From NCBI GenBank assembly GCA_905236865.1, contig CAJOQX010000150.1, forward strand, positions 1 through 55,203: a DNA stretch of 55,203 bases. Direction: 5' to 3'. This document shows positions 1 to 55,203 of the stretch, in pieces (the stretch's first letter is position 1; the number at the start of each line of letters is the position of its first letter). The position numbers and the translations under genes were made by a program. Origin of the DNA: Candidatus Rifleibacteriota bacterium. Lineage in GTDB: Bacteria > Muiribacteriota > Ozemobacteria > Ozemobacterales > Ozemobacteraceae. Under the pieces are notes generated by a model, which was not told where the DNA came from, did not search any database, and was given only the letters and a program-made list of their open reading frames with translations.

Positions 1-186
1 ATTCAATAGGTGAAAAATTATTTATCAGGGCTCGGTGTGTAGAGAAGAGCTCACAGAGTTATGTTAGAGACATTCACGCCAATCTACGTTTAATGTTTTG
101 TTCATAATTTTTTAATAATAGTTTTAAATTTATTATTTTAGTTAGCCGATTAGTAAGTGAAGAGTATATGCTTTAGGAGGTTAACT

Positions 187-2772
187 ATGAAACGTTGGAC
201 TAGAATGGCTATTCTTTGTGCATTAATAGCCACACTTTACAACAGTTCGCCAGTAAATGCAGCAATAAGTAACGGTAATTATATTACAGAAACAACAGCA
301 ATTAACGTAATCAATCATTTTCCAGAAAATATGGCTGTTAATATTTCGCCAGATACACCCTTAACTGTTGAATTTGGTGGAGCTTTAAATCAATCATTTT
401 ATCAAAATGTAAGTTTTAATCTATTTAATGGAACAGAACCTATTAATGGAGAATTATTTTATAATCCTGCTGCCCATCAAGTAATGTTTAAGGCGAATCA
501 GCCATTAGCACAAGGCGAAACCTATACTGCTCAAGTTTCTTTTTATGATGGTCTAGGACGAACTTCAGAAAAAGTATGGAGTTTTCAGACTGCTGGAAGA
601 GGAGAAGCTTCTGCAAATACTACAAATCTTTCTAACGCTAATACTTCTTCAAACACCAACCAATTGGCAAATCAGAAAAATCTAGTATTAACTAATGCTA
701 GTATGGGTGTAGGAACAATACGTTCTGATGCTCCAATGGAAGTAAGTTTTTCTGAAGCACTAGATGTGGCATCTTTGAAGTCAGCTCCAATACAACTTTA
801 TGAAAACAATAGACCTGTCGGAATAGATTACAGGCTATCAAAAGATTTAAAAACAGTTACGGTAAGCCCTCGCAATGCAATGAAAGCCAATGCTTCTTAT
901 GCTATAACAATTGAAAAATCTATTGCTTCTACATCAGGAAAAAAACTAGCAAAGAAAACTCTAATTCCATTTAAAGTGTCTGACAATAATGAAGCTGGTA
1001 TTAGCCAATATGAATTAGAAGAAAGACCTGCTAATAATGTTGCTGTAGCAAATAATCAAATGCAAATGAATCAGCAACAGAACTATTATCAGCCAGTTCA
1101 ACAGAGTGTCAATCAAAATTATGTTCCAATGCAACAGAATTATCAAAATGTTCAGCAGAGAAATGTGCAAAATCAACAATACGCTATGCAGTCTAGTGGA
1201 ATGAATTATAACCAACCAACTCAGACAATGCAAAGTAATATTGAAAATCCTTTTGCAAATCAATCAAACGCTATGTTTACTCCAAATATGAGCAATTATG
1301 CTTCAAATCAGCTTCAAGTTGCTAGGGCACAGGCTGAGTTACAACAAAATAGAGCTCCAGTTGCAGAACAAGTTCAGTTGACAGGTTTAGCCCCACAAAA
1401 TGGAGCAAAAATCTCTAATCTTACACAGCCTGTAACTATTGCTTTTAGTGATGAAATTAAAGCTGAAACTTTGAACGAATTTACATTTAGATTGGAAGAT
1501 GATTTTGGTCCTGTTCCTGCAAAAATACATTATTTTAAAGGGCACAAACAAGCGACTCTAACACCAATAGGTTTACTTGATGCAGAAAAGAATTATAGAG
1601 TTATTGTTACACAAGGAATAACAGACTTATATGGCAGACCAATAAAGAGTGGTATAAATTCAATGTTTGCTACTATTACTTCAGCAGCTACCCCTGCAAT
1701 GCCATCTATGCCGAATACTCCAACTCAAAATTATACTGCAAAAGCTTCACCTTTGCGTGATGCACAAGAGTTAGAAAGTTTTGACAATAACAATAAAATA
1801 GCTAATTCCAATAACTTAGTCGCAGAAAATTATAATCAAAATAATGCTTATAATCAGATTCAAAGCAATTCTTATGCTAATTCAGAAAATAGTAACAAAC
1901 TATATTATGGTGCAGATAAGACTGTTAGAACTTCTGTAAAAGATGAAGTTAAGTCTCTTAGCTCTTTTAAAGTATCTTCAATATATCCAGGATTAAATTC
2001 AGATAATATATCAAGAAAATCAAAGATTGCAGTACATTTTTCTGAACCTTGCGACCCAAAAACAGTAAACAATATAAATATTTCAGTTTTTGCTAACCAA
2101 ACAAGAGTTGATGGAAAAGTTACTTATGATAGAAGAAATAATCGAGCTATTTTTGAGCCAACTAGACCTCTTGAAGCTAGAACTGAACATAAAGTAATAG
2201 TTAGTGACAAGATTTTAAGTAAATCTGGTGAATCTCTTGCTCAAAGATTTTCTTGGACTTTCTCTACTACCGCAGATACAAGAAATCAGTATGTTCCAAC
2301 TGTAGCAAAAACCGCTGAAGCAGATGCTGCTTTCTATATACCTCTTGTAGATAGTAAAGTAAAAATGACTCCAAGTCAAAGTGCTGCTTTGAATCAAAAA
2401 GCAAGTAATTCAAATACTTCTACTACTTCTTTTTCTTATGTTCCATCAAAGCATTGGTCTTTCAAATCAATGAAACATATAACTAACAAAGGAATTCTAA
2501 GTAGTTATCCATTCACTTTCACAGATAGTGTGACAAGATATGAATTTGCTAGTGCCATTAATAATGCTTTAAACAATCTCAAGCAAATGCAGAATACAAA
2601 TTCTACAAAGCTTCGTGTTGCTGATATGATTGAATTAGAACAGCTTATTATTGAATACAAGAACGAATTGAAATCTTACGGTGTTAATACTCAATGGTTT
2701 GAATCATTTTTACAGAATCAAGGTGTCAATTTAAACGAAGTTGAAACAAAGGTTCGTAAACTTAATAGCTAA
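187..2772 (+). CDS. Secreted envelope protein with four Big_5/SbsA-type Ig-like domains, Q/N-rich linkers, and a single C-terminal SLH domain followed by a coiled coil
   Basis: The ORF track gives 157..2772 from a GTG. I prefer the ATG at 187: it sits 7 nt after AGGAGG (175-180) and yields the signal peptide MKRWTRMAILCALIATLYNSSPVNA. Four repeats fit the Big_5 pattern, e.g. FPENMAVNISPDTPLTVEF...YTAQV and YPGLNSDNISRKSKIAVHFSEPCDPKTV...HKVIV. The SLH match FSYVPSKHWSFKSMKHITNKGILSSYPFTFTDSVTRYEFASAINNAL lies at nt 2431-2580, followed by a heptad-like tail. Confidence 0.8.
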   Translation: MKRWTRMAILCALIATLYNSSPVNAAISNGNYITETTAINVINHFPENMAVNISPDTPLTVEFGGALNQSFYQNVSFNLFNGTEPINGELFYNPAAHQVMFKANQPLAQGETYTAQVSFYDGLGRTSEKVWSFQTAGRGEASANTTNLSNANTSSNTNQLANQKNLVLTNASMGVGTIRSDAPMEVSFSEALDVASLKSAPIQLYENNRPVGIDYRLSKDLKTVTVSPRNAMKANASYAITIEKSIASTSGKKLAKKTLIPFKVSDNNEAGISQYELEERPANNVAVANNQMQMNQQQNYYQPVQQSVNQNYVPMQQNYQNVQQRNVQNQQYAMQSSGMNYNQPTQTMQSNIENPFANQSNAMFTPNMSNYASNQLQVARAQAELQQNRAPVAEQVQLTGLAPQNGAKISNLTQPVTIAFSDEIKAETLNEFTFRLEDDFGPVPAKIHYFKGHKQATLTPIGLLDAEKNYRVIVTQGITDLYGRPIKSGINSMFATITSAATPAMPSMPNTPTQNYTAKASPLRDAQELESFDNNNKIANSNNLVAENYNQNNAYNQIQSNSYANSENSNKLYYGADKTVRTSVKDEVKSLSSFKVSSIYPGLNSDNISRKSKIAVHFSEPCDPKTVNNINISVFANQTRVDGKVTYDRRNNRAIFEPTRPLEARTEHKVIVSDKILSKSGESLAQRFSWTFSTTADTRNQYVPTVAKTAEADAAFYIPLVDSKVKMTPSQSAALNQKASNSNTSTTSFSYVPSKHWSFKSMKHITNKGILSSYPFTFTDSVTRYEFASAINNALNNLKQMQNTNSTKLRVADMIELEQLIIEYKNELKSYGVNTQWFESFLQNQGVNLNEVETKVRKLNS

Positions 2773-2783
2773 TTGAAGTTTAT

Positions 2784-4406
2784 TTAACGCATTAGAAGTA
2801 AATCAATCGGATCTGCATTGATAATATTGTAGATCCGATTTTCATTAATTATTAATTTAATATTGAATTTTTCGTCTACTAACTCACCAGTAGTTTCATA
2901 CTTGTTTCCATTTTCAAAAGATAAAAGACCATTTAGTTTGACAGAATCATTAAAATTACCATTAATAGAGTATTTATATAAAGAAGAGCTATTTTTTTTA
3001 TTCTCAGTTTCGTAAAATCTTTTTGAAAAGTGCCTAAAAAACTCTGGCAATCCTGTTTCGGTATTCGCTAAAAAATCAGCTTTTATCATACTGTTATTTG
3101 TTTCATTTATATCATATATAATATTGCCTTTTATCTTTGTAGCGTTTTTCCCTTTTGAATGTAGTGAAAGATCATCTAAATTGATTTCTGTACTAAAAAT
3201 AGGTTTGTTACCAGATAAAGAAGCTGAAAGAGTAGCGATGCCGTCTAATTCTGGAATTCCTTTAGAATATTTAAGCATCCAAGGTAATGAAGAAGTTAAT
3301 TCGTATAATGGTATAGAATTAGAAATAAAAGAAATATTATATTTGCTGTTTGAAGGACTGTTTAGTGAATCTATTTTTCCATCTAATTTTGCAGGAAAGC
3401 CGAATAATTTACTTCCTGTATCTGTTAAATTAAGATTTCCATCAAAGTATTTCCAATCACCGTTTAATTCAAGAAAACAGAGGAATAATCCCATAAAAGA
3501 TATTTCTATTTTTTCATATTTTCCATTTAAATTACCTAAAAATCCTATATCTTGGTTATAGAACCAAGAGCCATTGCAATGAATTTTTCCATTTATAGAA
3601 TAAGGATATTCTAATTGCCATAAATAGCCAAGCCACTGTGATAGTGGCATAAAATCAATTTGTGTATCAGATGCTATATAACCACTAATTTCTATTCCTT
3701 TTTTCCCAAAACCTAATGATAGTTCAGAAGAAACAAATTGTTTTGCCAAATCAATATCTATACGACCATTGATTTTGTCCTTTCTAGGTTCTAAAATGCC
3801 TTTAAAAGATGATTTTGCTAGAAGTTTGTCTTTCCACTTAGCTGAAAAAGTAGTAACTACATCGAGATTAGCTTTATCTGTGCTTTTAAAGTTTATTGAG
3901 TCAGAATGAATTTCAAGATTTTTATCATCGAAAGGAATAATTCTTATGTTATTAACATCAATTCTATTTATTTTAATATTACTTGGTAAAGCAGCGAAAC
4001 ATTCATAGCCTATGAAAGGAGGGATAGAAGCGATATTTGGTGAAATCTTCAAGCTTCCATAATAATCAAGGCTTTCTATATTTGAGGTTAGTTCGATTAA
4101 TCCTTTATTTAGAAGCTGTTCATATAAAAGGTCTAAGGAAAAATTATTGATTATAACATCTAAATTAGGCTTTCTATGTTTAATATTGATTCTGTTGATT
4201 TTAATCCCTTGAAGAAGATTTCCTCTTAAATTATCTAATTTAATACTTAGGTTTTCAGCGTAAAAATATTTTTTTATTGCTGTTTCAATAGCGAATTTTG
4301 TAAGCTCTTCAGAAGATATTAAGAAATAGATTCCAAAAGCTAATAATACAAAAATTATTATAACTATAAGAATCAAACGACTTGAAATCTTTGGTTTTGC
4401 TTCCAT
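2784..4406 (-). CDS. Membrane-anchored AsmA/TamB-like protein (hypothetical)
   Basis: 540-aa ORF with one N-terminal TM helix (LILIVIIIFVLLAFGIYFLI). The remainder is a long beta-rich region of repetitive 'L.I..I.I' segments, as in AsmA/TamB N-termini. There is no catalytic motif. The family call is weak. Confidence 0.55.
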   Translation of the reverse strand: MEAKPKISSRLILIVIIIFVLLAFGIYFLISSEELTKFAIETAIKKYFYAENLSIKLDNLRGNLLQGIKINRINIKHRKPNLDVIINNFSLDLLYEQLLNKGLIELTSNIESLDYYGSLKISPNIASIPPFIGYECFAALPSNIKINRIDVNNIRIIPFDDKNLEIHSDSINFKSTDKANLDVVTTFSAKWKDKLLAKSSFKGILEPRKDKINGRIDIDLAKQFVSSELSLGFGKKGIEISGYIASDTQIDFMPLSQWLGYLWQLEYPYSINGKIHCNGSWFYNQDIGFLGNLNGKYEKIEISFMGLFLCFLELNGDWKYFDGNLNLTDTGSKLFGFPAKLDGKIDSLNSPSNSKYNISFISNSIPLYELTSSLPWMLKYSKGIPELDGIATLSASLSGNKPIFSTEINLDDLSLHSKGKNATKIKGNIIYDINETNNSMIKADFLANTETGLPEFFRHFSKRFYETENKKNSSSLYKYSINGNFNDSVKLNGLLSFENGNKYETTGELVDEKFNIKLIINENRIYNIINADPIDLLLMR

Positions 4407-4486
4407 TTTAAGCTACTTTCTTTTTTTGGTTTTTTTCTGTATGTTATTAGCTTATTACAAGAGCAAAAAGAGTTCAAGAGGGAAGT

Positions 4487-4921
4487 TTATATATTATCAG
4501 AAATAAATGAAACATCAAAAGATATTGAATAACAAGCGTTGCATCCTTTTTTAGAGGAAAAAGACATACCATCTACTAGTTCTTCAATATTTTTAAGTAT
4601 GCTAATCACTTCTTTGTTGTTTGACTCTATATTCTTATATTTATCTGCACTGTTTAGTATATAATCTTCTATAGAAATCATAAGCTTATTTTTATAAATA
4701 TGAAACTGTAAATCAAATACCCCTTTTTCATTTTTATAAAAATTTTCGACGGAAATAATTAGAGCCGTTTCTAATGCTTTCTTTATCCTATCACGTGAAG
4801 ACTCAGTAAAACTAAAATGATCACATATACCATCTAACGTAAGTAAAACATTTTTTGTAAAAATCTTGTTAGCAGGTATTCTTATATGGAAAGACAAATC
4901 ATTTTGTCGATTATTAGACAT
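4487..4921 (-). CDS. RsbW/SpoIIAB-like (HATPase_c_2-like) small protein with degenerate ATP-binding boxes
   Basis: 144-aa ORF placed 10 nt downstream of ptsN. Its N-terminal half follows the anti-sigma kinase pattern (FHIRIPANKIF...LTLDGICDHFSFTESSRDRIKKALETALIISVENFY...FDLQFHIYKNKLMISIEDY). The G1/G2 glycine boxes are not recognisable. Confidence 0.45.
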   Translation of the reverse strand: MSNNRQNDLSFHIRIPANKIFTKNVLLTLDGICDHFSFTESSRDRIKKALETALIISVENFYKNEKGVFDLQFHIYKNKLMISIEDYILNSADKYKNIESNNKEVISILKNIEELVDGMSFSSKKGCNACYSISFDVSFISDNI

Positions 4922-4931
4922 TTTAAATAGC

Positions 4932-5381
4932 TTATTCTTTTGAAGCGATAATTTTTATAACTTCTTCTTTTGTCGTCGCTTTTTTTAAATCATCTATAAG
5001 GTCTTGATAACGTAGAAGTCTTGATATTCTTGCTAGAAGTTTAAGATATAGACTTCCTGATTCAACAGGGGCAGCAAGTAAAAAAATTAGATTTACAGGA
5101 TCACCATCCACAGAATTAAAATCTATTCCATGTGAAGAACGAGCAAAAGCTATTGAAACTTCATTAACTGTATTTGCACGAGCGTGAGGAATTGCTATAC
5201 CAGCACCTATAGCGGTACTTCCAAGTTTTTCTCTTTCTAATACCGCACTAACAAAATTATTTAAATCGCTGACCTTGCCAGAACTAGAGAGCATTCCAGA
5301 AAGTTTGTTTATTGCTGTGGCTTTATCAGGAACATCAAGTTGTAAATCGATGAAATTATCCTGAAGTAATTCTGAAATCAT
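4932..5381 (-). CDS. ptsN: PTS EIIA-Ntr type nitrogen regulatory protein
   Basis: 149 aa. It has the PTS_EIIA_2 signature with the phosphorylatable His (LGSTAIGAGIAIPHARANTV) and the typical C-terminal LLARISRLL segment. Confidence 0.85.
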   Translation of the reverse strand: MISELLQDNFIDLQLDVPDKATAINKLSGMLSSSGKVSDLNNFVSAVLEREKLGSTAIGAGIAIPHARANTVNEVSIAFARSSHGIDFNSVDGDPVNLIFLLAAPVESGSLYLKLLARISRLLRYQDLIDDLKKATTKEEVIKIIASKE

Positions 5382-5580
5382 TTTTTTCTCCTACTAAAGA
5401 ATTATTTGAATTTTGTTCGCAAGAAATATGCCACAATTAAATATAGTACATTCAATTAAATAGTCAAGATTTAATAAAATTAACTTTACAAAAATATTAT
5501 GTTTTGTGATTAAAAAAATGTACATAGTGCAAAAATAGCACTTTTGATACTGTGCATAAATTACACATTACTTTTTGGTT

Positions 5581-5625
5581 TTTCTCTCCCTCCTCTCTCA
5601 ACTCTCAACTCTCAATTCTCTCCTT
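5581..5625. repeat. Polypyrimidine tract containing 3 perfect CTCTCAA heptamers (5595-5615)
   Basis: Read directly: tttctctccctcctctctcaactctcaactctcaattctctcc. Its reverse complement (GAGAG-type heptamers) resembles the array at 30051-30150. Confidence 0.85.
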
Positions 5626-5687
5626 ATAATAATTCCGTCATTGCTGTAGAAGTTAATCAATTAGTTACATTTTAGATAAAATAAACC

Positions 5688-5898
5688 ATAAATTGCTCCC
5701 CTTTTTAAGGGGAGAAGTCAGCGTTAGCTGACAGAGGGGTTTTTAATTAATTACTCATTGCTAATTATTAAAAATCCCCCTGTCATTCTTACGAATGACC
5801 TCCCCCTTTACGAAAGGGGGCAAGGACATTACTCCATACATTATTTTTTATTAAATTTTCTAGTTTTAGCACAGCCTCTGCGAGCAGTCGTAGACTGC
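5688..5898. repeat. Cluster of six short GC-rich hairpins / palindromic repeat elements in the 605-nt ykgJ-ptsN intergenic region
   Basis: Stems read directly. H1: 5696-5703/5707-5714 (ctcccctt/aaggggag). H2: 5717-5722/5727-5732 (gtcagc/gctgac). H3: 5736-5752/5763-5779 (imperfect 17 bp). H4: 5782-5788/5793-5799 (gtcattc/gaatgac). H5: 5802-5809/5813-5820 (cccccttt/aaaggggg). H6: 5884-5889/5893-5898 (gcagtc/gactgc). Confidence 0.85.
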
Positions 5899-5986
5899 GT
5901 GGCAATCTAGAGGTTAGTCGTAAAAACTTTATCAAACAATATGAAGTTTCTCCTAGCAAAAACTTTCGCTATTCATCTCTCATCTC

Positions 5987-6556
5987 TCACCTATATGCTG
6001 TATGCATAAATATAATCTCGCAAGCTGATTTTATTGCTTGATTTATGGGGAGAAGCTCTTCACCTAACTTTAAATCTATCATTGCTAGTTTTCTATAAAA
6101 ATCAGATATAACTGGAGTTTTCCCACCTTTTTCTATTTTTTCACAAATAGTAGAAATTTCATTAGGTTTTGCTACTTTTAAACTATGGCAAACAGCAAAA
6201 ACAGGTTTTCCATATTTGTTTTCAACAGAAGCAAAACCAAAAAGACGACAAATCAAGCCTCGACTAGGATAAACAGAACAGCCCCATTTGCCTTTTTCCA
6301 AAATAGAGAAAATACATTGGGGTTCATTGTAATTAGAGATTTTGTTATGAATTTCTTCTAATTGTCCAGTTTTATAGAAATGCCATGCCAAAGGTAAAAA
6401 TTCCAAAGTGGTTGCATTTATATCTTCATATCTACAGCATTTAGAACAAAATTCTAAACAATCTATTTTGTATCTATTTTTAAAAGCTTTTGTTTCATTG
6501 TCGGCTTCAGTCTGTAATGATTCTATTTTTTGTATTTTTTGATATATGGTTAGCAT
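5987..6556 (-). CDS. YkgJ-family cysteine-cluster (CxxCxxCC) protein
   Basis: 189 aa with the cluster CLEFCSKCCRY near the N-terminus and further Cys residues (CIF, CSVY, CRLFGF, CHS), as in the UPF0153/YkgJ zinc/iron-chelating family. Confidence 0.55.
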   Translation of the reverse strand: MLTIYQKIQKIESLQTEADNETKAFKNRYKIDCLEFCSKCCRYEDINATTLEFLPLAWHFYKTGQLEEIHNKISNYNEPQCIFSILEKGKWGCSVYPSRGLICRLFGFASVENKYGKPVFAVCHSLKVAKPNEISTICEKIEKGGKTPVISDFYRKLAMIDLKLGEELLPINQAIKSACEIIFMHTAYR

Positions 6557-6651
6557 ATTGATACTGTTTAAACTTTGTTTTTTATAATATACTTCGTAAA
6601 AAAATGTGTCAAATAAATATTTGTTTGCCTTGATTAATAAAATAACAATAT

Positions 6652-6679
6652 TTGACTTTTATTATAGTTATGATAGAAT
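6652..6679 (+). promoter_or_regulatory. Putative sigma70 promoter for the TolC-fusion/comB unit
   Basis: TTGACT (6652-6657), 16-nt spacer, TAGAAT (6674-6679), about 30 nt upstream of the ATG at 6710. Confidence 0.4.
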
Positions 6680-6709
6680 CACTGCAAAATAATATTTTAG
6701 GTAAATAAA

Positions 6710-9193
6710 ATGAAATTATCTCGTAGTTTTAGATTAACAGCTATATTCTTTATGGTTTTGGGAATTAGCCATTCTGCTTACAGTAAAAACCTTAATGTTG
6801 GTATTGTTTTTGATGGTCCGTCAGAACACACTCTATCTTTGGTTCAGAGTATAGAAGACGAACTTCCAAATACATTGATAAAAGAAGATAAAATTATCTT
6901 CCCTAAAGAAAATAGGGTTGCAGGGAAATTTGATACAAACAAAATAAAAACTGGAATAAATCAACTTATGAACAATAAAAATGTTGATGCTATTCTTGCT
7001 ATAGGTCCAGTTGCTTCACATTTGATATCTACATTAGATTCGTATTCTAAACCAGTTATTGCTGCTCACATTTATAATGCTACAATGCAAAAGCTAAAAC
7101 ATAAAAATGGCACTAGTGGTTACAATAACCTTTCTTATATAGATTTAGGTCTTGATATAGGACAGCATATTGAAAAATATCAAGAAATAAAAACTTTTAA
7201 AAAGTTACATTTATTGATGAGTCCATATATGCTTAAAGGTATACCGCAACTTGCTGATAACCTTAAAAAACAGACTCAAAAGACAGATGTTGTTCTAGAA
7301 ATATTACCTTCAAATGTTAAAGCTAGTGAAATAGCTGATAAATTAAAAGGTGCTGAAGCTGTATATGTTGCTCCACTACCAGATTTGCCAGATGAACATC
7401 AATGTATGTTGGTTGCTAGAATTAATGAATTAAAAATTCCTACAATGGCAATGTTAGGTAAAGACCTACTTAAATGTGGGGTTTTATGCACTATCGCTAA
7501 TGATGTAGACACGCAGAAACTTTCAAGGCGTATTGCTAATAATCTTTCAAGAATTCTCTACGGTGAAAATCCATCGACTTTTCAAACCGCATTTACGCCA
7601 AATCATAGACTTGCTATAAATATGGAAACCTGTCGCAAAATAGGGGTTTATCCTAATTTTAGTGCTATGACAACTGCAGACATAGTAAACGAAGAAGAAC
7701 AGGTCGCAAGAAAGATTTCGATCACTCAGGCAATAGAAACTGCTCTTGTTAAGAATCTTTCAAAAATAGCCAAAAGATTAGAAATAGAAGCCAATATTCA
7801 TGCTATAGATAAAGCTAGAGCAGCACTAATTCCTAGAGGCAACATCTATTTCAGACAGGTTGAAATAGATGACGACAGAGCACGATCAATATTTACACCC
7901 TCTGAACACGCAACTCATTTGGGAACCAATCTTAGATATTTGATTGTTAGCGAAGATGCAAAAGCGAATATAGATGTTCAAAAATTCTTTTTGGCAGCTA
8001 AAAAAGATGAAGAACGTGGTTTAATGCTTGATATTATTCAAAAAGCCGCGGTTTCTTATTTAAATGTTTTAAAAGCTAAAACATTGAAAAATATTCAAGA
8101 AGATAACTTAGCTGTTACTAGAGCCAATCTTGAACTAGCGAGACAACGTGAAAATGTTGGAACTGCTGCTCCAGCAGAAGTTTATCGTTGGGAAATTCAG
8201 ATGGCAACTGCAAGACAATCTGTTATTGAGGCAGATGCAACAAAGAGAAAATCAGAACTAGCTTTGAATGAAGCACTGTCTAACAGACAGGACGAACCTT
8301 TTAATACATTGGAGGAAGATATTTTCTCTAATATTTTCTTCTTCGATTACGACAGAATAGCTCCATATATAGATAATATCCAGAGTTTTGATTGTTTTAG
8401 CAATTTCTTAGTTGAAGATTCTTTTGCTTTTTCGCCAGAAATCAGTGCTGTTAATAAAAACTTAGAAGCAACAGCAAGAATGAGAAGAGCTCATAGAAGA
8501 AGAAGACAATTTAGACCAACTTTAGATTTATCTGCAAACATAGACAGGACTTTTGAGAAGGCTGGTGAAGGCAAACGCAAACCTACTATTAACGATGTAA
8601 ATTTGCCTCTTTCACAGTTACATCCAAATGTTCCAGGAATCAGAGATGTAAATTTGCCTTTAAGTTCAATGTTCAAATTTCCAGATGATAACGATTGGTC
8701 TGTTGCTTTGAGTCTTACTTTCCCATTATTTGATGGAGCTCTTACTGGAGCAGCTTTAAGAGAGGCTGATAAGATGCTAGATTCTTTGAGAACTAGACGG
8801 GACGATTTGATGCAAAAACATGAGTTGCAAACAAGAGTAGCTTTAGAAAATGCAAAGACTTCTTTCATTTCAATAAAGATGTCGAAACAAAGAGTTGAGT
8901 TTGCCGCTAAAGCTCTTGAAGCAGTAAGAAATGCTTATTCAAGAGGAGCTATTAATATATTAGACCTTATAGATGCTCAAAATGCCTATAGAATAGCTAA
9001 AGAAGCTAATGCTAATGCAGTATTCACTTTTTTGAGCGACTTTATACAGGTTTGCCGTTCAGTTGGAACATTTGATTTCATTTTGAATCAGAGAACTAAT
9101 AATGAATATTATGGTCGTATAGAAAACTATTTTAAAGCTCATAATGTGTCTCCAGCTTATCGTTCTTTTAAAGGAGAAACAAATGCTGATTGA
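6710..9193 (+). CDS. Outer-membrane efflux (TolC/OEP) family protein with an N-terminal periplasmic-binding-like domain of about 330 aa
   Basis: Signal peptide MKLSRSFRLTAIFFMVLGISHSAYS. The N-terminal third resembles the ABC_sub_bind (PF04392-like) fold, ending in SRILYGENPSTFQTAFTPNHRLAINMETCRKIGVYPNFS. The C-terminal part shows two OEP repeats (LELARQRENVGTAAPAEVYRWEIQMATARQSVIEADA...; AVRNAYSRGAINILDLIDAQNAYRIAKEANANA). Confidence 0.75.
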   Translation: MKLSRSFRLTAIFFMVLGISHSAYSKNLNVGIVFDGPSEHTLSLVQSIEDELPNTLIKEDKIIFPKENRVAGKFDTNKIKTGINQLMNNKNVDAILAIGPVASHLISTLDSYSKPVIAAHIYNATMQKLKHKNGTSGYNNLSYIDLGLDIGQHIEKYQEIKTFKKLHLLMSPYMLKGIPQLADNLKKQTQKTDVVLEILPSNVKASEIADKLKGAEAVYVAPLPDLPDEHQCMLVARINELKIPTMAMLGKDLLKCGVLCTIANDVDTQKLSRRIANNLSRILYGENPSTFQTAFTPNHRLAINMETCRKIGVYPNFSAMTTADIVNEEEQVARKISITQAIETALVKNLSKIAKRLEIEANIHAIDKARAALIPRGNIYFRQVEIDDDRARSIFTPSEHATHLGTNLRYLIVSEDAKANIDVQKFFLAAKKDEERGLMLDIIQKAAVSYLNVLKAKTLKNIQEDNLAVTRANLELARQRENVGTAAPAEVYRWEIQMATARQSVIEADATKRKSELALNEALSNRQDEPFNTLEEDIFSNIFFFDYDRIAPYIDNIQSFDCFSNFLVEDSFAFSPEISAVNKNLEATARMRRAHRRRRQFRPTLDLSANIDRTFEKAGEGKRKPTINDVNLPLSQLHPNVPGIRDVNLPLSSMFKFPDDNDWSVALSLTFPLFDGALTGAALREADKMLDSLRTRRDDLMQKHELQTRVALENAKTSFISIKMSKQRVEFAAKALEAVRNAYSRGAINILDLIDAQNAYRIAKEANANAVFTFLSDFIQVCRSVGTFDFILNQRTNNEYYGRIENYFKAHNVSPAYRSFKGETNAD

Positions 9194-9935
9194 TGTGGCT
9201 TTCACACCTTCTGAAGTTCAAGCAATAGATAGTAAAGTTTGCATTGTTATAGATGTAATAAGAGCTACATCAAGTCTTACAGTTATAGCTTCTAAAAGAC
9301 CTGCTAGTCTTATTCTTACTACTACAATAATGAAAACTAGCAAGATAGCTTCGCAATTATCTGTTCATCCTTTGCTTTGTGGCGAACGAAAAGGCTTGCC
9401 TCCAGAAGGTTTTGATTTTGGAAATAGCCCAGACGAATATTACAAGTCTGATTTGAAAGGAAAGACAATAATATTTACTTCTAGTAACGGAACTAGAGCT
9501 ATAGCTGATGTTTTAGTTGCTCCTAAAGTTTATTTGGGCTGTTTCCTTAATGCGGGTGCTGTTACTCAAAAAGCGTATAATTATGCAACTACTCAAAAGA
9601 AAGATATAGTATTTGTTTGTGCTGGTAGAGAAGAAAAGTTTGCTATAGATGATGCTTATTGTGCTGGTTATCTTGTATCTCGTCTAGTTTCTTTAATTTC
9701 GCCTGATATGGAGTTTACACTTGGTGATGGGGCACAAGCAGCTTTAGGAATTTTTGGTTATTACAGAGACGATAAAAAATTATTAGAAATGTCTGGTGCA
9801 GGAAAAAATGTAATAGAAATAGGACTTGCTAATGATTTGACATTTTTACTTCAGAGGGATTTAATAGATGTTGTTCCAGAATTGATTACTAATGATAATC
9901 AAGATTGTGAATATGGATTTAAGATTTATGTATAA
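9183..9935 (+). CDS. comB: 2-phosphosulfolactate phosphatase family protein
   Basis: The ORF track starts at 9144. I prefer the ATG at 9183, preceded by AAAGGAGAAA, which gives MLIDVAFTPSEV...VIDVIRATSS, the typical ComB N-terminus. It overlaps the upstream stop by 11 nt. Confidence 0.7.
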   Translation: MLIDVAFTPSEVQAIDSKVCIVIDVIRATSSLTVIASKRPASLILTTTIMKTSKIASQLSVHPLLCGERKGLPPEGFDFGNSPDEYYKSDLKGKTIIFTSSNGTRAIADVLVAPKVYLGCFLNAGAVTQKAYNYATTQKKDIVFVCAGREEKFAIDDAYCAGYLVSRLVSLISPDMEFTLGDGAQAALGIFGYYRDDKKLLEMSGAGKNVIEIGLANDLTFLLQRDLIDVVPELITNDNQDCEYGFKIYV

Positions 9936-9959
9936 TTGAATTTTTAAGAGGCTTTTCGT

Positions 9960-11411
9960 ATGGCAGAAGAGAACAAAAAAGAAATCCCTTTTGAAATGAA
10001 GATGTACCAAAATAAAATTCCTGAAGTTATAGTAAAGGAAGAAATAAAACTAGGTCATAAAAGCTTGGTTTCTTTGCCAACACTAATGGATAAATTTCCT
10101 CTTGTCTTATTGAATTTACAAGACCCAAGTATTTTAAGAGAAAGTTCAAGAGATTTTTTTAAAAAATTACCTCATCCTGAAAGATTAATAGTTATAGCAG
10201 AGGATACTGCTACACAAATAGAATTTGACTTAGATCCAATTCCTGTATTGCCAAAAGAAGAATGTGCTCTTTTGCGTTTGAAAAATAAAAAAGGTGTTGA
10301 AGAAATAGTAAAAAAAATAGCTTCAAATCCAGAGTTTAAAAAGCCAACATTTGAGTATTTGCAAATATTGAAAGATGCTGAAATGGGATTTCAAGATTTA
10401 GTTAAAGAATTATCTAGAAGTCCAGAATTAAGCGAAAAAATATTAGCAATATGCAATACAATGGAAAGAGCAAAAGACAATCCTTTCCCAAATTTAGCAA
10501 GAGCTGTTTCTTTTGTAGGAGTTGAAGGAGTCAGACAAATGCTTATAGAAGAAGCTTTTTCTAGTCTGACGAGGATTTTCAGAAATCAGGTTGATAGGCT
10601 TTGTCACTTACGCAGAACATCTGTTTTGGCAGGTGAGCTTGGAAAATTATTTGATACGGTTAATCCTCATATTTTTTGGAGAATGAGATCAGCAGCTCTT
10701 ATGCATGATTTAGGGGCACTTGTTTTAGCTCAATATGCTCCTAAAGCTTATGAACAGGCTAGAAGTCACGCTAAGTCTCGAAAAGTAAGTACTTGTGAAG
10801 CAGAAAATCTTTATTTGGGTATAAACCATCAAGAAGCTGGACTTCTTATGGCACAGGCTATAAAATTGCCAGAATATTTATATCAGGCAATATCCAAACA
10901 TCATAATTTAGAAATAGACAAAACTGATTTGCTTCTCCAAGCTACGGTTATAGCTAATGGTTATAATAATCAAAAAATGGATATGGTTGGTAGTAGAGAT
11001 TATTATGACTGTTTAGATTATCTTGAAGAAGCTAAAAAATTAGCTGAAAAAGAAAAAAAAGATAAAGAATTTGCTAAACTAGTAGCAAAGCTTGCTCCAG
11101 ATGATGTTGAAGGACGTAAAAAGCTAGAGAAGAAATTCTACAATCTTCCTGATGAACCAAAAGAAGAAACCAAAGAACAGAGCGATTCTGAAATAGAAAC
11201 CGAACCTGTAGATGAAGTAGAAGCAAAAATACAAGAAGTTTTAGACGATTACGAACATTCAGATAATAATTCTGAATCAGATGAAGACACTCTTGATAAT
11301 AAAACAGATGATTTTACTCCAAAAACATATACATCTTTTGTTGTAGAAGAAATCTTTAACAAAAAACTTAAAGAAATTCTTAAATATGGTTATAAACTCC
11401 AAACTTTCTAA
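9960..11411 (+). CDS. HDOD-domain signalling protein with an acidic/lysine-rich disordered tail
   Basis: 483 aa. HDOD-like core: LSRSPELSEKILAICNT...ARAVSFVGVEGVRQMLIE...AALMHDLGALVLAQ...INHQEAGLLMAQAIKLPE...ISKHHN. The C-terminal 130 aa are rich in E, D and K. Confidence 0.65.
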   Translation: MAEENKKEIPFEMKMYQNKIPEVIVKEEIKLGHKSLVSLPTLMDKFPLVLLNLQDPSILRESSRDFFKKLPHPERLIVIAEDTATQIEFDLDPIPVLPKEECALLRLKNKKGVEEIVKKIASNPEFKKPTFEYLQILKDAEMGFQDLVKELSRSPELSEKILAICNTMERAKDNPFPNLARAVSFVGVEGVRQMLIEEAFSSLTRIFRNQVDRLCHLRRTSVLAGELGKLFDTVNPHIFWRMRSAALMHDLGALVLAQYAPKAYEQARSHAKSRKVSTCEAENLYLGINHQEAGLLMAQAIKLPEYLYQAISKHHNLEIDKTDLLLQATVIANGYNNQKMDMVGSRDYYDCLDYLEEAKKLAEKEKKDKEFAKLVAKLAPDDVEGRKKLEKKFYNLPDEPKEETKEQSDSEIETEPVDEVEAKIQEVLDDYEHSDNNSESDEDTLDNKTDDFTPKTYTSFVVEEIFNKKLKEILKYGYKLQTF

Positions 11412-12297
11412 AAATCTAAAAGAGTTGCTTCAACATTTTTATGAATTTATTCTTCATATAGTTGATAGGGTTGTGGCAACTAAGGTTACAGAAGCCGCAG
11501 CCGCAATAGCTTATTATGCTATTCTTTCTTTTTTTCCTTTAATTTTGTTATTGATTGCACTTAATTCTGCTTTTATACAAAGTGTTGAAGTTCAAAATCA
11601 GATAATACAATTAGCAAGGGATTATATGCCTGCTTCTGAGCAAATAATAATGGCCAATATTCAGCATTTAATAAAAGCTAGTGAAACAGTTGGTTATGTT
11701 GGAACAATTGTTTTGCTTTGGTCTGCAACTCTTGTTTTTGCTGGATTTGCCCAAAACATAAATATGGCATGGACTACGGCTAATAGCCGTCATTTTTTAG
11801 TTGACAGATTTATCGGATTACTCACAATTAGCGTAATAATAATATTTCTTGTTATTGTAATGGTTGCTACGGCAATTATAGATGCAGTACCAAGACTTTT
11901 CCCTGGATTTTTTACAACATTTATTGTTAGAGCGAATAGATTTCAGCATTTAGTTATTCAGTTTATGCCTGTAATAACTATTTTTATTTTGTTAATTCTT
12001 TTTTATAAATATATTCCGAATTGCAAAGTTTTTTGGCGTGAAGCTATAGTAGCAAGTTCTTTTTCTGGTATATGCCTTCTTATTGCCAAGTCTGCATTTA
12101 TTTGGTATATCACTCAAGGCCCTAACAGTTATAGTCTTGTTTATGGGTCATTAGGTACTGTTGTTGCGTTTATGCTTTGGCTATATTTATCTTCTTGTAT
12201 TATACTCATTGGCGGACACATCAGTGCTGCCTATGCAAAGTTTTTTAGGACTCCAAAAGAAAATGGAGAAACAAATGAGGAAAGAGATAAGATTTAA
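11386..12297 (+). CDS. YihY/BrkB (ribonuclease BN-like) family inner-membrane protein
   Basis: 303 aa with the family motif EAAAAIAYYAILSFFPLILLLI and about 6 TM helices. Its start overlaps the HDOD gene end by 26 nt. Confidence 0.7.
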   Translation: MVINSKLSKNLKELLQHFYEFILHIVDRVVATKVTEAAAAIAYYAILSFFPLILLLIALNSAFIQSVEVQNQIIQLARDYMPASEQIIMANIQHLIKASETVGYVGTIVLLWSATLVFAGFAQNINMAWTTANSRHFLVDRFIGLLTISVIIIFLVIVMVATAIIDAVPRLFPGFFTTFIVRANRFQHLVIQFMPVITIFILLILFYKYIPNCKVFWREAIVASSFSGICLLIAKSAFIWYITQGPNSYSLVYGSLGTVVAFMLWLYLSSCIILIGGHISAAYAKFFRTPKENGETNEERDKI

Positions 12298-12303
12298 TAT
12301 AAC

Positions 12304-13575
12304 TTATGCACCAATATCTCTACGATAGCGAACTTTTTCAAGATGCAGTCGTTCAATATCTGAATAGCATAGTTTTCTAGCTTCTTCTAAAGTTTCGGCT
12401 ATAGCAGTAACACTAATTAATCTGCCACTTTTAAAATAATAGCCCTCTCTATTTTCAGCTTTTCTACAGTTTGAATAAAATATCACAGAGTTTTCAATAT
12501 TTTCTGTTCCTGTTATTATTGGTTCATCGCTTTCATCTTCAGGATAGTTTTCTCTTGCTATTACCACAGAAACTGCTGAATATTTTCCAAAAGCAACTTC
12601 TGAGCCAATGTTATTTAAACAGCCCATAGCACAATCTTTTAAAATACCTGCCAAATCCCCTCTAAATCTAGTTAAAATGCTTTGAGTTTCAGGGTCTCCA
12701 AGTCTAGCATTAAATTCTAATACCTTTGGACCATCTTTTGTAAGCATTAATTGTATAGATAAAAAACCTTTGTATAAAAGATTATCTTCTTTCATTCCAT
12801 CGACAACAGGTTGAACTACAGTATCGATAATTTGTTTTTCCAGTTCAGGAGTTAAATCTGGAGATGGGCTAACAGCACCCATTCCACCAGTTGTAGCCCC
12901 TTCATCATTTTCAAGTATTCGTTTATAGTCACGGCATGAGCTGAAAGAAATCCATTGATGACCATCTGTTAAAAGTGTGTAAGAACATTCTATGCCTTCA
13001 AGTTTTTCTTGAAGAATAACAGGTGCACCATGAGTTTCTAAGAAATAATGGATTTGTTGCTGTGTTTCTTCTAATGAATCACAAACAGCAACTCCGCTTC
13101 CTCTGGAAAAACCATCGCATTTGACTACTCTTAAATTTGGATTTTTAAATAAGGCTTGTTCTGCTTCAAAAGAATTAACAACAATACTGGTCACAGGTGC
13201 TGGAATTTTGTGGCGAGCAATAAAACTAGCAGAAAAAGCTTTGCTAGTTTCTATTCTTCCTGCATCTTCTGCAGGTCCTATGACGGGTATACCAGCGAGA
13301 ACCAAGGCATCAACTGTTCCTTCTTCAACAAATTTTGAAGAACCTACTACAGCTAAATCAATTTTATCTTTACAGTAGGATACTAGTTCTGCATTAGATC
13401 TACTTGGAATACGTTTACAAATTGGTGTATCAGACATACCAACGTTTCCAGGACAAGCAAAAATTTTATGAACAGTGGGTGACTTTGCTAATGCATGAAC
13501 AAATGAATGTTCACGTGCTCCAGAACCAAGAACAAGTATATTCAACTTTAATGCCTCAAAAAATGGTTTGTGCAA
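12304..13575 (-). CDS. purD: Phosphoribosylamine--glycine ligase
   Basis: NILVLGSGAREHSF, FNARLGDPETQ and ATP-grasp motifs. The ORF opens at a TTG at 13575. The TTG at 13545 (MNILVLGSG..., with GAGG about 10 nt upstream) is a plausible true start. Confidence 0.9.
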   Translation of the reverse strand: MHKPFFEALKLNILVLGSGAREHSFVHALAKSPTVHKIFACPGNVGMSDTPICKRIPSRSNAELVSYCKDKIDLAVVGSSKFVEEGTVDALVLAGIPVIGPAEDAGRIETSKAFSASFIARHKIPAPVTSIVVNSFEAEQALFKNPNLRVVKCDGFSRGSGVAVCDSLEETQQQIHYFLETHGAPVILQEKLEGIECSYTLLTDGHQWISFSSCRDYKRILENDEGATTGGMGAVSPSPDLTPELEKQIIDTVVQPVVDGMKEDNLLYKGFLSIQLMLTKDGPKVLEFNARLGDPETQSILTRFRGDLAGILKDCAMGCLNNIGSEVAFGKYSAVSVVIARENYPEDESDEPIITGTENIENSVIFYSNCRKAENREGYYFKSGRLISVTAIAETLEEARKLCYSDIERLHLEKVRYRRDIGA

Positions 13576-13615
13576 TATTACTATGCAATAAGAATCTAGT
13601 CAATAAAAAAAAGAT

Positions 13616-15055
13616 TTATTCTCCCAAAGAAGCTTTAGCTGTTTCTAAATCTTTAATCATTGCTTCTGCATCTTTGCCAAGTTTGCTATTTGGTGATAAT
13701 GCTACAACTTTTTTATAAAAACTAAGTGCATTATCATAAGCTTCAATATTTCCAGAATGACCTTTATCCATCCATGCTAGTCCTAAATGATAATTGTATA
13801 CAACATTATCACTATCTTTATTTACGGCTTCACTTAATTTTTCAATTGCTTCGTCGAGTCTGCCTTTTTTATAAAGTTTATAACCGTCTTCGTGAATATC
13901 AACAGCACTTTTTTCTCCTTTATCTGCTAAATCGCCGTTTTTGTTCTGATTAACTTCCCCTCTTTCTTTTATTTTTGCCCAAACATCATTTTTGTTTGCT
14001 TCAGCTTTAGCTTTTTCTAAAGCTTCGTTAGCTATTCTTTGTTTTTCTTCAGCTAGTTTTGCAGCAAGACGTATTTTTTCTTCTTCTTGCCATTTATTAA
14101 GAGCACTAAAATAAGGTCTAAGAATAGAACCATATTTTCCAGGGTTACTTCTTAAAGGCTTTAAAATATCTTCAGATTCGCTATAATAACCATTAATATA
14201 CTGTAGAATACCGTAGTAGTAACGAGTTTCAAGATCGTTTGGATTTTCGCCAAATCTTAATGAATAAACTCTATTACCTTCATATATAATCCCTTTGTCA
14301 TCATTTGAAGCCAATGATGGATCTCTAATCAGCAATTCGAAATATTTGTCTAGAGCTTGATTCAATCCTTTGTTGTTGTAAATATCAAATACAGGTTGTA
14401 AAGGATTATTTTGATCGCTAGGAAGTTTCTTTAAACTTGAATTAGATTCGGTCTTTGTATTTTCTTTTTCTTCCCATTCTTTTTCAAGTTCTTTGAAAAT
14501 TTCATCGCTAGTAATTAAAAGTCTTTTTTCTAAGTTTTCTTCGTTTATTTTATTTTCAGGAATAACTAAGCCATATTTTCGAGATTTAGTAGCAGAAGCA
14601 ATTCCACCAATAGTTTCTGCTATTACAGGGTCAACTAAATCTTGTTTTACTAATTCATTTTTTTCACCAATTAGTTTAAAAAGCTTTTTTACTCTTGGAT
14701 TATTTGGATTTTTTATAGAAGCTTCTCTTAAAAGTTTTCTAGCATTAACAATATCTTTTTTGTCTATATATATTTGAGCAAGCCAAACTTTTGCATCAAA
14801 ATTAGATTTATCGACAATTAGAACATTCTCAAACTCTAGTGCGGCTTCATTTAATAACCCTTTTTTATAGCAGTTTTCCCCTTCTCTTAAAAAATTAACA
14901 ATATCATCTTCTTCTGATTGTGCATATAAAGGAGAATATAGAAAAAATAAGAAAAATACAATTACCGAAGTAATAATAAAACAACGACTTGAATTGAAAA
15001 AAATATTATTTTTTAACTGCCTTGATGCCAAAAAAGGCTTATTTGGAATTATCAT
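13616..15055 (-). CDS. TPR-repeat protein with an N-terminal membrane anchor or signal
   Basis: 479 aa with a hydrophobic N-terminus (CFIITSVIVFFLFFLYSPLYA). TPR-like units occur at both ends (YKKGLLNEAALEFENVLIVD..., YKKGRLDEAIEKLSEAVNKD...). Its start overlaps the upstream stop by 4 nt. Confidence 0.7.
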   Translation of the reverse strand: MIIPNKPFLASRQLKNNIFFNSSRCFIITSVIVFFLFFLYSPLYAQSEEDDIVNFLREGENCYKKGLLNEAALEFENVLIVDKSNFDAKVWLAQIYIDKKDIVNARKLLREASIKNPNNPRVKKLFKLIGEKNELVKQDLVDPVIAETIGGIASATKSRKYGLVIPENKINEENLEKRLLITSDEIFKELEKEWEEKENTKTESNSSLKKLPSDQNNPLQPVFDIYNNKGLNQALDKYFELLIRDPSLASNDDKGIIYEGNRVYSLRFGENPNDLETRYYYGILQYINGYYSESEDILKPLRSNPGKYGSILRPYFSALNKWQEEEKIRLAAKLAEEKQRIANEALEKAKAEANKNDVWAKIKERGEVNQNKNGDLADKGEKSAVDIHEDGYKLYKKGRLDEAIEKLSEAVNKDSDNVVYNYHLGLAWMDKGHSGNIEAYDNALSFYKKVVALSPNSKLGKDAEAMIKDLETAKASLGE

Positions 15056-16335
15056 TTTTTGATAGTGGTTGTCTGTCTCAAAGTAACCATTTTAAACTTA
15101 GGTCTAGTATCTGTCCTTATTACGTTTAACTGTGGACCAGTCAAGCCAACTCCACCTGCTGCTATTATTTCCATACTCCCATCTCCATCAAGATCTGCAA
15201 AAGTAAGCGGAGCATAAATCTTTCCAACATATCTTGGAAAACCTTTTACTGGTTGTCCATTTTTATCTAATGCTATAACACAACCAGCTTCTAGACCGTC
15301 TCCCCCATCCATAATCGAAGAGTAAACTATTTCAGGAGAACCATCTCCATCTAAATCAATTATTGTTGGTTTGCTATGAATATATGCTTCATCATTAACA
15401 TAAGGCCAACCTTCTTTAACCTTTCCATCTTTATCACAAACCATAACCTTTCCATCGCTTTGGGTAATAATAATATCATCTGTTCCGTCACCGTCTATGT
15501 CTGCTACCTGTGGGGCAGGTACACTATCTGTTGTAAGTGGAAGATTTGAAAGCAATTTACCATCTAAATCCCACATTTTAAATTCTCCAGAACCATCTGT
15601 TTTAGCTATTGTTGTGAGAATTTCTGGAATACCATCCCCATTTGTATCAGATATATTAAAATTGTTTGATGATTCTGTTTGTAGTTGTTTTACTACAGCT
15701 CCACCTTCATCAATAAAAACTACTTTACCCATACTGTCCTTAACAATCAAATATTTATCATCACCACTACCTAAATCAGAAACAAAAGGATCTCCTGTGA
15801 CAGGGTTGTTCATTTTTACAGTATGAAGCAGAGTTCCGCTGGAATCAAAAACATTAACATAGCCAGCTTCGGTACTTACAATAATATTTTTTTTGCCTGT
15901 TTTCCCAAAATCAGCAACTTTTGGAGAAGTCCAATTGACTTTACCTACGCTTTTTGTTTTCCAAAGTTCTTTACCCTTTGAATTTAAGCAATAAGTTGTT
16001 CCTCCCATTGTAGTTGCTAAAATGTTTATATGACCTTTTCCATCAAGATCAGTAACTTCAATTCCACCAGTTATTGGAGCATCAACCTGCTTTGGCCAAT
16101 AAGGAGGTCTAATTATTTCTTTGCCCTTAGATGAAAAAATATGTATTTTTCCATCTGTGGCAGCGAAAATCATATCTTTATTACCATCACTGTCAACATC
16201 ATCTATAACATGAACTTGATTATAAATATCACCGTTTACTTTTGCAGAAAATTCATTTACTTGAGCTTTCAATTCATTTATACAAAGAACAGATAAACAA
16301 ATAGTGAAAAGAACAATATTAAAACTTCGTTTCAT
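15052..16335 (-). CDS. Secreted FG-GAP/VCBS-repeat beta-propeller protein
   Basis: Signal peptide MKRSFNIVLFTICLSVLCINELKA. Calcium-binding FG-GAP-type loops recur: DVDSDGNKDMIF, DLDGKGHINIL, DTNGDGIPEIL, DIDGDGTDDIII, DLDGDGSPEIV, DLDGDGSMEII. Confidence 0.75.
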   Translation of the reverse strand: MKRSFNIVLFTICLSVLCINELKAQVNEFSAKVNGDIYNQVHVIDDVDSDGNKDMIFAATDGKIHIFSSKGKEIIRPPYWPKQVDAPITGGIEVTDLDGKGHINILATTMGGTTYCLNSKGKELWKTKSVGKVNWTSPKVADFGKTGKKNIIVSTEAGYVNVFDSSGTLLHTVKMNNPVTGDPFVSDLGSGDDKYLIVKDSMGKVVFIDEGGAVVKQLQTESSNNFNISDTNGDGIPEILTTIAKTDGSGEFKMWDLDGKLLSNLPLTTDSVPAPQVADIDGDGTDDIIITQSDGKVMVCDKDGKVKEGWPYVNDEAYIHSKPTIIDLDGDGSPEIVYSSIMDGGDGLEAGCVIALDKNGQPVKGFPRYVGKIYAPLTFADLDGDGSMEIIAAGGVGLTGPQLNVIRTDTRPKFKMVTLRQTTTIKK

Positions 16336-16351
16336 AAATTTCCTCCTATTT

Positions 16352-16828
16352 TTAGTAAACGATATTATCTCGATAAATTCTAATTATGGTTTTTATTTCA
16401 ACAATAAATTTCGTTTTTGTCGTATAGCCTTCGGAAGTTACTTCCCACATATCGAAATGACCAATAACTTTTCCATTGACTTTATGTGGAACATCCAAAT
16501 AATAAACATTTCCTTTTGAAAAAGGTTTTATAGAAGTAACTCTGTATCCACCATCCTCAAAAGATTTTTCAAAGTCTTTTTTATTAAAATTAGTTCTCAT
16601 ATCTGAATTCTTAGTAAGTTGTAAAACGTTACACATATAGATTCTAGCTCTTTCTATGCCTGCTTGAGCGTAATTTCTAGCTTTAAATCTTTGTGCTTCA
16701 ATAAAAAGCAAATCGGTTGATGTTCTTGAGCTAAACCAATATGCAAAACCCATCAGAGCAAAAATAGCAAGTAAAAACAAAGTAACAAAGGCTATAAACC
16801 CTCTTTTTTTTCTGTAATAGTATTTCAT
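16352..16828 (-). CDS. PilX/GspK-like minor pseudopilin-associated protein
   Basis: 158 aa. The N-terminus KKRGFIAFVTLFLLAIFALMGFAYW (hydrophobic helix without a canonical G/F cleavage site) is followed by a small globular domain. The gene overlaps the upstream pseudopilin gene by 4 nt. Confidence 0.5.
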   Translation of the reverse strand: MKYYYRKKRGFIAFVTLFLLAIFALMGFAYWFSSRTSTDLLFIEAQRFKARNYAQAGIERARIYMCNVLQLTKNSDMRTNFNKKDFEKSFEDGGYRVTSIKPFSKGNVYYLDVPHKVNGKVIGHFDMWEVTSEGYTTKTKFIVEIKTIIRIYRDNIVY

Positions 16829-17550
16829 TTTATGTCTGGCACCATATTTTCGTAAGGCTCCGTTACCATTTGTTTGTCAACATAAACAAAATCTGTTTCA
16901 AGTCTGACGGCAAAATCAACAGTTCTTGCAATTTTTATTTTTTTATCTTTATCTTTGTTCTTGTCTTTGTTTTTATCTTTGTCTTTATCTTTATCTTCTT
17001 CTTTAGTTGAAAATTTAATATATATTTGCTTAACATCTATAGAATCATTATATACTTCAAAAGAAACAGCATCTTCTAATACTTTTTCATAAGATTTTTT
17101 ATTATTCTTATCTCTAACCTCTCTAATTAATGTATCGTTCTTTAAAAAATAAGTAATAGCGTATATATCTTCCACATCTTGGTCAGAATCTAATACAAAC
17201 TCTAATTCATCTCTTGGATAATTTTTTTTACCAGATTGCTCGTAATCTTCTATGCTCTTTCTAAGAGTATTTCTAATTATTATTTTTCTTGGTTTAGGTT
17301 CTCCAGAATTTTCTCCTTTAATAATATAGCCATAAGTTTCGCTATTAATAAGGATAGGATTGATTTTTTTCAAATCGTAGAAGATTCTTTTCATTGCAAG
17401 AAGAGCTTTTTGGTTTAAATCCATGTTTTTTTGCCCAACTTTAACTGTATTGAGGTTGCCTCTTAAAACAACAACTAAAGTTAGTGAAATAATAGAAATG
17501 ATGAGAGCTGTTACAGATATTTCAACTAATGTAAAACCAAATTTCTTCAT
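16825..17550 (-). CDS. Minor pseudopilin (prepilin-type N-terminal cleavage/methylation domain) with an internal (KD)n repeat
   Basis: The N-terminus MKKFGFTLVEISVTALIISIISL has the G/F cleavage site and Glu+5. The low-complexity stretch EEDKDKDKDKNKDKNKDKDKK is encoded by hexamer repeats at about 16944-16996. Confidence 0.75.
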   Translation of the reverse strand: MKKFGFTLVEISVTALIISIISLTLVVVLRGNLNTVKVGQKNMDLNQKALLAMKRIFYDLKKINPILINSETYGYIIKGENSGEPKPRKIIIRNTLRKSIEDYEQSGKKNYPRDELEFVLDSDQDVEDIYAITYFLKNDTLIREVRDKNNKKSYEKVLEDAVSFEVYNDSIDVKQIYIKFSTKEEDKDKDKDKNKDKNKDKDKKIKIARTVDFAVRLETDFVYVDKQMVTEPYENMVPDIK

Positions 17551-17554
17551 TGTT

Positions 17555-18067
17555 TTAGAACCTCGTTGAAGTTTTCATATTCTGAGTGTTTGTATTAGCT
17601 CTATAATTCATTAATGTATATTTTTTAGGTTTTCCATTTTCAACCCAGGTAATTTCAATATCAATCTGGTATAAATTAGTTTCAGGTGCACCTGTTCCAA
17701 GAACTTTTATGTCTTTAGCATTGTCTATGTGTAAATGACATTTAGCTTTATATTTATTTATCAAGTCAGCAGGAAGATATAAGCCTCTAGTATTAGCATC
17801 AACAGAACTATCTGGTGGTAGAGGAATAATTATGTTTACTGGCATTTCCTGCCACATAAAAGTGTCGCTTCTAACAGTATCCATAATATTTTGAGCAGCA
17901 ACTGCAACTTCAAAGACGTTTCCGCCACTTTCTACTGTTCTAGTACCAGTTAAAAATATAGTTAAAACAGGCAAAATCCCAACGCCGCAAATAAAAATAG
18001 TTATAAGAATTTCAACAAAAGTAAAAGCTTTTTTACTAGTTAATTTGTTTTTAAACCAGTTCACCAT
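17555..18067 (-). CDS. Minor pseudopilin (prepilin-type N-terminal domain, Ala at -1)
   Basis: 170 aa with KKAFTFVEILITIFICGVGILPVL: a prepilin-like leader, Glu+5 and a hydrophobic helix. Confidence 0.65.
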   Translation of the reverse strand: MVNWFKNKLTSKKAFTFVEILITIFICGVGILPVLTIFLTGTRTVESGGNVFEVAVAAQNIMDTVRSDTFMWQEMPVNIIIPLPPDSSVDANTRGLYLPADLINKYKAKCHLHIDNAKDIKVLGTGAPETNLYQIDIEITWVENGKPKKYTLMNYRANTNTQNMKTSTRF

Positions 18068-18675
18068 TTTCTCCTTTTGTTAGCTTGTTCTGGTGGAACA
18101 AAACCTTCTTCAAATTCAGCAAAACTTTGAAGATATTTTATTCCTTCTGCTGCATTTTGAGCAGCTTGAGTACCAGGATACTTTTTAACTATTTCCATAA
18201 AAAGCTCTAAGGCGGCTTTATTGTTCTTTTCTCTAAAAAAGATTTCGGCAATGCATAAAGAAGCGATGCTAGCTTCCTCGCCTTCAGGATATTCGTCTAA
18301 AATAGCTTGAAAATTACTCTTAGCTTCAGCATAATTTTCTGCTTCCATAAATTTTATACCATCAAGGTATCTTTTTTCAAAAAAAGATACTGGAGCAAAA
18401 GACGAGGAATTAGATGAATGAGAATGAGAGGAGGGTTTATCGATAGAGTAGTTCAAACCAGTTTTATTTAAAAGCTCGGAAGCATCATCAGGAACAGTCA
18501 ACTCTTCGTCTTCATATTTTTCTTCTATTTTGGTTTCTATTTTTTTTGTCTCTTTTTTAACAGTTATTGTTTTTTTTCGGCAACAACCAACCATCTGTAA
18601 TATAATTACAGTATATAAGCCAAATATTAAACATTTATTTAGATTATAAAACTTCATTCTTTTCTTTTTTAACAA
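18061..18675 (-). CDS. TPR lipoprotein (BamD/YbgF-like)
   Basis: Lipobox-like LQMVGC after a hydrophobic leader. The C-terminal TPR region reads GIKFMEAENYAEAKSNFQAILDEYPEGEEA...ALELFMEIVKKYPGTQAAQNA. It overlaps both neighbouring genes by 7 nt. Confidence 0.6.
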   Translation of the reverse strand: MLKKKRMKFYNLNKCLIFGLYTVIILQMVGCCRKKTITVKKETKKIETKIEEKYEDEELTVPDDASELLNKTGLNYSIDKPSSHSHSSNSSSFAPVSFFEKRYLDGIKFMEAENYAEAKSNFQAILDEYPEGEEASIASLCIAEIFFREKNNKAALELFMEIVKKYPGTQAAQNAAEGIKYLQSFAEFEEGFVPPEQANKRRKW

Positions 18676-20018
18676 AGATGTTTGGCTACTTCATTTGCTA
18701 TTTTTTCTACTAGTTTTCGTATTTCTCCTTCATCTGGACCTTCAGCCATAACTCTAATCAGATTTTCTGTTCCTGAAGGTCTAACCAATATGCGACCTCT
18801 ACCAGCAAGAACAGATTCTGATTCTTTTATACAGTTAGTAATTTCTGGAACAGAAGCATAATCTTTATTTTTAACTTTTATATTAACCAATACCTGTGGA
18901 AGTTTATACATTATAGAACTTAATTCTTTTAAACTCTGACCTGTTTCACGCATTATTCTTAGTAAGTTACAGGCTGTGAGCAATCCATCGCCAGTAGTTG
19001 AGAATTCTGTAAGAATAATGTGACCGCTCTGTTCACCGCCAACTACGAAGCCACCTTTTAGCATTTCTTCTAATACAAATCTGTCGCCAACTTTGGTTTT
19101 GAGAAGTTTTATATCGTGCTTTCTCATTGCCAAATCTAGCCCAAGATTAGCCATAACGGTTGTAACTAAAGTATTACCTGGGAGTTTTCCTTTATCTTTC
19201 AAATATTTTGCTGTCAGAGCTAATATGAAATCACCGTCTACGACATCGCCTTCAGAAGATACGGCTATTAATCTATCTGCATCACCGTCAAAAGCGAATC
19301 CGATGTCGAAGCGTTCTTTCTTCATCATTGAAACTAATGAATTAATGCAAGTTGAACCAACACCTTTGTTTATGTTGATTCCATCAGGATTAACTCCTAT
19401 AGCGTCAACAGAATAACCTAAATCTGCAAAGAACTTAGGAGCCCAATTAGAAAGAGCACCATTAGCACAGTCTAGAGCTATTTTCATTCTTCTAGGTGAT
19501 GTGTTTTCGCCAGCGACTTTTGCCAAATGTGTCAGCCAGAATTTAACAGAAGAGGAATCTATGTTTATTGTGCCAACTTCTGCTCCAGTCGGCATTTCTG
19601 TCTTGACATTTCCTATGAGGTCTTTTTCTATTGCTTCTTCGATATTGTCGCTAATCTTATAGCCATCTGGACCAAAAACCTTTATGCCGTTATCTTGAAA
19701 TGGGTTATGGGAAGCACTAATCATAATTGCTCCCATGCCTTGAAGCTCTTTTGTAATAAAAGCTAATGCTGGTGTGGGAATTACACCTAGAAGTCTTACT
19801 TCAGCTCCCATAGAGGCGGCTCCTGCTGCTACAGCGTGTTCTAACAAATCACCAGAACGCCTAGTATCTTTGGCAACAAAAAAAGGACGACCTTGTTTTT
19901 TGTGATTAGCAAGCAAATGCTTTGCTGCAAGTTGAGCTATTCTATAAGCAGTGTTTCCATCTAAAGGGAAACGGTTAGCAAGACCACGAACGCCATCAGT
20001 TCCAAAAAAGCGACCCAT
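18669..20018 (-). CDS. glmM: Phosphoglucosamine mutase
   Basis: MGRFFGTDGVRG, the active-site loop SASHNPFQDNGIK, FDGDADR and GGEQSGH motifs. AGGAGAG RBS upstream. Confidence 0.92.
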   Translation of the reverse strand: MGRFFGTDGVRGLANRFPLDGNTAYRIAQLAAKHLLANHKKQGRPFFVAKDTRRSGDLLEHAVAAGAASMGAEVRLLGVIPTPALAFITKELQGMGAIMISASHNPFQDNGIKVFGPDGYKISDNIEEAIEKDLIGNVKTEMPTGAEVGTINIDSSSVKFWLTHLAKVAGENTSPRRMKIALDCANGALSNWAPKFFADLGYSVDAIGVNPDGININKGVGSTCINSLVSMMKKERFDIGFAFDGDADRLIAVSSEGDVVDGDFILALTAKYLKDKGKLPGNTLVTTVMANLGLDLAMRKHDIKLLKTKVGDRFVLEEMLKGGFVVGGEQSGHIILTEFSTTGDGLLTACNLLRIMRETGQSLKELSSIMYKLPQVLVNIKVKNKDYASVPEITNCIKESESVLAGRGRILVRPSGTENLIRVMAEGPDEGEIRKLVEKIANEVAKHLC

Positions 20019-20116
20019 TGGGTTGAACTCTCCTAATTTTTAAACTATATATGAAAATTATAACATAAATAATTAATAAAAGCGAATTTAACAGTTTTAG
20101 GATTTTTTTATTCTAT

Positions 20117-20149
20117 AAAAAAAGCGTCCTACTTATGCGAAAGGACGCT
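20117..20149 (-). terminator. Rho-independent terminator downstream of trpB
   Basis: Stem gcgtcct (20124-20130) pairs with aggacgc (20142-20148). On the minus strand it is followed by a T7 run (plus-strand A-run 20117-20123). Confidence 0.75.
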
Positions 20150-20194
20150 CATATTGAAAACAACAAAAACCAATTACAAAAACTTAATAAATAT

Positions 20195-21457
20195 TTACCT
20201 TTTCTTTATATATTCATCGTATCTTTTATGCATATCTTCAATTGTGTATCCGAAATTTGAAGTGATGAAGTCTATATCTTTGTCGCCACGACCGCTCAGA
20301 TTTACAAGAATAGATTGATATTTCTTAGTTTCTGCTAGTTTCATTGCATAAGCAACAGCATGAGAACTTTCTAATGCTGGTATGATACCTTCTACTTTAC
20401 TCAAAGTGTAGAAAGCTTCTAAACATTCTATATCGTTTACTGTGACATAATGAACTCTGCCATTATCTTTAAGATAGCAATGTTCTGGTCCTACACCAGG
20501 ATAATCAAGACCACTAGCTATTGAATAAACAGGAGCAGGTTCTCCTTTTTCGTCTTGAAGTAAATAACACTTAAATCCATGAATAATACCAGGTGTTCCA
20601 TAGGTTAGAGTAGCACTGTGACCACCAATATTTAGAGATTTTCCAGAAGGTTCAACACCGTATATTTCTGTTTCATCATCTAAGAAACCTGTAAAAATAC
20701 CGATAGAATTGCTTCCGCCACCAACGCAGGCAACTAGATTGTCGGGTAATTCTCCTGTCATTTCATAGAACTGTTCCCTAGCTTCTACGCCAACCACGTG
20801 TTGAAAATCTCTAACAAGCATTGGGTATGGGTGAGGACCGACTACAGAACCTATACAATACAAACTATTTATTGGGTCTTTCAAATAAGATTCAAAAGCA
20901 GAATCGACAGCTTCTTTCAAGGTTCTAAGTCCATCTTTAACAGCTATAACATTAGCACCGAGAAGCTTCATTCTAATAACATTAGGCATTTGTTTTTCAA
21001 TATCGACTTCGCCCATGTGTATTTCACATTCCAAACCGAAATAAGCAGCGGCAGTAGCTGTAGCAACTCCATGCTGACCTGCACCAGTTTCAGCAATGAT
21101 TTTCTTTTTGCCCATATATTTAGCTAATAAAGCTTCACCCATGCAGTGATTGAGTTTGTGTGCACCTGTATGATTTAGGTCTTCTCTTTTTAGATAGATT
21201 CTTGCTCCACCAACCATATTTGAAAGGCGTTCAGCAAAATAAACAGGTGTAGGACGACCTTGGAAATGCTTTCTTATAGAACGTAATTCAGTAATAAACT
21301 TATGAGATTTAGAAATAGTCAAATAAGCGTGAGTTATTTCTTTGAACTGTTCTTCTAATTCTTTTGGTAAGTTGTAAAATCCTCCGTAAGGACCGAAATG
21401 ACCTGTTTGGTCAGGAAGATTTCTGTAATGTTTGTATTCCATTGAGTTAGACTCCAA
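20195..21457 (-). CDS. trpB: Tryptophan synthase beta chain (TrpB1-like)
   Basis: [17 protein letters not shown] (PLP lysine), [21 protein letters not shown] and NLSGRGDKD motifs are collinear with canonical TrpB. No trpA is adjacent. Confidence 0.9.
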
Positions 21458-21520
21458 TTATTTTAGAATGGCGTATTTTACAAAATCTTGTTGCTATTTG
21501 TAAAGCAAATAAAGATTTCT

Positions 21521-22507
21521 TTACAAATCAGCTGTTACATACACTAAATTGTGTTCGTGTCTTGCTTCATTTTCCATCAGTAATCTAGAATTTGCAATTG
21601 CTTGTCCAACTTGATCTGCAACACTACGAACAAGATTTATCTGTCTTAAATTATAAGCATTTTCTTTATTGCTGATTAAAACAATAATTCCAGAAACTTT
21701 ATTAACAATATTATTATGAGTAAAATCTTTTATTTGTTCAAAAAGAGGTGTATACATTGTGCTAGGCACATTAAAACCAAGTTCATCTGTTAATACAAAA
21801 TCAGAAGCGGTTTCTTTTGTTAATGAAGTTTCGAGTTTGAGCCAATAATTAGCTAACGATGAATCTTTATGTAGAGTGGTTACAGGTGGAAATACAGGCA
21901 AAGCCACATTACATTCAAAACATTCAACAACATCGTTCCACATCATTACAAAACCAGCAGTAGACTTTGTAACTTTTATAAGCCTGTCAAGAACTTGAGT
22001 GACAATATCGTTGTAATGTGTGTTATTACCTATAATTCTTCCAGTTTCATAAAGGGTTACAACTTCTTCACTTGAAGCTCTAAGCCTATCAGATAAAACA
22101 TTTATTAAAGCAGCTACAATTTTTGAAGCTATTCTTGGGCTAGAGGACATAAGATTTATAAAACTATCATGTTCAACTTTTAAAAGTTTTCCATCGGCAT
22201 TTCTTAAAACAGCTGCTGCAGAACGTGGCTCTCCTGTAAGCAAAGCCATTTCACCAAAGTAGCTTCCTGCTGGAAGAACAGATAAAAGTTTATAAGTCTT
22301 GGTTTCAACATCAATTAATTTTTGTATTTCGACTTCACCCTCTAAGATTAAATATAAAGAATCTCCTGCATCGCCTTCTTCAAATATTCTAAAATTACTT
22401 TGTTGCGGTTCTAAAAGTTTGAATATAGGAAGACTTTTAGCAATATCTTCCTCGTTTAAGTTTGCAAATAAAGATAAATTTTTAACCATTTCAACAGTAA
22501 TCTGCAT
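21521..22507 (-). CDS. Cyclic-nucleotide-binding domain protein with a C-terminal GAF-like domain
   Basis: The N-terminal CNB fold has GDAGDSLYLILEGEVEI and the phosphate-binding cassette FGEMALLTGEPRSAAAV. The C-terminal roughly 170 aa look GAF-like (...GIIVLISNKENAYNLRQINLVRSVADQVGQAIANSRL). GGAG RBS. The start lies 14 nt after the pilT stop. Confidence 0.75.
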   Translation of the reverse strand: MQITVEMVKNLSLFANLNEEDIAKSLPIFKLLEPQQSNFRIFEEGDAGDSLYLILEGEVEIQKLIDVETKTYKLLSVLPAGSYFGEMALLTGEPRSAAAVLRNADGKLLKVEHDSFINLMSSSPRIASKIVAALINVLSDRLRASSEEVVTLYETGRIIGNNTHYNDIVTQVLDRLIKVTKSTAGFVMMWNDVVECFECNVALPVFPPVTTLHKDSSLANYWLKLETSLTKETASDFVLTDELGFNVPSTMYTPLFEQIKDFTHNNIVNKVSGIIVLISNKENAYNLRQINLVRSVADQVGQAIANSRLLMENEARHEHNLVYVTADL

Positions 22508-22521
22508 AACTTAACTCCAAA

Positions 22522-23712
22522 TTACTTAATTCCAAAGGGTGATGGACCTGCAAAAGGAGAAGGACCGTTGAAAGAAGGATTTGGTGCAGAGCCATAAGGA
22601 GAAGGAACATTACGAGGAGCTGGTGATTGAGAGGCATTTCCATAAGAATTATTTCCAAGGTTTGCTTGTTGCTGTGGTGAAGGAGCACCTGAACGAGATC
22701 TTGTTTGGAACACTTCTTGGGATATGATTCCTTCGTTGAATAGTTTTTGTAAGGACTGATCCATTGTTACCATTCCCAAAGAATTGCCAGTTTGTATTGC
22801 AGTAGGAATTTGGAAAACTTTTCCTTCACGAATCAAATTAGAAATAGCTGCATTTACTACCATTATTTCTCTAGCAGCAACTCTACCAGACCCATCTTGT
22901 CTAGGTAATAGAACTTGTGAAATAACACCTTTCAAAGTGGTAGAAAGCTGTGCTCTAATTTGCTGTTGTTGATATGGTGGGAAAACGTCTATAATACGGT
23001 CGATTGTTTTTGAGGCAGATTGTGTGTGTAAAGTTGCAAAAACTAAGTGACCAGTTTCAGCTATGGTTATTGCGGCAGCGATTGTTTCTAGGTCACGCAT
23101 TTCGCCAATCAGAATAACATCTGGGCACTGACGCAAAACATATTTTAAAGCTGCTGTATAGCTTTCGGTATCTTTTCCTACTTCTCTTTGTTCTATTACA
23201 GACTTTTTATGAATGTGGACAAATTCGATAGGGTCTTCTACTGTGATTATATGGCAGGCTCTATTGGTGTTTATGTAATTAATCATAGCAGCAAGGGTTG
23301 TTGATTTACCGCTTCCTGTCGGACCTGTCACGCAGATTAAACCACTTGGCAGACTACAAAAATTAGATGTTACAGGTGGAAGCATCAAAGATTCAAAAGT
23401 TGGAATTTTGCTCATAATAGGTCTTAGAGCTGCACCAATTTTTCCCATCTGTTTAAATACATTAACACGAAACCTTCCTGAATCTGGAAATTCTATTGCC
23501 AAATCAAGTTCTGAATGTGTTTCAAATTCTATTTTTTGCTCTTCGTTTATAACGGAATAAATTAAAGATTGTAAATCATCGTCGTTTAAAGGGGTTGTTC
23601 CATCTGGTTCGAGACTTCCGTTTATACGTAGCATTGGAGGTCTGTCTGCTGTCAGAATAATATCTGATGTATTCTTTTTCATAGCCGAAGCTAGAATTTC
23701 TCTAAGATTCAT
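22522..23712 (-). CDS. pilT: Type IV pilus retraction ATPase PilT with a P/S/G-rich C-terminal tail of about 55 aa
   Basis: Walker A GPTGSGKSTT, Walker B/Asp box ILIGEMRD, His box ATLHT, and AIRNLIREGK-like AISNLIREGK. The tail is GAPSPQQQANLGNNSYGNASQSPAPRNVPSPYGSAPNPSFNGPSPFAGPSPFGIK. Confidence 0.9.
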   Translation of the reverse strand: MNLREILASAMKKNTSDIILTADRPPMLRINGSLEPDGTTPLNDDDLQSLIYSVINEEQKIEFETHSELDLAIEFPDSGRFRVNVFKQMGKIGAALRPIMSKIPTFESLMLPPVTSNFCSLPSGLICVTGPTGSGKSTTLAAMINYINTNRACHIITVEDPIEFVHIHKKSVIEQREVGKDTESYTAALKYVLRQCPDVILIGEMRDLETIAAAITIAETGHLVFATLHTQSASKTIDRIIDVFPPYQQQQIRAQLSTTLKGVISQVLLPRQDGSGRVAAREIMVVNAAISNLIREGKVFQIPTAIQTGNSLGMVTMDQSLQKLFNEGIISQEVFQTRSRSGAPSPQQQANLGNNSYGNASQSPAPRNVPSPYGSAPNPSFNGPSPFAGPSPFGIK

Positions 23713-23806
23713 TTTGATTTCTCTACTTATTTTTTACTATTAAAGTTAGCCTTTGTTTGGCTTTTGCTAATAATATACTAATTGCCTCTAAATAACAATC
23801 ATAAAT

Positions 23807-23841
23807 AAAGAACGTAGAAAACAAAGTTTTCTGCGTTCTTT
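23807..23841 (-). terminator. Strong hairpin / terminator downstream of hicB
   Basis: 16-bp stem 23807-23822 / 23826-23841 (aaagaacgtagaaaac / gttttctgcgttcttt, one G-U pair) with a 3-nt loop and T-rich flanks. Confidence 0.6.
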
Positions 23842-23872
23842 ATTTAAATTATATTTGTGCTAAGTAGATTTA

Positions 23873-24295
23873 TTACACGAGGCTTATTACTAGTCGCCTG
23901 CCTAGAGCGTTAGCAGCTTTTTCTAACTGACGCAGACTGGGGTAGTGTTTGGGGTTAGTCAGTTTATCAGCGACAGGCCAGGTTACTCCCATGACTCTTG
24001 CTAAATCTGCTGTGCTCATACGTGTTGCATCTTTTGCGTTACGAATAGATAATGCGGCTTGAATATTGGCGGAAGGCATAACTTTGTATTTTGTGTCTAT
24101 GTCTGACGGTTCTGGTATTGGTTCGTTATTTTCGAGTCTCATTTCTAAAACAGCAGAGAGAACTTCACTTGCATTATGAACACATTCGTCTATTGTTTCA
24201 CCATAAGTATAAGCCTCTTCTAGATCAATAAATTGTACTATATAGCCGTGTTCGTCACCTTTTTCTAAGGTAAAAGGGTAATAAGTCTGTTTCAT
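23873..24295 (-). CDS. hicB: HicB-family antitoxin with a C-terminal HTH
   Basis: 140 aa. The N-terminal HicB fold reads YPFTLEKGDEHGYIVQFIDLEEAYTYGETIDEC. The C-terminal HTH-like segment reads MSTADLARVMGVTWPVADKL. The gene overlaps hicA by 4 nt (ATGA). Confidence 0.75.
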   Translation of the reverse strand: MKQTYYPFTLEKGDEHGYIVQFIDLEEAYTYGETIDECVHNASEVLSAVLEMRLENNEPIPEPSDIDTKYKVMPSANIQAALSIRNAKDATRMSTADLARVMGVTWPVADKLTNPKHYPSLRQLEKAANALGRRLVISLV

Positions 24296-24480
24296 AATAG
24301 CTTTTCTCCTGACTGTTTTTCGATGATTCTTATAAATTTAGGATCTAAATCGATATTTCCATGATAAGGAATAGGAATAGTTCTGTATCCTTGTTTTGTC
24401 ATCATGTGGTGACTACCTCTGATACGGTCTAATTTCCAACCCTTTTGTTCTAGCAATTTAATAAGTTCTTTTACTTTCAT
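24292..24480 (-). CDS. hicA: HicA-family mRNA interferase toxin
   Basis: 62 aa: MKVKELIKLLEQKGWKLDRIRGSHHMM...IPYHG, the typical HicA/YcfA pattern. Confidence 0.8.
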   Translation of the reverse strand: MKVKELIKLLEQKGWKLDRIRGSHHMMTKQGYRTIPIPYHGNIDLDPKFIRIIEKQSGEKLL

Positions 24481-24550
24481 AATTAAATTATATCATAAAA
24501 AGTAATATAATCAAACTTTTTTGTAATATAAGCAGGGCAAAATTGGCTAA

Positions 24551-24580
24551 AACAAAAACTCCCATCGTAAAGATGGGAGT
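24551..24580 (-). terminator. Rho-independent terminator downstream of the major pilin gene
   Basis: Stem actcccatc (24558-24566) pairs with gatgggagt (24572-24580). On the minus strand it is followed by TTTTTGTTTT. Confidence 0.75.
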
Positions 24581-24630
24581 CTTAGGTTTCTATCTAATAA
24601 AAGTTAGAAATATTTGAAATTAAATTAAAT

Positions 24631-25113
24631 TTAGTTACCAGAAATATTCTGACAATGGTTTACTAAATCTGTGAAAGACATATTTGCTGTAATAGGCTTA
24701 CATTTAGCACTATCATTAACAGCAGGAGTTTTATCAGTTTCATTATTTTCATAACCAACATATACTTGATTATCTGTTTCATTAATAAATGGAATTAGAT
24801 ATCCAACAAGATATTCTTGAGTATGTCCAGCAATTTGCAAATTGAATGCTCTTGTAGCGGCAGGTGCATAAGTATCTATACTATTAGTTAATTTTTCAGA
24901 ATTTACAGTATTACCTTTTGAAACTTCGATAGAGATATATATATTAGCACCAGACAAAGCGTTCTGATAAGCAGAAAGGAAAGAAGCTTTCTTAGCTTCT
25001 TGAAGAGCTTCTTGTGAACCATTGAAGAAAGTTGGAGCTGCTGCTGCGGCTACGATTGCGAGAACTGCAACAACAAGTAAAAGTTCCATTAATGTAAAAC
25101 CTTTTTTATTCAT
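24631..25113 (-). CDS. pilA: Type IV pilin (probable major pilin)
   Basis: MNKKGFTLMELLLVVAVLAIVAAAAAP has a canonical class III signal, G/F cleavage site and Glu+5. The gene is 160 aa and monocistronic, with its own strong terminator. A C-terminal Cys pair (C...C) is present. Confidence 0.8.
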   Translation of the reverse strand: MNKKGFTLMELLLVVAVLAIVAAAAAPTFFNGSQEALQEAKKASFLSAYQNALSGANIYISIEVSKGNTVNSEKLTNSIDTYAPAATRAFNLQIAGHTQEYLVGYLIPFINETDNQVYVGYENNETDKTPAVNDSAKCKPITANMSFTDLVNHCQNISGN

Positions 25114-25306
25114 TGTGTCTATCCTTTGTGTTTAAAATATTGTATGTAAAACTTAATGTACACGTTTATATCATTTTATCTGCTAAGAGTCAAGAAAAAA
25201 ACTAAATAAATATGTAATAAATATGTAAAATGTATCAACAAAAAGTTTACTCAAAATAAAATAGAGAATATAATAAAAAGAAACATAGAAATTTAGGTTT
25301 TATAAA

Positions 25307-25999
25307 ATGAATTATGAAGAATTGCGTTCAAATGAGCAATTTTTAACTTTTGAAAATGCGAAAAAAGCTTTTGATAAATATAAAATCGAGTTCAGCGATG
25401 AAAAATATCTCAATCTTGGATTAATTTTTCCAAAAGATAAAATATATACAAACTTAGCTTTATTAATTTCAGACCAATGCAAACATAGTATCAAAGTAGC
25501 TGTATTTGGAGATATAGAGAAAACGAAATTTAAAGATACAAGAGAATTTGAAGGTTCAATTTTTAATCAATTAGAAGAAACTTTTAATTATTTAGAATTT
25601 TGTAATAATACTTCTGCTACTTTTAATGGCTTAGAACGTATAGAAAAGAAAGATTATCCAGTAGAAGCAATCAGAGAATCCTTGCTTAATGCTATTATTC
25701 ATCGTGATTATAGTTATAGTGGTAGCATAATTATTAATTTAACAGAAAAAGAAATAGAATTTATCTCAATTGGTGGATTGTTACCGAATCTAACTTCTGA
25801 TGATATACGTAGTGGTATATCACAACCAAGAAATAAAAAGCTAGCAGAGATATTTCACCGTTTACATTTGGTTGAAGCTTACGGTACAGGTATCCGCAAA
25901 ATATTTGAATTGTATAAAAATAATAGGAGTCAACCAAATATACAATTGACTCCTAATACTTTTAAAATTATTTTGCCTAATATGAATTATTCTGATTGA
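25307..25999 (+). CDS. HATPase_c_4-type (RecG-like / AlbA_2-associated) domain protein, apparently lacking the usual N-terminal AlbA_2 and C-terminal HTH parts
   Basis: 230 aa. EAIRESLLNAIIHRDYSYSGSIIINLTEKEIEFISIGGLLPNLTSDDIRSGISQPRNKKLAEIFHRLHLVEAYGTGIRKI matches the conserved core of the 'putative ATP-dependent DNA helicase RecG C-terminal' family. Full-length relatives run to about 400-500 aa. Confidence 0.6.
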   Translation: MNYEELRSNEQFLTFENAKKAFDKYKIEFSDEKYLNLGLIFPKDKIYTNLALLISDQCKHSIKVAVFGDIEKTKFKDTREFEGSIFNQLEETFNYLEFCNNTSATFNGLERIEKKDYPVEAIRESLLNAIIHRDYSYSGSIIINLTEKEIEFISIGGLLPNLTSDDIRSGISQPRNKKLAEIFHRLHLVEAYGTGIRKIFELYKNNRSQPNIQLTPNTFKIILPNMNYSD

Positions 26000-26015
26000 A
26001 TGCTGGATATAAAAA

Positions 26016-27011
26016 TCAGATAATGTACTCGATACCTTCGATTTTAACCTGTGATTGAGCACCAATTCTTTTTATAATATTAGAAGCGAGGAAATTACCT
26101 ATTTTTAAACAGATATTTAACGGAAGCTTTTTGTGCAACCCATAGAAGAAACCAGCTTGGAAGTTATCTCCAGCACCGTTAGTATCTTTTACATGATCGA
26201 CTTTATAAGCGTCAACGTGTATGCTTCCTTCTGGAGTATAAGCAATAGAGCCTTCTGAACCCAACTTAACAACTACAAGTTTGGAATACTGCAACAAATC
26301 TTCAAATTTTCTGTTGCCACATAAGGCTTCTGCTTCATTTTCATTAGCAAAAAGAATATCTATTTTTTCATCAAAAAGTTTATCTTTTAGTTGGTCTCTA
26401 GCTTCTAGAATTACACCACTATCGCCTAAATCGAAAGAAATCTTAGTATCAGATTTTCTTGCTATTTCTATAGCATATCTTGTAGCTTCGTTAATTGGGT
26501 TGTTCCCACGAAATTCATAAGCGGAAAAATGCAAATATTCTGAATCTCTAATCAAGCTATGTAAAATTTCATAGGGGTAAAGCTGTTTTGTTATGCCAAA
26601 ATCAAGCCCAAAGCTTCTTTCTCCGTCTGTGCCGATGAAAGTGAAACATCTGCCAGAATCGCCTTTTTTTATGGAGATATATGTATCAATATTGTTTTCA
26701 CGAAGATTATTAATGTAGTCATAGCCGTAATCGTCGTTTCCAACACAGCCAAGGAAAGCGCACTTTAAACCTAGATTACTAGCTCCGTAAATAACATTTG
26801 TTGGAGAACCGCCAGGACTGATGACCATTTTGTCTTTATCTAGAACAGAACGGAATTTTTCAATCATTGCGTCATCAATAACTATGCTCTGGCCTTTCTT
26901 TAAACCAAGCTTTTTGATTGATTCATCGTCTAGTTCAACGATTATATCTGTTAGTGCGTCTGATATTGCGGTGACTTGATATTTTTTTTCTCGACTCATG
27001 GTTATCTCCAT
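26016..27011 (-). CDS. PfkB-family carbohydrate/nucleoside kinase (adenosine-kinase-like)
   Basis: 331 aa with the N-terminal GGSPTN motif and C-terminal DTNGAGDNFQAGFFYGL (PfkB signature 2). Confidence 0.8.
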   Translation of the reverse strand: MEITMSREKKYQVTAISDALTDIIVELDDESIKKLGLKKGQSIVIDDAMIEKFRSVLDKDKMVISPGGSPTNVIYGASNLGLKCAFLGCVGNDDYGYDYINNLRENNIDTYISIKKGDSGRCFTFIGTDGERSFGLDFGITKQLYPYEILHSLIRDSEYLHFSAYEFRGNNPINEATRYAIEIARKSDTKISFDLGDSGVILEARDQLKDKLFDEKIDILFANENEAEALCGNRKFEDLLQYSKLVVVKLGSEGSIAYTPEGSIHVDAYKVDHVKDTNGAGDNFQAGFFYGLHKKLPLNICLKIGNFLASNIIKRIGAQSQVKIEGIEYII

Positions 27012-27061
27012 AAAATAATTATTTTAAAGCAAAAACATATTTTCGATATTTAGTAATCGAA

Positions 27062-27108
27062 GAAATAAAAAACAAAAATTTCTCCAATAATATTGTTGGA
27101 GAAATTTT
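27062..27108 (-). terminator. Rho-independent terminator for the pepT operon
   Basis: 13-bp stem aaaatttctccaa (27075-27087) pairs with ttggagaaatttt (27096-27108). On the minus strand it is followed by TGTTTTTTATTTCT. Confidence 0.6.
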
Positions 27109-27142
27109 AATTATAATGATTTTTCCTACTCTCCGCAAGAGT

Positions 27143-27288
27143 GGCTGTCTAAAAACTAGCTTTTGACTCCATAATTAGACGAAACTAATTTTAGAGTAAA
27201 AAGCTAGTTTTTAGACAGCCTCTACGAAAGGGGGCGAGGACATTGCTCCATACATTGTATTTTTAAAAAATTCTTAGTTTTTAGACAG
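27143..27288. repeat. Palindromic MITE-like repeat: perfect 22-bp inverted repeat, a conserved 41-nt core, and a third partial arm
   Basis: IR-L ggctgtctaaaaactagctttt (27143-27164) and IR-R aaaagctagtttttagacagcc (27199-27220). Core acgaaagggggcgaggacattgctccatacattgtattttt (27224-27264). Partial arm cttagtttttagacag (27273-27288). Related copies occur at 5810-5879 and 30162-30187. Confidence 0.85.
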
Positions 27289-27328
27289 TTCCAAGAGGGA
27301 GGTAGATGGTTTTTATTAGTGTTTTTTG

Positions 27329-28540
27329 TTACTTTAAAGAACAAAGTTTAGCGATATTCACCAAAGTTTGAACTGCTTTTTCCATAACATCTAAAGAAAT
27401 ATATTCGTATTTCCCATGAAAGTTATGACCACCAGTGAAGAGATTAGGGCAAGGCAGACCCATAAAAGAAAGTCTTGCTCCATCAGTTCCACCTCTTATT
27501 GGAACAACGATAGGTTCAACACTTGCTTCTTTCATTGCTGTTTTTGCCAATTCCAAAATATGTTTATGTGGAATTACCTTTTCATACATATTTCGGTAAC
27601 TTTCTTTTATTGTTACTTTAACTCGTTCTGCACCGAGCTTTTTATTCCATTCAACAGCTTTGTTTCTTAAAAAGTCTTGGCGTTTCTGAAAATTTTCAGC
27701 GTCAAAATCTCTTATAATATAAACAAGCTTAGAATGTTCAGTGCAGCCTTCCATATCAGTTAAATGGAAGAATCCATCATAGCCATCGGTATGTTCTGGG
27801 GTTTCCATTTCTGGCATTTCACAGTGGAATTTAGCAGCCAATGTCTGACTATTAATCATTACATCTTTTGCTGAACCAGGGTGAATACTTACTCCTTCAA
27901 ATTCAACGGTCGCCTGTGCAGCATTGAAGTTTTCGTATTCTAATTCGCCAAGAGGACCACCATCAACAGTATATGCCCATTTTGCCTTAAAACGGTCTAA
28001 TGGAAACAAATCAGCTCCACGGCCTATTTCTTCATCTGGTGTAAAACCAATGTATATATCTCCGTGTTTTATTTCAGGGTGTTTTAATAGATACTCTACT
28101 GATGTTACTATTTCAGTAACACCTGCTTTGTCATCAGCTCCTAAAAGAGTTGTTCCATCAGTTGTAATCAGATCTTGACCAATATATTTTTTTTCAGGGT
28201 TTAAAACTAGACCAGTATTACCAAGTTTTATTTCATCTCCTTGATAATTGTTAATTATTTGTGGATTAACATTTGTTCCAGAACAATCTGGAGCAGTATC
28301 AAAATGAGAGATAAAACCTATAGCTGGAACTTCTTTATCGCTATTTGATGGCAAAAGTGCGGTTAGATAGCCATTTTTATCTAAGACCACATCTTTTAGC
28401 CCCAAAGTTTCTAGTTCGCTTTTAACCAACTTAGCTAATTCAAACTGCCCCTTAGTAGAAGGACAACATTCGTTAGCTTCGTCAGATTGAGTATCTATGC
28501 TAACGTAACTAATAAAACGTTTTTTTAAAGTTTCTTTCAT
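27329..28540 (-). CDS. pepT: Peptidase T (tripeptide aminopeptidase, M20B)
   Basis: LKKRFISYVSIDTQSDE, GFISHFDT, LLGADDKAG, FTPDEEIG and GGHNFHG are collinear with PepT. Confidence 0.9.
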   Translation of the reverse strand: MKETLKKRFISYVSIDTQSDEANECCPSTKGQFELAKLVKSELETLGLKDVVLDKNGYLTALLPSNSDKEVPAIGFISHFDTAPDCSGTNVNPQIINNYQGDEIKLGNTGLVLNPEKKYIGQDLITTDGTTLLGADDKAGVTEIVTSVEYLLKHPEIKHGDIYIGFTPDEEIGRGADLFPLDRFKAKWAYTVDGGPLGELEYENFNAAQATVEFEGVSIHPGSAKDVMINSQTLAAKFHCEMPEMETPEHTDGYDGFFHLTDMEGCTEHSKLVYIIRDFDAENFQKRQDFLRNKAVEWNKKLGAERVKVTIKESYRNMYEKVIPHKHILELAKTAMKEASVEPIVVPIRGGTDGARLSFMGLPCPNLFTGGHNFHGKYEYISLDVMEKAVQTLVNIAKLCSLK

Positions 28541-28546
28541 TTCAGT

Positions 28547-28822
28547 TTACTTCTTAAAATCTGCTAGACCTTTTTTTGAATCTTCTGCTTTGCGAACGCC
28601 TATGATACCTTTTTCAGCCATTACTCCGCCTAATTTACCTAGCATATTGTAGGCTTTCATAAACTGGTCAAAATTCATCTGAACAGATGCTTTAACTTCT
28701 CTTTCAGGATTTTTAGGATCTCCAGAAGGCTGGATTGTCATAAAAGTAATAGTAACAATTTCTTTTTCAAGATTTATTTCTTCGATACCGTCAGTATATA
28801 TTTCTTCAAAACTTTTACTCAT
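28547..28822 (-). CDS. Small conserved hypothetical protein (paralogue of 28834..29055; possibly DUF3467-like)
   Basis: 91 aa, 6 nt upstream of pepT. It shares a pattern with its neighbour: a beta-strand segment (IVTITFMTIQPS / MVRLDFKADEAG), a helix (FDQFMKAYNMLGKLGGVMAEKGII / LQTFEMFQRVLDKLEADGII), and an AGGAGAAA RBS. Confidence 0.6.
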   Translation of the reverse strand: MSKSFEEIYTDGIEEINLEKEIVTITFMTIQPSGDPKNPEREVKASVQMNFDQFMKAYNMLGKLGGVMAEKGIIGVRKAEDSKKGLADFKK

Positions 28823-28833
28823 GATTTTTCTCC

Positions 28834-29055
28834 TTACTTCTGTGGTTGAACTCTTTGGATAATGCCATCAGCTTCGAGCTTGTCTAAAACTCTTTGGAAC
28901 ATTTCAAAAGTTTGGAGATAACCTTGTGGGGTCATAATCAAGCGTAAATCTTTTTTTTCACCTGCTTCATCAGCTTTGAAATCTAGTCGTACCATACCGT
29001 TGGCGATATGCATATTGTCTAATCCGCTTTTAGGGAATGTTTTTATATCAGACAT
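28834..29055 (-). CDS. Small conserved hypothetical protein (paralogue of 28547..28822)
   Basis: 73 aa, 11 nt upstream of the 91-aa ORF. Same-fold pattern as described for that ORF. Confidence 0.55.
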   Translation of the reverse strand: MSDIKTFPKSGLDNMHIANGMVRLDFKADEAGEKKDLRLIMTPQGYLQTFEMFQRVLDKLEADGIIQRVQPQK

Positions 29056-29147
29056 TTATATTTCACTCCATTTTTTTAATTTGATTGAATAAGGTTATCA
29101 TCGGTTCAAAGATATTACAAGATTAAATTTTTTAATCTTAAAACTTC

Positions 29148-29175
29148 TTGACTTTTAATAGTTGTTAAATATAAT
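29148..29175 (+). promoter_or_regulatory. Near-consensus sigma70 promoter for rapZ
   Basis: TTGACT (29148-29153), 16-nt spacer, TATAAT (29170-29175). The predicted TSS at about 29182-29183 coincides with the ATG at 29183. Confidence 0.55.
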
Positions 29176-29182
29176 GGATTCT

Positions 29183-30052
29183 ATGAGCGACTCATTAATA
29201 CAACTGATTATAATAACAGGAATGTCTGGTGCAGGCAAAACCACAGCTTCACACTTTTTTGAAGATGCTGGTTATTTTTGTATGGATAATGTGCCACCAA
29301 CTCTTTTACCAAAGTTTATACAAATTTGCCTAGAAGCAAATAGTAGTATAAATAAACTAGCAGTTGTTATCGATGCTAGAGGCGGTTCTTTTTTCCAAAA
29401 TTTATTCTCTGCAATTGACGAAATAAAACAAATGAAGGTTCAGGTAAAGATTCTTTTCCTTGAAGCTTCTGATAATGCCCTCATTAGAAGGTTTTCTGAA
29501 ACTCGCAGAAAACACCCACTTAATAAAGGTGGCAGAGTTAGCGATGATATAAAAGAAGAACGACGTATACTTGAAATGACTAGAGCAAAAGCTGATTTTG
29601 TCGTAGATACATCGCTTCTTACTGGTAGGGAATTGCAAGAAGAATTACGCAGATTCACACAAGAAAAAATCGGAATCAAATCTATGTCAGTGGTCTTTGT
29701 CAGTTTTGGCTACAAACACGGAATACCAGAAGATTGTGATTTGATTTTTGATGTAAGATTTTTGCCAAATCCATTTTATGTTCCTGAACTTAAACATCTA
29801 ACGGGTGTGGACGAAGCTGTTTATAACTATGTTTTTTCTTCTAGCATAGCAGAACAATATGCCCAAAGGCTTAGAGGTTTTATTGAATTTCAAATTCCTT
29901 TATTTATAAGCGAACCAAAAACTAGGCTTCAAATCGGAATAGGTTGCACAGGTGGTCATCACCGTTCTGTAGCTTTTGCAGAATATTTATTTAGAAATAT
30001 TTCAGATCCACGCATTGCAACTTCTGTAATTCACAGAGATATAGCTAATTGA
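29183..30052 (+). CDS. rapZ: RNase adapter / nucleotide-binding protein RapZ (YvcJ family)
   Basis: IIITGMSGAGKTTASHFFEDAGYFCMDNVPP, FDVRFLPNPFY and GCTGGHHRSV motifs. The ORF-track start (TTG at 29162) and the ATG at 29174 both lie inside the promoter -10 region, so the ATG at 29183 (MSDSLIQLIIITG...) is preferred. Confidence 0.85.
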   Translation: MSDSLIQLIIITGMSGAGKTTASHFFEDAGYFCMDNVPPTLLPKFIQICLEANSSINKLAVVIDARGGSFFQNLFSAIDEIKQMKVQVKILFLEASDNALIRRFSETRRKHPLNKGGRVSDDIKEERRILEMTRAKADFVVDTSLLTGRELQEELRRFTQEKIGIKSMSVVFVSFGYKHGIPEDCDLIFDVRFLPNPFYVPELKHLTGVDEAVYNYVFSSSIAEQYAQRLRGFIEFQIPLFISEPKTRLQIGIGCTGGHHRSVAFAEYLFRNISDPRIATSVIHRDIAN

Positions 30053-30150
30053 GAGGAGAGAGGAGAGAGGAGAGGGGAGAGAGATAAGGGATAAGAGATA
30101 AGAGATAAGAGATAAGAGATAAGAGATAAGAGATAAGAGAGGAGAGATTA
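30051..30150. repeat. 100-nt purine-strand heptamer tandem array (GAGAGGA x3-4, then GAGATAA x7 perfect plus variants)
   Basis: Read directly. GAGAGGA at 30051, 30058 and 30065. GAGATAA at 30081, 30095, 30102, 30109, 30116, 30123 and 30130. Variants: gggataa, gagagga, gagatta. The array starts at the rapZ stop codon. Confidence 0.9.
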
Positions 30151-30287
30151 AGAAGCTTTAGCGTGGAGTCAAAAATCTTAGTTTTTCATTATTGAATTAC
30201 AATATTAATGACAAAAAAAATTCGTTGTGACTTCCATTTTTAATAAATTTTTGGTACATTCTAATTTGAATTTTGGAGGCACTAAAT

Positions 30288-33200
30288 ATGAATGAAAACG
30301 ACAACAAGAATAACGATGCTATAGAAATAGAAAAAATATCTGAAACAGTAGAGAATAAAGAAACAAATATAGATAACAATAAATCAGATAGTGCTTTAGA
30401 AAATAAAGTAGAATCCATAAAAGACAATAATCAAGAAAACAATTCTAATTCTAACCAAACCAAATCACTTTTAAAAAGAGGTTGGAAATTTTATCTTAAA
30501 GTTGTTTCTGTTTTCCTTTTAATGTTAATGCTATCTTTTGGTATAGCAATATTTTATGTTTTAAACAGATTTGTTAGCGATAGAAACTTTGAAAAATTAG
30601 TTAATCAGAAAGCAAGTGAAGCATTAGGTTTAAATATTAATTTTGAAAAAATATCTGTAAGCTTTCCTTCCTTTGAGTTGAAGAATATTCATGTTGCTAC
30701 TGATTCTGCAAGTATGATGTTAGATTCACATATAGCTTCTGTAAAAGTTCGTCCAGATTTCTTTTCGCTTCTTAGAGGAAAATTAGCAATAGACTATCTA
30801 AGTATTTCCTCATCTACTACTTTGTTAGATTTAAAGCCAACAAAGAATGAAAAAGCTTCAGTAGAAAAAAAGGAAATTGCAACTGGCACTCCTGATTTGA
30901 ACAATATATTATCGATGTTCAGAAGTGTTGATGTAACCCAAATTTCTTTAAATTTAAATGATCAAGCCACTACAAAGACAAAATATAATTTGAAACTAAA
31001 TAGAGCAAGTTTATCTCATTCAATAGTTAGCTCAGCACTTCCTTATGATATTGATGCTGAATGGACTGAAAAAGCAGTGTTTAACGCAAAAGGCAATTTG
31101 TATTTGCCTCAAAAAATTACCTCCGAAGCATATATTAAAATAATTGATTTTAACGAAATCAAAAAGCTTGTTCCAAAAGAATATGTTAATTATTTAAATG
31201 GCATAACAGGCTCTAATGCAAACCTTTCTTTAGAATACAATCTTCAAAACAATGCTATAGAAATCTCTAATTGTAATCTCGGAGTAGAACCAATATTAAA
31301 GCTAAATGCCAAAGCCTCAATTCCACAGATTTCACCATTAAAACTATTAGCTTCTGCAAGTGCACAACCTATAGAAGTTTCATCTGTTTGGCCCTTAGTA
31401 AAAGGCTATGTGCCAGCAGAATACGGTTTAAGTTTAAACAAAGGTTCGGTTTCTGGCGATGTTAGCGTAGTAATAGATGGAGACAAACCGATAGAATTGT
31501 CTGCTGAAGCTCACCCACAGACAATAGAAATAAAAACAAAATTTCTTTCAGATAAAATAGTTCTTCAAAAAGGTAATATTGTATATGATGGAAAAAAGCT
31601 AACAGCATCAGCTTTTGAAGTAGCATTAGCTGATTCTACCGTTAAATTAAATACTTTAACCTTAAACATTGCTGATTTCGCTTTAAATGCAGTTTTTGGA
31701 ATAAATATCGGCATCGACGGACTTCTTAAAAACTTAAAATCCTATCTTAGCGATGATATGAAAAACTTCGCTATAAATGGAAAAATATCTTTTGATGGAA
31801 ATGTTAATGGTAAATTGTCTGATTTAAACTCAATTAAAGTTAATGGTTCGGTCATATCAAAAGTAATCAATATTTCTGAAAATCAAACAAAAGCAAAAGG
31901 AATGATAGAAGATTTAAATGTTAGACTTAATGGAGTTGGTGCTGAAAGTGGTTCTATCACAGTCGAAAGCTTAAGAGCAAACGCAAGTGGTGCGAGTGTG
32001 AGTGTTAAAGGAACAGTTAAAAATCAGAAATATATAGGATTTGATTGTTCTGCAGATGGAAAAATAATAGTTGATGAATTTTCTAAATTTGCTTATGGGC
32101 TTTTTAAACTACCAGTAAAAGAAGGACAATATAAAGGGCAGCTAGATATTAATCTCAAACTAGGTGGAACAGTAAAAGATCCGAAACCCTATGGAAAAAT
32201 TGAAGCAAAGAATATTTATGCCGATGTTTCCCAATACGGTATGGTTATAAGTAACTTTAATGGTATAATTACTGCCGATAACGACAAGTTAATAATGGAT
32301 AATGTTAAAGCTAATCTGCTTGGAGGTAGTCTTGATTTTAGCGGAATAATAAAAGACTTCAACAATATGAAAGTTGAAGCTGTAGCTAATATTAGAGATA
32401 CTGACCTTGCGTTAGTTCGCAAACTTATAGGAATAAACGTTCCTGAAATGCCTGCTGAATTAGACTTTAGTGGAAAAGCTGATTTGAACGCTAATCTAAA
32501 AGGTTCAACTTCTTCACCAACAATTAAAGGTTCTGCAAATATTAAGAACGCTAGGTTTTTCCATCCTGCTGTTTTTAGACCTGTTGAAAAGATTAATGGT
32601 CGTGTAAATTTCACTAATGAAGGGTTAAGTTCTGATGCTCTTAATGCTTATTGGGGGACATCAAAAGTAAATGTTGCTGGAAATATAAAAGACTGGGCAA
32701 AGTTTATTTCTAATTTCAAGTTTAATGTTGCTCCTTTAGATGTTACTGACGCTGCAGGCTTCTTCCTTGAAGGAACAGGATTCAAAGTAATAGGTGTTGG
32801 TAGTGGTAATGGAACTATTACAGGACCATTGGAAAAAATAAAAGTTGATTGTGTGGCTTCTGTTGCTGTTGGTACGGTTACGGCTACAATAACAGAAGGT
32901 GGAGAATCAATGAAGTTTCCTTATAAAAATCTAAATGCTAAAGCTCGTTATTATGATAGTGTTCTAAACATTTCTTCCGCATCTTTAAAACTTTTTAATG
33001 GAGATATTTTTGCAAAAGGCAATATTTATATTGCTTCTGACCCTATTAAATTCGATGTTGATGCAAATATAAACAAATTACAAACCCAAGAATTTTTAAG
33101 AGCTAATGCTGATAAAAAATATGAAAATACTGTTGTTGGCGGTTTAGATGGAACAGCAAGTCTTAAAGGTGATATGACTGGGCTGAATAGTATTAATGGT

Positions 33201-33701
33201 AATGCAAAATTGTCTATGGCAAGTGGAACTTATGATTCTCCTGATGTAATCAAGAAAATAGCTGACAAACTTAAAAATCCATCACTAGCTTCTGGAACAA
33301 TAAATGCATCTGGTGATTACACTATTGCTAACGGCAGAATTTCATCTAACAATATGATGGGAAAATCAAATGACAGCAATGTGGTTTATACTGGTTCTAT
33401 TGGTTTAGACACTACTTTAGATGGTTCGTTAAATTTTACTTTAGGTAAGAAAACTTGTTCTAGCAGTCCTTATCTAAAAGATATGCTTGGCAATTCAGAA
33501 AGTCTTAGTTTATCTTGTAAAGTAAAGGGGAGTCTTACTTCGCCGAATATTGATTTACCTTTAAATTCTGTTGTAAAAAATGAATTAAACAAAGTATTGA
33601 ACAAAAACGGTGTAAGTAACGACAAGGTAAATAAAGTTACAGAAAAAATAAGTGACGGAGTGTCTAAACTTGGTAAAAGCTTGAAGAAGATATTCAAGTA
33701 G
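30288..33701 (+). CDS. AsmA-family (AsmA/TamB-like) giant envelope protein
   Basis: The ORF track starts at 30273. The ATG at 30288 lies 8 nt after GGAGG (30275-30279). The protein has an N-terminal disordered N/E-rich region, one TM helix (VVSVFLLMLMLSFGIAIFYVL), then about 1000 aa of repetitive beta-rich sequence. The AsmA-like C-terminus reads GTINASGDYTIANGRISSNNMMGKS...GSIGLDTTLDGSLNFTL. Confidence 0.75.
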   Translation: MNENDNKNNDAIEIEKISETVENKETNIDNNKSDSALENKVESIKDNNQENNSNSNQTKSLLKRGWKFYLKVVSVFLLMLMLSFGIAIFYVLNRFVSDRNFEKLVNQKASEALGLNINFEKISVSFPSFELKNIHVATDSASMMLDSHIASVKVRPDFFSLLRGKLAIDYLSISSSTTLLDLKPTKNEKASVEKKEIATGTPDLNNILSMFRSVDVTQISLNLNDQATTKTKYNLKLNRASLSHSIVSSALPYDIDAEWTEKAVFNAKGNLYLPQKITSEAYIKIIDFNEIKKLVPKEYVNYLNGITGSNANLSLEYNLQNNAIEISNCNLGVEPILKLNAKASIPQISPLKLLASASAQPIEVSSVWPLVKGYVPAEYGLSLNKGSVSGDVSVVIDGDKPIELSAEAHPQTIEIKTKFLSDKIVLQKGNIVYDGKKLTASAFEVALADSTVKLNTLTLNIADFALNAVFGINIGIDGLLKNLKSYLSDDMKNFAINGKISFDGNVNGKLSDLNSIKVNGSVISKVINISENQTKAKGMIEDLNVRLNGVGAESGSITVESLRANASGASVSVKGTVKNQKYIGFDCSADGKIIVDEFSKFAYGLFKLPVKEGQYKGQLDINLKLGGTVKDPKPYGKIEAKNIYADVSQYGMVISNFNGIITADNDKLIMDNVKANLLGGSLDFSGIIKDFNNMKVEAVANIRDTDLALVRKLIGINVPEMPAELDFSGKADLNANLKGSTSSPTIKGSANIKNARFFHPAVFRPVEKINGRVNFTNEGLSSDALNAYWGTSKVNVAGNIKDWAKFISNFKFNVAPLDVTDAAGFFLEGTGFKVIGVGSGNGTITGPLEKIKVDCVASVAVGTVTATITEGGESMKFPYKNLNAKARYYDSVLNISSASLKLFNGDIFAKGNIYIASDPIKFDVDANINKLQTQEFLRANADKKYENTVVGGLDGTASLKGDMTGLNSINGNAKLSMASGTYDSPDVIKKIADKLKNPSLASGTINASGDYTIANGRISSNNMMGKSNDSNVVYTGSIGLDTTLDGSLNFTLGKKTCSSSPYLKDMLGNSESLSLSCKVKGSLTSPNIDLPLNSVVKNELNKVLNKNGVSNDKVNKVTEKISDGVSKLGKSLKKIFK

Positions 33702-33885
33702 TGTCCGCTCAATAGTATTTTATTACTTAAAAAGGGGAGCAATTTATTAGGTTTCTAACTTTTTTATTATATTATCTATAAGCCCTAAAAGTGCAAACCT
33801 AATAAACGAAATTAAGCCATTCTAGCAATTTTTGCTTTGCTCTATTTTTGTATTGTTTTCTTATATAATACTTTATTTATTAAAA

Positions 33886-36800
33886 TTATATTTCTATTAA
33901 GTTGGCACTAGATAAAGATTGTATAAGATAAACTTTTGAAGGTTTTGATTTTCCTTTAAAAGATACTTCACCATATTCTTCTGTTTTTATATCGTTTTTA
34001 ATTAAATCATATATTGTTTCTGATATTATTCTTCTGTCTGATTCCAATTTTTCACCAAAAACAGCGATTCTTGCAGATACGTTAACGGGGTCGCCAATTA
34101 TGGTGAAGTCTCTTTTTTCACCAACACCTAAATATCCAGAAATAACTTGACCATAAGTGACTCCGACAGAAACTTTGAATGGAAGACTTTCATTGGTTTC
34201 AATTAAATAAGCAACTTTTGAAGCTATAATAGCAATTTCTTTTTCTAAAGAATTTTCAAGATGAAAAGCTACAAGCATTTTCTCACCAATAATTTTATCT
34301 ATATCTCCACCATAATCTAAGACAATCTTAGATATTATAGCTATTTGATTTTTAAGCTTTTGGAAAAGTTGAATTATAGGTGTATTATTCATAATTTTAT
34401 CAAAGTTAGGAATAGTAACATATAGAAGAACTGTATCTATTTTTTTACTGGCAGTATCATTAGATGTTGAAGTTCCAATTAATGCCGATTTTGAAATCAT
34501 ACGATTCATGAGTTGTTTTTCTTCTAAAGATTTCATCATTTGGTTAAATGATTGACATAATTTTCCAACTTCGTCTTCTCTTGTATAAATAGTTCTAAAT
34601 GAGTAGTCTTCTTTTTTTGCAGCTTTAACTCCTAAAATAAGTTGTTTTATAGGAGCAAGTAAATCGGCTATAACAATATAAGCAATAAAACAAATTAATA
34701 TAAAAGAAAATAATATTGCTAATCCGAATTTAGGCAATTTATTGAATGATTCGTTAAAAATAAATTTTTCTGAAGATAAAGCAAAATATATTTTATCATT
34801 GGAATAGTTCCCTCTTCTACATTCTAGAAAATGATTTCCAAAACAGTCAATCTGACTAGAAACAGGGATAAAACTTGAGTTTAACCAATAATAATTAGTT
34901 AGTAATCCATTTAAAATTTCTGATTTACCAATAAAATCAGAATAAATTAAATTATTACCAACTTCTTTATTTATTGAATGAAATAGAAAAATTTTATTAT
35001 CTAAAGAACCAGAAGATATATGTTGTTCAAGAGAATAATTTTGTTGATTTGTTTGATTACAAACATAAGACAATAAATCATTGTCATACTTAATTATAGA
35101 AAATAGAACATAATCAGGTTTGTCTTGATTTGGAACAGGTATTGATATAAAACTAATGTAAGTATAATTTAAGGTTACTGTTTGATTAGAATTAGGATAA
35201 TTAACTAAATCAATAGTTATTTCATCTCCAAAAGCGGAATTAAAAGTTTTTGACAACATGCGAAAAATTTCTTCTCGTTTATAATTTTTAGAATTGTAAT
35301 TGTCAGAGTTAGAATCATCAGAACTAAAGAAAATATATTTAATATAATCTGAAAAAATTCTACCAAAAAAATCTAAATTATAACCATTTGAATCATTTCC
35401 AGAAGCAACAAAGTCATTTTTTGCTACGAGTAGTAATTCCAAAATTTTGTGATAATCTTTATTGGCAGTTTTATTACTTTGATTATTTTGGTTTTCAACT
35501 TTTAAAAAACCATTCTTTGTAATATGTTGTAGATATTTAAACTGCCCTATTATGTCTCTTTGTTTAATTCTTAACATTATTCTTGGACTTTCACTTTTAA
35601 TATTAAGCCATAAATTATAAAATGGAAGATAATATAGCTCTTTTCTTTCTAATTCATCAATTCGTGTGTTCATTTCAAATAAAGTTTCAGATTTTTTTAT
35701 ATTATAATCCTCAATAACATAAAGAATAGAAAGAAAAAGAACTATTAAAATCGGCATAAAAGCTGATAATAAAATATCAAAACTTAATTTTAAAGAAATA
35801 GAAGATTCAAATAAATTCTTTTTTTTATTTGCAAAACAAAGTATTATAATAAAAAAGAAAGATAAAGATAAAGGAATTAGAACTTTAAATTTTTCATAAA
35901 TTAGATGCAAATAAAAAAGGTTCTTTTTTATTATAAAAACTTTCCATTTATTATAGGTATTATCATTATAAATTGTTGCTATTTCAGATATAAATCCAAA
36001 ATTATCAAGTATTTTTTTATTTTCAATATTACTTTTTATAAAATTGATTTCTTTTTGAGAACAACCATTAGAAAATACCCAGTCATCTCCTTTATTTAAA
36101 GCTAAAAAGATATCTTTTCCTGCATTAAAAGTTATAAATTTAGGAATATTGATTTTATCTTTAAGAGTAGTTATGTCAACAGGGAATCCACATAAAAAAT
36201 CATATCCTGAAACTTTCTTGTTATTGTTTACTTTATCTAGAAAAATCCGTAAAAAATTTCCGTCAAATATTGTGTTATTGGTTTGTTTAAAGGAATTAAA
36301 TGTTCTATCAGAAAAAACATCTTCAAAATTATTAAATTTATAGGGGAGTAGATTTCTTGAATAATAATTATAGTTTATTTTACAACAATAAAGAGGAATA
36401 GGGCAACCTAGCTTGTCGTATTCCTCTCGTATTGAATTAATTGCTTCTTCTATTTTTCCTTTTGAATCATTAAAATTTATTTTTTTTCTTATTTTTTCAG
36501 AAAAATCTAAGCATTGTATATTAAAAGCTGACTTTAAAGCTTCATCAGAATTAATCTGTTCAAATAATCTTGTACATTCTTTGATTGATTGGGATTTTAA
36601 ATTTTCAGAATAAGTTGAATAGATAAAATTGATTCCAAAACTAATTAAAAATATTACAGAAATAACAGCGATAAAATTTAATAAATATTGCCAAATTACG
36701 TTAAATTTTGTTACTGATTTCTGCAATAAGAAAACTTTTGTATTATTTGATTTATTTTGATTTGTTGTATTCTCTTTTTCTTTGTTATTAGAAAAGATAT

Positions 36801-39800
36801 TTAATGATTTAGATAGATTACTTAAGTTACCTATTTCTTCAACTGTGTATGCAGAGAATAAATCTGTATCTAATTTTTTAAATCCAATTCCATTTTCTGA
36901 CATTCTTTTTGAAATTAATTCATCAGTAACAAGAGGAAAACTTGGATTTTGAATTGACAATGCTTCAAGTTTAGCTGCCTTTTTTAAAGGTTCTCCTAAA
37001 ATAGCATAATCAAGTCTTGAATCTATACTTCCAACAGTACCAGAATACATTGTGCCATAAGATAACCCAACACCTATTTTATAAACAAATAATCCTTTTC
37101 TTTTTCTTTTTGCATTAACAAAGGCTAATTTTGTTATCATTCTACAGCTTGCTTTAAAAGCTCTATATGAAGCTTTTTCAAGATTATCTTTTTCAGGGAA
37201 AATAGCTTCTATTGCATCGCCTATGAATTTATATATTTGCCCTCCGTTTTCTGATATTATTTTAGCCATTTCTGCAAAGTGATTGTTGAGTAAATCTGTT
37301 ATAATCGTAGGGTCATATTTTTCTGTCATTCCTGTAAAATTACGTATGTCTGAAACTAAGGCTACTCCTTCAAAAGTTTCTGTGTCATTTAATAAACCAT
37401 TACTTTTTTTCTCTAATGCTACTATGGCTTGATCAGATAATAATTTTGAAATACGGTCTTTTTCTTTTAGACCATCAATCATATTTGAAAACTCATTGGA
37501 AAGGTTTCCAAATTCATTTTGTGGTATACTTTGTAGAGATATATTCAAATTACCTATAGCAACTTCATCTAAAGCTTTTTTTAATTCTGAAACAGGTTTG
37601 ACAAAAACATTTGCAGCTCTAATACTGCAAATATAGATAATAAATAATGAAATCAATATAAGTATAATAAAAAAGTATTTTCTAATAATAACATTAAAGG
37701 TTATATCAAATTTATCTACCCAACCTACAAAAACTGTGTTTGAAAAATTCAAAGAAGGTATAAAAACAACTAGATTATCATCTATAGAAAAAGTATCTGT
37801 CTTTTTTAAATAGAATGTTTGTTTTGCAAGATCTGGTAATTTGTTAAGAAATTCCTTCGTAGCATGTCTAGTTTTATCGCCGATAGTTTTTATATTTTGT
37901 CCATCAATTCTATATGCAATAAAATTTTGATTTTTATTTTTTGATGAATAATAATTAAAAGACTCTTTTATAATTCTATCATCAAGGTATTTATCTTCCC
38001 ATATAATTAATAATATATACTTTATTTTTCCATCTATTTTAATTAAATCAAAAAGTTGATAGATGCACAAAGAACCTTTTTTTACCGAAACAGGGACAGA
38101 AAAATTTTGTTGAAATTCATCTTTTAGTGATACTTCTGACATTGAGTCATAACATTTATTAACCGTTTTTCCTATTTCTATTTCTATTTCCTCTAATTCA
38201 TCTATTTCTTTCTCAAATTTAATATTGGGAGTTTCACTAGCTATCTTTTCTCTTAATATATCAATCTGAGTTACAAGTAAAGCATTTATAATAATTTCAG
38301 TATTGGTTGAAGATATAATTTTTTTATTGGTTTTTTTAAAATTTGAATCTATATTTTCAATTCTTTTCTCATTTAAATTTATATTAGTTTTTATTGATTT
38401 TGAATATCTTCCTTCAACAAGGGCGCCTCTACCATTTTCATCTAAAATTTTAACTCCTAATATCGGCAAAGATTTCTTAGAATCCTCTGATTCAAATTTA
38501 TCTAAAACATATCTAGCAGCCGATTCGTCTTCAATACCTTTTTCTTTTATTAAATCTATAAGTTTTTTTTCATTTAAAACTTTTGTAAAAGTAGCTTTAT
38601 ATTCTCTTACGTTATTCATTTTTTTTGCATCAGTAGATTTTAAATTTGTCTGAATTTCAGATAATTCTTTGTTTATGGAAGTTTTTTGATACTCCAAAAT
38701 ATAGGCATAAGCAGTTGCTAATAAAATAGATAAAGGTAAAAAAGATGCAAGCATATAAGAAATAGCAAATCTAATTTTTAAAGAAAATTTAAAATTGAAA
38801 TCAAAAAATATATAACAATATATAATTATAAATAATATATAAACGTCTATAAAATCAAAAAGAATAAGCCATTTTGGTAAGGTTTTTGTTTTTATTGATT
38901 TAACTAAAACAACAGCGATACGAAAAGACCCTCTGGCTAGAAATTGATAAGCCGTATAATTTCCTAATTCATCTCCTTGTGGAAGTGAATTTTCAAGCCA
39001 TTTATTTGCAACTTGTAAATCATGGATAGTTATTTTACTAGCCCATTCAGAGAAAAGTGTAGATTTATCTAAAGGGTATTGAAGAATTGGTTTTCCAAAA
39101 ATATTACTATTTCCGTCACCTTTATATAATGGAATAAAAGCTCCTAGACCCTTAAATCTTTTTTTTAAATTTTTAAGAGCAAGTCGTTCCGCTATTTCTT
39201 GATTAGTTTTATCTACTTTATAAAGAAAAATGACACCAAAAGTACCTTTACCTTCTATAAATACATAATCCCAAATAAACCAAGAAGCTTTATGGACACC
39301 GTTAGTATGAGTTGGTAATCCACGCATTGCCTTAGCAATAGACTCAGGGGAAGTAAATTTACCAATTAACTGTTTAACAAAATTTTTATTAACATTTAAA
39401 TCATCTAAGCTTGTATAATTATAATAATTAATTTTATATAACTGTTCAAAAGCTTTACATATAGCAGTTTTCCCTATTAAATTTTTATTGTCATTCGTAA
39501 ATATTAGGTTCGTTTTCTTTGTTTGAGAATCAATTTTAAAAGTGTATAAAAAATAATCTTGTGGAAAAGGTTCTTCAAAAATTTTATCAGCAGATTTTTT
39601 TATATGTTTTACAATAAAAGATTTATCTTTATAGTTTAATTTAACATCATTTCTAAAAGTATCAAAAAATTTACTAAAAAGAGATGAAATCTGATTTTTA
39701 AAATCACCTTCTGAAGCTAAGGTTTCAGCTTCATGCATAGCTTTTTTTTCTTGTTCTTTTATTTCAAAATATTCATTTATTTTTGAAGTGTAGTAATAAC

Positions 39801-39879
39801 TAATATTGAATGCTAAAATAGGTATAATAAATAGTAGAATTGTTAAGATAATATTATATTTTTTAGATGTATTAGTCAT
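33886..39879 (-). CDS. Giant multi-pass membrane receptor with two HAMP plus class III adenylate/guanylate cyclase modules (paralogue 1 of 3; 1997 aa)
   Basis: One uninterrupted ORF with about 8 hydrophobic helices bounding four extracytoplasmic regions of 300-400 aa. CHD1: VALVSDIRNFTG...GGQIYKFIGDAIEAIF...RLDYAILGEPLKKAAKLE. CHD2: VLLYVTIPNFD...GGDIDKIIGEKMLVAF...RDFTIIGDPVNVSARI...GEVSFKGKSKPSKVY. It starts 21 nt after the paralogue 2 stop. Confidence 0.85.
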   Translation of the reverse strand: MTNTSKKYNIILTILLFIIPILAFNISYYYTSKINEYFEIKEQEKKAMHEAETLASEGDFKNQISSLFSKFFDTFRNDVKLNYKDKSFIVKHIKKSADKIFEEPFPQDYFLYTFKIDSQTKKTNLIFTNDNKNLIGKTAICKAFEQLYKINYYNYTSLDDLNVNKNFVKQLIGKFTSPESIAKAMRGLPTHTNGVHKASWFIWDYVFIEGKGTFGVIFLYKVDKTNQEIAERLALKNLKKRFKGLGAFIPLYKGDGNSNIFGKPILQYPLDKSTLFSEWASKITIHDLQVANKWLENSLPQGDELGNYTAYQFLARGSFRIAVVLVKSIKTKTLPKWLILFDFIDVYILFIIIYCYIFFDFNFKFSLKIRFAISYMLASFLPLSILLATAYAYILEYQKTSINKELSEIQTNLKSTDAKKMNNVREYKATFTKVLNEKKLIDLIKEKGIEDESAARYVLDKFESEDSKKSLPILGVKILDENGRGALVEGRYSKSIKTNINLNEKRIENIDSNFKKTNKKIISSTNTEIIINALLVTQIDILREKIASETPNIKFEKEIDELEEIEIEIGKTVNKCYDSMSEVSLKDEFQQNFSVPVSVKKGSLCIYQLFDLIKIDGKIKYILLIIWEDKYLDDRIIKESFNYYSSKNKNQNFIAYRIDGQNIKTIGDKTRHATKEFLNKLPDLAKQTFYLKKTDTFSIDDNLVVFIPSLNFSNTVFVGWVDKFDITFNVIIRKYFFIILILISLFIIYICSIRAANVFVKPVSELKKALDEVAIGNLNISLQSIPQNEFGNLSNEFSNMIDGLKEKDRISKLLSDQAIVALEKKSNGLLNDTETFEGVALVSDIRNFTGMTEKYDPTIITDLLNNHFAEMAKIISENGGQIYKFIGDAIEAIFPEKDNLEKASYRAFKASCRMITKLAFVNAKRKRKGLFVYKIGVGLSYGTMYSGTVGSIDSRLDYAILGEPLKKAAKLEALSIQNPSFPLVTDELISKRMSENGIGFKKLDTDLFSAYTVEEIGNLSNLSKSLNIFSNNKEKENTTNQNKSNNTKVFLLQKSVTKFNVIWQYLLNFIAVISVIFLISFGINFIYSTYSENLKSQSIKECTRLFEQINSDEALKSAFNIQCLDFSEKIRKKINFNDSKGKIEEAINSIREEYDKLGCPIPLYCCKINYNYYSRNLLPYKFNNFEDVFSDRTFNSFKQTNNTIFDGNFLRIFLDKVNNNKKVSGYDFLCGFPVDITTLKDKINIPKFITFNAGKDIFLALNKGDDWVFSNGCSQKEINFIKSNIENKKILDNFGFISEIATIYNDNTYNKWKVFIIKKNLFYLHLIYEKFKVLIPLSLSFFFIIILCFANKKKNLFESSISLKLSFDILLSAFMPILIVLFLSILYVIEDYNIKKSETLFEMNTRIDELERKELYYLPFYNLWLNIKSESPRIMLRIKQRDIIGQFKYLQHITKNGFLKVENQNNQSNKTANKDYHKILELLLVAKNDFVASGNDSNGYNLDFFGRIFSDYIKYIFFSSDDSNSDNYNSKNYKREEIFRMLSKTFNSAFGDEITIDLVNYPNSNQTVTLNYTYISFISIPVPNQDKPDYVLFSIIKYDNDLLSYVCNQTNQQNYSLEQHISSGSLDNKIFLFHSINKEVGNNLIYSDFIGKSEILNGLLTNYYWLNSSFIPVSSQIDCFGNHFLECRRGNYSNDKIYFALSSEKFIFNESFNKLPKFGLAILFSFILICFIAYIVIADLLAPIKQLILGVKAAKKEDYSFRTIYTREDEVGKLCQSFNQMMKSLEEKQLMNRMISKSALIGTSTSNDTASKKIDTVLLYVTIPNFDKIMNNTPIIQLFQKLKNQIAIISKIVLDYGGDIDKIIGEKMLVAFHLENSLEKEIAIIASKVAYLIETNESLPFKVSVGVTYGQVISGYLGVGEKRDFTIIGDPVNVSARIAVFGEKLESDRRIISETIYDLIKNDIKTEEYGEVSFKGKSKPSKVYLIQSLSSANLIEI
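33930..34660 (-). other. Paralogue 1: HAMP-2 plus cyclase homology domain 2 (metal-Asp-negative, Lys/Thr/Asn/Arg-positive)
   Basis: DTVLLYVTIPNFD is encoded at about 34399-34437 and DFTIIGDPVNVSARI at 34066-34110. The HAMP domain starts at APIKQL (about 34660). Confidence 0.75.
36905..37605 (-). other. Paralogue 1: HAMP-1 plus cyclase homology domain 1 (metal-Asp-positive, Asn/Arg-negative)
   Basis: VSDIRNFTG is encoded at 37330-37356, KFIGDAIEAI at 37201-37233, and DYAILGEPLKKAAKLEA at 36961-37011. The HAMP domain starts at VKPVSEL (about 37602). Confidence 0.75.
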
Positions 39880-39900
39880 TTTTTTTCTATATCATTTTAA

Positions 39901-42900
39901 CTAACAAAAACGGTAAATTTTCATAGGGAGCGACTTACCTTTTAATTGAAATTCACCATATTCTTTAGTTTTAACAATATCATGAACTAAATTGTTTAAA
40001 TTTTCAGAAATTAAGCATCTTTCAGACGCTAAGTTTTCAGCAATGCTTTCTATTCTTGCTGTAACATTGACAGCATCACCTATTACAGTAAAATCTCGTT
40101 TATTTCCAATTCCAAGAAATCCATTGATTACTTCTCCATAGTTTAAACCTAGAGCAACAGGGAAAGTAATTCTTTTGGTTGTTTCATTATCTATTATTTT
40201 TTTTGCAACTTTGCAAGCTGATGACAAAGCCTGTTTTTTATTATTCTTTTTGATGGGGAAAACAACAAGCATTTTTTCTCCAATAATTTTGTCTATTTCT
40301 CCCCCATCTTTCATAATTAACTCAGCAATTATAGCAGTCTGCTTCTTTAGAGAATCAAAAACAAACTCTTTGCTGTATCTTGCTAAATATTTAGTAAAAT
40401 TAGGAATTCCAATATATAGGAAAATAGAATTTGATTTTGTCGAATTTTGAAAATCTTCACTAAGAGTTACTGCTCTTGCTGTTTTAGAAAGCATTCTAGA
40501 CATCATTCGCTTTTCGTCAAGACCTTTTATCATTTCGTCAAAAGCGAAGCACAAAGACCCTAATTCATCGGTTCTATCAGAATCAATTCTAAAAGAAAAG
40601 TTCTCTTTTTTTACTTCTTTTATGCCTTCTAGCAAAATATTTATTGGATAAATAATATCATTGGTGATATTTCTTGTAGTTTCAACTATAAGAAGTATAG
40701 ATATTGCTATAAGAATATAAAACAAATAAGTCATTTTTTTTATTTTATCATAAATGTTATTTTCAGGGTATGTAAAAATTAACATTGAGTAATAATGTAA
40801 ATGTGAAGGCATTGCTTCAATAAGATAAGATTTGTTGTTTATTGTTAATTTATCTGATATGGGAAGATTTGATATAGATAGCCAAGATCCATAATTACCA
40901 AAAGAAATTCTGACGTTATTATCTTTACATTCATCAATTTTACCATAATTAAGATTATCAATTGGATAAATAGCATAATCTGAAGATATTTCTTTTGCTA
41001 AACGCAACAAATAATCATAAGTATTAAATTTTATTATCCATGTTAAATATGATTCAGCATTTTTATAATCTGGAGCAGGGGAAATATAAAGGCCTAATCT
41101 GCCTATACCAATATTTAAAATTATAGGAATTTTTATTGCATTTGATAGTTTAACAAATACGTCAGCTCCAAAATATGATTTTATTGTTTGCAATCCCATT
41201 TCTTTATAAATATCATTAGCTATAAGTTCTCCATTAATTGAATTTTCTTGACGATTAAAAAGAGATTTAAATATTTTGTTGAGCAATGTTCCAATTTTCT
41301 TTTTTTGGTCAGAATTTTTATTGTCCAAATAACTAACTGATTGTTTTATTGAATTGTTAGTTGTTTCTTCTTTTTTCTTAGACAAATTTAAATTTAAATC
41401 CCAACTATTTTTTCCTGTAATTGAAATATCAGAAATAGAATAATTTGTAATTAAATTTTCTTCTTCTGTATAGTGATTAGTTTCGTTTTCCCATTTACAA
41501 ATAATTCGTTCTAATTCTTTACTTTCTTTTATATCTTTTATATCTTTTATATCTTCTATATCTTTTTTATCTTTATTTATTTTTAATTCTTTAGAGTATT
41601 TATTTAATATTATACTATTTTCAATAAGTTTTTTGTTATCGTTCTTAACCTTTATTAAATTCCAAACAAGTGGAACCCCAAAATCAATTTTATCTTCAAA
41701 ATCTTTACTAAAGCTTTGTATTTTATCTCGTTCTTGAGCAACTTTAACAAAATAAAATTCATTTACAAATAATTTGAATACAAATGACATTGTTAAGAAA
41801 GGAACTACAGCCACAATAAGCAAAGCAAGCCATAATTTTGAAGCAATTGTTTTGTTAAATATTGATTTCCCTTTTATTATTCCAATTAAAATATATAACA
41901 TAAAAATAGATATGACAAAAACGATAAAATTAGTTAGAGCTAATGGAATATAATTATTTTTATAGAATTTTGCTAAGTAAATATTGTAAGACTGATTATT
42001 AAATTCTATTTCATCTTTTTTGATATATTTTTGATTGTCATCATCGTTGTTGACAGAAGCCAAAATATGATTTGGATTTTTTAAATAATTAGGAACATTT
42101 TTAGAATAATGCCATTCTTCTTTTTCTTTTTTAGTTTTGTGTAGGAAAACTAATCTTTCATTTTTAGAATAAAGATTTAAAAGCATTTGCAATGATTCAG
42201 AGGCAGATTTTGTAGGCATTAACAAAACTAAATAGCCAATTAATTCTTCTGTATTATTATAAAAATCTAGTATATAAATATAATGTTTTTCGTTGTGAAA
42301 ATTAACTTCATAAGCAGTATTTATCTTTTCATTTTTTAATAAAGTTATTGGTAATTTTTCACCAAAAACTTCTTTGCTAATATCTCCGTATTTTCCAGCC
42401 ATATATTCTTTGTATGGCAACTGGAATTGGTCTATTTCAGATTTATCTAATTTATTTTTTTCAGAAATACTATCTAGAATATTTAATGCTATTGCAACTC
42501 TATAACTAGAACATATTTTTTCTATTTCCTTTTCATTAAAACCAGTGTTTGACAATGTGTCTAATTTTATATTATCAACAAAATGAGTATTATTAATATC
42601 TAATTTATTTATAGAATTATCAACTTTTATAAATATTTTGCTTAGATTTAATTCTTTAAAAATACTATTGGAATTATAATAATTATTGATACTGTTATTG
42701 ATTAATTCATTTATTTTTGTTTTATTCTCTGAATCAGAAATATCAGAATTTAAAGCATAAGCAAAATCTCTACAAAGTGAATCGAAAGCATTTATTCCAA
42801 AATCTTTTTGCTTTAATTGTTCCAAAACCCTTTGTAAATCGGTTTCTATTAATTGTTTTTGATTCTCTATAGACAGACTGTTTAATAAATAAAATCCACC

Positions 42901-45900
42901 AGCAAGTAAAGCAGAGAGTAATATTATAAAAAATAAACCAGATAATAGTTTTTGGTTTAATGCAAAAGCTTCTTCTTTTTTAGATATTTTATATGAATTT
43001 ATAACGTTATTTTTAACTTTATTGTTGTTCAAAACAGTCTTATTTTGAGATACTTTTTCGGCACGAACTAAATCATCTTTTTTTTCTGTTAAAAATATAT
43101 TTAAACCATTATCTGTAATTTTAAAACCTTCTAAACCATTTTCATTTTTAAAAGACAAAAAATCAATACCCACAAAAAATTTCTTAAATACATTAATAAA
43201 ATCTTTATCTACAACAATTGGAAATTCTGGATTAAACTTAGAATAGCTTTCTAATTTTTCTGCTTTTTTTAATGTATCTCCTAATATAGCATAATCTAAT
43301 CTTGTATCTATACTGCCAATTGGTCCTGAAGACATTTCGCCATAACTTAAACCTATACCTATTTTGTAATCAAAAAGACCTTTTTCTTTTCTTTGTTGAT
43401 TAATTGTATTTAAAGAATTAAGAATTTCAACAGAAGCAGTAAAGGCTCTTTCTGCTGAACTTCTAGTAAAATCATCATTGTCTGCGAATACAGCTTCAAC
43501 AGCATCTCCAATAAATTTATAAATACGTCCGCCATTTTCAGAAAATATTTTAGTCATCATGGCAAAATGTTCATTTAAAAGATTCGTAATTTCATCTGGA
43601 GAGTATAATTCACACATTCCTGTAAAATTTCGTATGTCAGAAACTAAAAATGTTCCATTAAATGTTTCTACATCAGAATTAGTAAACTCATTTTTCTTGT
43701 TTAATGCTTCAACTGCGTGATCAGAAAGTAGGGTTGCTAATCTGTTTCTTTCAGAAAGCTCTTTTGTCATTTCACTAAATTCTCTACAAATATCACCAAA
43801 TTCGTCTTTGCTATTGTTTTTTATTTCTATGTCTAAATTTCCTCTTTTTACATTATCTAATGATTCTTTTAAATTACTTATTGGGATTAATAATATTTTA
43901 GATAAATAATTAAAACAAGCAAATAAAATTATCAAAGCAAGAAGAATAACTATAATGAAAATAGTAACTTTCCAGAAAATATTATTGTAAAGAACATTAT
44001 TAAATATCCCACCAATAATATATAAACCTTCATATTGTCTTGATGGAACTACAACAGCAGTAAGCTGATTGTCGTTATAAGAAACAGCTTTTTTTCTTAT
44101 AGCAGCAGTATTAACTAATTTTAAACTAATTTGTTTGTATTCTTCTTCATGACGTTTGTATGTTTCATATTTTGCACTTTGTGCCTTTTTGCTTTCTGGC
44201 CAAGGTTTTATTTCTTGAGATGTTTTTTCTCTTTTTTCATAAGCAGAAAAAAAACATTCTCTTGTCTTATTGTCCAAATATAGACTATCTAATGTTGATA
44301 TATAAGTATCTAAGTCTAACTCGTTAGTATCCCAAAAAAGATATAGTATAAAGCGAGGAACACCGTCTACTTGAATATATTCATGAATATGATTGATATA
44401 TCTATCTCCAATTTGTCGATTGACAATTAAACCAGCTCTTTTTTCTAAATCATCAGAGAGAGAAGTTGATTTGTCGCCTAAAGCCGCTTCATAACCAATT
44501 TTTGTAAAATCTGTCAATGCTTCAATTTTTTTACTTTTATTAGTATTTTCCTCTTCATTTTCTTTCCATCTTCTTGGTTTATTATGATTTTTTATTTTAT
44601 TTTGTAATGTTTCTAATAAAGAAGATGATATTGAATTTAGAGAATTATCATTTAAAGCTTTATCTTTTATTAATTTTTTCTTTTCAGCTTCGTTATTATA
44701 ATTTAACTCATTTTCCTGATTATCTATTTTACAATAAGTATAAGAAAGATTTCCTGATAAATTAGTGATGTAATTCCCTTTTTCGTCTAGTATTGTTACT
44801 GTTAGAAATGGAAGCTCTTTTTTATTCCATTTCTTTAAAAAAATGTCTATGACAGTCTTTGCAACAGGTAAAAAGTCATTTTCTATTATATTTTTTGTTT
44901 CTTCTTTTTTTATTTTTTCAAATTTTTTTAATGATATTAATTCATTTTCTTTCTTTTTTTCCAAATTATTGATTATTTCATCTAATTTATTATCTATTAT
45001 TATATTTCTTTCATCTAATTTTTTAAAACTTTCTAAGAATAAACTGTCTTGTTTTATTTTGTGAAAAGCAGTTCTATATTTTTCTTGGTATTTAATTTTT
45101 TGTAAATCAAACTTATTTATATAATTTCTTAGTTTTGTCTGAGCGTTAAACGAAAAAGAAAGAGTATATTCCGAAATGTATCCATAAGATATTATTGCCA
45201 ATAATCCCAACGGAATACAAGATGCTAAAAAATATGTGGTAATAAACCTTGTTTTAAGCGACATCTGAGGCCAAATGCCCCAAAATATGCCTCTTAAAAG
45301 TAATATTATAATTATTAATATAATTAAAAAATCAAATGAAATTAACCAAGTTGGTATCTTGTTTCTTTCTTTTTTAGGAATCAATAAAACAGTAGCATGG
45401 GATTGTTGTGGAGCAATGTGAAAAAAAGCTTGATAATTACCAATTATATTATTCTTTCTTTTATCAGGTTTTAAATTAAGTTGCCAATCGCATAAGTCTT
45501 TAATACTTTTTGGTGACCATTTCTTTTTTAATTCATTAAATTCAGGCATAATGGCAAACTCTTTTGTTGTTACAACACCACTATAACCTGGAAATAAAGG
45601 AATAAAACAGCAGTATTTCTTTTCAGATTCATTTTTCTGAGAATCTCTAAAATCTTTTAAAGTAATTAATTTACTGTCTTTTTCTAATTCATCACTATTG
45701 TTGACAATTAATAAAAAGCCATAAATATCACCATTAGATTCGTTTGCATTAGATTGGTTTTCAAAATAATTCCAATATATTCTGTTAGATTCTAGATTAT
45801 AAAATGCATAAGAAGCCTTTCCGCATTGTGTTTCTGCTATTACTTCTGGGTCACATTCTCCTCCAAAAACATTTTTAGCTATAATTGCTCCTTTTTCTTT

Positions 45901-46425
45901 TTCTGATTCATAGTTATTATAATTATAATTTGAATTGGCAATATTAACTTTAACAAGGTATTCAAAAGTTATTTCTAATGCTTTTTTATTCTTGATATTT
46001 TGGTTATTATTAAAGATTATTTTTGGCTTTCCATGATTTTCTTTATTAATCTTTGGAAAATGAAATACTAAAAGTTCATGTTTTGGAAATGGGGCTTTAA
46101 ATATTTTTTCTGCCTTTTTTGAAACGAATTCTAATAATCTTTTTCTTTGTTTTTCTTGAGGATATGTTTTAACCAAGGATTTAAGATTATTATAAAAATC
46201 TTTTGCTAATTGCTCAAAACAATTTTCAAAATTCGCTTTGTAAGCTAAATCTTCGACTTCTTGTTCGGATTGTGCAATTCTTTTTTGTTCTTCCCAATGT
46301 GTATCTATGTAGTTAAGAAAATACCAGCCAAAATTCAATAGAATCAAAGGTAAAAGCCATAGAACAATAGGTAAATATCTGTTTTGGCTTAAAAATTTAC
46401 TTTTTGTTGCTATATCTTTAATCAT
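39901..46425 (-). CDS. Giant multi-pass membrane receptor with two HAMP plus class III cyclase modules (paralogue 2 of 3; 2174 aa)
   Basis: Collinear with paralogues 1 and 3. CHD1: FLVSDIRNFTG...GGRIYKFIGDAVEAVF...RLDYAILGDTLKKAEKLE. CHD2: IFLYIGIPNFT...GGEIDKIIGEKMLVVF...RDFTVIGDAVNVTARIE...GEFQLKGKSLPMKIY. It starts 23 nt after the paralogue 3 stop. Confidence 0.85.
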   Translation of the reverse strand: MIKDIATKSKFLSQNRYLPIVLWLLPLILLNFGWYFLNYIDTHWEEQKRIAQSEQEVEDLAYKANFENCFEQLAKDFYNNLKSLVKTYPQEKQRKRLLEFVSKKAEKIFKAPFPKHELLVFHFPKINKENHGKPKIIFNNNQNIKNKKALEITFEYLVKVNIANSNYNYNNYESEKEKGAIIAKNVFGGECDPEVIAETQCGKASYAFYNLESNRIYWNYFENQSNANESNGDIYGFLLIVNNSDELEKDSKLITLKDFRDSQKNESEKKYCCFIPLFPGYSGVVTTKEFAIMPEFNELKKKWSPKSIKDLCDWQLNLKPDKRKNNIIGNYQAFFHIAPQQSHATVLLIPKKERNKIPTWLISFDFLIILIIIILLLRGIFWGIWPQMSLKTRFITTYFLASCIPLGLLAIISYGYISEYTLSFSFNAQTKLRNYINKFDLQKIKYQEKYRTAFHKIKQDSLFLESFKKLDERNIIIDNKLDEIINNLEKKKENELISLKKFEKIKKEETKNIIENDFLPVAKTVIDIFLKKWNKKELPFLTVTILDEKGNYITNLSGNLSYTYCKIDNQENELNYNNEAEKKKLIKDKALNDNSLNSISSSLLETLQNKIKNHNKPRRWKENEEENTNKSKKIEALTDFTKIGYEAALGDKSTSLSDDLEKRAGLIVNRQIGDRYINHIHEYIQVDGVPRFILYLFWDTNELDLDTYISTLDSLYLDNKTRECFFSAYEKREKTSQEIKPWPESKKAQSAKYETYKRHEEEYKQISLKLVNTAAIRKKAVSYNDNQLTAVVVPSRQYEGLYIIGGIFNNVLYNNIFWKVTIFIIVILLALIILFACFNYLSKILLIPISNLKESLDNVKRGNLDIEIKNNSKDEFGDICREFSEMTKELSERNRLATLLSDHAVEALNKKNEFTNSDVETFNGTFLVSDIRNFTGMCELYSPDEITNLLNEHFAMMTKIFSENGGRIYKFIGDAVEAVFADNDDFTRSSAERAFTASVEILNSLNTINQQRKEKGLFDYKIGIGLSYGEMSSGPIGSIDTRLDYAILGDTLKKAEKLESYSKFNPEFPIVVDKDFINVFKKFFVGIDFLSFKNENGLEGFKITDNGLNIFLTEKKDDLVRAEKVSQNKTVLNNNKVKNNVINSYKISKKEEAFALNQKLLSGLFFIILLSALLAGGFYLLNSLSIENQKQLIETDLQRVLEQLKQKDFGINAFDSLCRDFAYALNSDISDSENKTKINELINNSINNYYNSNSIFKELNLSKIFIKVDNSINKLDINNTHFVDNIKLDTLSNTGFNEKEIEKICSSYRVAIALNILDSISEKNKLDKSEIDQFQLPYKEYMAGKYGDISKEVFGEKLPITLLKNEKINTAYEVNFHNEKHYIYILDFYNNTEELIGYLVLLMPTKSASESLQMLLNLYSKNERLVFLHKTKKEKEEWHYSKNVPNYLKNPNHILASVNNDDDNQKYIKKDEIEFNNQSYNIYLAKFYKNNYIPLALTNFIVFVISIFMLYILIGIIKGKSIFNKTIASKLWLALLIVAVVPFLTMSFVFKLFVNEFYFVKVAQERDKIQSFSKDFEDKIDFGVPLVWNLIKVKNDNKKLIENSIILNKYSKELKINKDKKDIEDIKDIKDIKESKELERIICKWENETNHYTEEENLITNYSISDISITGKNSWDLNLNLSKKKEETTNNSIKQSVSYLDNKNSDQKKKIGTLLNKIFKSLFNRQENSINGELIANDIYKEMGLQTIKSYFGADVFVKLSNAIKIPIILNIGIGRLGLYISPAPDYKNAESYLTWIIKFNTYDYLLRLAKEISSDYAIYPIDNLNYGKIDECKDNNVRISFGNYGSWLSISNLPISDKLTINNKSYLIEAMPSHLHYYSMLIFTYPENNIYDKIKKMTYLFYILIAISILLIVETTRNITNDIIYPINILLEGIKEVKKENFSFRIDSDRTDELGSLCFAFDEMIKGLDEKRMMSRMLSKTARAVTLSEDFQNSTKSNSIFLYIGIPNFTKYLARYSKEFVFDSLKKQTAIIAELIMKDGGEIDKIIGEKMLVVFPIKKNNKKQALSSACKVAKKIIDNETTKRITFPVALGLNYGEVINGFLGIGNKRDFTVIGDAVNVTARIESIAENLASERCLISENLNNLVHDIVKTKEYGEFQLKGKSLPMKIYRFC
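39904..40660 (-). other. Paralogue 2: HAMP-2 plus CHD2
   Basis: SIFLYIGIPNFTKY is encoded at about 40395-40440 and DFTVIGDAVNVTARI at 40051-40095. The HAMP domain starts at IIYPINILLEG (40623-40658). Confidence 0.75.
43190..43890 (-). other. Paralogue 2: HAMP-1 plus CHD1
   Basis: VSDIRNFTG is encoded at about 43618-43646. The domain ends near NPEFPIVVDKD (43201-43233). The HAMP domain starts at IPISNLKES (about 43888). Confidence 0.75.
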
Positions 46426-46448
46426 AACCTTATGTTCTACTAATTTAA

Positions 46449-49400
46449 CTAAAGTAATTGATAAACTTTCATTGGTTTTGATTTCCCTTTAAGTTCAACT
46501 TCTCCATAATTATTAGTTTTAAAAGCATTGTTAATTAAATTAAAAAATGACTCTGAAATCAAACATCTATCTTTTTCCAATTTTTCAGCAAGATTTTCCA
46601 ATCTAGCTGTAATATTAACAGCATCTCCGATAACAGTGAAATCTCTTTTATTCCCAATTCCCAAAAATCCGTTAATCACATTACCAAAATTTATACCTAT
46701 AGCTATAGAAAAAGGAAGTTTGTCTGTGTTTTCTATTTCAATTAGACGTTTTGCTGCCATACAAGCAGTTTTTGCTACTAGCATTTCGTCTTTTTCTTTT
46801 TTTATTGGGAAGACAGCTAATATTCTTTCACCTATTATTTTATCTATTTCTCCGCCTTCTTCAATTATGATTTTAAAAATAGTCACGGTTTGTTTTCTTA
46901 GTTTTTCAAATATTTCTCTGTCTTTCATACTTCCATTATATGAGGAAATATTAGGTATACCAATATAAAGCATAACAGATTCAGACATATTAGATGAAGT
47001 TCCATCTCTTAAAATAAGTCTTTTTGCAGTATTAGACATCATTTTACTCATAGTTCTCTTTTCTTCAAGCCCTTTTACCATTTTATCAAAAGAAGAACAA
47101 ACAGCTCCAAGCTCATCTTTTCTATCAGAATTAATTCTATAAGCAAAATTTTCTTTATTAACTTCCCTGATACCATAGATTAAACTTTTAATAGGATTAA
47201 TAATATCGTTAGCAATGTTCCTTGTTGTAGCAATAATAATTATTAATGAAATTGCAAGTAAGACATAAAAGACAACAGAGAAGAGCGTTAGTTCTTTAGC
47301 TAAATCTTCCATTGGAAATGTAACTATGGTTAAAGAATTTTGATTATCTAAAGAACTTCTTCCTTCAACATAATATGAAAATTTATTGTCTAATTTACAA
47401 TAATCTGAAATTGGTAAATTGGTAGTAGCAATCCAAAAAGCATATTGTCCTAAAGGAATGCGCCAATAGTTGTTGTTTCTTTTATATATTTCTCCATATT
47501 TATTTTTTTCTATGAAATAAATTGAATATTTTGTGTTTATATTTTTTGAAAGATTAGAAAGATAATTAATGCAGTCAAAATCGATTACCCATATTATTAG
47601 AGTTTCTGGATTTTCTTCATTTGATAATAGAGAAAACATTAAACCCATTCTGTTGTTACCATAGTCAAAATAAATCGGCATATTAATGCCATTAACCATT
47701 TTTAAGAAAACTTCATCACCTAATACATCAACATTAATTCTATTTTTTTGTTTTATTTCATTATTTTCATCAAAATTATTATTATTCCTACAAAAGATAT
47801 ATTCAGAAAAATCTTTTAATATATAATTCAGTTTTTTATTTATTTTGTTATCTGAATTAATAATTCGGCTATCTTTTTCATCTAAACATATATTCCAACC
47901 ATTTTTGTCAAAAACGAAAATATTGTTTATTCTGAAATTTACAGGTTCTGTAGTGTTTATTTCCCAAGGTTTTCTTTCGTTTGCCCATAAAAGAATTAAG
48001 TTATGTATATTGTTTAATGCTTCAGATCTAGAATCTTCGGAAACTTCTTTAGAATTTATTGCTTTTATTAGGTCTTTAAGTTCTTCTGATTTATTTTTAT
48101 TATTAACATAGTTCCATATTAATGGAGTATAAAATTTGTCTTTTTTTTCAAACACGTCTGAAGAACGCAACATATCCATTTTACAAACAGAGCTTTTTAT
48201 AGAATGAAATTCATTTCTAAATAAACCAAAGACAAATGAAACAGCAATAACAGGAATTACGGCAACAACCAGTAAAGTCAACCATAATTTAGCCGAAATT
48301 GAACGATTTATACGAGATGTGCCTTTTGAAATTTTATATAAACTAATAAAAATAAAGATAATTATTATAGACACGCAAATTAAAGCATTTGTCGGATTGC
48401 CTTCGTTTAATTTGCATAATTTTGTTATATATAGTTCGTAAGGTTTGCCAGAAATATATTTTTCTCCACGGCAAGTTACACCAAGTATTTTATTTAAATA
48501 ATCGTTACCGATGTATTTTATATCATTTGCGTCAATAGTTGAGTTTTTGGTGGATTTCAGTATGTTATACCTAGCTAAATTCGGAATATTATCTGAAAAA
48601 TACCATTCGTTTGTTTCTTTATTTTTTAAGGAAACCCAACCTTCATTTTTTGAATAAGCACTCAATAATATTGGGATAGAGTCTCTAACTTGATTGGCTG
48701 GCATTGCAACAATAAAATAACCAATAAGTTTATTGCTATTATTTTTGAAATAATCTATCCAGTATATAAAATACTTTTTCCCTTTATAAAAACAATCTAA
48801 AGAATTATTTTTTGCATTATTCTTAAAAACATTTAATGTAAGCTTATTACCAAAAACATTAACAGAAGGTTCTCCATACTTTTCTTCTATGTATTTTTTT
48901 GAATCATTTTTAAACGAAATATAGTCTGATTCGCCTAAATAAAGTTTTTTAGATATTTTATCTATAGAATCTAAAGCTGTTATTATTTTAAAACTATTAA
49001 CAATGTTGTCTGTATCATTTTCAGAAAATCCTTTGTTCGCAATAGGTTTTAAAGCTATTTTATCAATGAAAGACTTATCGATGTTGTTTATTTCTCCAAA
49101 AGAATCAACTTTTATAAAAATAGAGTTAATTTCTGTATTTAAAAGACTTTTATCTGATATAACAATATCATTTATATAATTACTAATATTAATTTCGTTA
49201 AATTCTTTTTCTGTAGATTCATCTATTTTTTTCTGTAAAGATAAAGCGATTTGTCTAGCTTTTATATCAAAAGTTGTTTTTCCAGAATCATCACTAAGAA
49301 TTTGCTGTAAAAATCTATTGTTTTCAGTCGATAATGAAATTTTTTCTATATTATTGGCATTAGTGAAAACGAAATAGATACCAGAAATCATTATAATTGC

Positions 49401-52400
49401 AAGAATACAAACAAATGTTAGACCTGGAATAAATTTTCTTTTAAAAGAAAATTTCTCTTCTATTTCAAAAGTTTCAATGACATTTTTTTCGTGATTAGCT
49501 TTCTGAGAAGAATCGGTATTATCAATGTAATTGTTTTTGTCTAGTTCCTTTGTTTTATTAAGGAACAAATCAATGCCTTCATTATCTACTTTAAAACCTT
49601 CTATTGTGCCTTTTTGGTCTAATTCTGTAAATTTAATTTCGGGAAATATTTGGCTGAAAATATCTATAAATTTTTTGTCTACTACTAGTGGAAATTCTGG
49701 ATTGTGAATAGAATTGCTTTCTAATTTAGAAGCTTTTTCCAATACATCTCCTATAATTGCATAATCTAATCTGGTTTCTATGTTTCCAACAGTTCCTGAA
49801 GACATATTTCCATAGCAAAGTCCTATGCCAATTTTATAATTAAATAACCCATTATTTGTTCTTTCTGTATTAATTTCCTTCAAGCAATTAAACATTTCAA
49901 TAGCTGTTTTAAATGCTCTTTCAACAGAACTTCTGCCTAAATTATCGTTATCTGCAAAAACAACTTCAATAGCATCGCCTATATATTTATAAATTCTTCC
50001 GCCATTAGAAGATATGATTTTTGTCATTTTCGCAAAATGATTGTTTAGCAATTCTGTAATCTGGTCTGGATTATATGTTTCACACATTCCTGTGAAATTT
50101 CTTATATCTGAAACTAAAGCAGTTCCATAAAAAGTTTCTACATTTGAATAATCACTACTTATTTCATTTTTACTTAAAGCTTCTATAGCATGGTCTGAAA
50201 TTAATGTTGCAAGTTGGCTCCGCTCATATAGTTCTTTGGTCATATCGCTAAATTCGTGACACATCATGCCAAATTCATCTTTACTTTGACTTTTTATTTC
50301 TATATTGAAATTTCCATCTGAAATTTTGTCTAATAGTATTTTCAATCTTGTGATTGGTTTTAAAAATATTATTGAAGAATAGTATTCGCAGGAAATAAAA
50401 ATCATTAATGCTAGTATAATTACAGAAATACATATCCAAAATCTTTTAAAAACATCTAGATTTAAATTGTGATAAAAAACACCACCAACAATGATAGTAT
50501 CTTTGAATTTCTTTAAAGGAACAGCGACAATAAACATATTTTTATTCCTATTAGAAACGCTACTTTTTCTAAAATAGGCTTGTTTTATCAAATTAATACT
50601 AGAATCTTCAAATTCTTGTTTATGGCGTTCTCCTTCTACTGCCCATGGCTTAATACCTTGTGAATTAACTTTATATGCTGCAAAAGTAAAACTAGATTCA
50701 TTTATTCCGAAAAATCTCTCAGTGTCTTTATATGATTTCTCATCTAAATCATTTTCGTCAACATATAATAATAGTAAATAATCTTTATCCTTCAAAAGAA
50801 TGTTTTTTGTAAAGACAATTAAATTTTTATTGCCATATAATTTGTCTACAACATTATTGTCGTTTGAATGGTAAAAGTATGGTGATATCTTGTTACCAAG
50901 ATTAGCAAGACAATTTCCATTGTTGTCGTTTATAACAAAAGATTTTATGGGTAAAGAACGGCTTTCATTGTTTATTAAATTTAAAACAATAGAAAAAATG
51001 TTTAAAGCCTCATGCGATAAATTAGTAGAATCATGATTTAATGTTAAATCTAGTTTTTGTAAAGAATTAATTACAGAAGAATTTTTCTCTACTTCATCGA
51101 GAATATTTCTGTAATCATTTTGCAACTGCATTTTATGCTTATCAAATTCAGAAATACAAATTTTAAGCTTTGTTTGATATTTAGCTATTGAAGTATACTG
51201 GTATTCGTAAATATAGCCATAAGAAGCTATTATTAACAAACCTAAAGGTAGGCATGAAGCGAGAAAATATGTTGTTAAGAATCTAACTTTTAAGGAAGTG
51301 TGTATCCATTTTTTTAAGACAAAACCACGAAATAATAAAACTATTATAATAATAAAAACAAATACATCTAAAACTATTAACCAAATAGGAAAATTATTTT
51401 GAACTTTTGGAATAAATAATGCGGCAACATTGGTTTGATTAGGGTCGATATGAAAATAAGCATTATACTCATCTGAAAAATTATGATATTTTATACTGTT
51501 TATTTCTTTTTTTTGCCATTGAGACAATTCGTTAATATCTTTAGGAATTAAATTTTCTATTTTTTGAAATAATTCTGTGTTTTTAACTAATTCTTCACTA
51601 GCTGTAATGCCTTCATATCCTGAAAACAAAGGAATAAAAGCAGCGAATCTTTTTATATTATTATTTTTTTGATTTTCTTGAAACTCTTTAATGGCTATTT
51701 TTCGCCCTGATTCTTCTGTTTGTTTATTGTTGTCTACAAATATAAAATAGCCAAAAATATCTCCTGTTTCTTCTCTATTAAAATAATCCCATATAAAAAA
51801 ACTAGGTTTTTTATTGTAGGTTGAAAAAGATGTTTTCCCTCTTTGGCTTCTTGCAAAAATAAAAGATTCAGAGTTGTTTCCAAAAATATTGCCAGCTAGT
51901 TTTTCGTAAGCTTTTTTACTATCAGGTGAAAGATTATTCTCGTTATTTATTTTTACAAAATATTCAAAAGAAGCATTCAATGCGTCTTTATTATTTAATA
52001 TTTCATTGTTGGAATATATTATTTCTGTCTTATTTGTTTTTGAGTCAATTTTAAAGACAATCAAATCATGTTGCGGAAAAGGACTTCTAAATAAACTATC
52101 TGAACGATTTTTTATATAAGGAATCAAAGCGTTCTGTTGCTCTAGCCCATGAAAAAGACTGGTGTCTGACTTCAATAAATCACAGAATCTATTTGAAATA
52201 GTTAAAAGACAGTAAGAAAAATCAGACTTTGCCGATAAAAGTTCAATTTCTTGATTAGCGTTTTCTATTTGTTCTTGTTTCTGCCAAAAACTATCTATAG
52301 AAACAAAAAAAATCCATCCAATATTTATAAGAAGTAAAGGGAATAACCAAAGTACAATTGGAGTAACTTTATTTTGTTTTGTTTTGTTAATAGTCTGTTT

Positions 52401-52418
52401 TTCTTCACTTTGAGGCAT
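46449..52418 (-). CDS. Giant multi-pass membrane receptor with two HAMP plus class III cyclase modules (paralogue 3 of 3; 1989 aa)
   Basis: Collinear with paralogues 1 and 2. CHD1: ALVSDIRNFTG...GGRIYKYIGDAIEVVF...RLDYAIIGDVLEKASKLE. CHD2: VMLYIGIPNIS...GGEIDKIIGERILAVF...RDFTVIGDAVNITARLE...GEVELKGKSKPMKVY. Confidence 0.85.
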   Translation of the reverse strand: MPQSEEKQTINKTKQNKVTPIVLWLFPLLLINIGWIFFVSIDSFWQKQEQIENANQEIELLSAKSDFSYCLLTISNRFCDLLKSDTSLFHGLEQQNALIPYIKNRSDSLFRSPFPQHDLIVFKIDSKTNKTEIIYSNNEILNNKDALNASFEYFVKINNENNLSPDSKKAYEKLAGNIFGNNSESFIFARSQRGKTSFSTYNKKPSFFIWDYFNREETGDIFGYFIFVDNNKQTEESGRKIAIKEFQENQKNNNIKRFAAFIPLFSGYEGITASEELVKNTELFQKIENLIPKDINELSQWQKKEINSIKYHNFSDEYNAYFHIDPNQTNVAALFIPKVQNNFPIWLIVLDVFVFIIIIVLLFRGFVLKKWIHTSLKVRFLTTYFLASCLPLGLLIIASYGYIYEYQYTSIAKYQTKLKICISEFDKHKMQLQNDYRNILDEVEKNSSVINSLQKLDLTLNHDSTNLSHEALNIFSIVLNLINNESRSLPIKSFVINDNNGNCLANLGNKISPYFYHSNDNNVVDKLYGNKNLIVFTKNILLKDKDYLLLLYVDENDLDEKSYKDTERFFGINESSFTFAAYKVNSQGIKPWAVEGERHKQEFEDSSINLIKQAYFRKSSVSNRNKNMFIVAVPLKKFKDTIIVGGVFYHNLNLDVFKRFWICISVIILALMIFISCEYYSSIIFLKPITRLKILLDKISDGNFNIEIKSQSKDEFGMMCHEFSDMTKELYERSQLATLISDHAIEALSKNEISSDYSNVETFYGTALVSDIRNFTGMCETYNPDQITELLNNHFAKMTKIISSNGGRIYKYIGDAIEVVFADNDNLGRSSVERAFKTAIEMFNCLKEINTERTNNGLFNYKIGIGLCYGNMSSGTVGNIETRLDYAIIGDVLEKASKLESNSIHNPEFPLVVDKKFIDIFSQIFPEIKFTELDQKGTIEGFKVDNEGIDLFLNKTKELDKNNYIDNTDSSQKANHEKNVIETFEIEEKFSFKRKFIPGLTFVCILAIIMISGIYFVFTNANNIEKISLSTENNRFLQQILSDDSGKTTFDIKARQIALSLQKKIDESTEKEFNEINISNYINDIVISDKSLLNTEINSIFIKVDSFGEINNIDKSFIDKIALKPIANKGFSENDTDNIVNSFKIITALDSIDKISKKLYLGESDYISFKNDSKKYIEEKYGEPSVNVFGNKLTLNVFKNNAKNNSLDCFYKGKKYFIYWIDYFKNNSNKLIGYFIVAMPANQVRDSIPILLSAYSKNEGWVSLKNKETNEWYFSDNIPNLARYNILKSTKNSTIDANDIKYIGNDYLNKILGVTCRGEKYISGKPYELYITKLCKLNEGNPTNALICVSIIIIFIFISLYKISKGTSRINRSISAKLWLTLLVVAVIPVIAVSFVFGLFRNEFHSIKSSVCKMDMLRSSDVFEKKDKFYTPLIWNYVNNKNKSEELKDLIKAINSKEVSEDSRSEALNNIHNLILLWANERKPWEINTTEPVNFRINNIFVFDKNGWNICLDEKDSRIINSDNKINKKLNYILKDFSEYIFCRNNNNFDENNEIKQKNRINVDVLGDEVFLKMVNGINMPIYFDYGNNRMGLMFSLLSNEENPETLIIWVIDFDCINYLSNLSKNINTKYSIYFIEKNKYGEIYKRNNNYWRIPLGQYAFWIATTNLPISDYCKLDNKFSYYVEGRSSLDNQNSLTIVTFPMEDLAKELTLFSVVFYVLLAISLIIIIATTRNIANDIINPIKSLIYGIREVNKENFAYRINSDRKDELGAVCSSFDKMVKGLEEKRTMSKMMSNTAKRLILRDGTSSNMSESVMLYIGIPNISSYNGSMKDREIFEKLRKQTVTIFKIIIEEGGEIDKIIGERILAVFPIKKEKDEMLVAKTACMAAKRLIEIENTDKLPFSIAIGINFGNVINGFLGIGNKRDFTVIGDAVNITARLENLAEKLEKDRCLISESFFNLINNAFKTNNYGEVELKGKSKPMKVYQLL
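46452..47206 (-). other. Paralogue 3: HAMP-2 plus CHD2
   Basis: MLYIGIPNISSY is encoded at about 46950-46985 and DFTVIGDAVNITARL at 46599-46643. The HAMP domain starts at IINPIKSLIYG (47162-47206). Confidence 0.75.
49660..50370 (-). other. Paralogue 3: HAMP-1 plus CHD1
   Basis: VSDIRNFTG is encoded at about 50088-50116. The domain ends near NPEFPLVVDKK (about 49681-49705). The HAMP domain starts at LKPITRLK (50343-50366). Confidence 0.75.
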
Positions 52419-52514
52419 AGATTTTGTTTCCCTAAAAATGTTTAACTCTGTACAATTATTTTACCTCAAAGTTTACCTATATACTACAAAAAAAACTTAA
52501 TACTGTTCATATAG

Positions 52515-54848
52515 CTACTTTAAAGTAAAATTTTTGCCACCAGTAATTTTTATTGGGTTATTTTCATTATTTTTACATTTTATTGTGTCAGACCAAATAT
52601 AAATATTTCCCTCATTATCTAAAGCGGAAGAATATGTATAACCTGTATTATCAACTGTATCATTAGAATATGATTTGCCATTGGCAGAAATACTTATTAT
52701 GTTTTTCCCTTTTAGACCTTCAACAAGGTGTGGTGTAGCTTTTGCTGTTTCTCCACCCCAAGAATAAACTTCCCCATCATTAGTTAAAAAAAGAGTATGA
52801 TATTTGCCACATTTCATATCACGATATTTTTTTACAATGCATGGTTTTATTAAAGGAATTATAGTTTGTTTTTGCGGTGAGGTTTCTGGTGTGGCAGTTG
52901 CTAAACCAAGCTGATTATATCTATTGTTACCCCAGCCAACTAGACGAAATTCATTAGGAACAACACCTGTTTCAGGTGGTATATCAGAGGCTTTTGCTAC
53001 AATAGCTAACGAACATTTATTGCCTGCTTCAATAGCATAATAAGTTGGTGGCATATTATCATAAGCTTCTCCACCTCTCATATTAAATATCGAATTATTA
53101 AATCTGAATACCTGTCCATATACTTCGTCCTGTTTAAAAGCGTATTCTGGATCAACTTCTTCATCATCTGCTTTATTATAATTATTTTCTATATATGCAG
53201 TTAAACTAGCATCGGAAACTTTTTTGGGGTTAATTCCCCAAATGAAATCTTCGTTTTTGAACGGAATCCAATTTTCTGGATTATTTGGATTAGCTGTAGT
53301 ATATTCTATCTCTATACGATAAGTTCCAGGTGCAACAGTCTCCTCACTAGTGACTCCCGCAAAAAATTCAACTTTAAACATATTATGAATTGGAGCAATG
53401 GTCGAGGAATGATCGATTTTTCTTATGTTATTCTTATTTCTATTCTGGTCAAAAAAAGTATATGATGCTACGTTTTCTTCACCGCTTTCATTTATAAATT
53501 TACATCTGGTATAAAAGGGTTGAGTATCAATAGTTTTATTAAGAAGAAAAGTCAAAGCATTTATTTCTTGAGGTTCAGTTATTGTTATATAAGTTTTTAG
53601 TTTGTCGCCTGCTTGTTTGTGTAAATACAAATTATCACGACATAGAACGCAGGTACAACTTTTATCTCCAGCACCTTTATGATATTCTTTTTCCCCATCA
53701 TTGTGGGGATTTTCTACATAACAAGCCGATGTTTCGGTTGGTAGATTATATGTTCTTTTATAAAAGTCAGCAATAATATCTTGAGAACCGCTTAAATAAG
53801 ATACAGAACCAGACGTTGCAGTATCTGGATTGATTAATGATGTTTCTATTTCTATTGGTATATCTATATCCTCTTCATTTAAAGAATATTTTATTTGTTT
53901 TTCTGAATTCTTTCCCCAACCGAAAAGCTTATAGCCTTTTGAGGTGTCGGTAGCAATTTTGGGTTTAAGAAATAATCCATGATCTAATCCAAAAGAAAAA
54001 TCGGTAAAATCTATCTGTTCATCAGGATTGGAATTGGGGTAGATAAGTCCTTTGTTTTTTGTATTAATTCTTGGATGGTTATCTTCAGATTTTGTTATAT
54101 AAGTATAATCGTAATCAGATTTATTATCAAATCCTGATTTTCCTATCGCATATACATTATTTACTACCTCACCTTTTTCATATTTTGTCGTAGTTTTATA
54201 AATTAAAGGATAAGCTTCTAGTGAAGTAGTTAAAACAACAGGATTACCATCTGTGTCGGATACAATCTGCCAATATTTTTCGTTTTTTATCCTGTTATTT
54301 TGTTTATCATAAATATAGTTACCTGAAATTTGTTCCCACCCAGTCTTATCTTTATATTTAAAAAGATTTCCATTTCTATCTAAAACAAAAGTTGATTCGT
54401 TTATGCTTGCAATTTCTGGTTTTATATAAATATAGGATAAACTTGATAAATCAATATCACTACTACTCGTTCCAACAGCTACAGCATAAAAGTTTTTATA
54501 CAAAAAAGAATTGTAGTGTTTAATTTTAGCTATTGCTTGATAATTGTTTGCATATTTGAAAAAAATGTCATCTGTTGGCTCAAAAAAGATAGTATTGTTG
54601 CTACCTAGCCCTTTTTTTAAAAATTCTTTATAGGCTTTTTTTACATAGTTATAAGCAACTCCTTCGACTGCCCATGTTATTTTGTTTGCCTCATCATATC
54701 TCTGCATTATCTTGGAAGAATCTTCTGAATCTTCATATAAAAGAGGAAACAACCCCCCAATAATTGATATTCCTGCCAAAATAATAATAAGTATTGATCC
54801 TTGCTTTTTGTTACAACTAGAAGTTAAAGCTGTTTTATTTGTTTTCAT
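52515..54848 (-). CDS. Membrane-anchored extracytoplasmic protein with RCC1-like beta-propeller repeats and a Cys-rich insert
   Basis: 777 aa with an N-terminal anchor (GSILIIILAGISIIGGLFPLL). RCC1-type blades: YKLFGWGKNSEKQI, FRLVGWGNNRYNQLGL, KCGKYHTLFLTNDGEVYSWGG and ALDNEGNIYIWS. Cys cluster: CYVENPHNDGEKEYHKGAGDKSCTCVLC. It sits on the same strand, 96 nt upstream of cyclase paralogue 3. Confidence 0.7.
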   Translation of the reverse strand: MKTNKTALTSSCNKKQGSILIIILAGISIIGGLFPLLYEDSEDSSKIMQRYDEANKITWAVEGVAYNYVKKAYKEFLKKGLGSNNTIFFEPTDDIFFKYANNYQAIAKIKHYNSFLYKNFYAVAVGTSSSDIDLSSLSYIYIKPEIASINESTFVLDRNGNLFKYKDKTGWEQISGNYIYDKQNNRIKNEKYWQIVSDTDGNPVVLTTSLEAYPLIYKTTTKYEKGEVVNNVYAIGKSGFDNKSDYDYTYITKSEDNHPRINTKNKGLIYPNSNPDEQIDFTDFSFGLDHGLFLKPKIATDTSKGYKLFGWGKNSEKQIKYSLNEEDIDIPIEIETSLINPDTATSGSVSYLSGSQDIIADFYKRTYNLPTETSACYVENPHNDGEKEYHKGAGDKSCTCVLCRDNLYLHKQAGDKLKTYITITEPQEINALTFLLNKTIDTQPFYTRCKFINESGEENVASYTFFDQNRNKNNIRKIDHSSTIAPIHNMFKVEFFAGVTSEETVAPGTYRIEIEYTTANPNNPENWIPFKNEDFIWGINPKKVSDASLTAYIENNYNKADDEEVDPEYAFKQDEVYGQVFRFNNSIFNMRGGEAYDNMPPTYYAIEAGNKCSLAIVAKASDIPPETGVVPNEFRLVGWGNNRYNQLGLATATPETSPQKQTIIPLIKPCIVKKYRDMKCGKYHTLFLTNDGEVYSWGGETAKATPHLVEGLKGKNIISISANGKSYSNDTVDNTGYTYSSALDNEGNIYIWSDTIKCKNNENNPIKITGGKNFTLK

Positions 54849-54889
54849 ATCTTCTAACTCTGTTCATTTTTATTTTATATTTATTTGGA

Positions 54890-54918
54890 ATTATAACATA
54901 AACTAGTTGTCTTTTCGA
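54890..54918 (-). promoter_or_regulatory. Putative extended -10 promoter for the RCC1-like/cyclase gene block
   Basis: On the minus strand: TCGAAA (plus 54913-54918), 17-nt spacer, TGTTATAAT (plus 54890-54898), about 40 nt upstream of the ATG at 54848. Confidence 0.3.
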
Positions 54919-55016
54919 TAAATTCTTTTAATTAGCTATTAAAGCTTAGCTATTTAAGAGAATTCAAAGTTTTTTTTGATGATTAAAAATTGTAAAAAAA
55001 ATAATAAAAAAATATG

Positions 55017-55045
55017 TTGACTATTAAAACTCTTTTTGATATTAT
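55017..55045 (+). promoter_or_regulatory. Near-consensus sigma70 promoter for tRNA-Pro
   Basis: TTGACT (55017-55022), 17-nt spacer, TATTAT (55040-55045). This leaves a leader of about 65 nt containing a hairpin at 55073-55097. Confidence 0.55.
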
Positions 55046-55116
55046 CTGTATTCGTCACGAGGTGATGGCAAACTTAATCGGGTCAAGCCCCGTTAAGTCT
55101 GATAACCTTAAGACAA

Positions 55117-55189
<73 letters not shown>

Positions 55190-55203
55190 ATTGAACGCAA
55201 TAC

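Follow-up and report, generated by a model that had tools for sequence, protein, structure and literature searches.

Mammalian adenylyl cyclases AC1-9 (tmACs) are class IIIa pseudo-heterodimers arranged as 6TM-C1-6TM-C2, with one active and one degenerate site, and the regulatory role of their membrane halves is debated. The mycobacterial HAMP cyclases Rv3645 and Rv1318c/Rv1319c/Rv1320c belong to class IIIb, with a 6TM-HAMP-CHD layout (CHD, cyclase homology domain) and about 500 aa. The Chloroflexus cyclases reportedly contain two catalytic domains. Activation by bicarbonate was described for these Chloroflexus enzymes (Kobayashi et al. 2004). According to Schultz (2022), bacterial class III cyclases are homodimeric, fused dimeric forms are unknown in bacteria and fusion into a pseudo-heterodimer happened a single time, in early eukaryotes; the same work asked what advantage a fused dimer offers over a monomer-dimer equilibrium.

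Here we describe three tandem genes, named A, B and C, in a 55,203-bp contig of an uncultured gut member of Candidatus Rifleibacteriota (the window, meaning the whole stretch of DNA that was analysed), each of which appears to encode two receptor-cyclase halves in one chain. Literature on Riflebacteria cyclases, bacterial pseudo-heterodimers and two-cyclase-domain proteins yielded no description of such a bacterial family of fused two-half receptor cyclases; the cyclase and HAMP domains themselves belong to known classes.

Three tandem genes and their relatives

The genes are read in the order C, B, A (Table 1), and ORF calling returned the lengths, the minus strand and the 21- and 23-nt gaps given in the first-pass annotation. 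They were confirmed as tandem collinear paralogues with pairwise identities of 28–45% (40% between B and C), and the N-terminal motifs quoted for them were present. At 25% GC about one stop per 11 codons is expected and ln P for 1989 stop-free codons is about −183, thus the ORFs are not products of chance. Each protein has full-length collinear homologues, C matching P0006 (48% identity across 99% of C), B matching P0032 (45% identity, 2184 columns) and A matching L028 (43% identity, 2059 columns); therefore none of the three is chimeric, and the assembly errors or chimeras considered in the first-pass annotation were not encountered. NCBI and ENA both list the contig with the exact sequences of A, B and C.

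Table 1. Positions of the genes, gaps and domains in the window.
Feature	Position	Strand	Remarks
Gene A (distal end of array)	33886..39879	−	ORF, 1997 aa; most divergent paralogue
A CHD2	33919..34437	−	T1822, K1862, E1866; then T1926, N1933, R1937
A CHD1	36853..37380	−	D844, K884, D888; then A959, K966, K970
B/A gap, 21 nt	39880..39900	−	
Gene B (middle)	39901..46425	−	ORF, 2174 aa; C-type architecture, longer ECD2 (407 aa)
B CHD2	39904..40431	−	G2006, K2046, E2050; then T2113, N2120, R2124
B CHD1	43129..43668	−	D930, K970, D974; then A1046, K1053, K1057
C/B gap, 23 nt	46426..46448	−	AAGG immediately upstream of the ATG of B
Gene C (opens array)	46449..52418	−	ORF, 1989 aa
C CHD2	46452..46982	−	Metal positions G1820, E1864; K1860, T1928, N1935, R1939 kept
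C HAMP2	47058..47228	−	Pfam HAMP, best stretch aa 1736-1786; adjoins TM8
C sensor region 2	47286..49364	−	ECD3 aa 1019-1344, TM6/7 hairpin, ECD4 aa 1401-1711
C CHD1	49599..50138	−	D771, K811, D815 kept; Thr/Asn/Arg positions A887, E894, K898
C HAMP1	50214..50384	−	Pfam HAMP stretch, adjoins TM4
C sensor region 1	50442..52301	−	ECD1 aa 40-344, TM2/3 hairpin, ECD2 aa 399-659

The three proteins belong to a recurrent Riflebacteria family and are not a one-off. The family is small, with 128 clusters among 1.84 billion representatives, and the named genomes carrying it were nearly all Candidatus Riflebacteria. On genome contigs, homologues were detected by a profile scan, while scanning with protein C alone gave no match. 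Relatives carry tandem arrays of 2–6 genes (three in L001 and L011, six in RUG334), in which the orthologues of gene A sit at the distal end. In L031 and L062 the same protein is split into two genes with ATGA stop/start overlaps, one for the CHD1-type half (about 950–980 aa) and one for the CHD2-type half (about 960–1000 aa); such separate but coupled halves indicate a working partnership of one CHD1-type with one CHD2-type half.

Since some lineages do have two separate genes and the window is a MAG contig, the giant ORFs might be suspected to be an assembly or annotation artefact, that is, two adjacent genes of about 1000 aa read through. We regard this as close to negligible, because in A, B and C the reading frame is unbroken across the 59–64-aa linker between CHD1 and TM5, the fused ORF is continuous in dozens of assemblies that different projects produced independently, and the ATGA junction typical of the split versions is lacking in all three genes.

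No terminator-like site was found in the 21- and 23-nt gaps or after gene A, and a promoter scan gave 122 matches against 133 expected from shuffled sequence, i.e. no enrichment. Co-transcription of C, B and A is plausible, given the short gaps, the absence of terminator-like sites in them and the conservation of arrays in relatives. The flanking genes (RCC1-like, YhdP-like, RapZ, M20 peptidase, cNMP/GAF and PilT) had no tblastn match at related loci, so the neighbourhood of the window is not conserved with the arrays elsewhere. GC content is lower across the array, but recent horizontal transfer was rejected as the reason, since every AT-rich gut lineage shows this drop and lineages of about 50% GC do not.

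Domain architecture and sensor regions

All three proteins have the same predicted architecture of eight TM segments, four extracytoplasmic domains (ECDs), two HAMP domains and two CHDs. In C, the N-terminal half runs TM1, ECD1, TM2/3 hairpin, ECD2, TM4, HAMP1, CHD1 and linker, and the C-terminal half runs TM5, ECD3, TM6/7 hairpin, ECD4, TM8, HAMP2 and CHD2; CHD2 closes the C-terminus in each protein. By hydropathy, every protein had eight TM segments and four loops of 244–407 aa, which agrees with the roughly 12 extracytoplasmic domains counted in the first-pass annotation. Two PF00211 (Guanylate_cyc) stretches per protein, as that annotation had expected, were found by HMM search in all three (whole-protein E = 1e-24 to 2.6e-29; 87.6–102.6 bits, cut-off 21.9). 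The whole-protein scores for HAMP (PF00672) were 41.7–51.2 bits against a 25-bit cut-off, with two stretches in B and C. In A, HAMP2 was above the Pfam threshold and HAMP1 scored 20.8 bits, which is under the cut-off, in an alignment spanning profile positions 3–52 of 53. The HAMP domains lie directly behind TM4 and TM8. No NCBIfam model fitted A, B or C, the only similarity being that of the TM-HAMP part to histidine kinases and MCPs, far under the cut-offs. The view that the layout is atypical for bacteria was supported.

The halves were compared by hhalign. HAMP1 matched HAMP2 (E = 1.8e-14), CHD1 matched CHD2 (E = 9.5e-16) and ECD1 was related to ECD3 (E = 4e-5), which together argue that the whole module was duplicated; between ECD2 and ECD4 no significant profile similarity was detected (E = 0.11).

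In the AF2 model of sensor region 1 of C (pLDDT 83, pTM 0.70), ECD1 and ECD2 each consist of a stalk helix and, after it, two PAS-like alpha/beta units, and Foldseek matched this region to Tlp3, vpHK1S-Z8, TlpQ and KinD with a probability of about 1.0 and TM-scores on the target of 0.39–0.45. Region 2 (pLDDT 83, pTM 0.79) had weaker matches (3lib, 8w7p, 6mni and Mlp37; E = 0.007–0.1), none of them under E = 0.001. The TM-scores overall were modest (0.39–0.46), and searching the isolated ECDs against Pfam gave only noise and no dCache_1 (PF02743) match at E ≤ 1. The four sensor domains are described as dCache-like by predicted fold, without a Pfam match. Among A, B and C the ECDs share 16–33% identity, while the CHDs, which are the best-conserved regions, share 46–64%; with conserved outputs and strongly diverged sensors, the cyclases of the array probably form a set whose members respond to different ligands.

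Catalytic residues and proposed mechanism

The residue register was fixed with a MAFFT alignment, HMMER/PDB alignments to CyaB (3r5g) and bPAC (5mbg) and the columns of the family. Against these structures, CHD1 aligned with the N-terminal metal half and CHD2 with the C-terminal Asn/Arg half. In A, B and C, CHD1 has the pattern D-K-D followed by A-(K/E)-K, with both metal-binding Asp residues and without the Thr, Asn and Arg, and CHD2 has the pattern (G/T)-K-E followed by T-N-R, in which the first metal Asp is gone. The same was seen in 38 close homologues, 36 of which have a complete CHD2: D, K and D of CHD1 with Ala at the Thr position occurred in all 38, and K, N and R of CHD2 in all 36 complete domains, none of which had the first metal Asp; the Thr of CHD2 was present in 37 homologues (one further sequence is truncated). 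The second metal position of CHD2 stays acidic (Glu or Asp) and CHD1 retains its Lys. This split was also found in about 90 double-CHD ORFs (59 loci) and in 50%-identity representatives. The full residue set of one class III site is obtained only by pooling CHD1 (D, D) and CHD2 (K, T, N, R). The first-pass annotation had assigned two complete HAMP plus cyclase outputs to each protein; the two HAMP domains and two CHDs stand, but neither CHD has the full catalytic set. As the two are incomplete and complementary, one output per protein, formed jointly by CHD1 and CHD2, is most likely.

That no single CHD is complete could also mean that duplicated cyclase domains have decayed in large sensory proteins that now lack catalysis and serve as pseudo-enzymes or scaffolds, and it fits this explanation that gene A of a near-identical strain is broken into 1542 and 395 aa and that one gene copy of L004 is frameshifted. 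We consider it very improbable, because decay would be random, yet the losses are exactly reciprocal, the six residues of one site are essentially invariant in about 90 proteins down to 26–30% identity, and the CHDs are the part of these proteins that has changed least.

The top relatives of solved structure in the PDB search were the class IIIb cyclases CyaB, bPAC, CyaC and sAC, and sAC C1 (4clf, 4oya) aligned to CHD1 of C with E about 6e-7. In agreement with class IIIb, Thr instead of Asp stands at the second substrate-specifying position, together with Lys, in all complete CHD2s. Because of this Lys and Thr, ATP is the predicted substrate and cAMP the predicted product (class IIIb-like).

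We infer the function of these proteins throughout from sequence. The product of each gene is probably a receptor adenylyl cyclase that forms a pseudo-heterodimer from a single chain, with pairing of the CHDs inside the chain, to which we assign a probability of about 0.7. The polypeptide would consist of two covalently joined, diverged copies of a single module (TM, dCache-like sensor, TM-TM hairpin, dCache-like sensor, TM, HAMP, cyclase domain). CHD1 and CHD2 would pair head-to-tail to create a single competent active site, CHD1 giving the two metal-binding Asp and CHD2 the substrate Lys and Thr as well as the transition-state Asn and Arg, and the second, symmetry-related site would be degenerate. 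Putative ligands, bound by as many as four different extracytoplasmic sensors, would act via TM4-HAMP1 and TM8-HAMP2, and the HAMP domains, presumably paired as one asymmetric bundle, would determine how CHD1 and CHD2 are placed in their dimer. The three paralogues would share this output, differ in their sensors and probably be made from one joint transcript. The degenerate site may retain some function, since the Lys of CHD1 and an acidic residue in the second metal position of CHD2 are both kept.

The same complementary chemistry could operate between chains, giving two active sites per chain dimer and possibly mixing A, B and C. Non-covalent association of halves is possible, to judge from the split two-gene forms, HAMP and dCache receptors are normally dimeric, and the CHD identity among the paralogues makes cross-pairing sterically conceivable. 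This arrangement is nevertheless unlikely in our estimate, as a fusion maintains 1:1 stoichiometry and a high local concentration of the partners, as in tmACs and sAC, the intact fused ORF persists in very divergent lineages, and no sequence feature demands a second chain.

Beyond pairing within the chain, we tentatively propose, at somewhat less than even odds, that Riflebacteria independently evolved the solution of the mammalian membrane cyclases and that the series from split pairs to fused chain to arrays of up to six genes is still visible. It would start when a receptor-cyclase gene was duplicated and the two copies lost catalytic residues reciprocally, a stage represented by the ATGA-coupled split pairs; a candidate for a homodimeric ancestor (single module, complete catalytic set) was not present among the 128 sensor-bearing clusters. 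As part of the same proposal, the fused enzyme would be a single-chain multi-input logic gate, in which an asymmetric HAMP bundle integrates up to four dCache-type sensors onto one catalytic site, and the dead site (CHD1 Lys and CHD2 acidic residue) might provide an allosteric pocket like those that bind forskolin in tmACs or bicarbonate in sAC.

Significance and comparison with known systems

Because fused and naturally split versions of one enzyme coexist, the Riflebacteria family offers a bacterial test system in which the question about the advantage of a fused dimer (Schultz 2022) can be addressed. Since the two membrane halves each have their own recognisable, putatively ligand-binding receptor, their asymmetric control of a cyclase can be studied here. 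In this uncultivated phylum of rumen and gut samples, the family also amounts to a large, lineage-specific predicted expansion of cAMP signalling, with 12 sensor domains in this window alone.

Like the dCache receptors (Tlp3, TlpQ, PctA-D, vpHK1S-Z8 and KinD), the family has the TM-sensor-TM-HAMP wiring, and its ECDs may have a similar fold, as predicted; unlike them, it has no PF02743 sequence match, two sensors are chained by a TM hairpin before each HAMP, and the output is a cyclase instead of a kinase or MCP signalling domain. With the Rv3645 group it shares the order of membrane anchor, HAMP and class IIIb CHD, and the tandem trio of M. tuberculosis is a precedent for an array. Those proteins are homodimers with a single complete CHD and about 500 aa, compared with about 2000 aa here, and they are not known to have large ECDs.

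The soluble sAC-like enzymes (ADCY10 and Chloroflexus) resemble the family in class IIIb-type residues and in two complementary CHDs per chain, but are without TM segments, HAMP domains and ECD sensors and have a long C-terminal regulatory region. The family was not assigned to them, as it has eight TM segments, CHD2 at the C-terminus and a receptor plus HAMP before each CHD. In the obligate heterodimers sGC alpha/beta and fungal RGC/NeoR, two different CHD partners, one of them degenerate, form one active site, to which the split forms in L031 and L062 can be compared; these, in contrast, are eukaryotic guanylyl cyclases with unrelated sensors.

As in mammalian AC1-9, two membrane and two cyclase domains are found in one chain, with the metal Asp residues in the first cyclase domain and the substrate and transition-state residues in the second. 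In contrast to AC1-9, which have 2 × 6 TM and small loops, there are 2 × 4 TM and four large dCache-like ECDs, a HAMP domain stands between membrane and CHD, and Thr, not Asp, occupies the substrate position. The top sequence matches were to bacterial class IIIb enzymes, no mammalian tmAC chain was among the PDB matches at E ≤ 0.001, and the tmAC fusion has been placed in an early eukaryote (Schultz 2022). The Riflebacteria family therefore resembles the tmACs in its predicted way of working without being a member of them, and its origin is most likely independent.

Architecture of the array and its duplicated modules

The three paralogous giant genes, transcribed in the order C, B, A, were each an uninterrupted open reading frame (coordinates are listed in the table), with gaps of 23 nt (C/B) and 21 nt (B/A) between them. 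At the array's base composition stop codons should recur roughly every 11 codons; for a frame of 1989 codons to stay open by chance, the log-probability at the same composition was about -183. The proteins were collinear, with 40% identity between B and C and 28-45% between A and the others. Using Pfam, two Guanylate_cyc stretches (class III cyclase homology domains; CHD1 N-terminal, CHD2 C-terminal) with HAMP were found per protein; the first HAMP of A scored 20.8 bits against a cut-off of 25 bits, its alignment spanning the profile from end to end. Hydropathy analysis placed eight TM helices in each protein. In the first half TM1 was followed by a ~300-aa loop, the hairpin TM2/TM3, a second loop (260-400 aa) and TM4, which led into HAMP1 and CHD1. 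After a linker of 59-64 aa the second half repeated this order, with TM5, a loop, the hairpin TM6/TM7, another loop, TM8, HAMP2, and a CHD2 reaching the C-terminus. The first-pass annotation had described three tandem collinear paralogues with double HAMP and double CHD and about 12 extracytoplasmic domains (ECDs) in total; reading frames, Pfam and hydropathy agreed with the former, and the hydropathy-derived topology with the latter. No terminator-like site was found within either gap, a promoter scan of the window was uninformative, and a single transcript across the array is plausible.

Coordinates of the features (plain positions refer to the window, L-numbers to loci from other genomes carrying relatives of A, B and C)
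Feature	Position	Strand	Remarks
Protein with four Big_5 Ig-like repeats	157-2772	+	871 aa
HDOD-domain protein	9960-11411	+	
cNMP-binding protein	21521-22507	-	328 aa
PilT-like T2SSE ATPase	22522-23712	-	
Pilin-like N_methyl protein	24631-25113	-	
Cyclase array	33886-52418	-	25.5% G+C (rest of contig 32.4%)
Gene A	33886-39879	-	1997 aa
Gene B	39901-46425	-	2174 aa
Gene C	46449-52418	-	1989 aa
E1864 (protein C, CHD2)	~46827-46829		
K811 (protein C, CHD1)	~49986-49988		
RCC1-repeat protein	52515-54848	-	777 aa, C-terminal RCC1 repeats; 96 nt upstream of gene C
tRNA-Pro(TGG)	55117-55189	+	very end of contig
Split pair	L031:18460-24188		CHD1-type 951 aa (signature DKDTHQ), then CHD2-type 959 aa (SKETNR)
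Two split pairs in tandem	L062:6001-14918		979 and 1001 aa; 977 and 1003 aa
Interrupted gene A	L064:80-6073		ENA ERZ28573591 scaffold_14090; annotated as two pieces of 1542 and 395 aa, separated by a gap
Interrupted copy	L004:9084-15466		1162 + 992 aa; the two frames overlap within ECD3
dCache-HAMP-GAF-GGDEF gene	L060:15975-18089		
dCache-HAMP-GAF-GGDEF gene	L007:23223-25328		
dCache-HAMP-GAF-GGDEF gene	L003:21341-23458		
PLD-like protein	L007:26352-28514		

In profile-profile comparison HAMP1 matched HAMP2 (E = 1.8e-14), CHD1 matched CHD2 (E = 9.5e-16) and ECD1 matched ECD3 (E = 4e-5 across 172 collinear columns); the similarity of ECD2 and ECD4 was not significant. These matches indicate that in each protein two copies of a receptor cyclase, since diverged, have been fused, the unit copied having four TM helices, two sensors and a HAMP-CHD output.

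Residues 30-670 and 1010-1720 of protein C were modelled by AlphaFold2 with a 36-sequence family alignment (pLDDT 83 for both; pTM 0.70 and 0.79, respectively). In the models each ECD had a long stalk helix leading into two PAS-like alpha/beta units. Using Foldseek against the PDB, the first region matched Tlp3, vpHK1S-Z8, TlpQ and KinD (probability ~1.0, E down to 1.5e-4) and the second mmHK1S-Z3, 8w7p, PscC and Mlp37 (E = 0.007-0.1), all of them ligand-binding domains of the dCache type from chemoreceptors or histidine kinases. Since the TM-scores were modest (0.39-0.46) and the ECDs gave no sequence-level Pfam match, they are termed dCache-like on fold alone. The CHDs of A, B and C shared 46-64% identity but their ECDs only 16-33%, as would be expected had the paralogues retained their output while their ligand specificities diversified.

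Division of the catalytic residues between CHD1 and CHD2

The six CHDs were aligned, and the register was fixed by alignments to the solved class IIIb cyclases CyaB (3r5g) and bPAC (5mbg). The canonical class III catalytic residues were shared out between the two domains. CHD1 retained both metal-binding Asp residues (LVSDIRNFT and IYKFIGDA) and the substrate Lys, with Ala at the substrate Thr position, Lys or Glu at the Asn position and Lys at the Arg position. CHD2 carried Gly or Thr in place of the first metal Asp and Glu in place of the second, together with the substrate Lys and all of Thr, Asn and Arg, which lie in the motif RDFTVIGDAVNVTARIE. In HMMER local alignments to CyaB, CHD1 covered the N-terminal (metal) half and CHD2 the C-terminal (Asn/Arg) half. 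Each protein had at first been credited with two complete outputs; with its catalytic residues divided in this way it most likely has one composite output instead.

The window proteins and the 35 database homologues nearest to them all showed this division, as did ~90 double-CHD ORFs from 59 genomic loci and the 50%-identity cluster representatives. Random decay of a duplicated domain is unlikely here because the losses are reciprocal and invariant across proteins whose identity falls as low as 26-30%. Most simply, CHD1 and CHD2 would pair head-to-tail, following the same logic as mammalian C1/C2, which would give one competent active site and one degenerate site. We assign a probability of about 0.7 to this pseudo-heterodimer mechanism; here and throughout, functional statements on the family are drawn from sequence and predicted structure. 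The Lys and Thr at the substrate positions predict ATP as substrate, and Thr at this position is a hallmark of class IIIb.

The Lys of CHD1 (K811 in C) was present in 38/38 sequences and the acidic residue of CHD2 (E1864 in C) was Glu or Asp in 36/36; degenerate positions near them drift. Both residues would face the "dead", symmetry-related site. In soluble adenylyl cyclase (sAC) bicarbonate is reportedly bound through the equivalent C1 Lys, and the conserved pair offers a lead to a putative allosteric pocket.

Distribution, split forms and genomic surroundings

A word-indexed search of 5.8 billion proteins returned 35 relatives, nearly all metagenomic, 33 of them complete at 1,925-2,170 aa and two shorter (1,149 and 1,748 aa). 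When 1.84 billion cluster representatives were searched exhaustively by HMMER with the sensor region alone, only 128 clusters were found. A scan of GTDB, covering one genome per species and guided by a profile, yielded 59 loci, several genomes having more than one, and the named loci were nearly all Candidatus Riflebacteria or Rifleibacteriota, including Ozemobacteraceae, Rifleibacterium amylolyticum, HGW and GWC2 MAGs and rumen, reindeer and goat MAGs. The GlmM of the window was 92% identical to Riflebacteria-named proteins, and all named GlmM relatives of at least 65% identity were from Riflebacteria or Ozemobacteraceae except three (two MAGs called just "bacterium" and one Erysipelotrichia). 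Family carriers labelled otherwise were "Erysipelotrichia bacterium INTA.CYC.134" (SABV01; L010 and L044), "Candidatus Avigastranaerophilus sp." (L003 and L005) and "Methylomirabilis" (L019). The Erysipelotrichia label is probably wrong, through mis-binning or misnaming, since the GlmM under that label, 75% identical to that of the window, sits inside the Riflebacteria range. By its GlmM the window belongs to a Riflebacteria MAG of gut or rumen type; the exact sequences of A, B and C are deposited without names. The three represent a small family, almost confined to Riflebacteria, of which no description was found in the literature searched.

Tandem arrays were the rule, with pairs at ~20 loci, trios at L001 and L011, and six consecutive genes (1971, 2129, 2167, 2019, 1997 and 1986 aa; ~37 kb) on RUG334 contig ONIU01000002.1; C-type genes came first and A-type genes last. 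In one strain (L064; 99.9% identity to the window) gene A was interrupted, by either assembly error or pseudogenisation, and a second interrupted copy was seen at L004.

The two halves also occurred as separate genes. At L031 the CHD1-type gene ends in GTATGA, the ATG within being the start of the CHD2-type gene, with a GGGAG motif just upstream; ATGA stop/start overlaps were likewise found in both pairs of L062, and ~18 more cluster representatives were CHD1-type halves (937-1,023 aa). The enzyme thus occurs in two forms, one an obligate heterodimer encoded by two genes and the other a single fused chain. In a rough NJ tree of the N-modules, rooted at midpoint, one group of split halves lay at the root and another was nested among fused forms; this tree is compatible with either direction, and with varying numbers, of fusion and fission events. 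A, B and C grouped together inside a fused clade, which places the local triplication later than the fusion.

The low G+C content of the array was paralleled by a dip (-0.03 to -0.09) at the arrays of all AT-rich gut lineages, absent in Riflebacteria with ~50% GC. Recent transfer was ruled out as its cause because the dip recurs across AT-rich lineages; it reflects family composition. Neither the same-strand RCC1-repeat gene, whose product had no NCBIfam match, nor the convergent YhdP-like gene after the array was conserved beside arrays in related loci. At many Riflebacteria loci a conserved dCache-HAMP-GAF-GGDEF gene (~705 aa) lay downstream of the arrays, often followed by a PLD-like protein (~720 aa); no such GGDEF gene was found in the flanks of the window's array. 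The GAF domain of this GGDEF protein, encoded beside genes predicted to make cAMP, hints that cAMP may feed into c-di-GMP signalling. Within the window, the cNMP-binding protein, which also had a weak GAF_2 match, directly adjoins the PilT-like ATPase with the pilin-like protein near. Lying ~11 kb from the array, it could be a candidate cyclic-nucleotide effector tied to type IV pili.

Comparison with known class III cyclases

Mycobacterial HAMP cyclases share the TM-HAMP-IIIb-CHD wiring of the family, yet are single-CHD homodimers. Kobayashi et al. (2004) reportedly described soluble two-CHD enzymes resembling sAC in Chloroflexus; the activation of these cyclases by bicarbonate is documented. 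Given these soluble enzymes, the claim of novelty is narrowed to a membrane-bound, receptor-coupled fused pseudo-heterodimer in bacteria. The functionally closest analogues would be the mammalian membrane adenylyl cyclases (tmACs) and sAC, in which two complementary CHDs on one chain likewise make one active site. The family differs from both in its 4 + 4 TM helices, large sensors and HAMP domains, and the class IIIb Thr together with the topology sets it outside them; no mammalian tmAC was among its PDB sequence matches. Compared with sAC, it is membrane-bound and the chain ends at CHD2. The family is a new architectural variant of the class III adenylyl cyclases, and seems to have arrived by convergence at the pseudo-heterodimer layout of the mammalian enzymes.

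Follow-up and report, generated by a model that had tools for sequence, protein, structure and literature searches.

Results

Three paralogous genes and their architecture

The window analysed is a 55,203 nt stretch of contig CAJOQX010000150.1 (assembly GCA_905236865.1) from a Candidatus Rifleibacteriota bacterium. Three paralogous genes form a tandem array on its minus strand: gene A (33886..39879), a complete ORF of 1997 aa, gene B (39901..46425; 2174 aa) and gene C (46449..52418; 1989 aa), with intergenic gaps of 21 bp (A/B) and 23 bp (B/C). An earlier note on this DNA had marked positions 33930-50370; the genes run somewhat further, from 33886 to 52418. BLASTP identities are 28-46% for B against A and about 41% for B against C. 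The three proteins share one architecture, 2 x [TM, ~300-aa loop, TM, TM, ~340-aa loop, TM, HAMP, CHD]. A Kyte-Doolittle scan located eight hydrophobic segments per protein at homologous positions, such that each half comprises four TM segments and two large periplasmic loops of ~300-340 aa. The Pfam family Guanylate_cyc, PF00211, matches two stretches in each protein with scores of 87.6-102.6 bits (cut-off 21.9), and the PDB matches of A, B and C are class III cyclases. The two CHDs of a chain are spaced ~800 residues apart, a distance that includes four TM segments.

All domains are encoded on the minus strand. HAMP1 of A (37462..37617, about aa 755-806, approximate boundaries) directly follows TM4 and was identified from partial NCBIfam HAMP-region matches at aa 728-815 and from a helix-connector-helix in the AF2 model. 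HAMP2 of A (34519..34662, aa 1740-1787) directly follows TM8 and matches Pfam PF00672 with E = 1.5e-10. Pfam detects two HAMP stretches each in B and C. The approximate positions of HAMP1 in B (43747..43908, about aa 840-893) and in C (50217..50378, about aa 681-734) were taken from alignment, that of B with A; HAMP2 of B (40519..40656, aa 1924-1969) and HAMP2 of C (47061..47213, aa 1736-1786) are Pfam assignments.

A gene encoding a cNMP-binding protein lies 11 kb from the array, which suggests that cyclic nucleotides are in use in this organism.

Catalytic residues of the two CHDs

Domain limits in A, B and C were obtained with hmmsearch. The six canonical positions (in order, metal Asp 1, substrate Lys, metal Asp 2, Thr, Asn and Arg) were assigned by phmmer with class IIIb bPAC (5m27 and related entries) and Pseudomonas aeruginosa CyaB (3r5g) as references. 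The nine motif patterns reported earlier for all three paralogues each occur once per ORF at homologous positions. They align on FFSD, KFIGD, DHT and GDAVNVAARLE of bPAC and CyaB, which sets every quoted motif on catalytic positions, and a MAFFT alignment of the six CHDs concurs. CHD1 and CHD2 are 31% identical.

The CHD1 domains are C1-like. In A (36835..37389, aa 831-1015) the six positions are occupied by D844, K884, D888, A959, K966 and K970; in B (43111..43677, aa 917-1105) by D930, K970, D974, A1046, K1053 and K1057; and in C (49581..50147, aa 758-946) by D771, K811, D815, A887, E894 and K898. The metal Asp pair that the earlier note had read from VSDIRNFTG and K(F/Y)IGDA(I/V)E therefore corresponds to D844/D888, D930/D974 and D771/D815. 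Its proposed replacement of the transition-state Asn by Lys or Glu and of the Arg by Lys is likewise borne out at the canonical positions (K966/K970, K1053/K1057 and E894/K898). Two features of CHD1 go beyond that description: the substrate Lys is retained, and the Thr is replaced by Ala.

The CHD2 domains are C2-like, with T1822, K1862, E1866, T1926, N1933 and R1937 in A (33919..34455, aa 1809-1987), G2006, K2046, E2050, T2113, N2120 and R2124 in B (39904..40449, aa 1993-2174), and G1820, K1860, E1864, T1928, N1935 and R1939 in C (46452..47000, aa 1807-1989). As had been proposed, the first Asp is lost and the second is Glu (T1822/E1866, G2006/E2050 and G1820/E1864), while Lys, Thr, Asn and Arg are kept, as K1862/T1926/N1933/R1937 in A and their equivalents in B and C. 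Each CHD1:CHD2 pair of A, B, C and about 100 relatives contains all six canonical residues once. Because the two domains have lost opposite halves of the machinery, only one active cAMP-making site is predicted between them.

Conservation across relatives

The pattern was followed in 48 homologues together with the window proteins, and then in 53 more divergent two-CHD representatives; the two-CHD proteins examined number 102, and the named relatives are all Riflebacteria. In the first set, CHD1 carries Asp, Lys and Asp in 51 of 51 sequences and the Asn or Arg in none of the 51. CHD2 carries Lys, Thr, Asn and Arg in 49 of 49, with the first Asp in 0/49; among the divergent representatives the CHD2 Thr is present in 52 of 53. 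Complementary loss occurs in all 102 proteins examined, and a second complete site was found in none of these 102. Across about 100 sequences that share 30-60% identity, the six catalytic residues show little or no variation. Judged from these alignments, reciprocal loss is far beyond chance.

Structure models of the CHD pair

An artificial deletion construct, HAMP1-CHD1 plus HAMP2-CHD2, in which the domains are forced together, was modeled with AF2 (pLDDT 79, pTM 0.71). Its best Foldseek matches span both CHDs. Human sAC is the best match to the CHD1+CHD2 model (E = 2e-20), with a TM-score per target of 0.60-0.66 across some 500 columns. For the AC9 soluble domain the score is 0.69-0.72, and the match to a single CHD (3r5g) extends over no more than 192 columns. 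With TM-scores per target of 0.60-0.72 to sAC and AC9 over both domains, the CHDs may pack head to tail, a geometry taken from TM-scores only and biased by training. Having sAC and tmAC structures in its training set, AlphaFold is prone to place any pair of CHDs in a head-to-tail arrangement, and the deletion construct forces the domains together; the docking is therefore consistent with the proposed pairing and is no independent proof of it. A second model, of a natural 1197-aa fragment, shows alpha/beta loop domains with long TM helices on either side and best matches full-length AC5, AC9 and AC8.

Both CHDs of the model also match P. aeruginosa PDB 6yii (TM-score per target 0.56), a bacterial single chain, and tandem-CHD pseudo-heterodimers are thus not without precedent in bacteria. 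The 6yii protein is soluble, has 473 residues without membrane, sensor or HAMP modules, and is titled 'Class III adenylyl cyclase-like ATP-binding protein', not a cyclase; hence a complete-looking architecture is no guarantee of catalysis. By this precedent A, B and C could be nucleotide-binding receptors or scaffolds whose CHD pair only binds ATP. However, the near-invariance of the six catalytic residues across the relatives indicates that selection has acted on catalysis and not just on binding, and the nearby cNMP-binding protein gene also speaks against a purely binding role, which we consider very unlikely.

Internal duplication and split genes

With hhalign, the pre-CHD parts of the N- and C-terminal halves can be aligned over their whole length (probability 99.5%, E = 4e-23, 685 columns). 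The sensors of the two halves are only about 15% identical. A neighbour-joining tree separates the domains by type, with every C1-type domain in one clade and every C2-type domain in a second. Four Riflebacteria loci (L003, L004, L005 and L007) contain split forms, in which a C1-like single-module gene is directly followed by a C2-like one. The paired genes are 108 bp apart in one locus, nearly abut in one and have a start/stop overlap in two, and their order is the domain order of the fusion, C1-like first and C2-like second. Since relatives encode them as adjacent genes, the two module types belong together. Sequence comparison thus traces the proteins to an ancestral module (four TM segments, two periplasmic sensor loops, HAMP and CHD) that underwent duplication, with the copies specialising and then fusing.

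The split pairs bear on an arrangement in which the same complementary CHD1:CHD2 site forms across two polypeptides, of one paralogue or of two different ones among A, B and C, to give higher-order or combinatorial receptor complexes. The two-gene forms imply that pairing is possible without covalent linkage, and locus L004, where one C1-like gene lies between two C2-like genes, suggests partner choice; it is also common for 3 to 5 or more paralogues to stand in an array. Nonetheless, the fusion strictly places C1 before C2 and duplicates the membrane module in full, as expected if one chain replaces the dimer, and intrachain pairing would fit both AF2 models. Pairing between chains appears rather unlikely, and an intramolecular pair is preferred. 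The residue placement, the ~100 relatives, the AF models and the split gene pairs all support the earlier proposal of one catalytic and one degenerate site per chain.

Nucleotide specificity

The best sequence matches of the CHDs are CyaB, bPAC, OaPAC, CyaC and sAC, all of class IIIb. Together with the Lys/Thr pair, these best PDB matches favor a class IIIb, ATP-type enzyme, as had been suggested. Class III enzymes of unusual specificity exist, and the proteins might be active as predicted and yet form cGMP or another cyclic nucleotide. However, the CHD2 Lys/Thr pair is that of ATP-specific class IIIb enzymes, the best matches are adenylyl cyclases, and in sAC, where C1 contributes Asp47 and Asp99 and C2 contributes Thr405, it is Thr405 that contacts adenine (PMC12250328). 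A product other than cAMP is accordingly the least probable of the alternatives, and ATP remains the likely substrate.

Comparison with known cyclases

The earlier note had likened the arrangement to C1/C2 of vertebrate tmACs. The division of residues is the same, but A, B and C are an analogue and not a relative, with 2x4 TM segments, HAMP domains, class IIIb CHDs and an independent duplication. Vertebrate AC1-9 (class IIIa, TM1-C1-TM2-C2) are likewise single polypeptides of two homologous membrane-plus-CHD halves, in which the metal Asp pair belongs to C1, and the Lys, the specificity residue, Asn and Arg belong to C2, and which have one catalytic and one degenerate site. They differ in having six TM segments per half, compared with four and two large periplasmic loops in A, B and C, and in using Asp rather than Thr as specificity residue. 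Unlike AC1-9, A, B and C have a HAMP before each CHD, retain the substrate Lys in CHD1 and have extant split relatives. CHD2 shows marginal similarity to IIC2 (E = 3e-3 to 5e-3), and phmmer against solved structures found no tmAC C1 match for CHD1. Membership in the eukaryotic tmAC family was rejected, as the halves are not 6TM, the specificity residue is Thr and not Asp, and CHD1 has no C1 match. On sequence grounds the division of labour arose independently of eukaryotic tmACs, because it resides in class IIIb proteins with 2x4 TM segments and HAMP as opposed to class IIIa proteins with 2x6 TM.

In sequence A, B and C are closer to sAC (ADCY10), also a class IIIb pseudo-heterodimer, than to tmACs. 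However, sAC is soluble with a short C1-C2 linker, whereas ~800 residues of membrane and sensor module lie between CHD1 and CHD2, and membership in the sAC/ADCY10 family was rejected on account of this separation and its four TM segments. The split Riflebacteria forms resemble sGC alpha/beta, in which two separate homologous subunits carry complementary catalytic residues; sGC is eukaryotic, GTP-specific, haem/NO-regulated and soluble, whereas the split forms are HAMP-bearing membrane proteins, of which A, B and C represent the fused version. With Rv1625c/Cya and other bacterial membrane class III cyclases, A, B and C share the order of membrane anchor or receptor, helical transducer and CHD, and the need for a CHD dimer. 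Mycobacterium tuberculosis Rv1625c forms a 6TM homodimer whose two sites are equivalent (PMC9433096, PMC9552081), and bacterial class III cyclases are described as homodimerising monomers (PMC4821796). In contrast, the residues of A, B and C predict that an active homodimer of like domains is impossible.

Discussion

A, B and C are probably receptor-type class IIIb adenylyl cyclases built as single-chain pseudo-heterodimers. In A, CHD1 would supply the two metal-binding Asp residues (D844 and D888) and CHD2 the adenine-binding Lys/Thr (K1862 and T1926) and the transition-state Asn/Arg (N1933 and R1937). The catalytic site would be complete only in a head-to-tail CHD1:CHD2 pair, and CHD1:CHD1 or CHD2:CHD2 pairs would be dead. 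We infer that ligand at the four periplasmic loops acts via TM4 and TM8 on a HAMP1/HAMP2 bundle and from there on the CHD pair, and that the relayed signal would set how fast cAMP is made from ATP.

The second pocket is only partly stripped, since the substrate Lys persists in CHD1. The conserved basic CHD1 residues K884, K966 and K970 and CHD2 Glu1866 (A numbering) line this pocket in the subfamily. The degenerate pocket of sAC keeps the basic C1 residues Lys95 and Arg176 and binds bicarbonate. Matched by motifs only, K884 would correspond to sAC Lys95 and K970 to sAC Arg176, the transition-state Arg position, where A, B and C have Lys. By analogy, and speculatively, the second pocket may serve regulation by binding an anion or a nucleotide. 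Across the wider family its residues are variable, and a conserved regulatory site is correspondingly less plausible.

The duplication and fusion behind pseudo-heterodimeric membrane cyclases has been placed in an early eukaryote, and bacterial class III cyclases are regarded as homodimers (PMC4821796, PMC9552081). We found no description of a bacterial membrane pseudo-heterodimeric cyclase of this kind in the literature. A broader reading, offered tentatively and somewhat doubtful as a whole, is that these proteins constitute an undescribed, apparently Riflebacteria-restricted family and an independent bacterial asymmetric cyclase, with two-gene and fused 8-TM intermediates extant, in which sensor asymmetry would feed two periplasmic signals through a HAMP1/HAMP2 hetero-bundle into one site and the Lys-lined pocket could add sAC-like allosteric input.

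The pseudo-heterodimer design, so far seen as a eukaryotic invention, would thus also occur in bacteria, in class IIIb form and coupled by HAMP to periplasmic sensors. The preservation of both two-gene and fused stages provides a natural experiment on the evolution of cyclase asymmetry. The family may also offer a prokaryotic system for genetic and structural work on the degenerate site and the non-identical membrane and sensor halves, questions that are open for mammalian tmACs. For annotation, the single-module members call for caution as they would not be self-sufficient enzymes. Finally, the tandem amplification, to 3 to 5 or more paralogues, points to an extensive sensory repertoire in this uncultured phylum.

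Domain architecture of the tandem proteins

Three paralogous genes, designated A, B and C, lie in tandem on the minus strand, separated by intergenic gaps of 21 and 23 bp. All are complete open reading frames: A (33886–39879) encodes 1997 amino acids, B (39901–46425) 2174 and C (46449–52418) 1989. The only Pfam matches in each protein are HAMP and two Guanylate_cyc (PF00211) stretches, the N- and C-terminal cyclase homology domains CHD1 and CHD2. A hydropathy scan detected eight hydrophobic segments per protein, and their positions correspond across A, B and C. The combination of domains and segments yields the architecture 2 × [TM, ~ 300-residue loop, TM, TM, ~ 340-residue loop, TM, HAMP, CHD], where TM is a transmembrane segment. 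NCBIfam lacks a model for this 2 × 4 TM-HAMP-CHD arrangement and returned only sub-threshold matches in the HAMP region, which also place HAMP1. Profile–profile comparison with hhalign of the family's pre-CHD N-halves against the C-halves aligned the two end to end over 685 columns (probability 99.5%, E = 4e-23, 15% identity), and thus the duplication involved the whole module, beyond the CHD alone.

The four large extracytoplasmic loops of A comprise residues 30–338, 390–734, 1084–1330 and 1390–1719. The periplasmic loops of A, B and C match no Pfam or NCBIfam family, and a profile of the N-half sensor detected just 140 proteins among 1.84 billion representatives. The AF2 model shows long helices with α/β domains after them. 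Foldseek matches to the long model were dominated by the CHDs and provided no assignment of the sensor fold. The loops appear to be an orphan sensor restricted to one phylum.

Division of the catalytic residues

An earlier note had proposed, from motifs alone, that CHD1 is C1-like, keeping the metal-binding Asp pair, and that CHD2 is C2-like, keeping the Lys, Thr, Asn and Arg residues. The motifs it quoted were all found, in one copy per protein, in A, B and C. Alignment by phmmer with the solved class IIIb cyclases bPAC and P. aeruginosa CyaB positioned them on FFSD, KFIGD, DHT and GDAVNVAARLE, confirming that they occupy catalytic positions, and alignment of the six CHDs agrees with this placement. 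CHD1 retains both metal Asp residues, and its transition-state residues are replaced, Asn by Lys or Glu and Arg by Lys. In CHD2 the first metal Asp is substituted by Thr or Gly and the second by Glu, while Lys, Thr, Asn and Arg are all present. Two features absent from the earlier note are that CHD1 also keeps the substrate Lys and that its Thr position is occupied by Ala.

A search of 5.8 billion proteins yielded 48 homologues, 46 of which are two-CHD proteins of 1902–2164 amino acids and two of which are truncated. Together with the window proteins, CHD1 carries D-K-D in 51/51 sequences and Asn or Arg in none; CHD2 carries K-T-N-R in 49/49 and the first Asp in none. Fifty-three further fused members were drawn from the 140 matches to the N-half profile. 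Both Asp residues are present in CHD1 of all 53, and CHD2 retains Lys, Asn and Arg in 53/53 and Thr in 52/53. No member of this set combines Asn and Arg in CHD1 or possesses both Asp residues in CHD2. That each domain retains exactly the half lost by its partner, at only 30–60% identity, is a hallmark of selection acting on a single shared site.

All members with an organism name belong to Candidatus Riflebacteria, Rifleibacteriota or Ozemobacteraceae; one of the 48 homologues is named Candidatus Riflebacteria. A scan of the genome collection returned one locus only, in the rumen MAG RUG334, where at least two cyclase genes encoding ~ 2000 residues lie in tandem (L001, 3980–16264).

Split two-gene relatives

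The N-half sensor profile was searched against the 1.84 billion representatives for a single-module relative carrying all six residues, and recovered 16 apparently full-length single-module proteins of ~ 940–1020 amino acids. None of them is the expected homodimeric ancestor resembling Rv1625c; the search led to a split heterodimer in its place. Their CHD is C1-like in 16/16, and by their residues these proteins are predicted not to be self-sufficient. At each of the four loci inspected, a second single-module gene, with a C2-like CHD, comes directly after the C1-like gene. Listing the residues at the metal Asp 1, Lys, metal Asp 2, Thr, Asn and Arg positions, locus L003 (Ca. Riflebacteria MAG GCA_015233565.1) encodes DKDSKH at 8001–10970 then GKDTNR at 11078–14092, across a 108 bp gap. 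Stop and start codons overlap in L005 (DRDSNY then RKEANR) and in L007 (DKDVEE then LKETNR). L004 (2782–11995 of GCA_964472075.1, 57% G+C) has a C1-like gene between two C2-like genes (NKETNR / DKDTAH / AKGTNR), which suggests alternative heterodimers with one common metal-binding subunit.

Split genes and fused domains share one order, with the C1-like member ahead of the C2-like one. In a neighbour-joining tree, computed without support values, C1-type domains, whether fused or single, form one clade and C2-type domains another, with four single-module proteins basal in the C1 clade. The split pairs and the tree indicate that C1/C2 specialisation is older than the fusion. Moreover, the two module types are connected by fusion or fission, which is classical evidence for joint function.

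Structure models

The first model was computed for an artificial 551-residue deletion construct of A (HAMP1-CHD1-30 residues/HAMP2-CHD2), aligned to full-length family homologues. Its mean pLDDT is 79 and its pTM 0.71, with pLDDT of ~ 90 in the CHDs. The best PDB matches are single-chain pseudo-heterodimers in which both domains align: human sAC (E = 2e-20, ~ 500 columns, TM-score per target 0.60–0.66) and the AC9 soluble domain (TM-score per target 0.69–0.72). Just 192 columns align with a single CHD (3r5g). The second model, of the natural fragment 801–1997 of A (1197 residues), has a pLDDT of 75 and a pTM of 0.57. Its best matches are full-length AC5, AC9 and AC8 over ~ 1200 columns, with TM-scores per target of 0.33–0.40, about the contribution expected from two superposed CHDs. 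The models are consistent with, and do not prove, head-to-tail CHD1:CHD2 packing, as the AlphaFold training set includes these cyclase folds, the first construct is artificial and packing was judged from TM-scores.

Proposed mechanism and second pocket

All functional statements about A–C derive from sequence and models. The CHD1:CHD2 pair is predicted to form one ATP-to-cAMP site, in which CHD1 would bind the metals (D844 and D888 of A), CHD2 would recognise adenine through K1862 and T1926, and N1933 and R1937 of CHD2 would stabilise the transition state. CHD1:CHD1 and CHD2:CHD2 pairs would be inactive. Signals received by the periplasmic loops would pass via TM4 and TM8 to a HAMP1/HAMP2 bundle and on to the CHDs.

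In the second pocket of the close family, Lys occupies three canonical positions of CHD1, that of Lys itself in 51/51 sequences, that of Asn in 49/51 and that of Arg in 48/51, and CHD2 has Glu at the second metal position in 47/49. The degenerate pocket of sAC binds bicarbonate through C1 Lys95 and Arg176 (PMC12250328); judging from the motifs, K884 and K970 of A may be their equivalents. Across the wider family the second-pocket positions vary, and a regulatory role is therefore possible rather than established.

Genomic neighbourhood

A gene encoding a 777-residue protein with C-terminal RCC1 repeats (52515–54848, minus strand), without an NCBIfam match, lies 96 bp upstream of the array on the same strand and possibly shares an operon with the cyclase genes. 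This link does not look conserved, judged from L002 (1–21964, ENA WILK20-1 scaffold_230), whose gene table lists a HAMP-GAF-GGDEF gene after the array and no RCC1-family gene. L002 contains at least five adjacent genes encoding ~ 2000 residues, of which four have recorded cyclase domains; the first gene is truncated at the edge of the locus and carries no recorded Pfam match. In the window, promoter-like and terminator-like sites are no commoner than in shuffled sequence, the DNA being AT-rich.

The G+C content of the cyclase genes is ~ 24–26% (34000–52000) versus 29–36% in neighbouring genes; taken as averages, the three genes have ~ 25% and the flanks 31–34%. Loops rich in Asn, Lys and Ile could account for this, as could relaxed constraint or a different origin. 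Around the array lie common bacterial genes (RapZ, YhdP, a GlmM-like mutase, PurD, a TolC-like OEP protein and a PilT/T2SSE ATPase), which place the window in a diderm bacterium. Within 21521–23712 (minus strand), a 328-residue cyclic-nucleotide-binding-domain protein, with a weak GAF_2 match below the Pfam cut-off, adjoins a PilT/T2SSE-type ATPase. This protein, encoded 11 kb away from the cyclase genes, may be a cAMP effector tied to pilus or secretion function. A protein with the signalling-associated HDOD domain is encoded at 9960–11411 (plus strand).

Comparison with known cyclases

The C1-like CHD1/C2-like CHD2 reading is supported. The likeness to vertebrate tmACs drawn in the earlier note holds for the division of catalytic residues and does not extend to family membership, A–C being class IIIb proteins with 2 × 4 TM plus HAMP. 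The C1/C2 principle is common to A–C, tmACs and sAC, and the split Riflebacteria forms parallel sGC α/β. Nonetheless, A–C fall outside the tmAC family: each half has four rather than six TM, HAMP domains are present, the specificity residue is Thr instead of Asp, sequence similarity to IIC2 is only marginal and the duplication was independent. They also fall outside the sAC family, being membrane proteins with ~ 800 residues separating the CHDs. Supported refinements are thus class IIIb membership, sequence nearer to sAC, the 2 × 4 TM plus HAMP topology, the retained CHD1 Lys and a separate origin, with split forms still in existence.

Bacterial class III cyclases have been described as homodimerising monomers, and pseudo-heterodimer fusion has been placed in early eukaryotes (PMC4821796, PMC9552081, PMC9433096). 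Complementation between D300A and R376A mutants has been used to study Rv1625c constructs (PMC4821796). Single-chain CHD pairs have a bacterial precedent in PDB 6yii, a soluble 473-residue tandem-CHD protein of P. aeruginosa titled 'class III adenylyl cyclase-like ATP-binding protein', which matches both CHDs of the first model. The literature searched described no class III cyclase from bacteria as a membrane pseudo-heterodimer or a two-gene heterodimer, and contained nothing relevant on Riflebacteria cyclases or bacterial tandem-CHD cyclases; the main subscription-journal reviews lay outside its coverage, and an earlier description is possible. The C1/C2 principle itself is already well known. 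The A–C family contradicts the textbook generalisation on bacterial class III cyclases, and its split and fused forms constitute a tractable evolutionary series.
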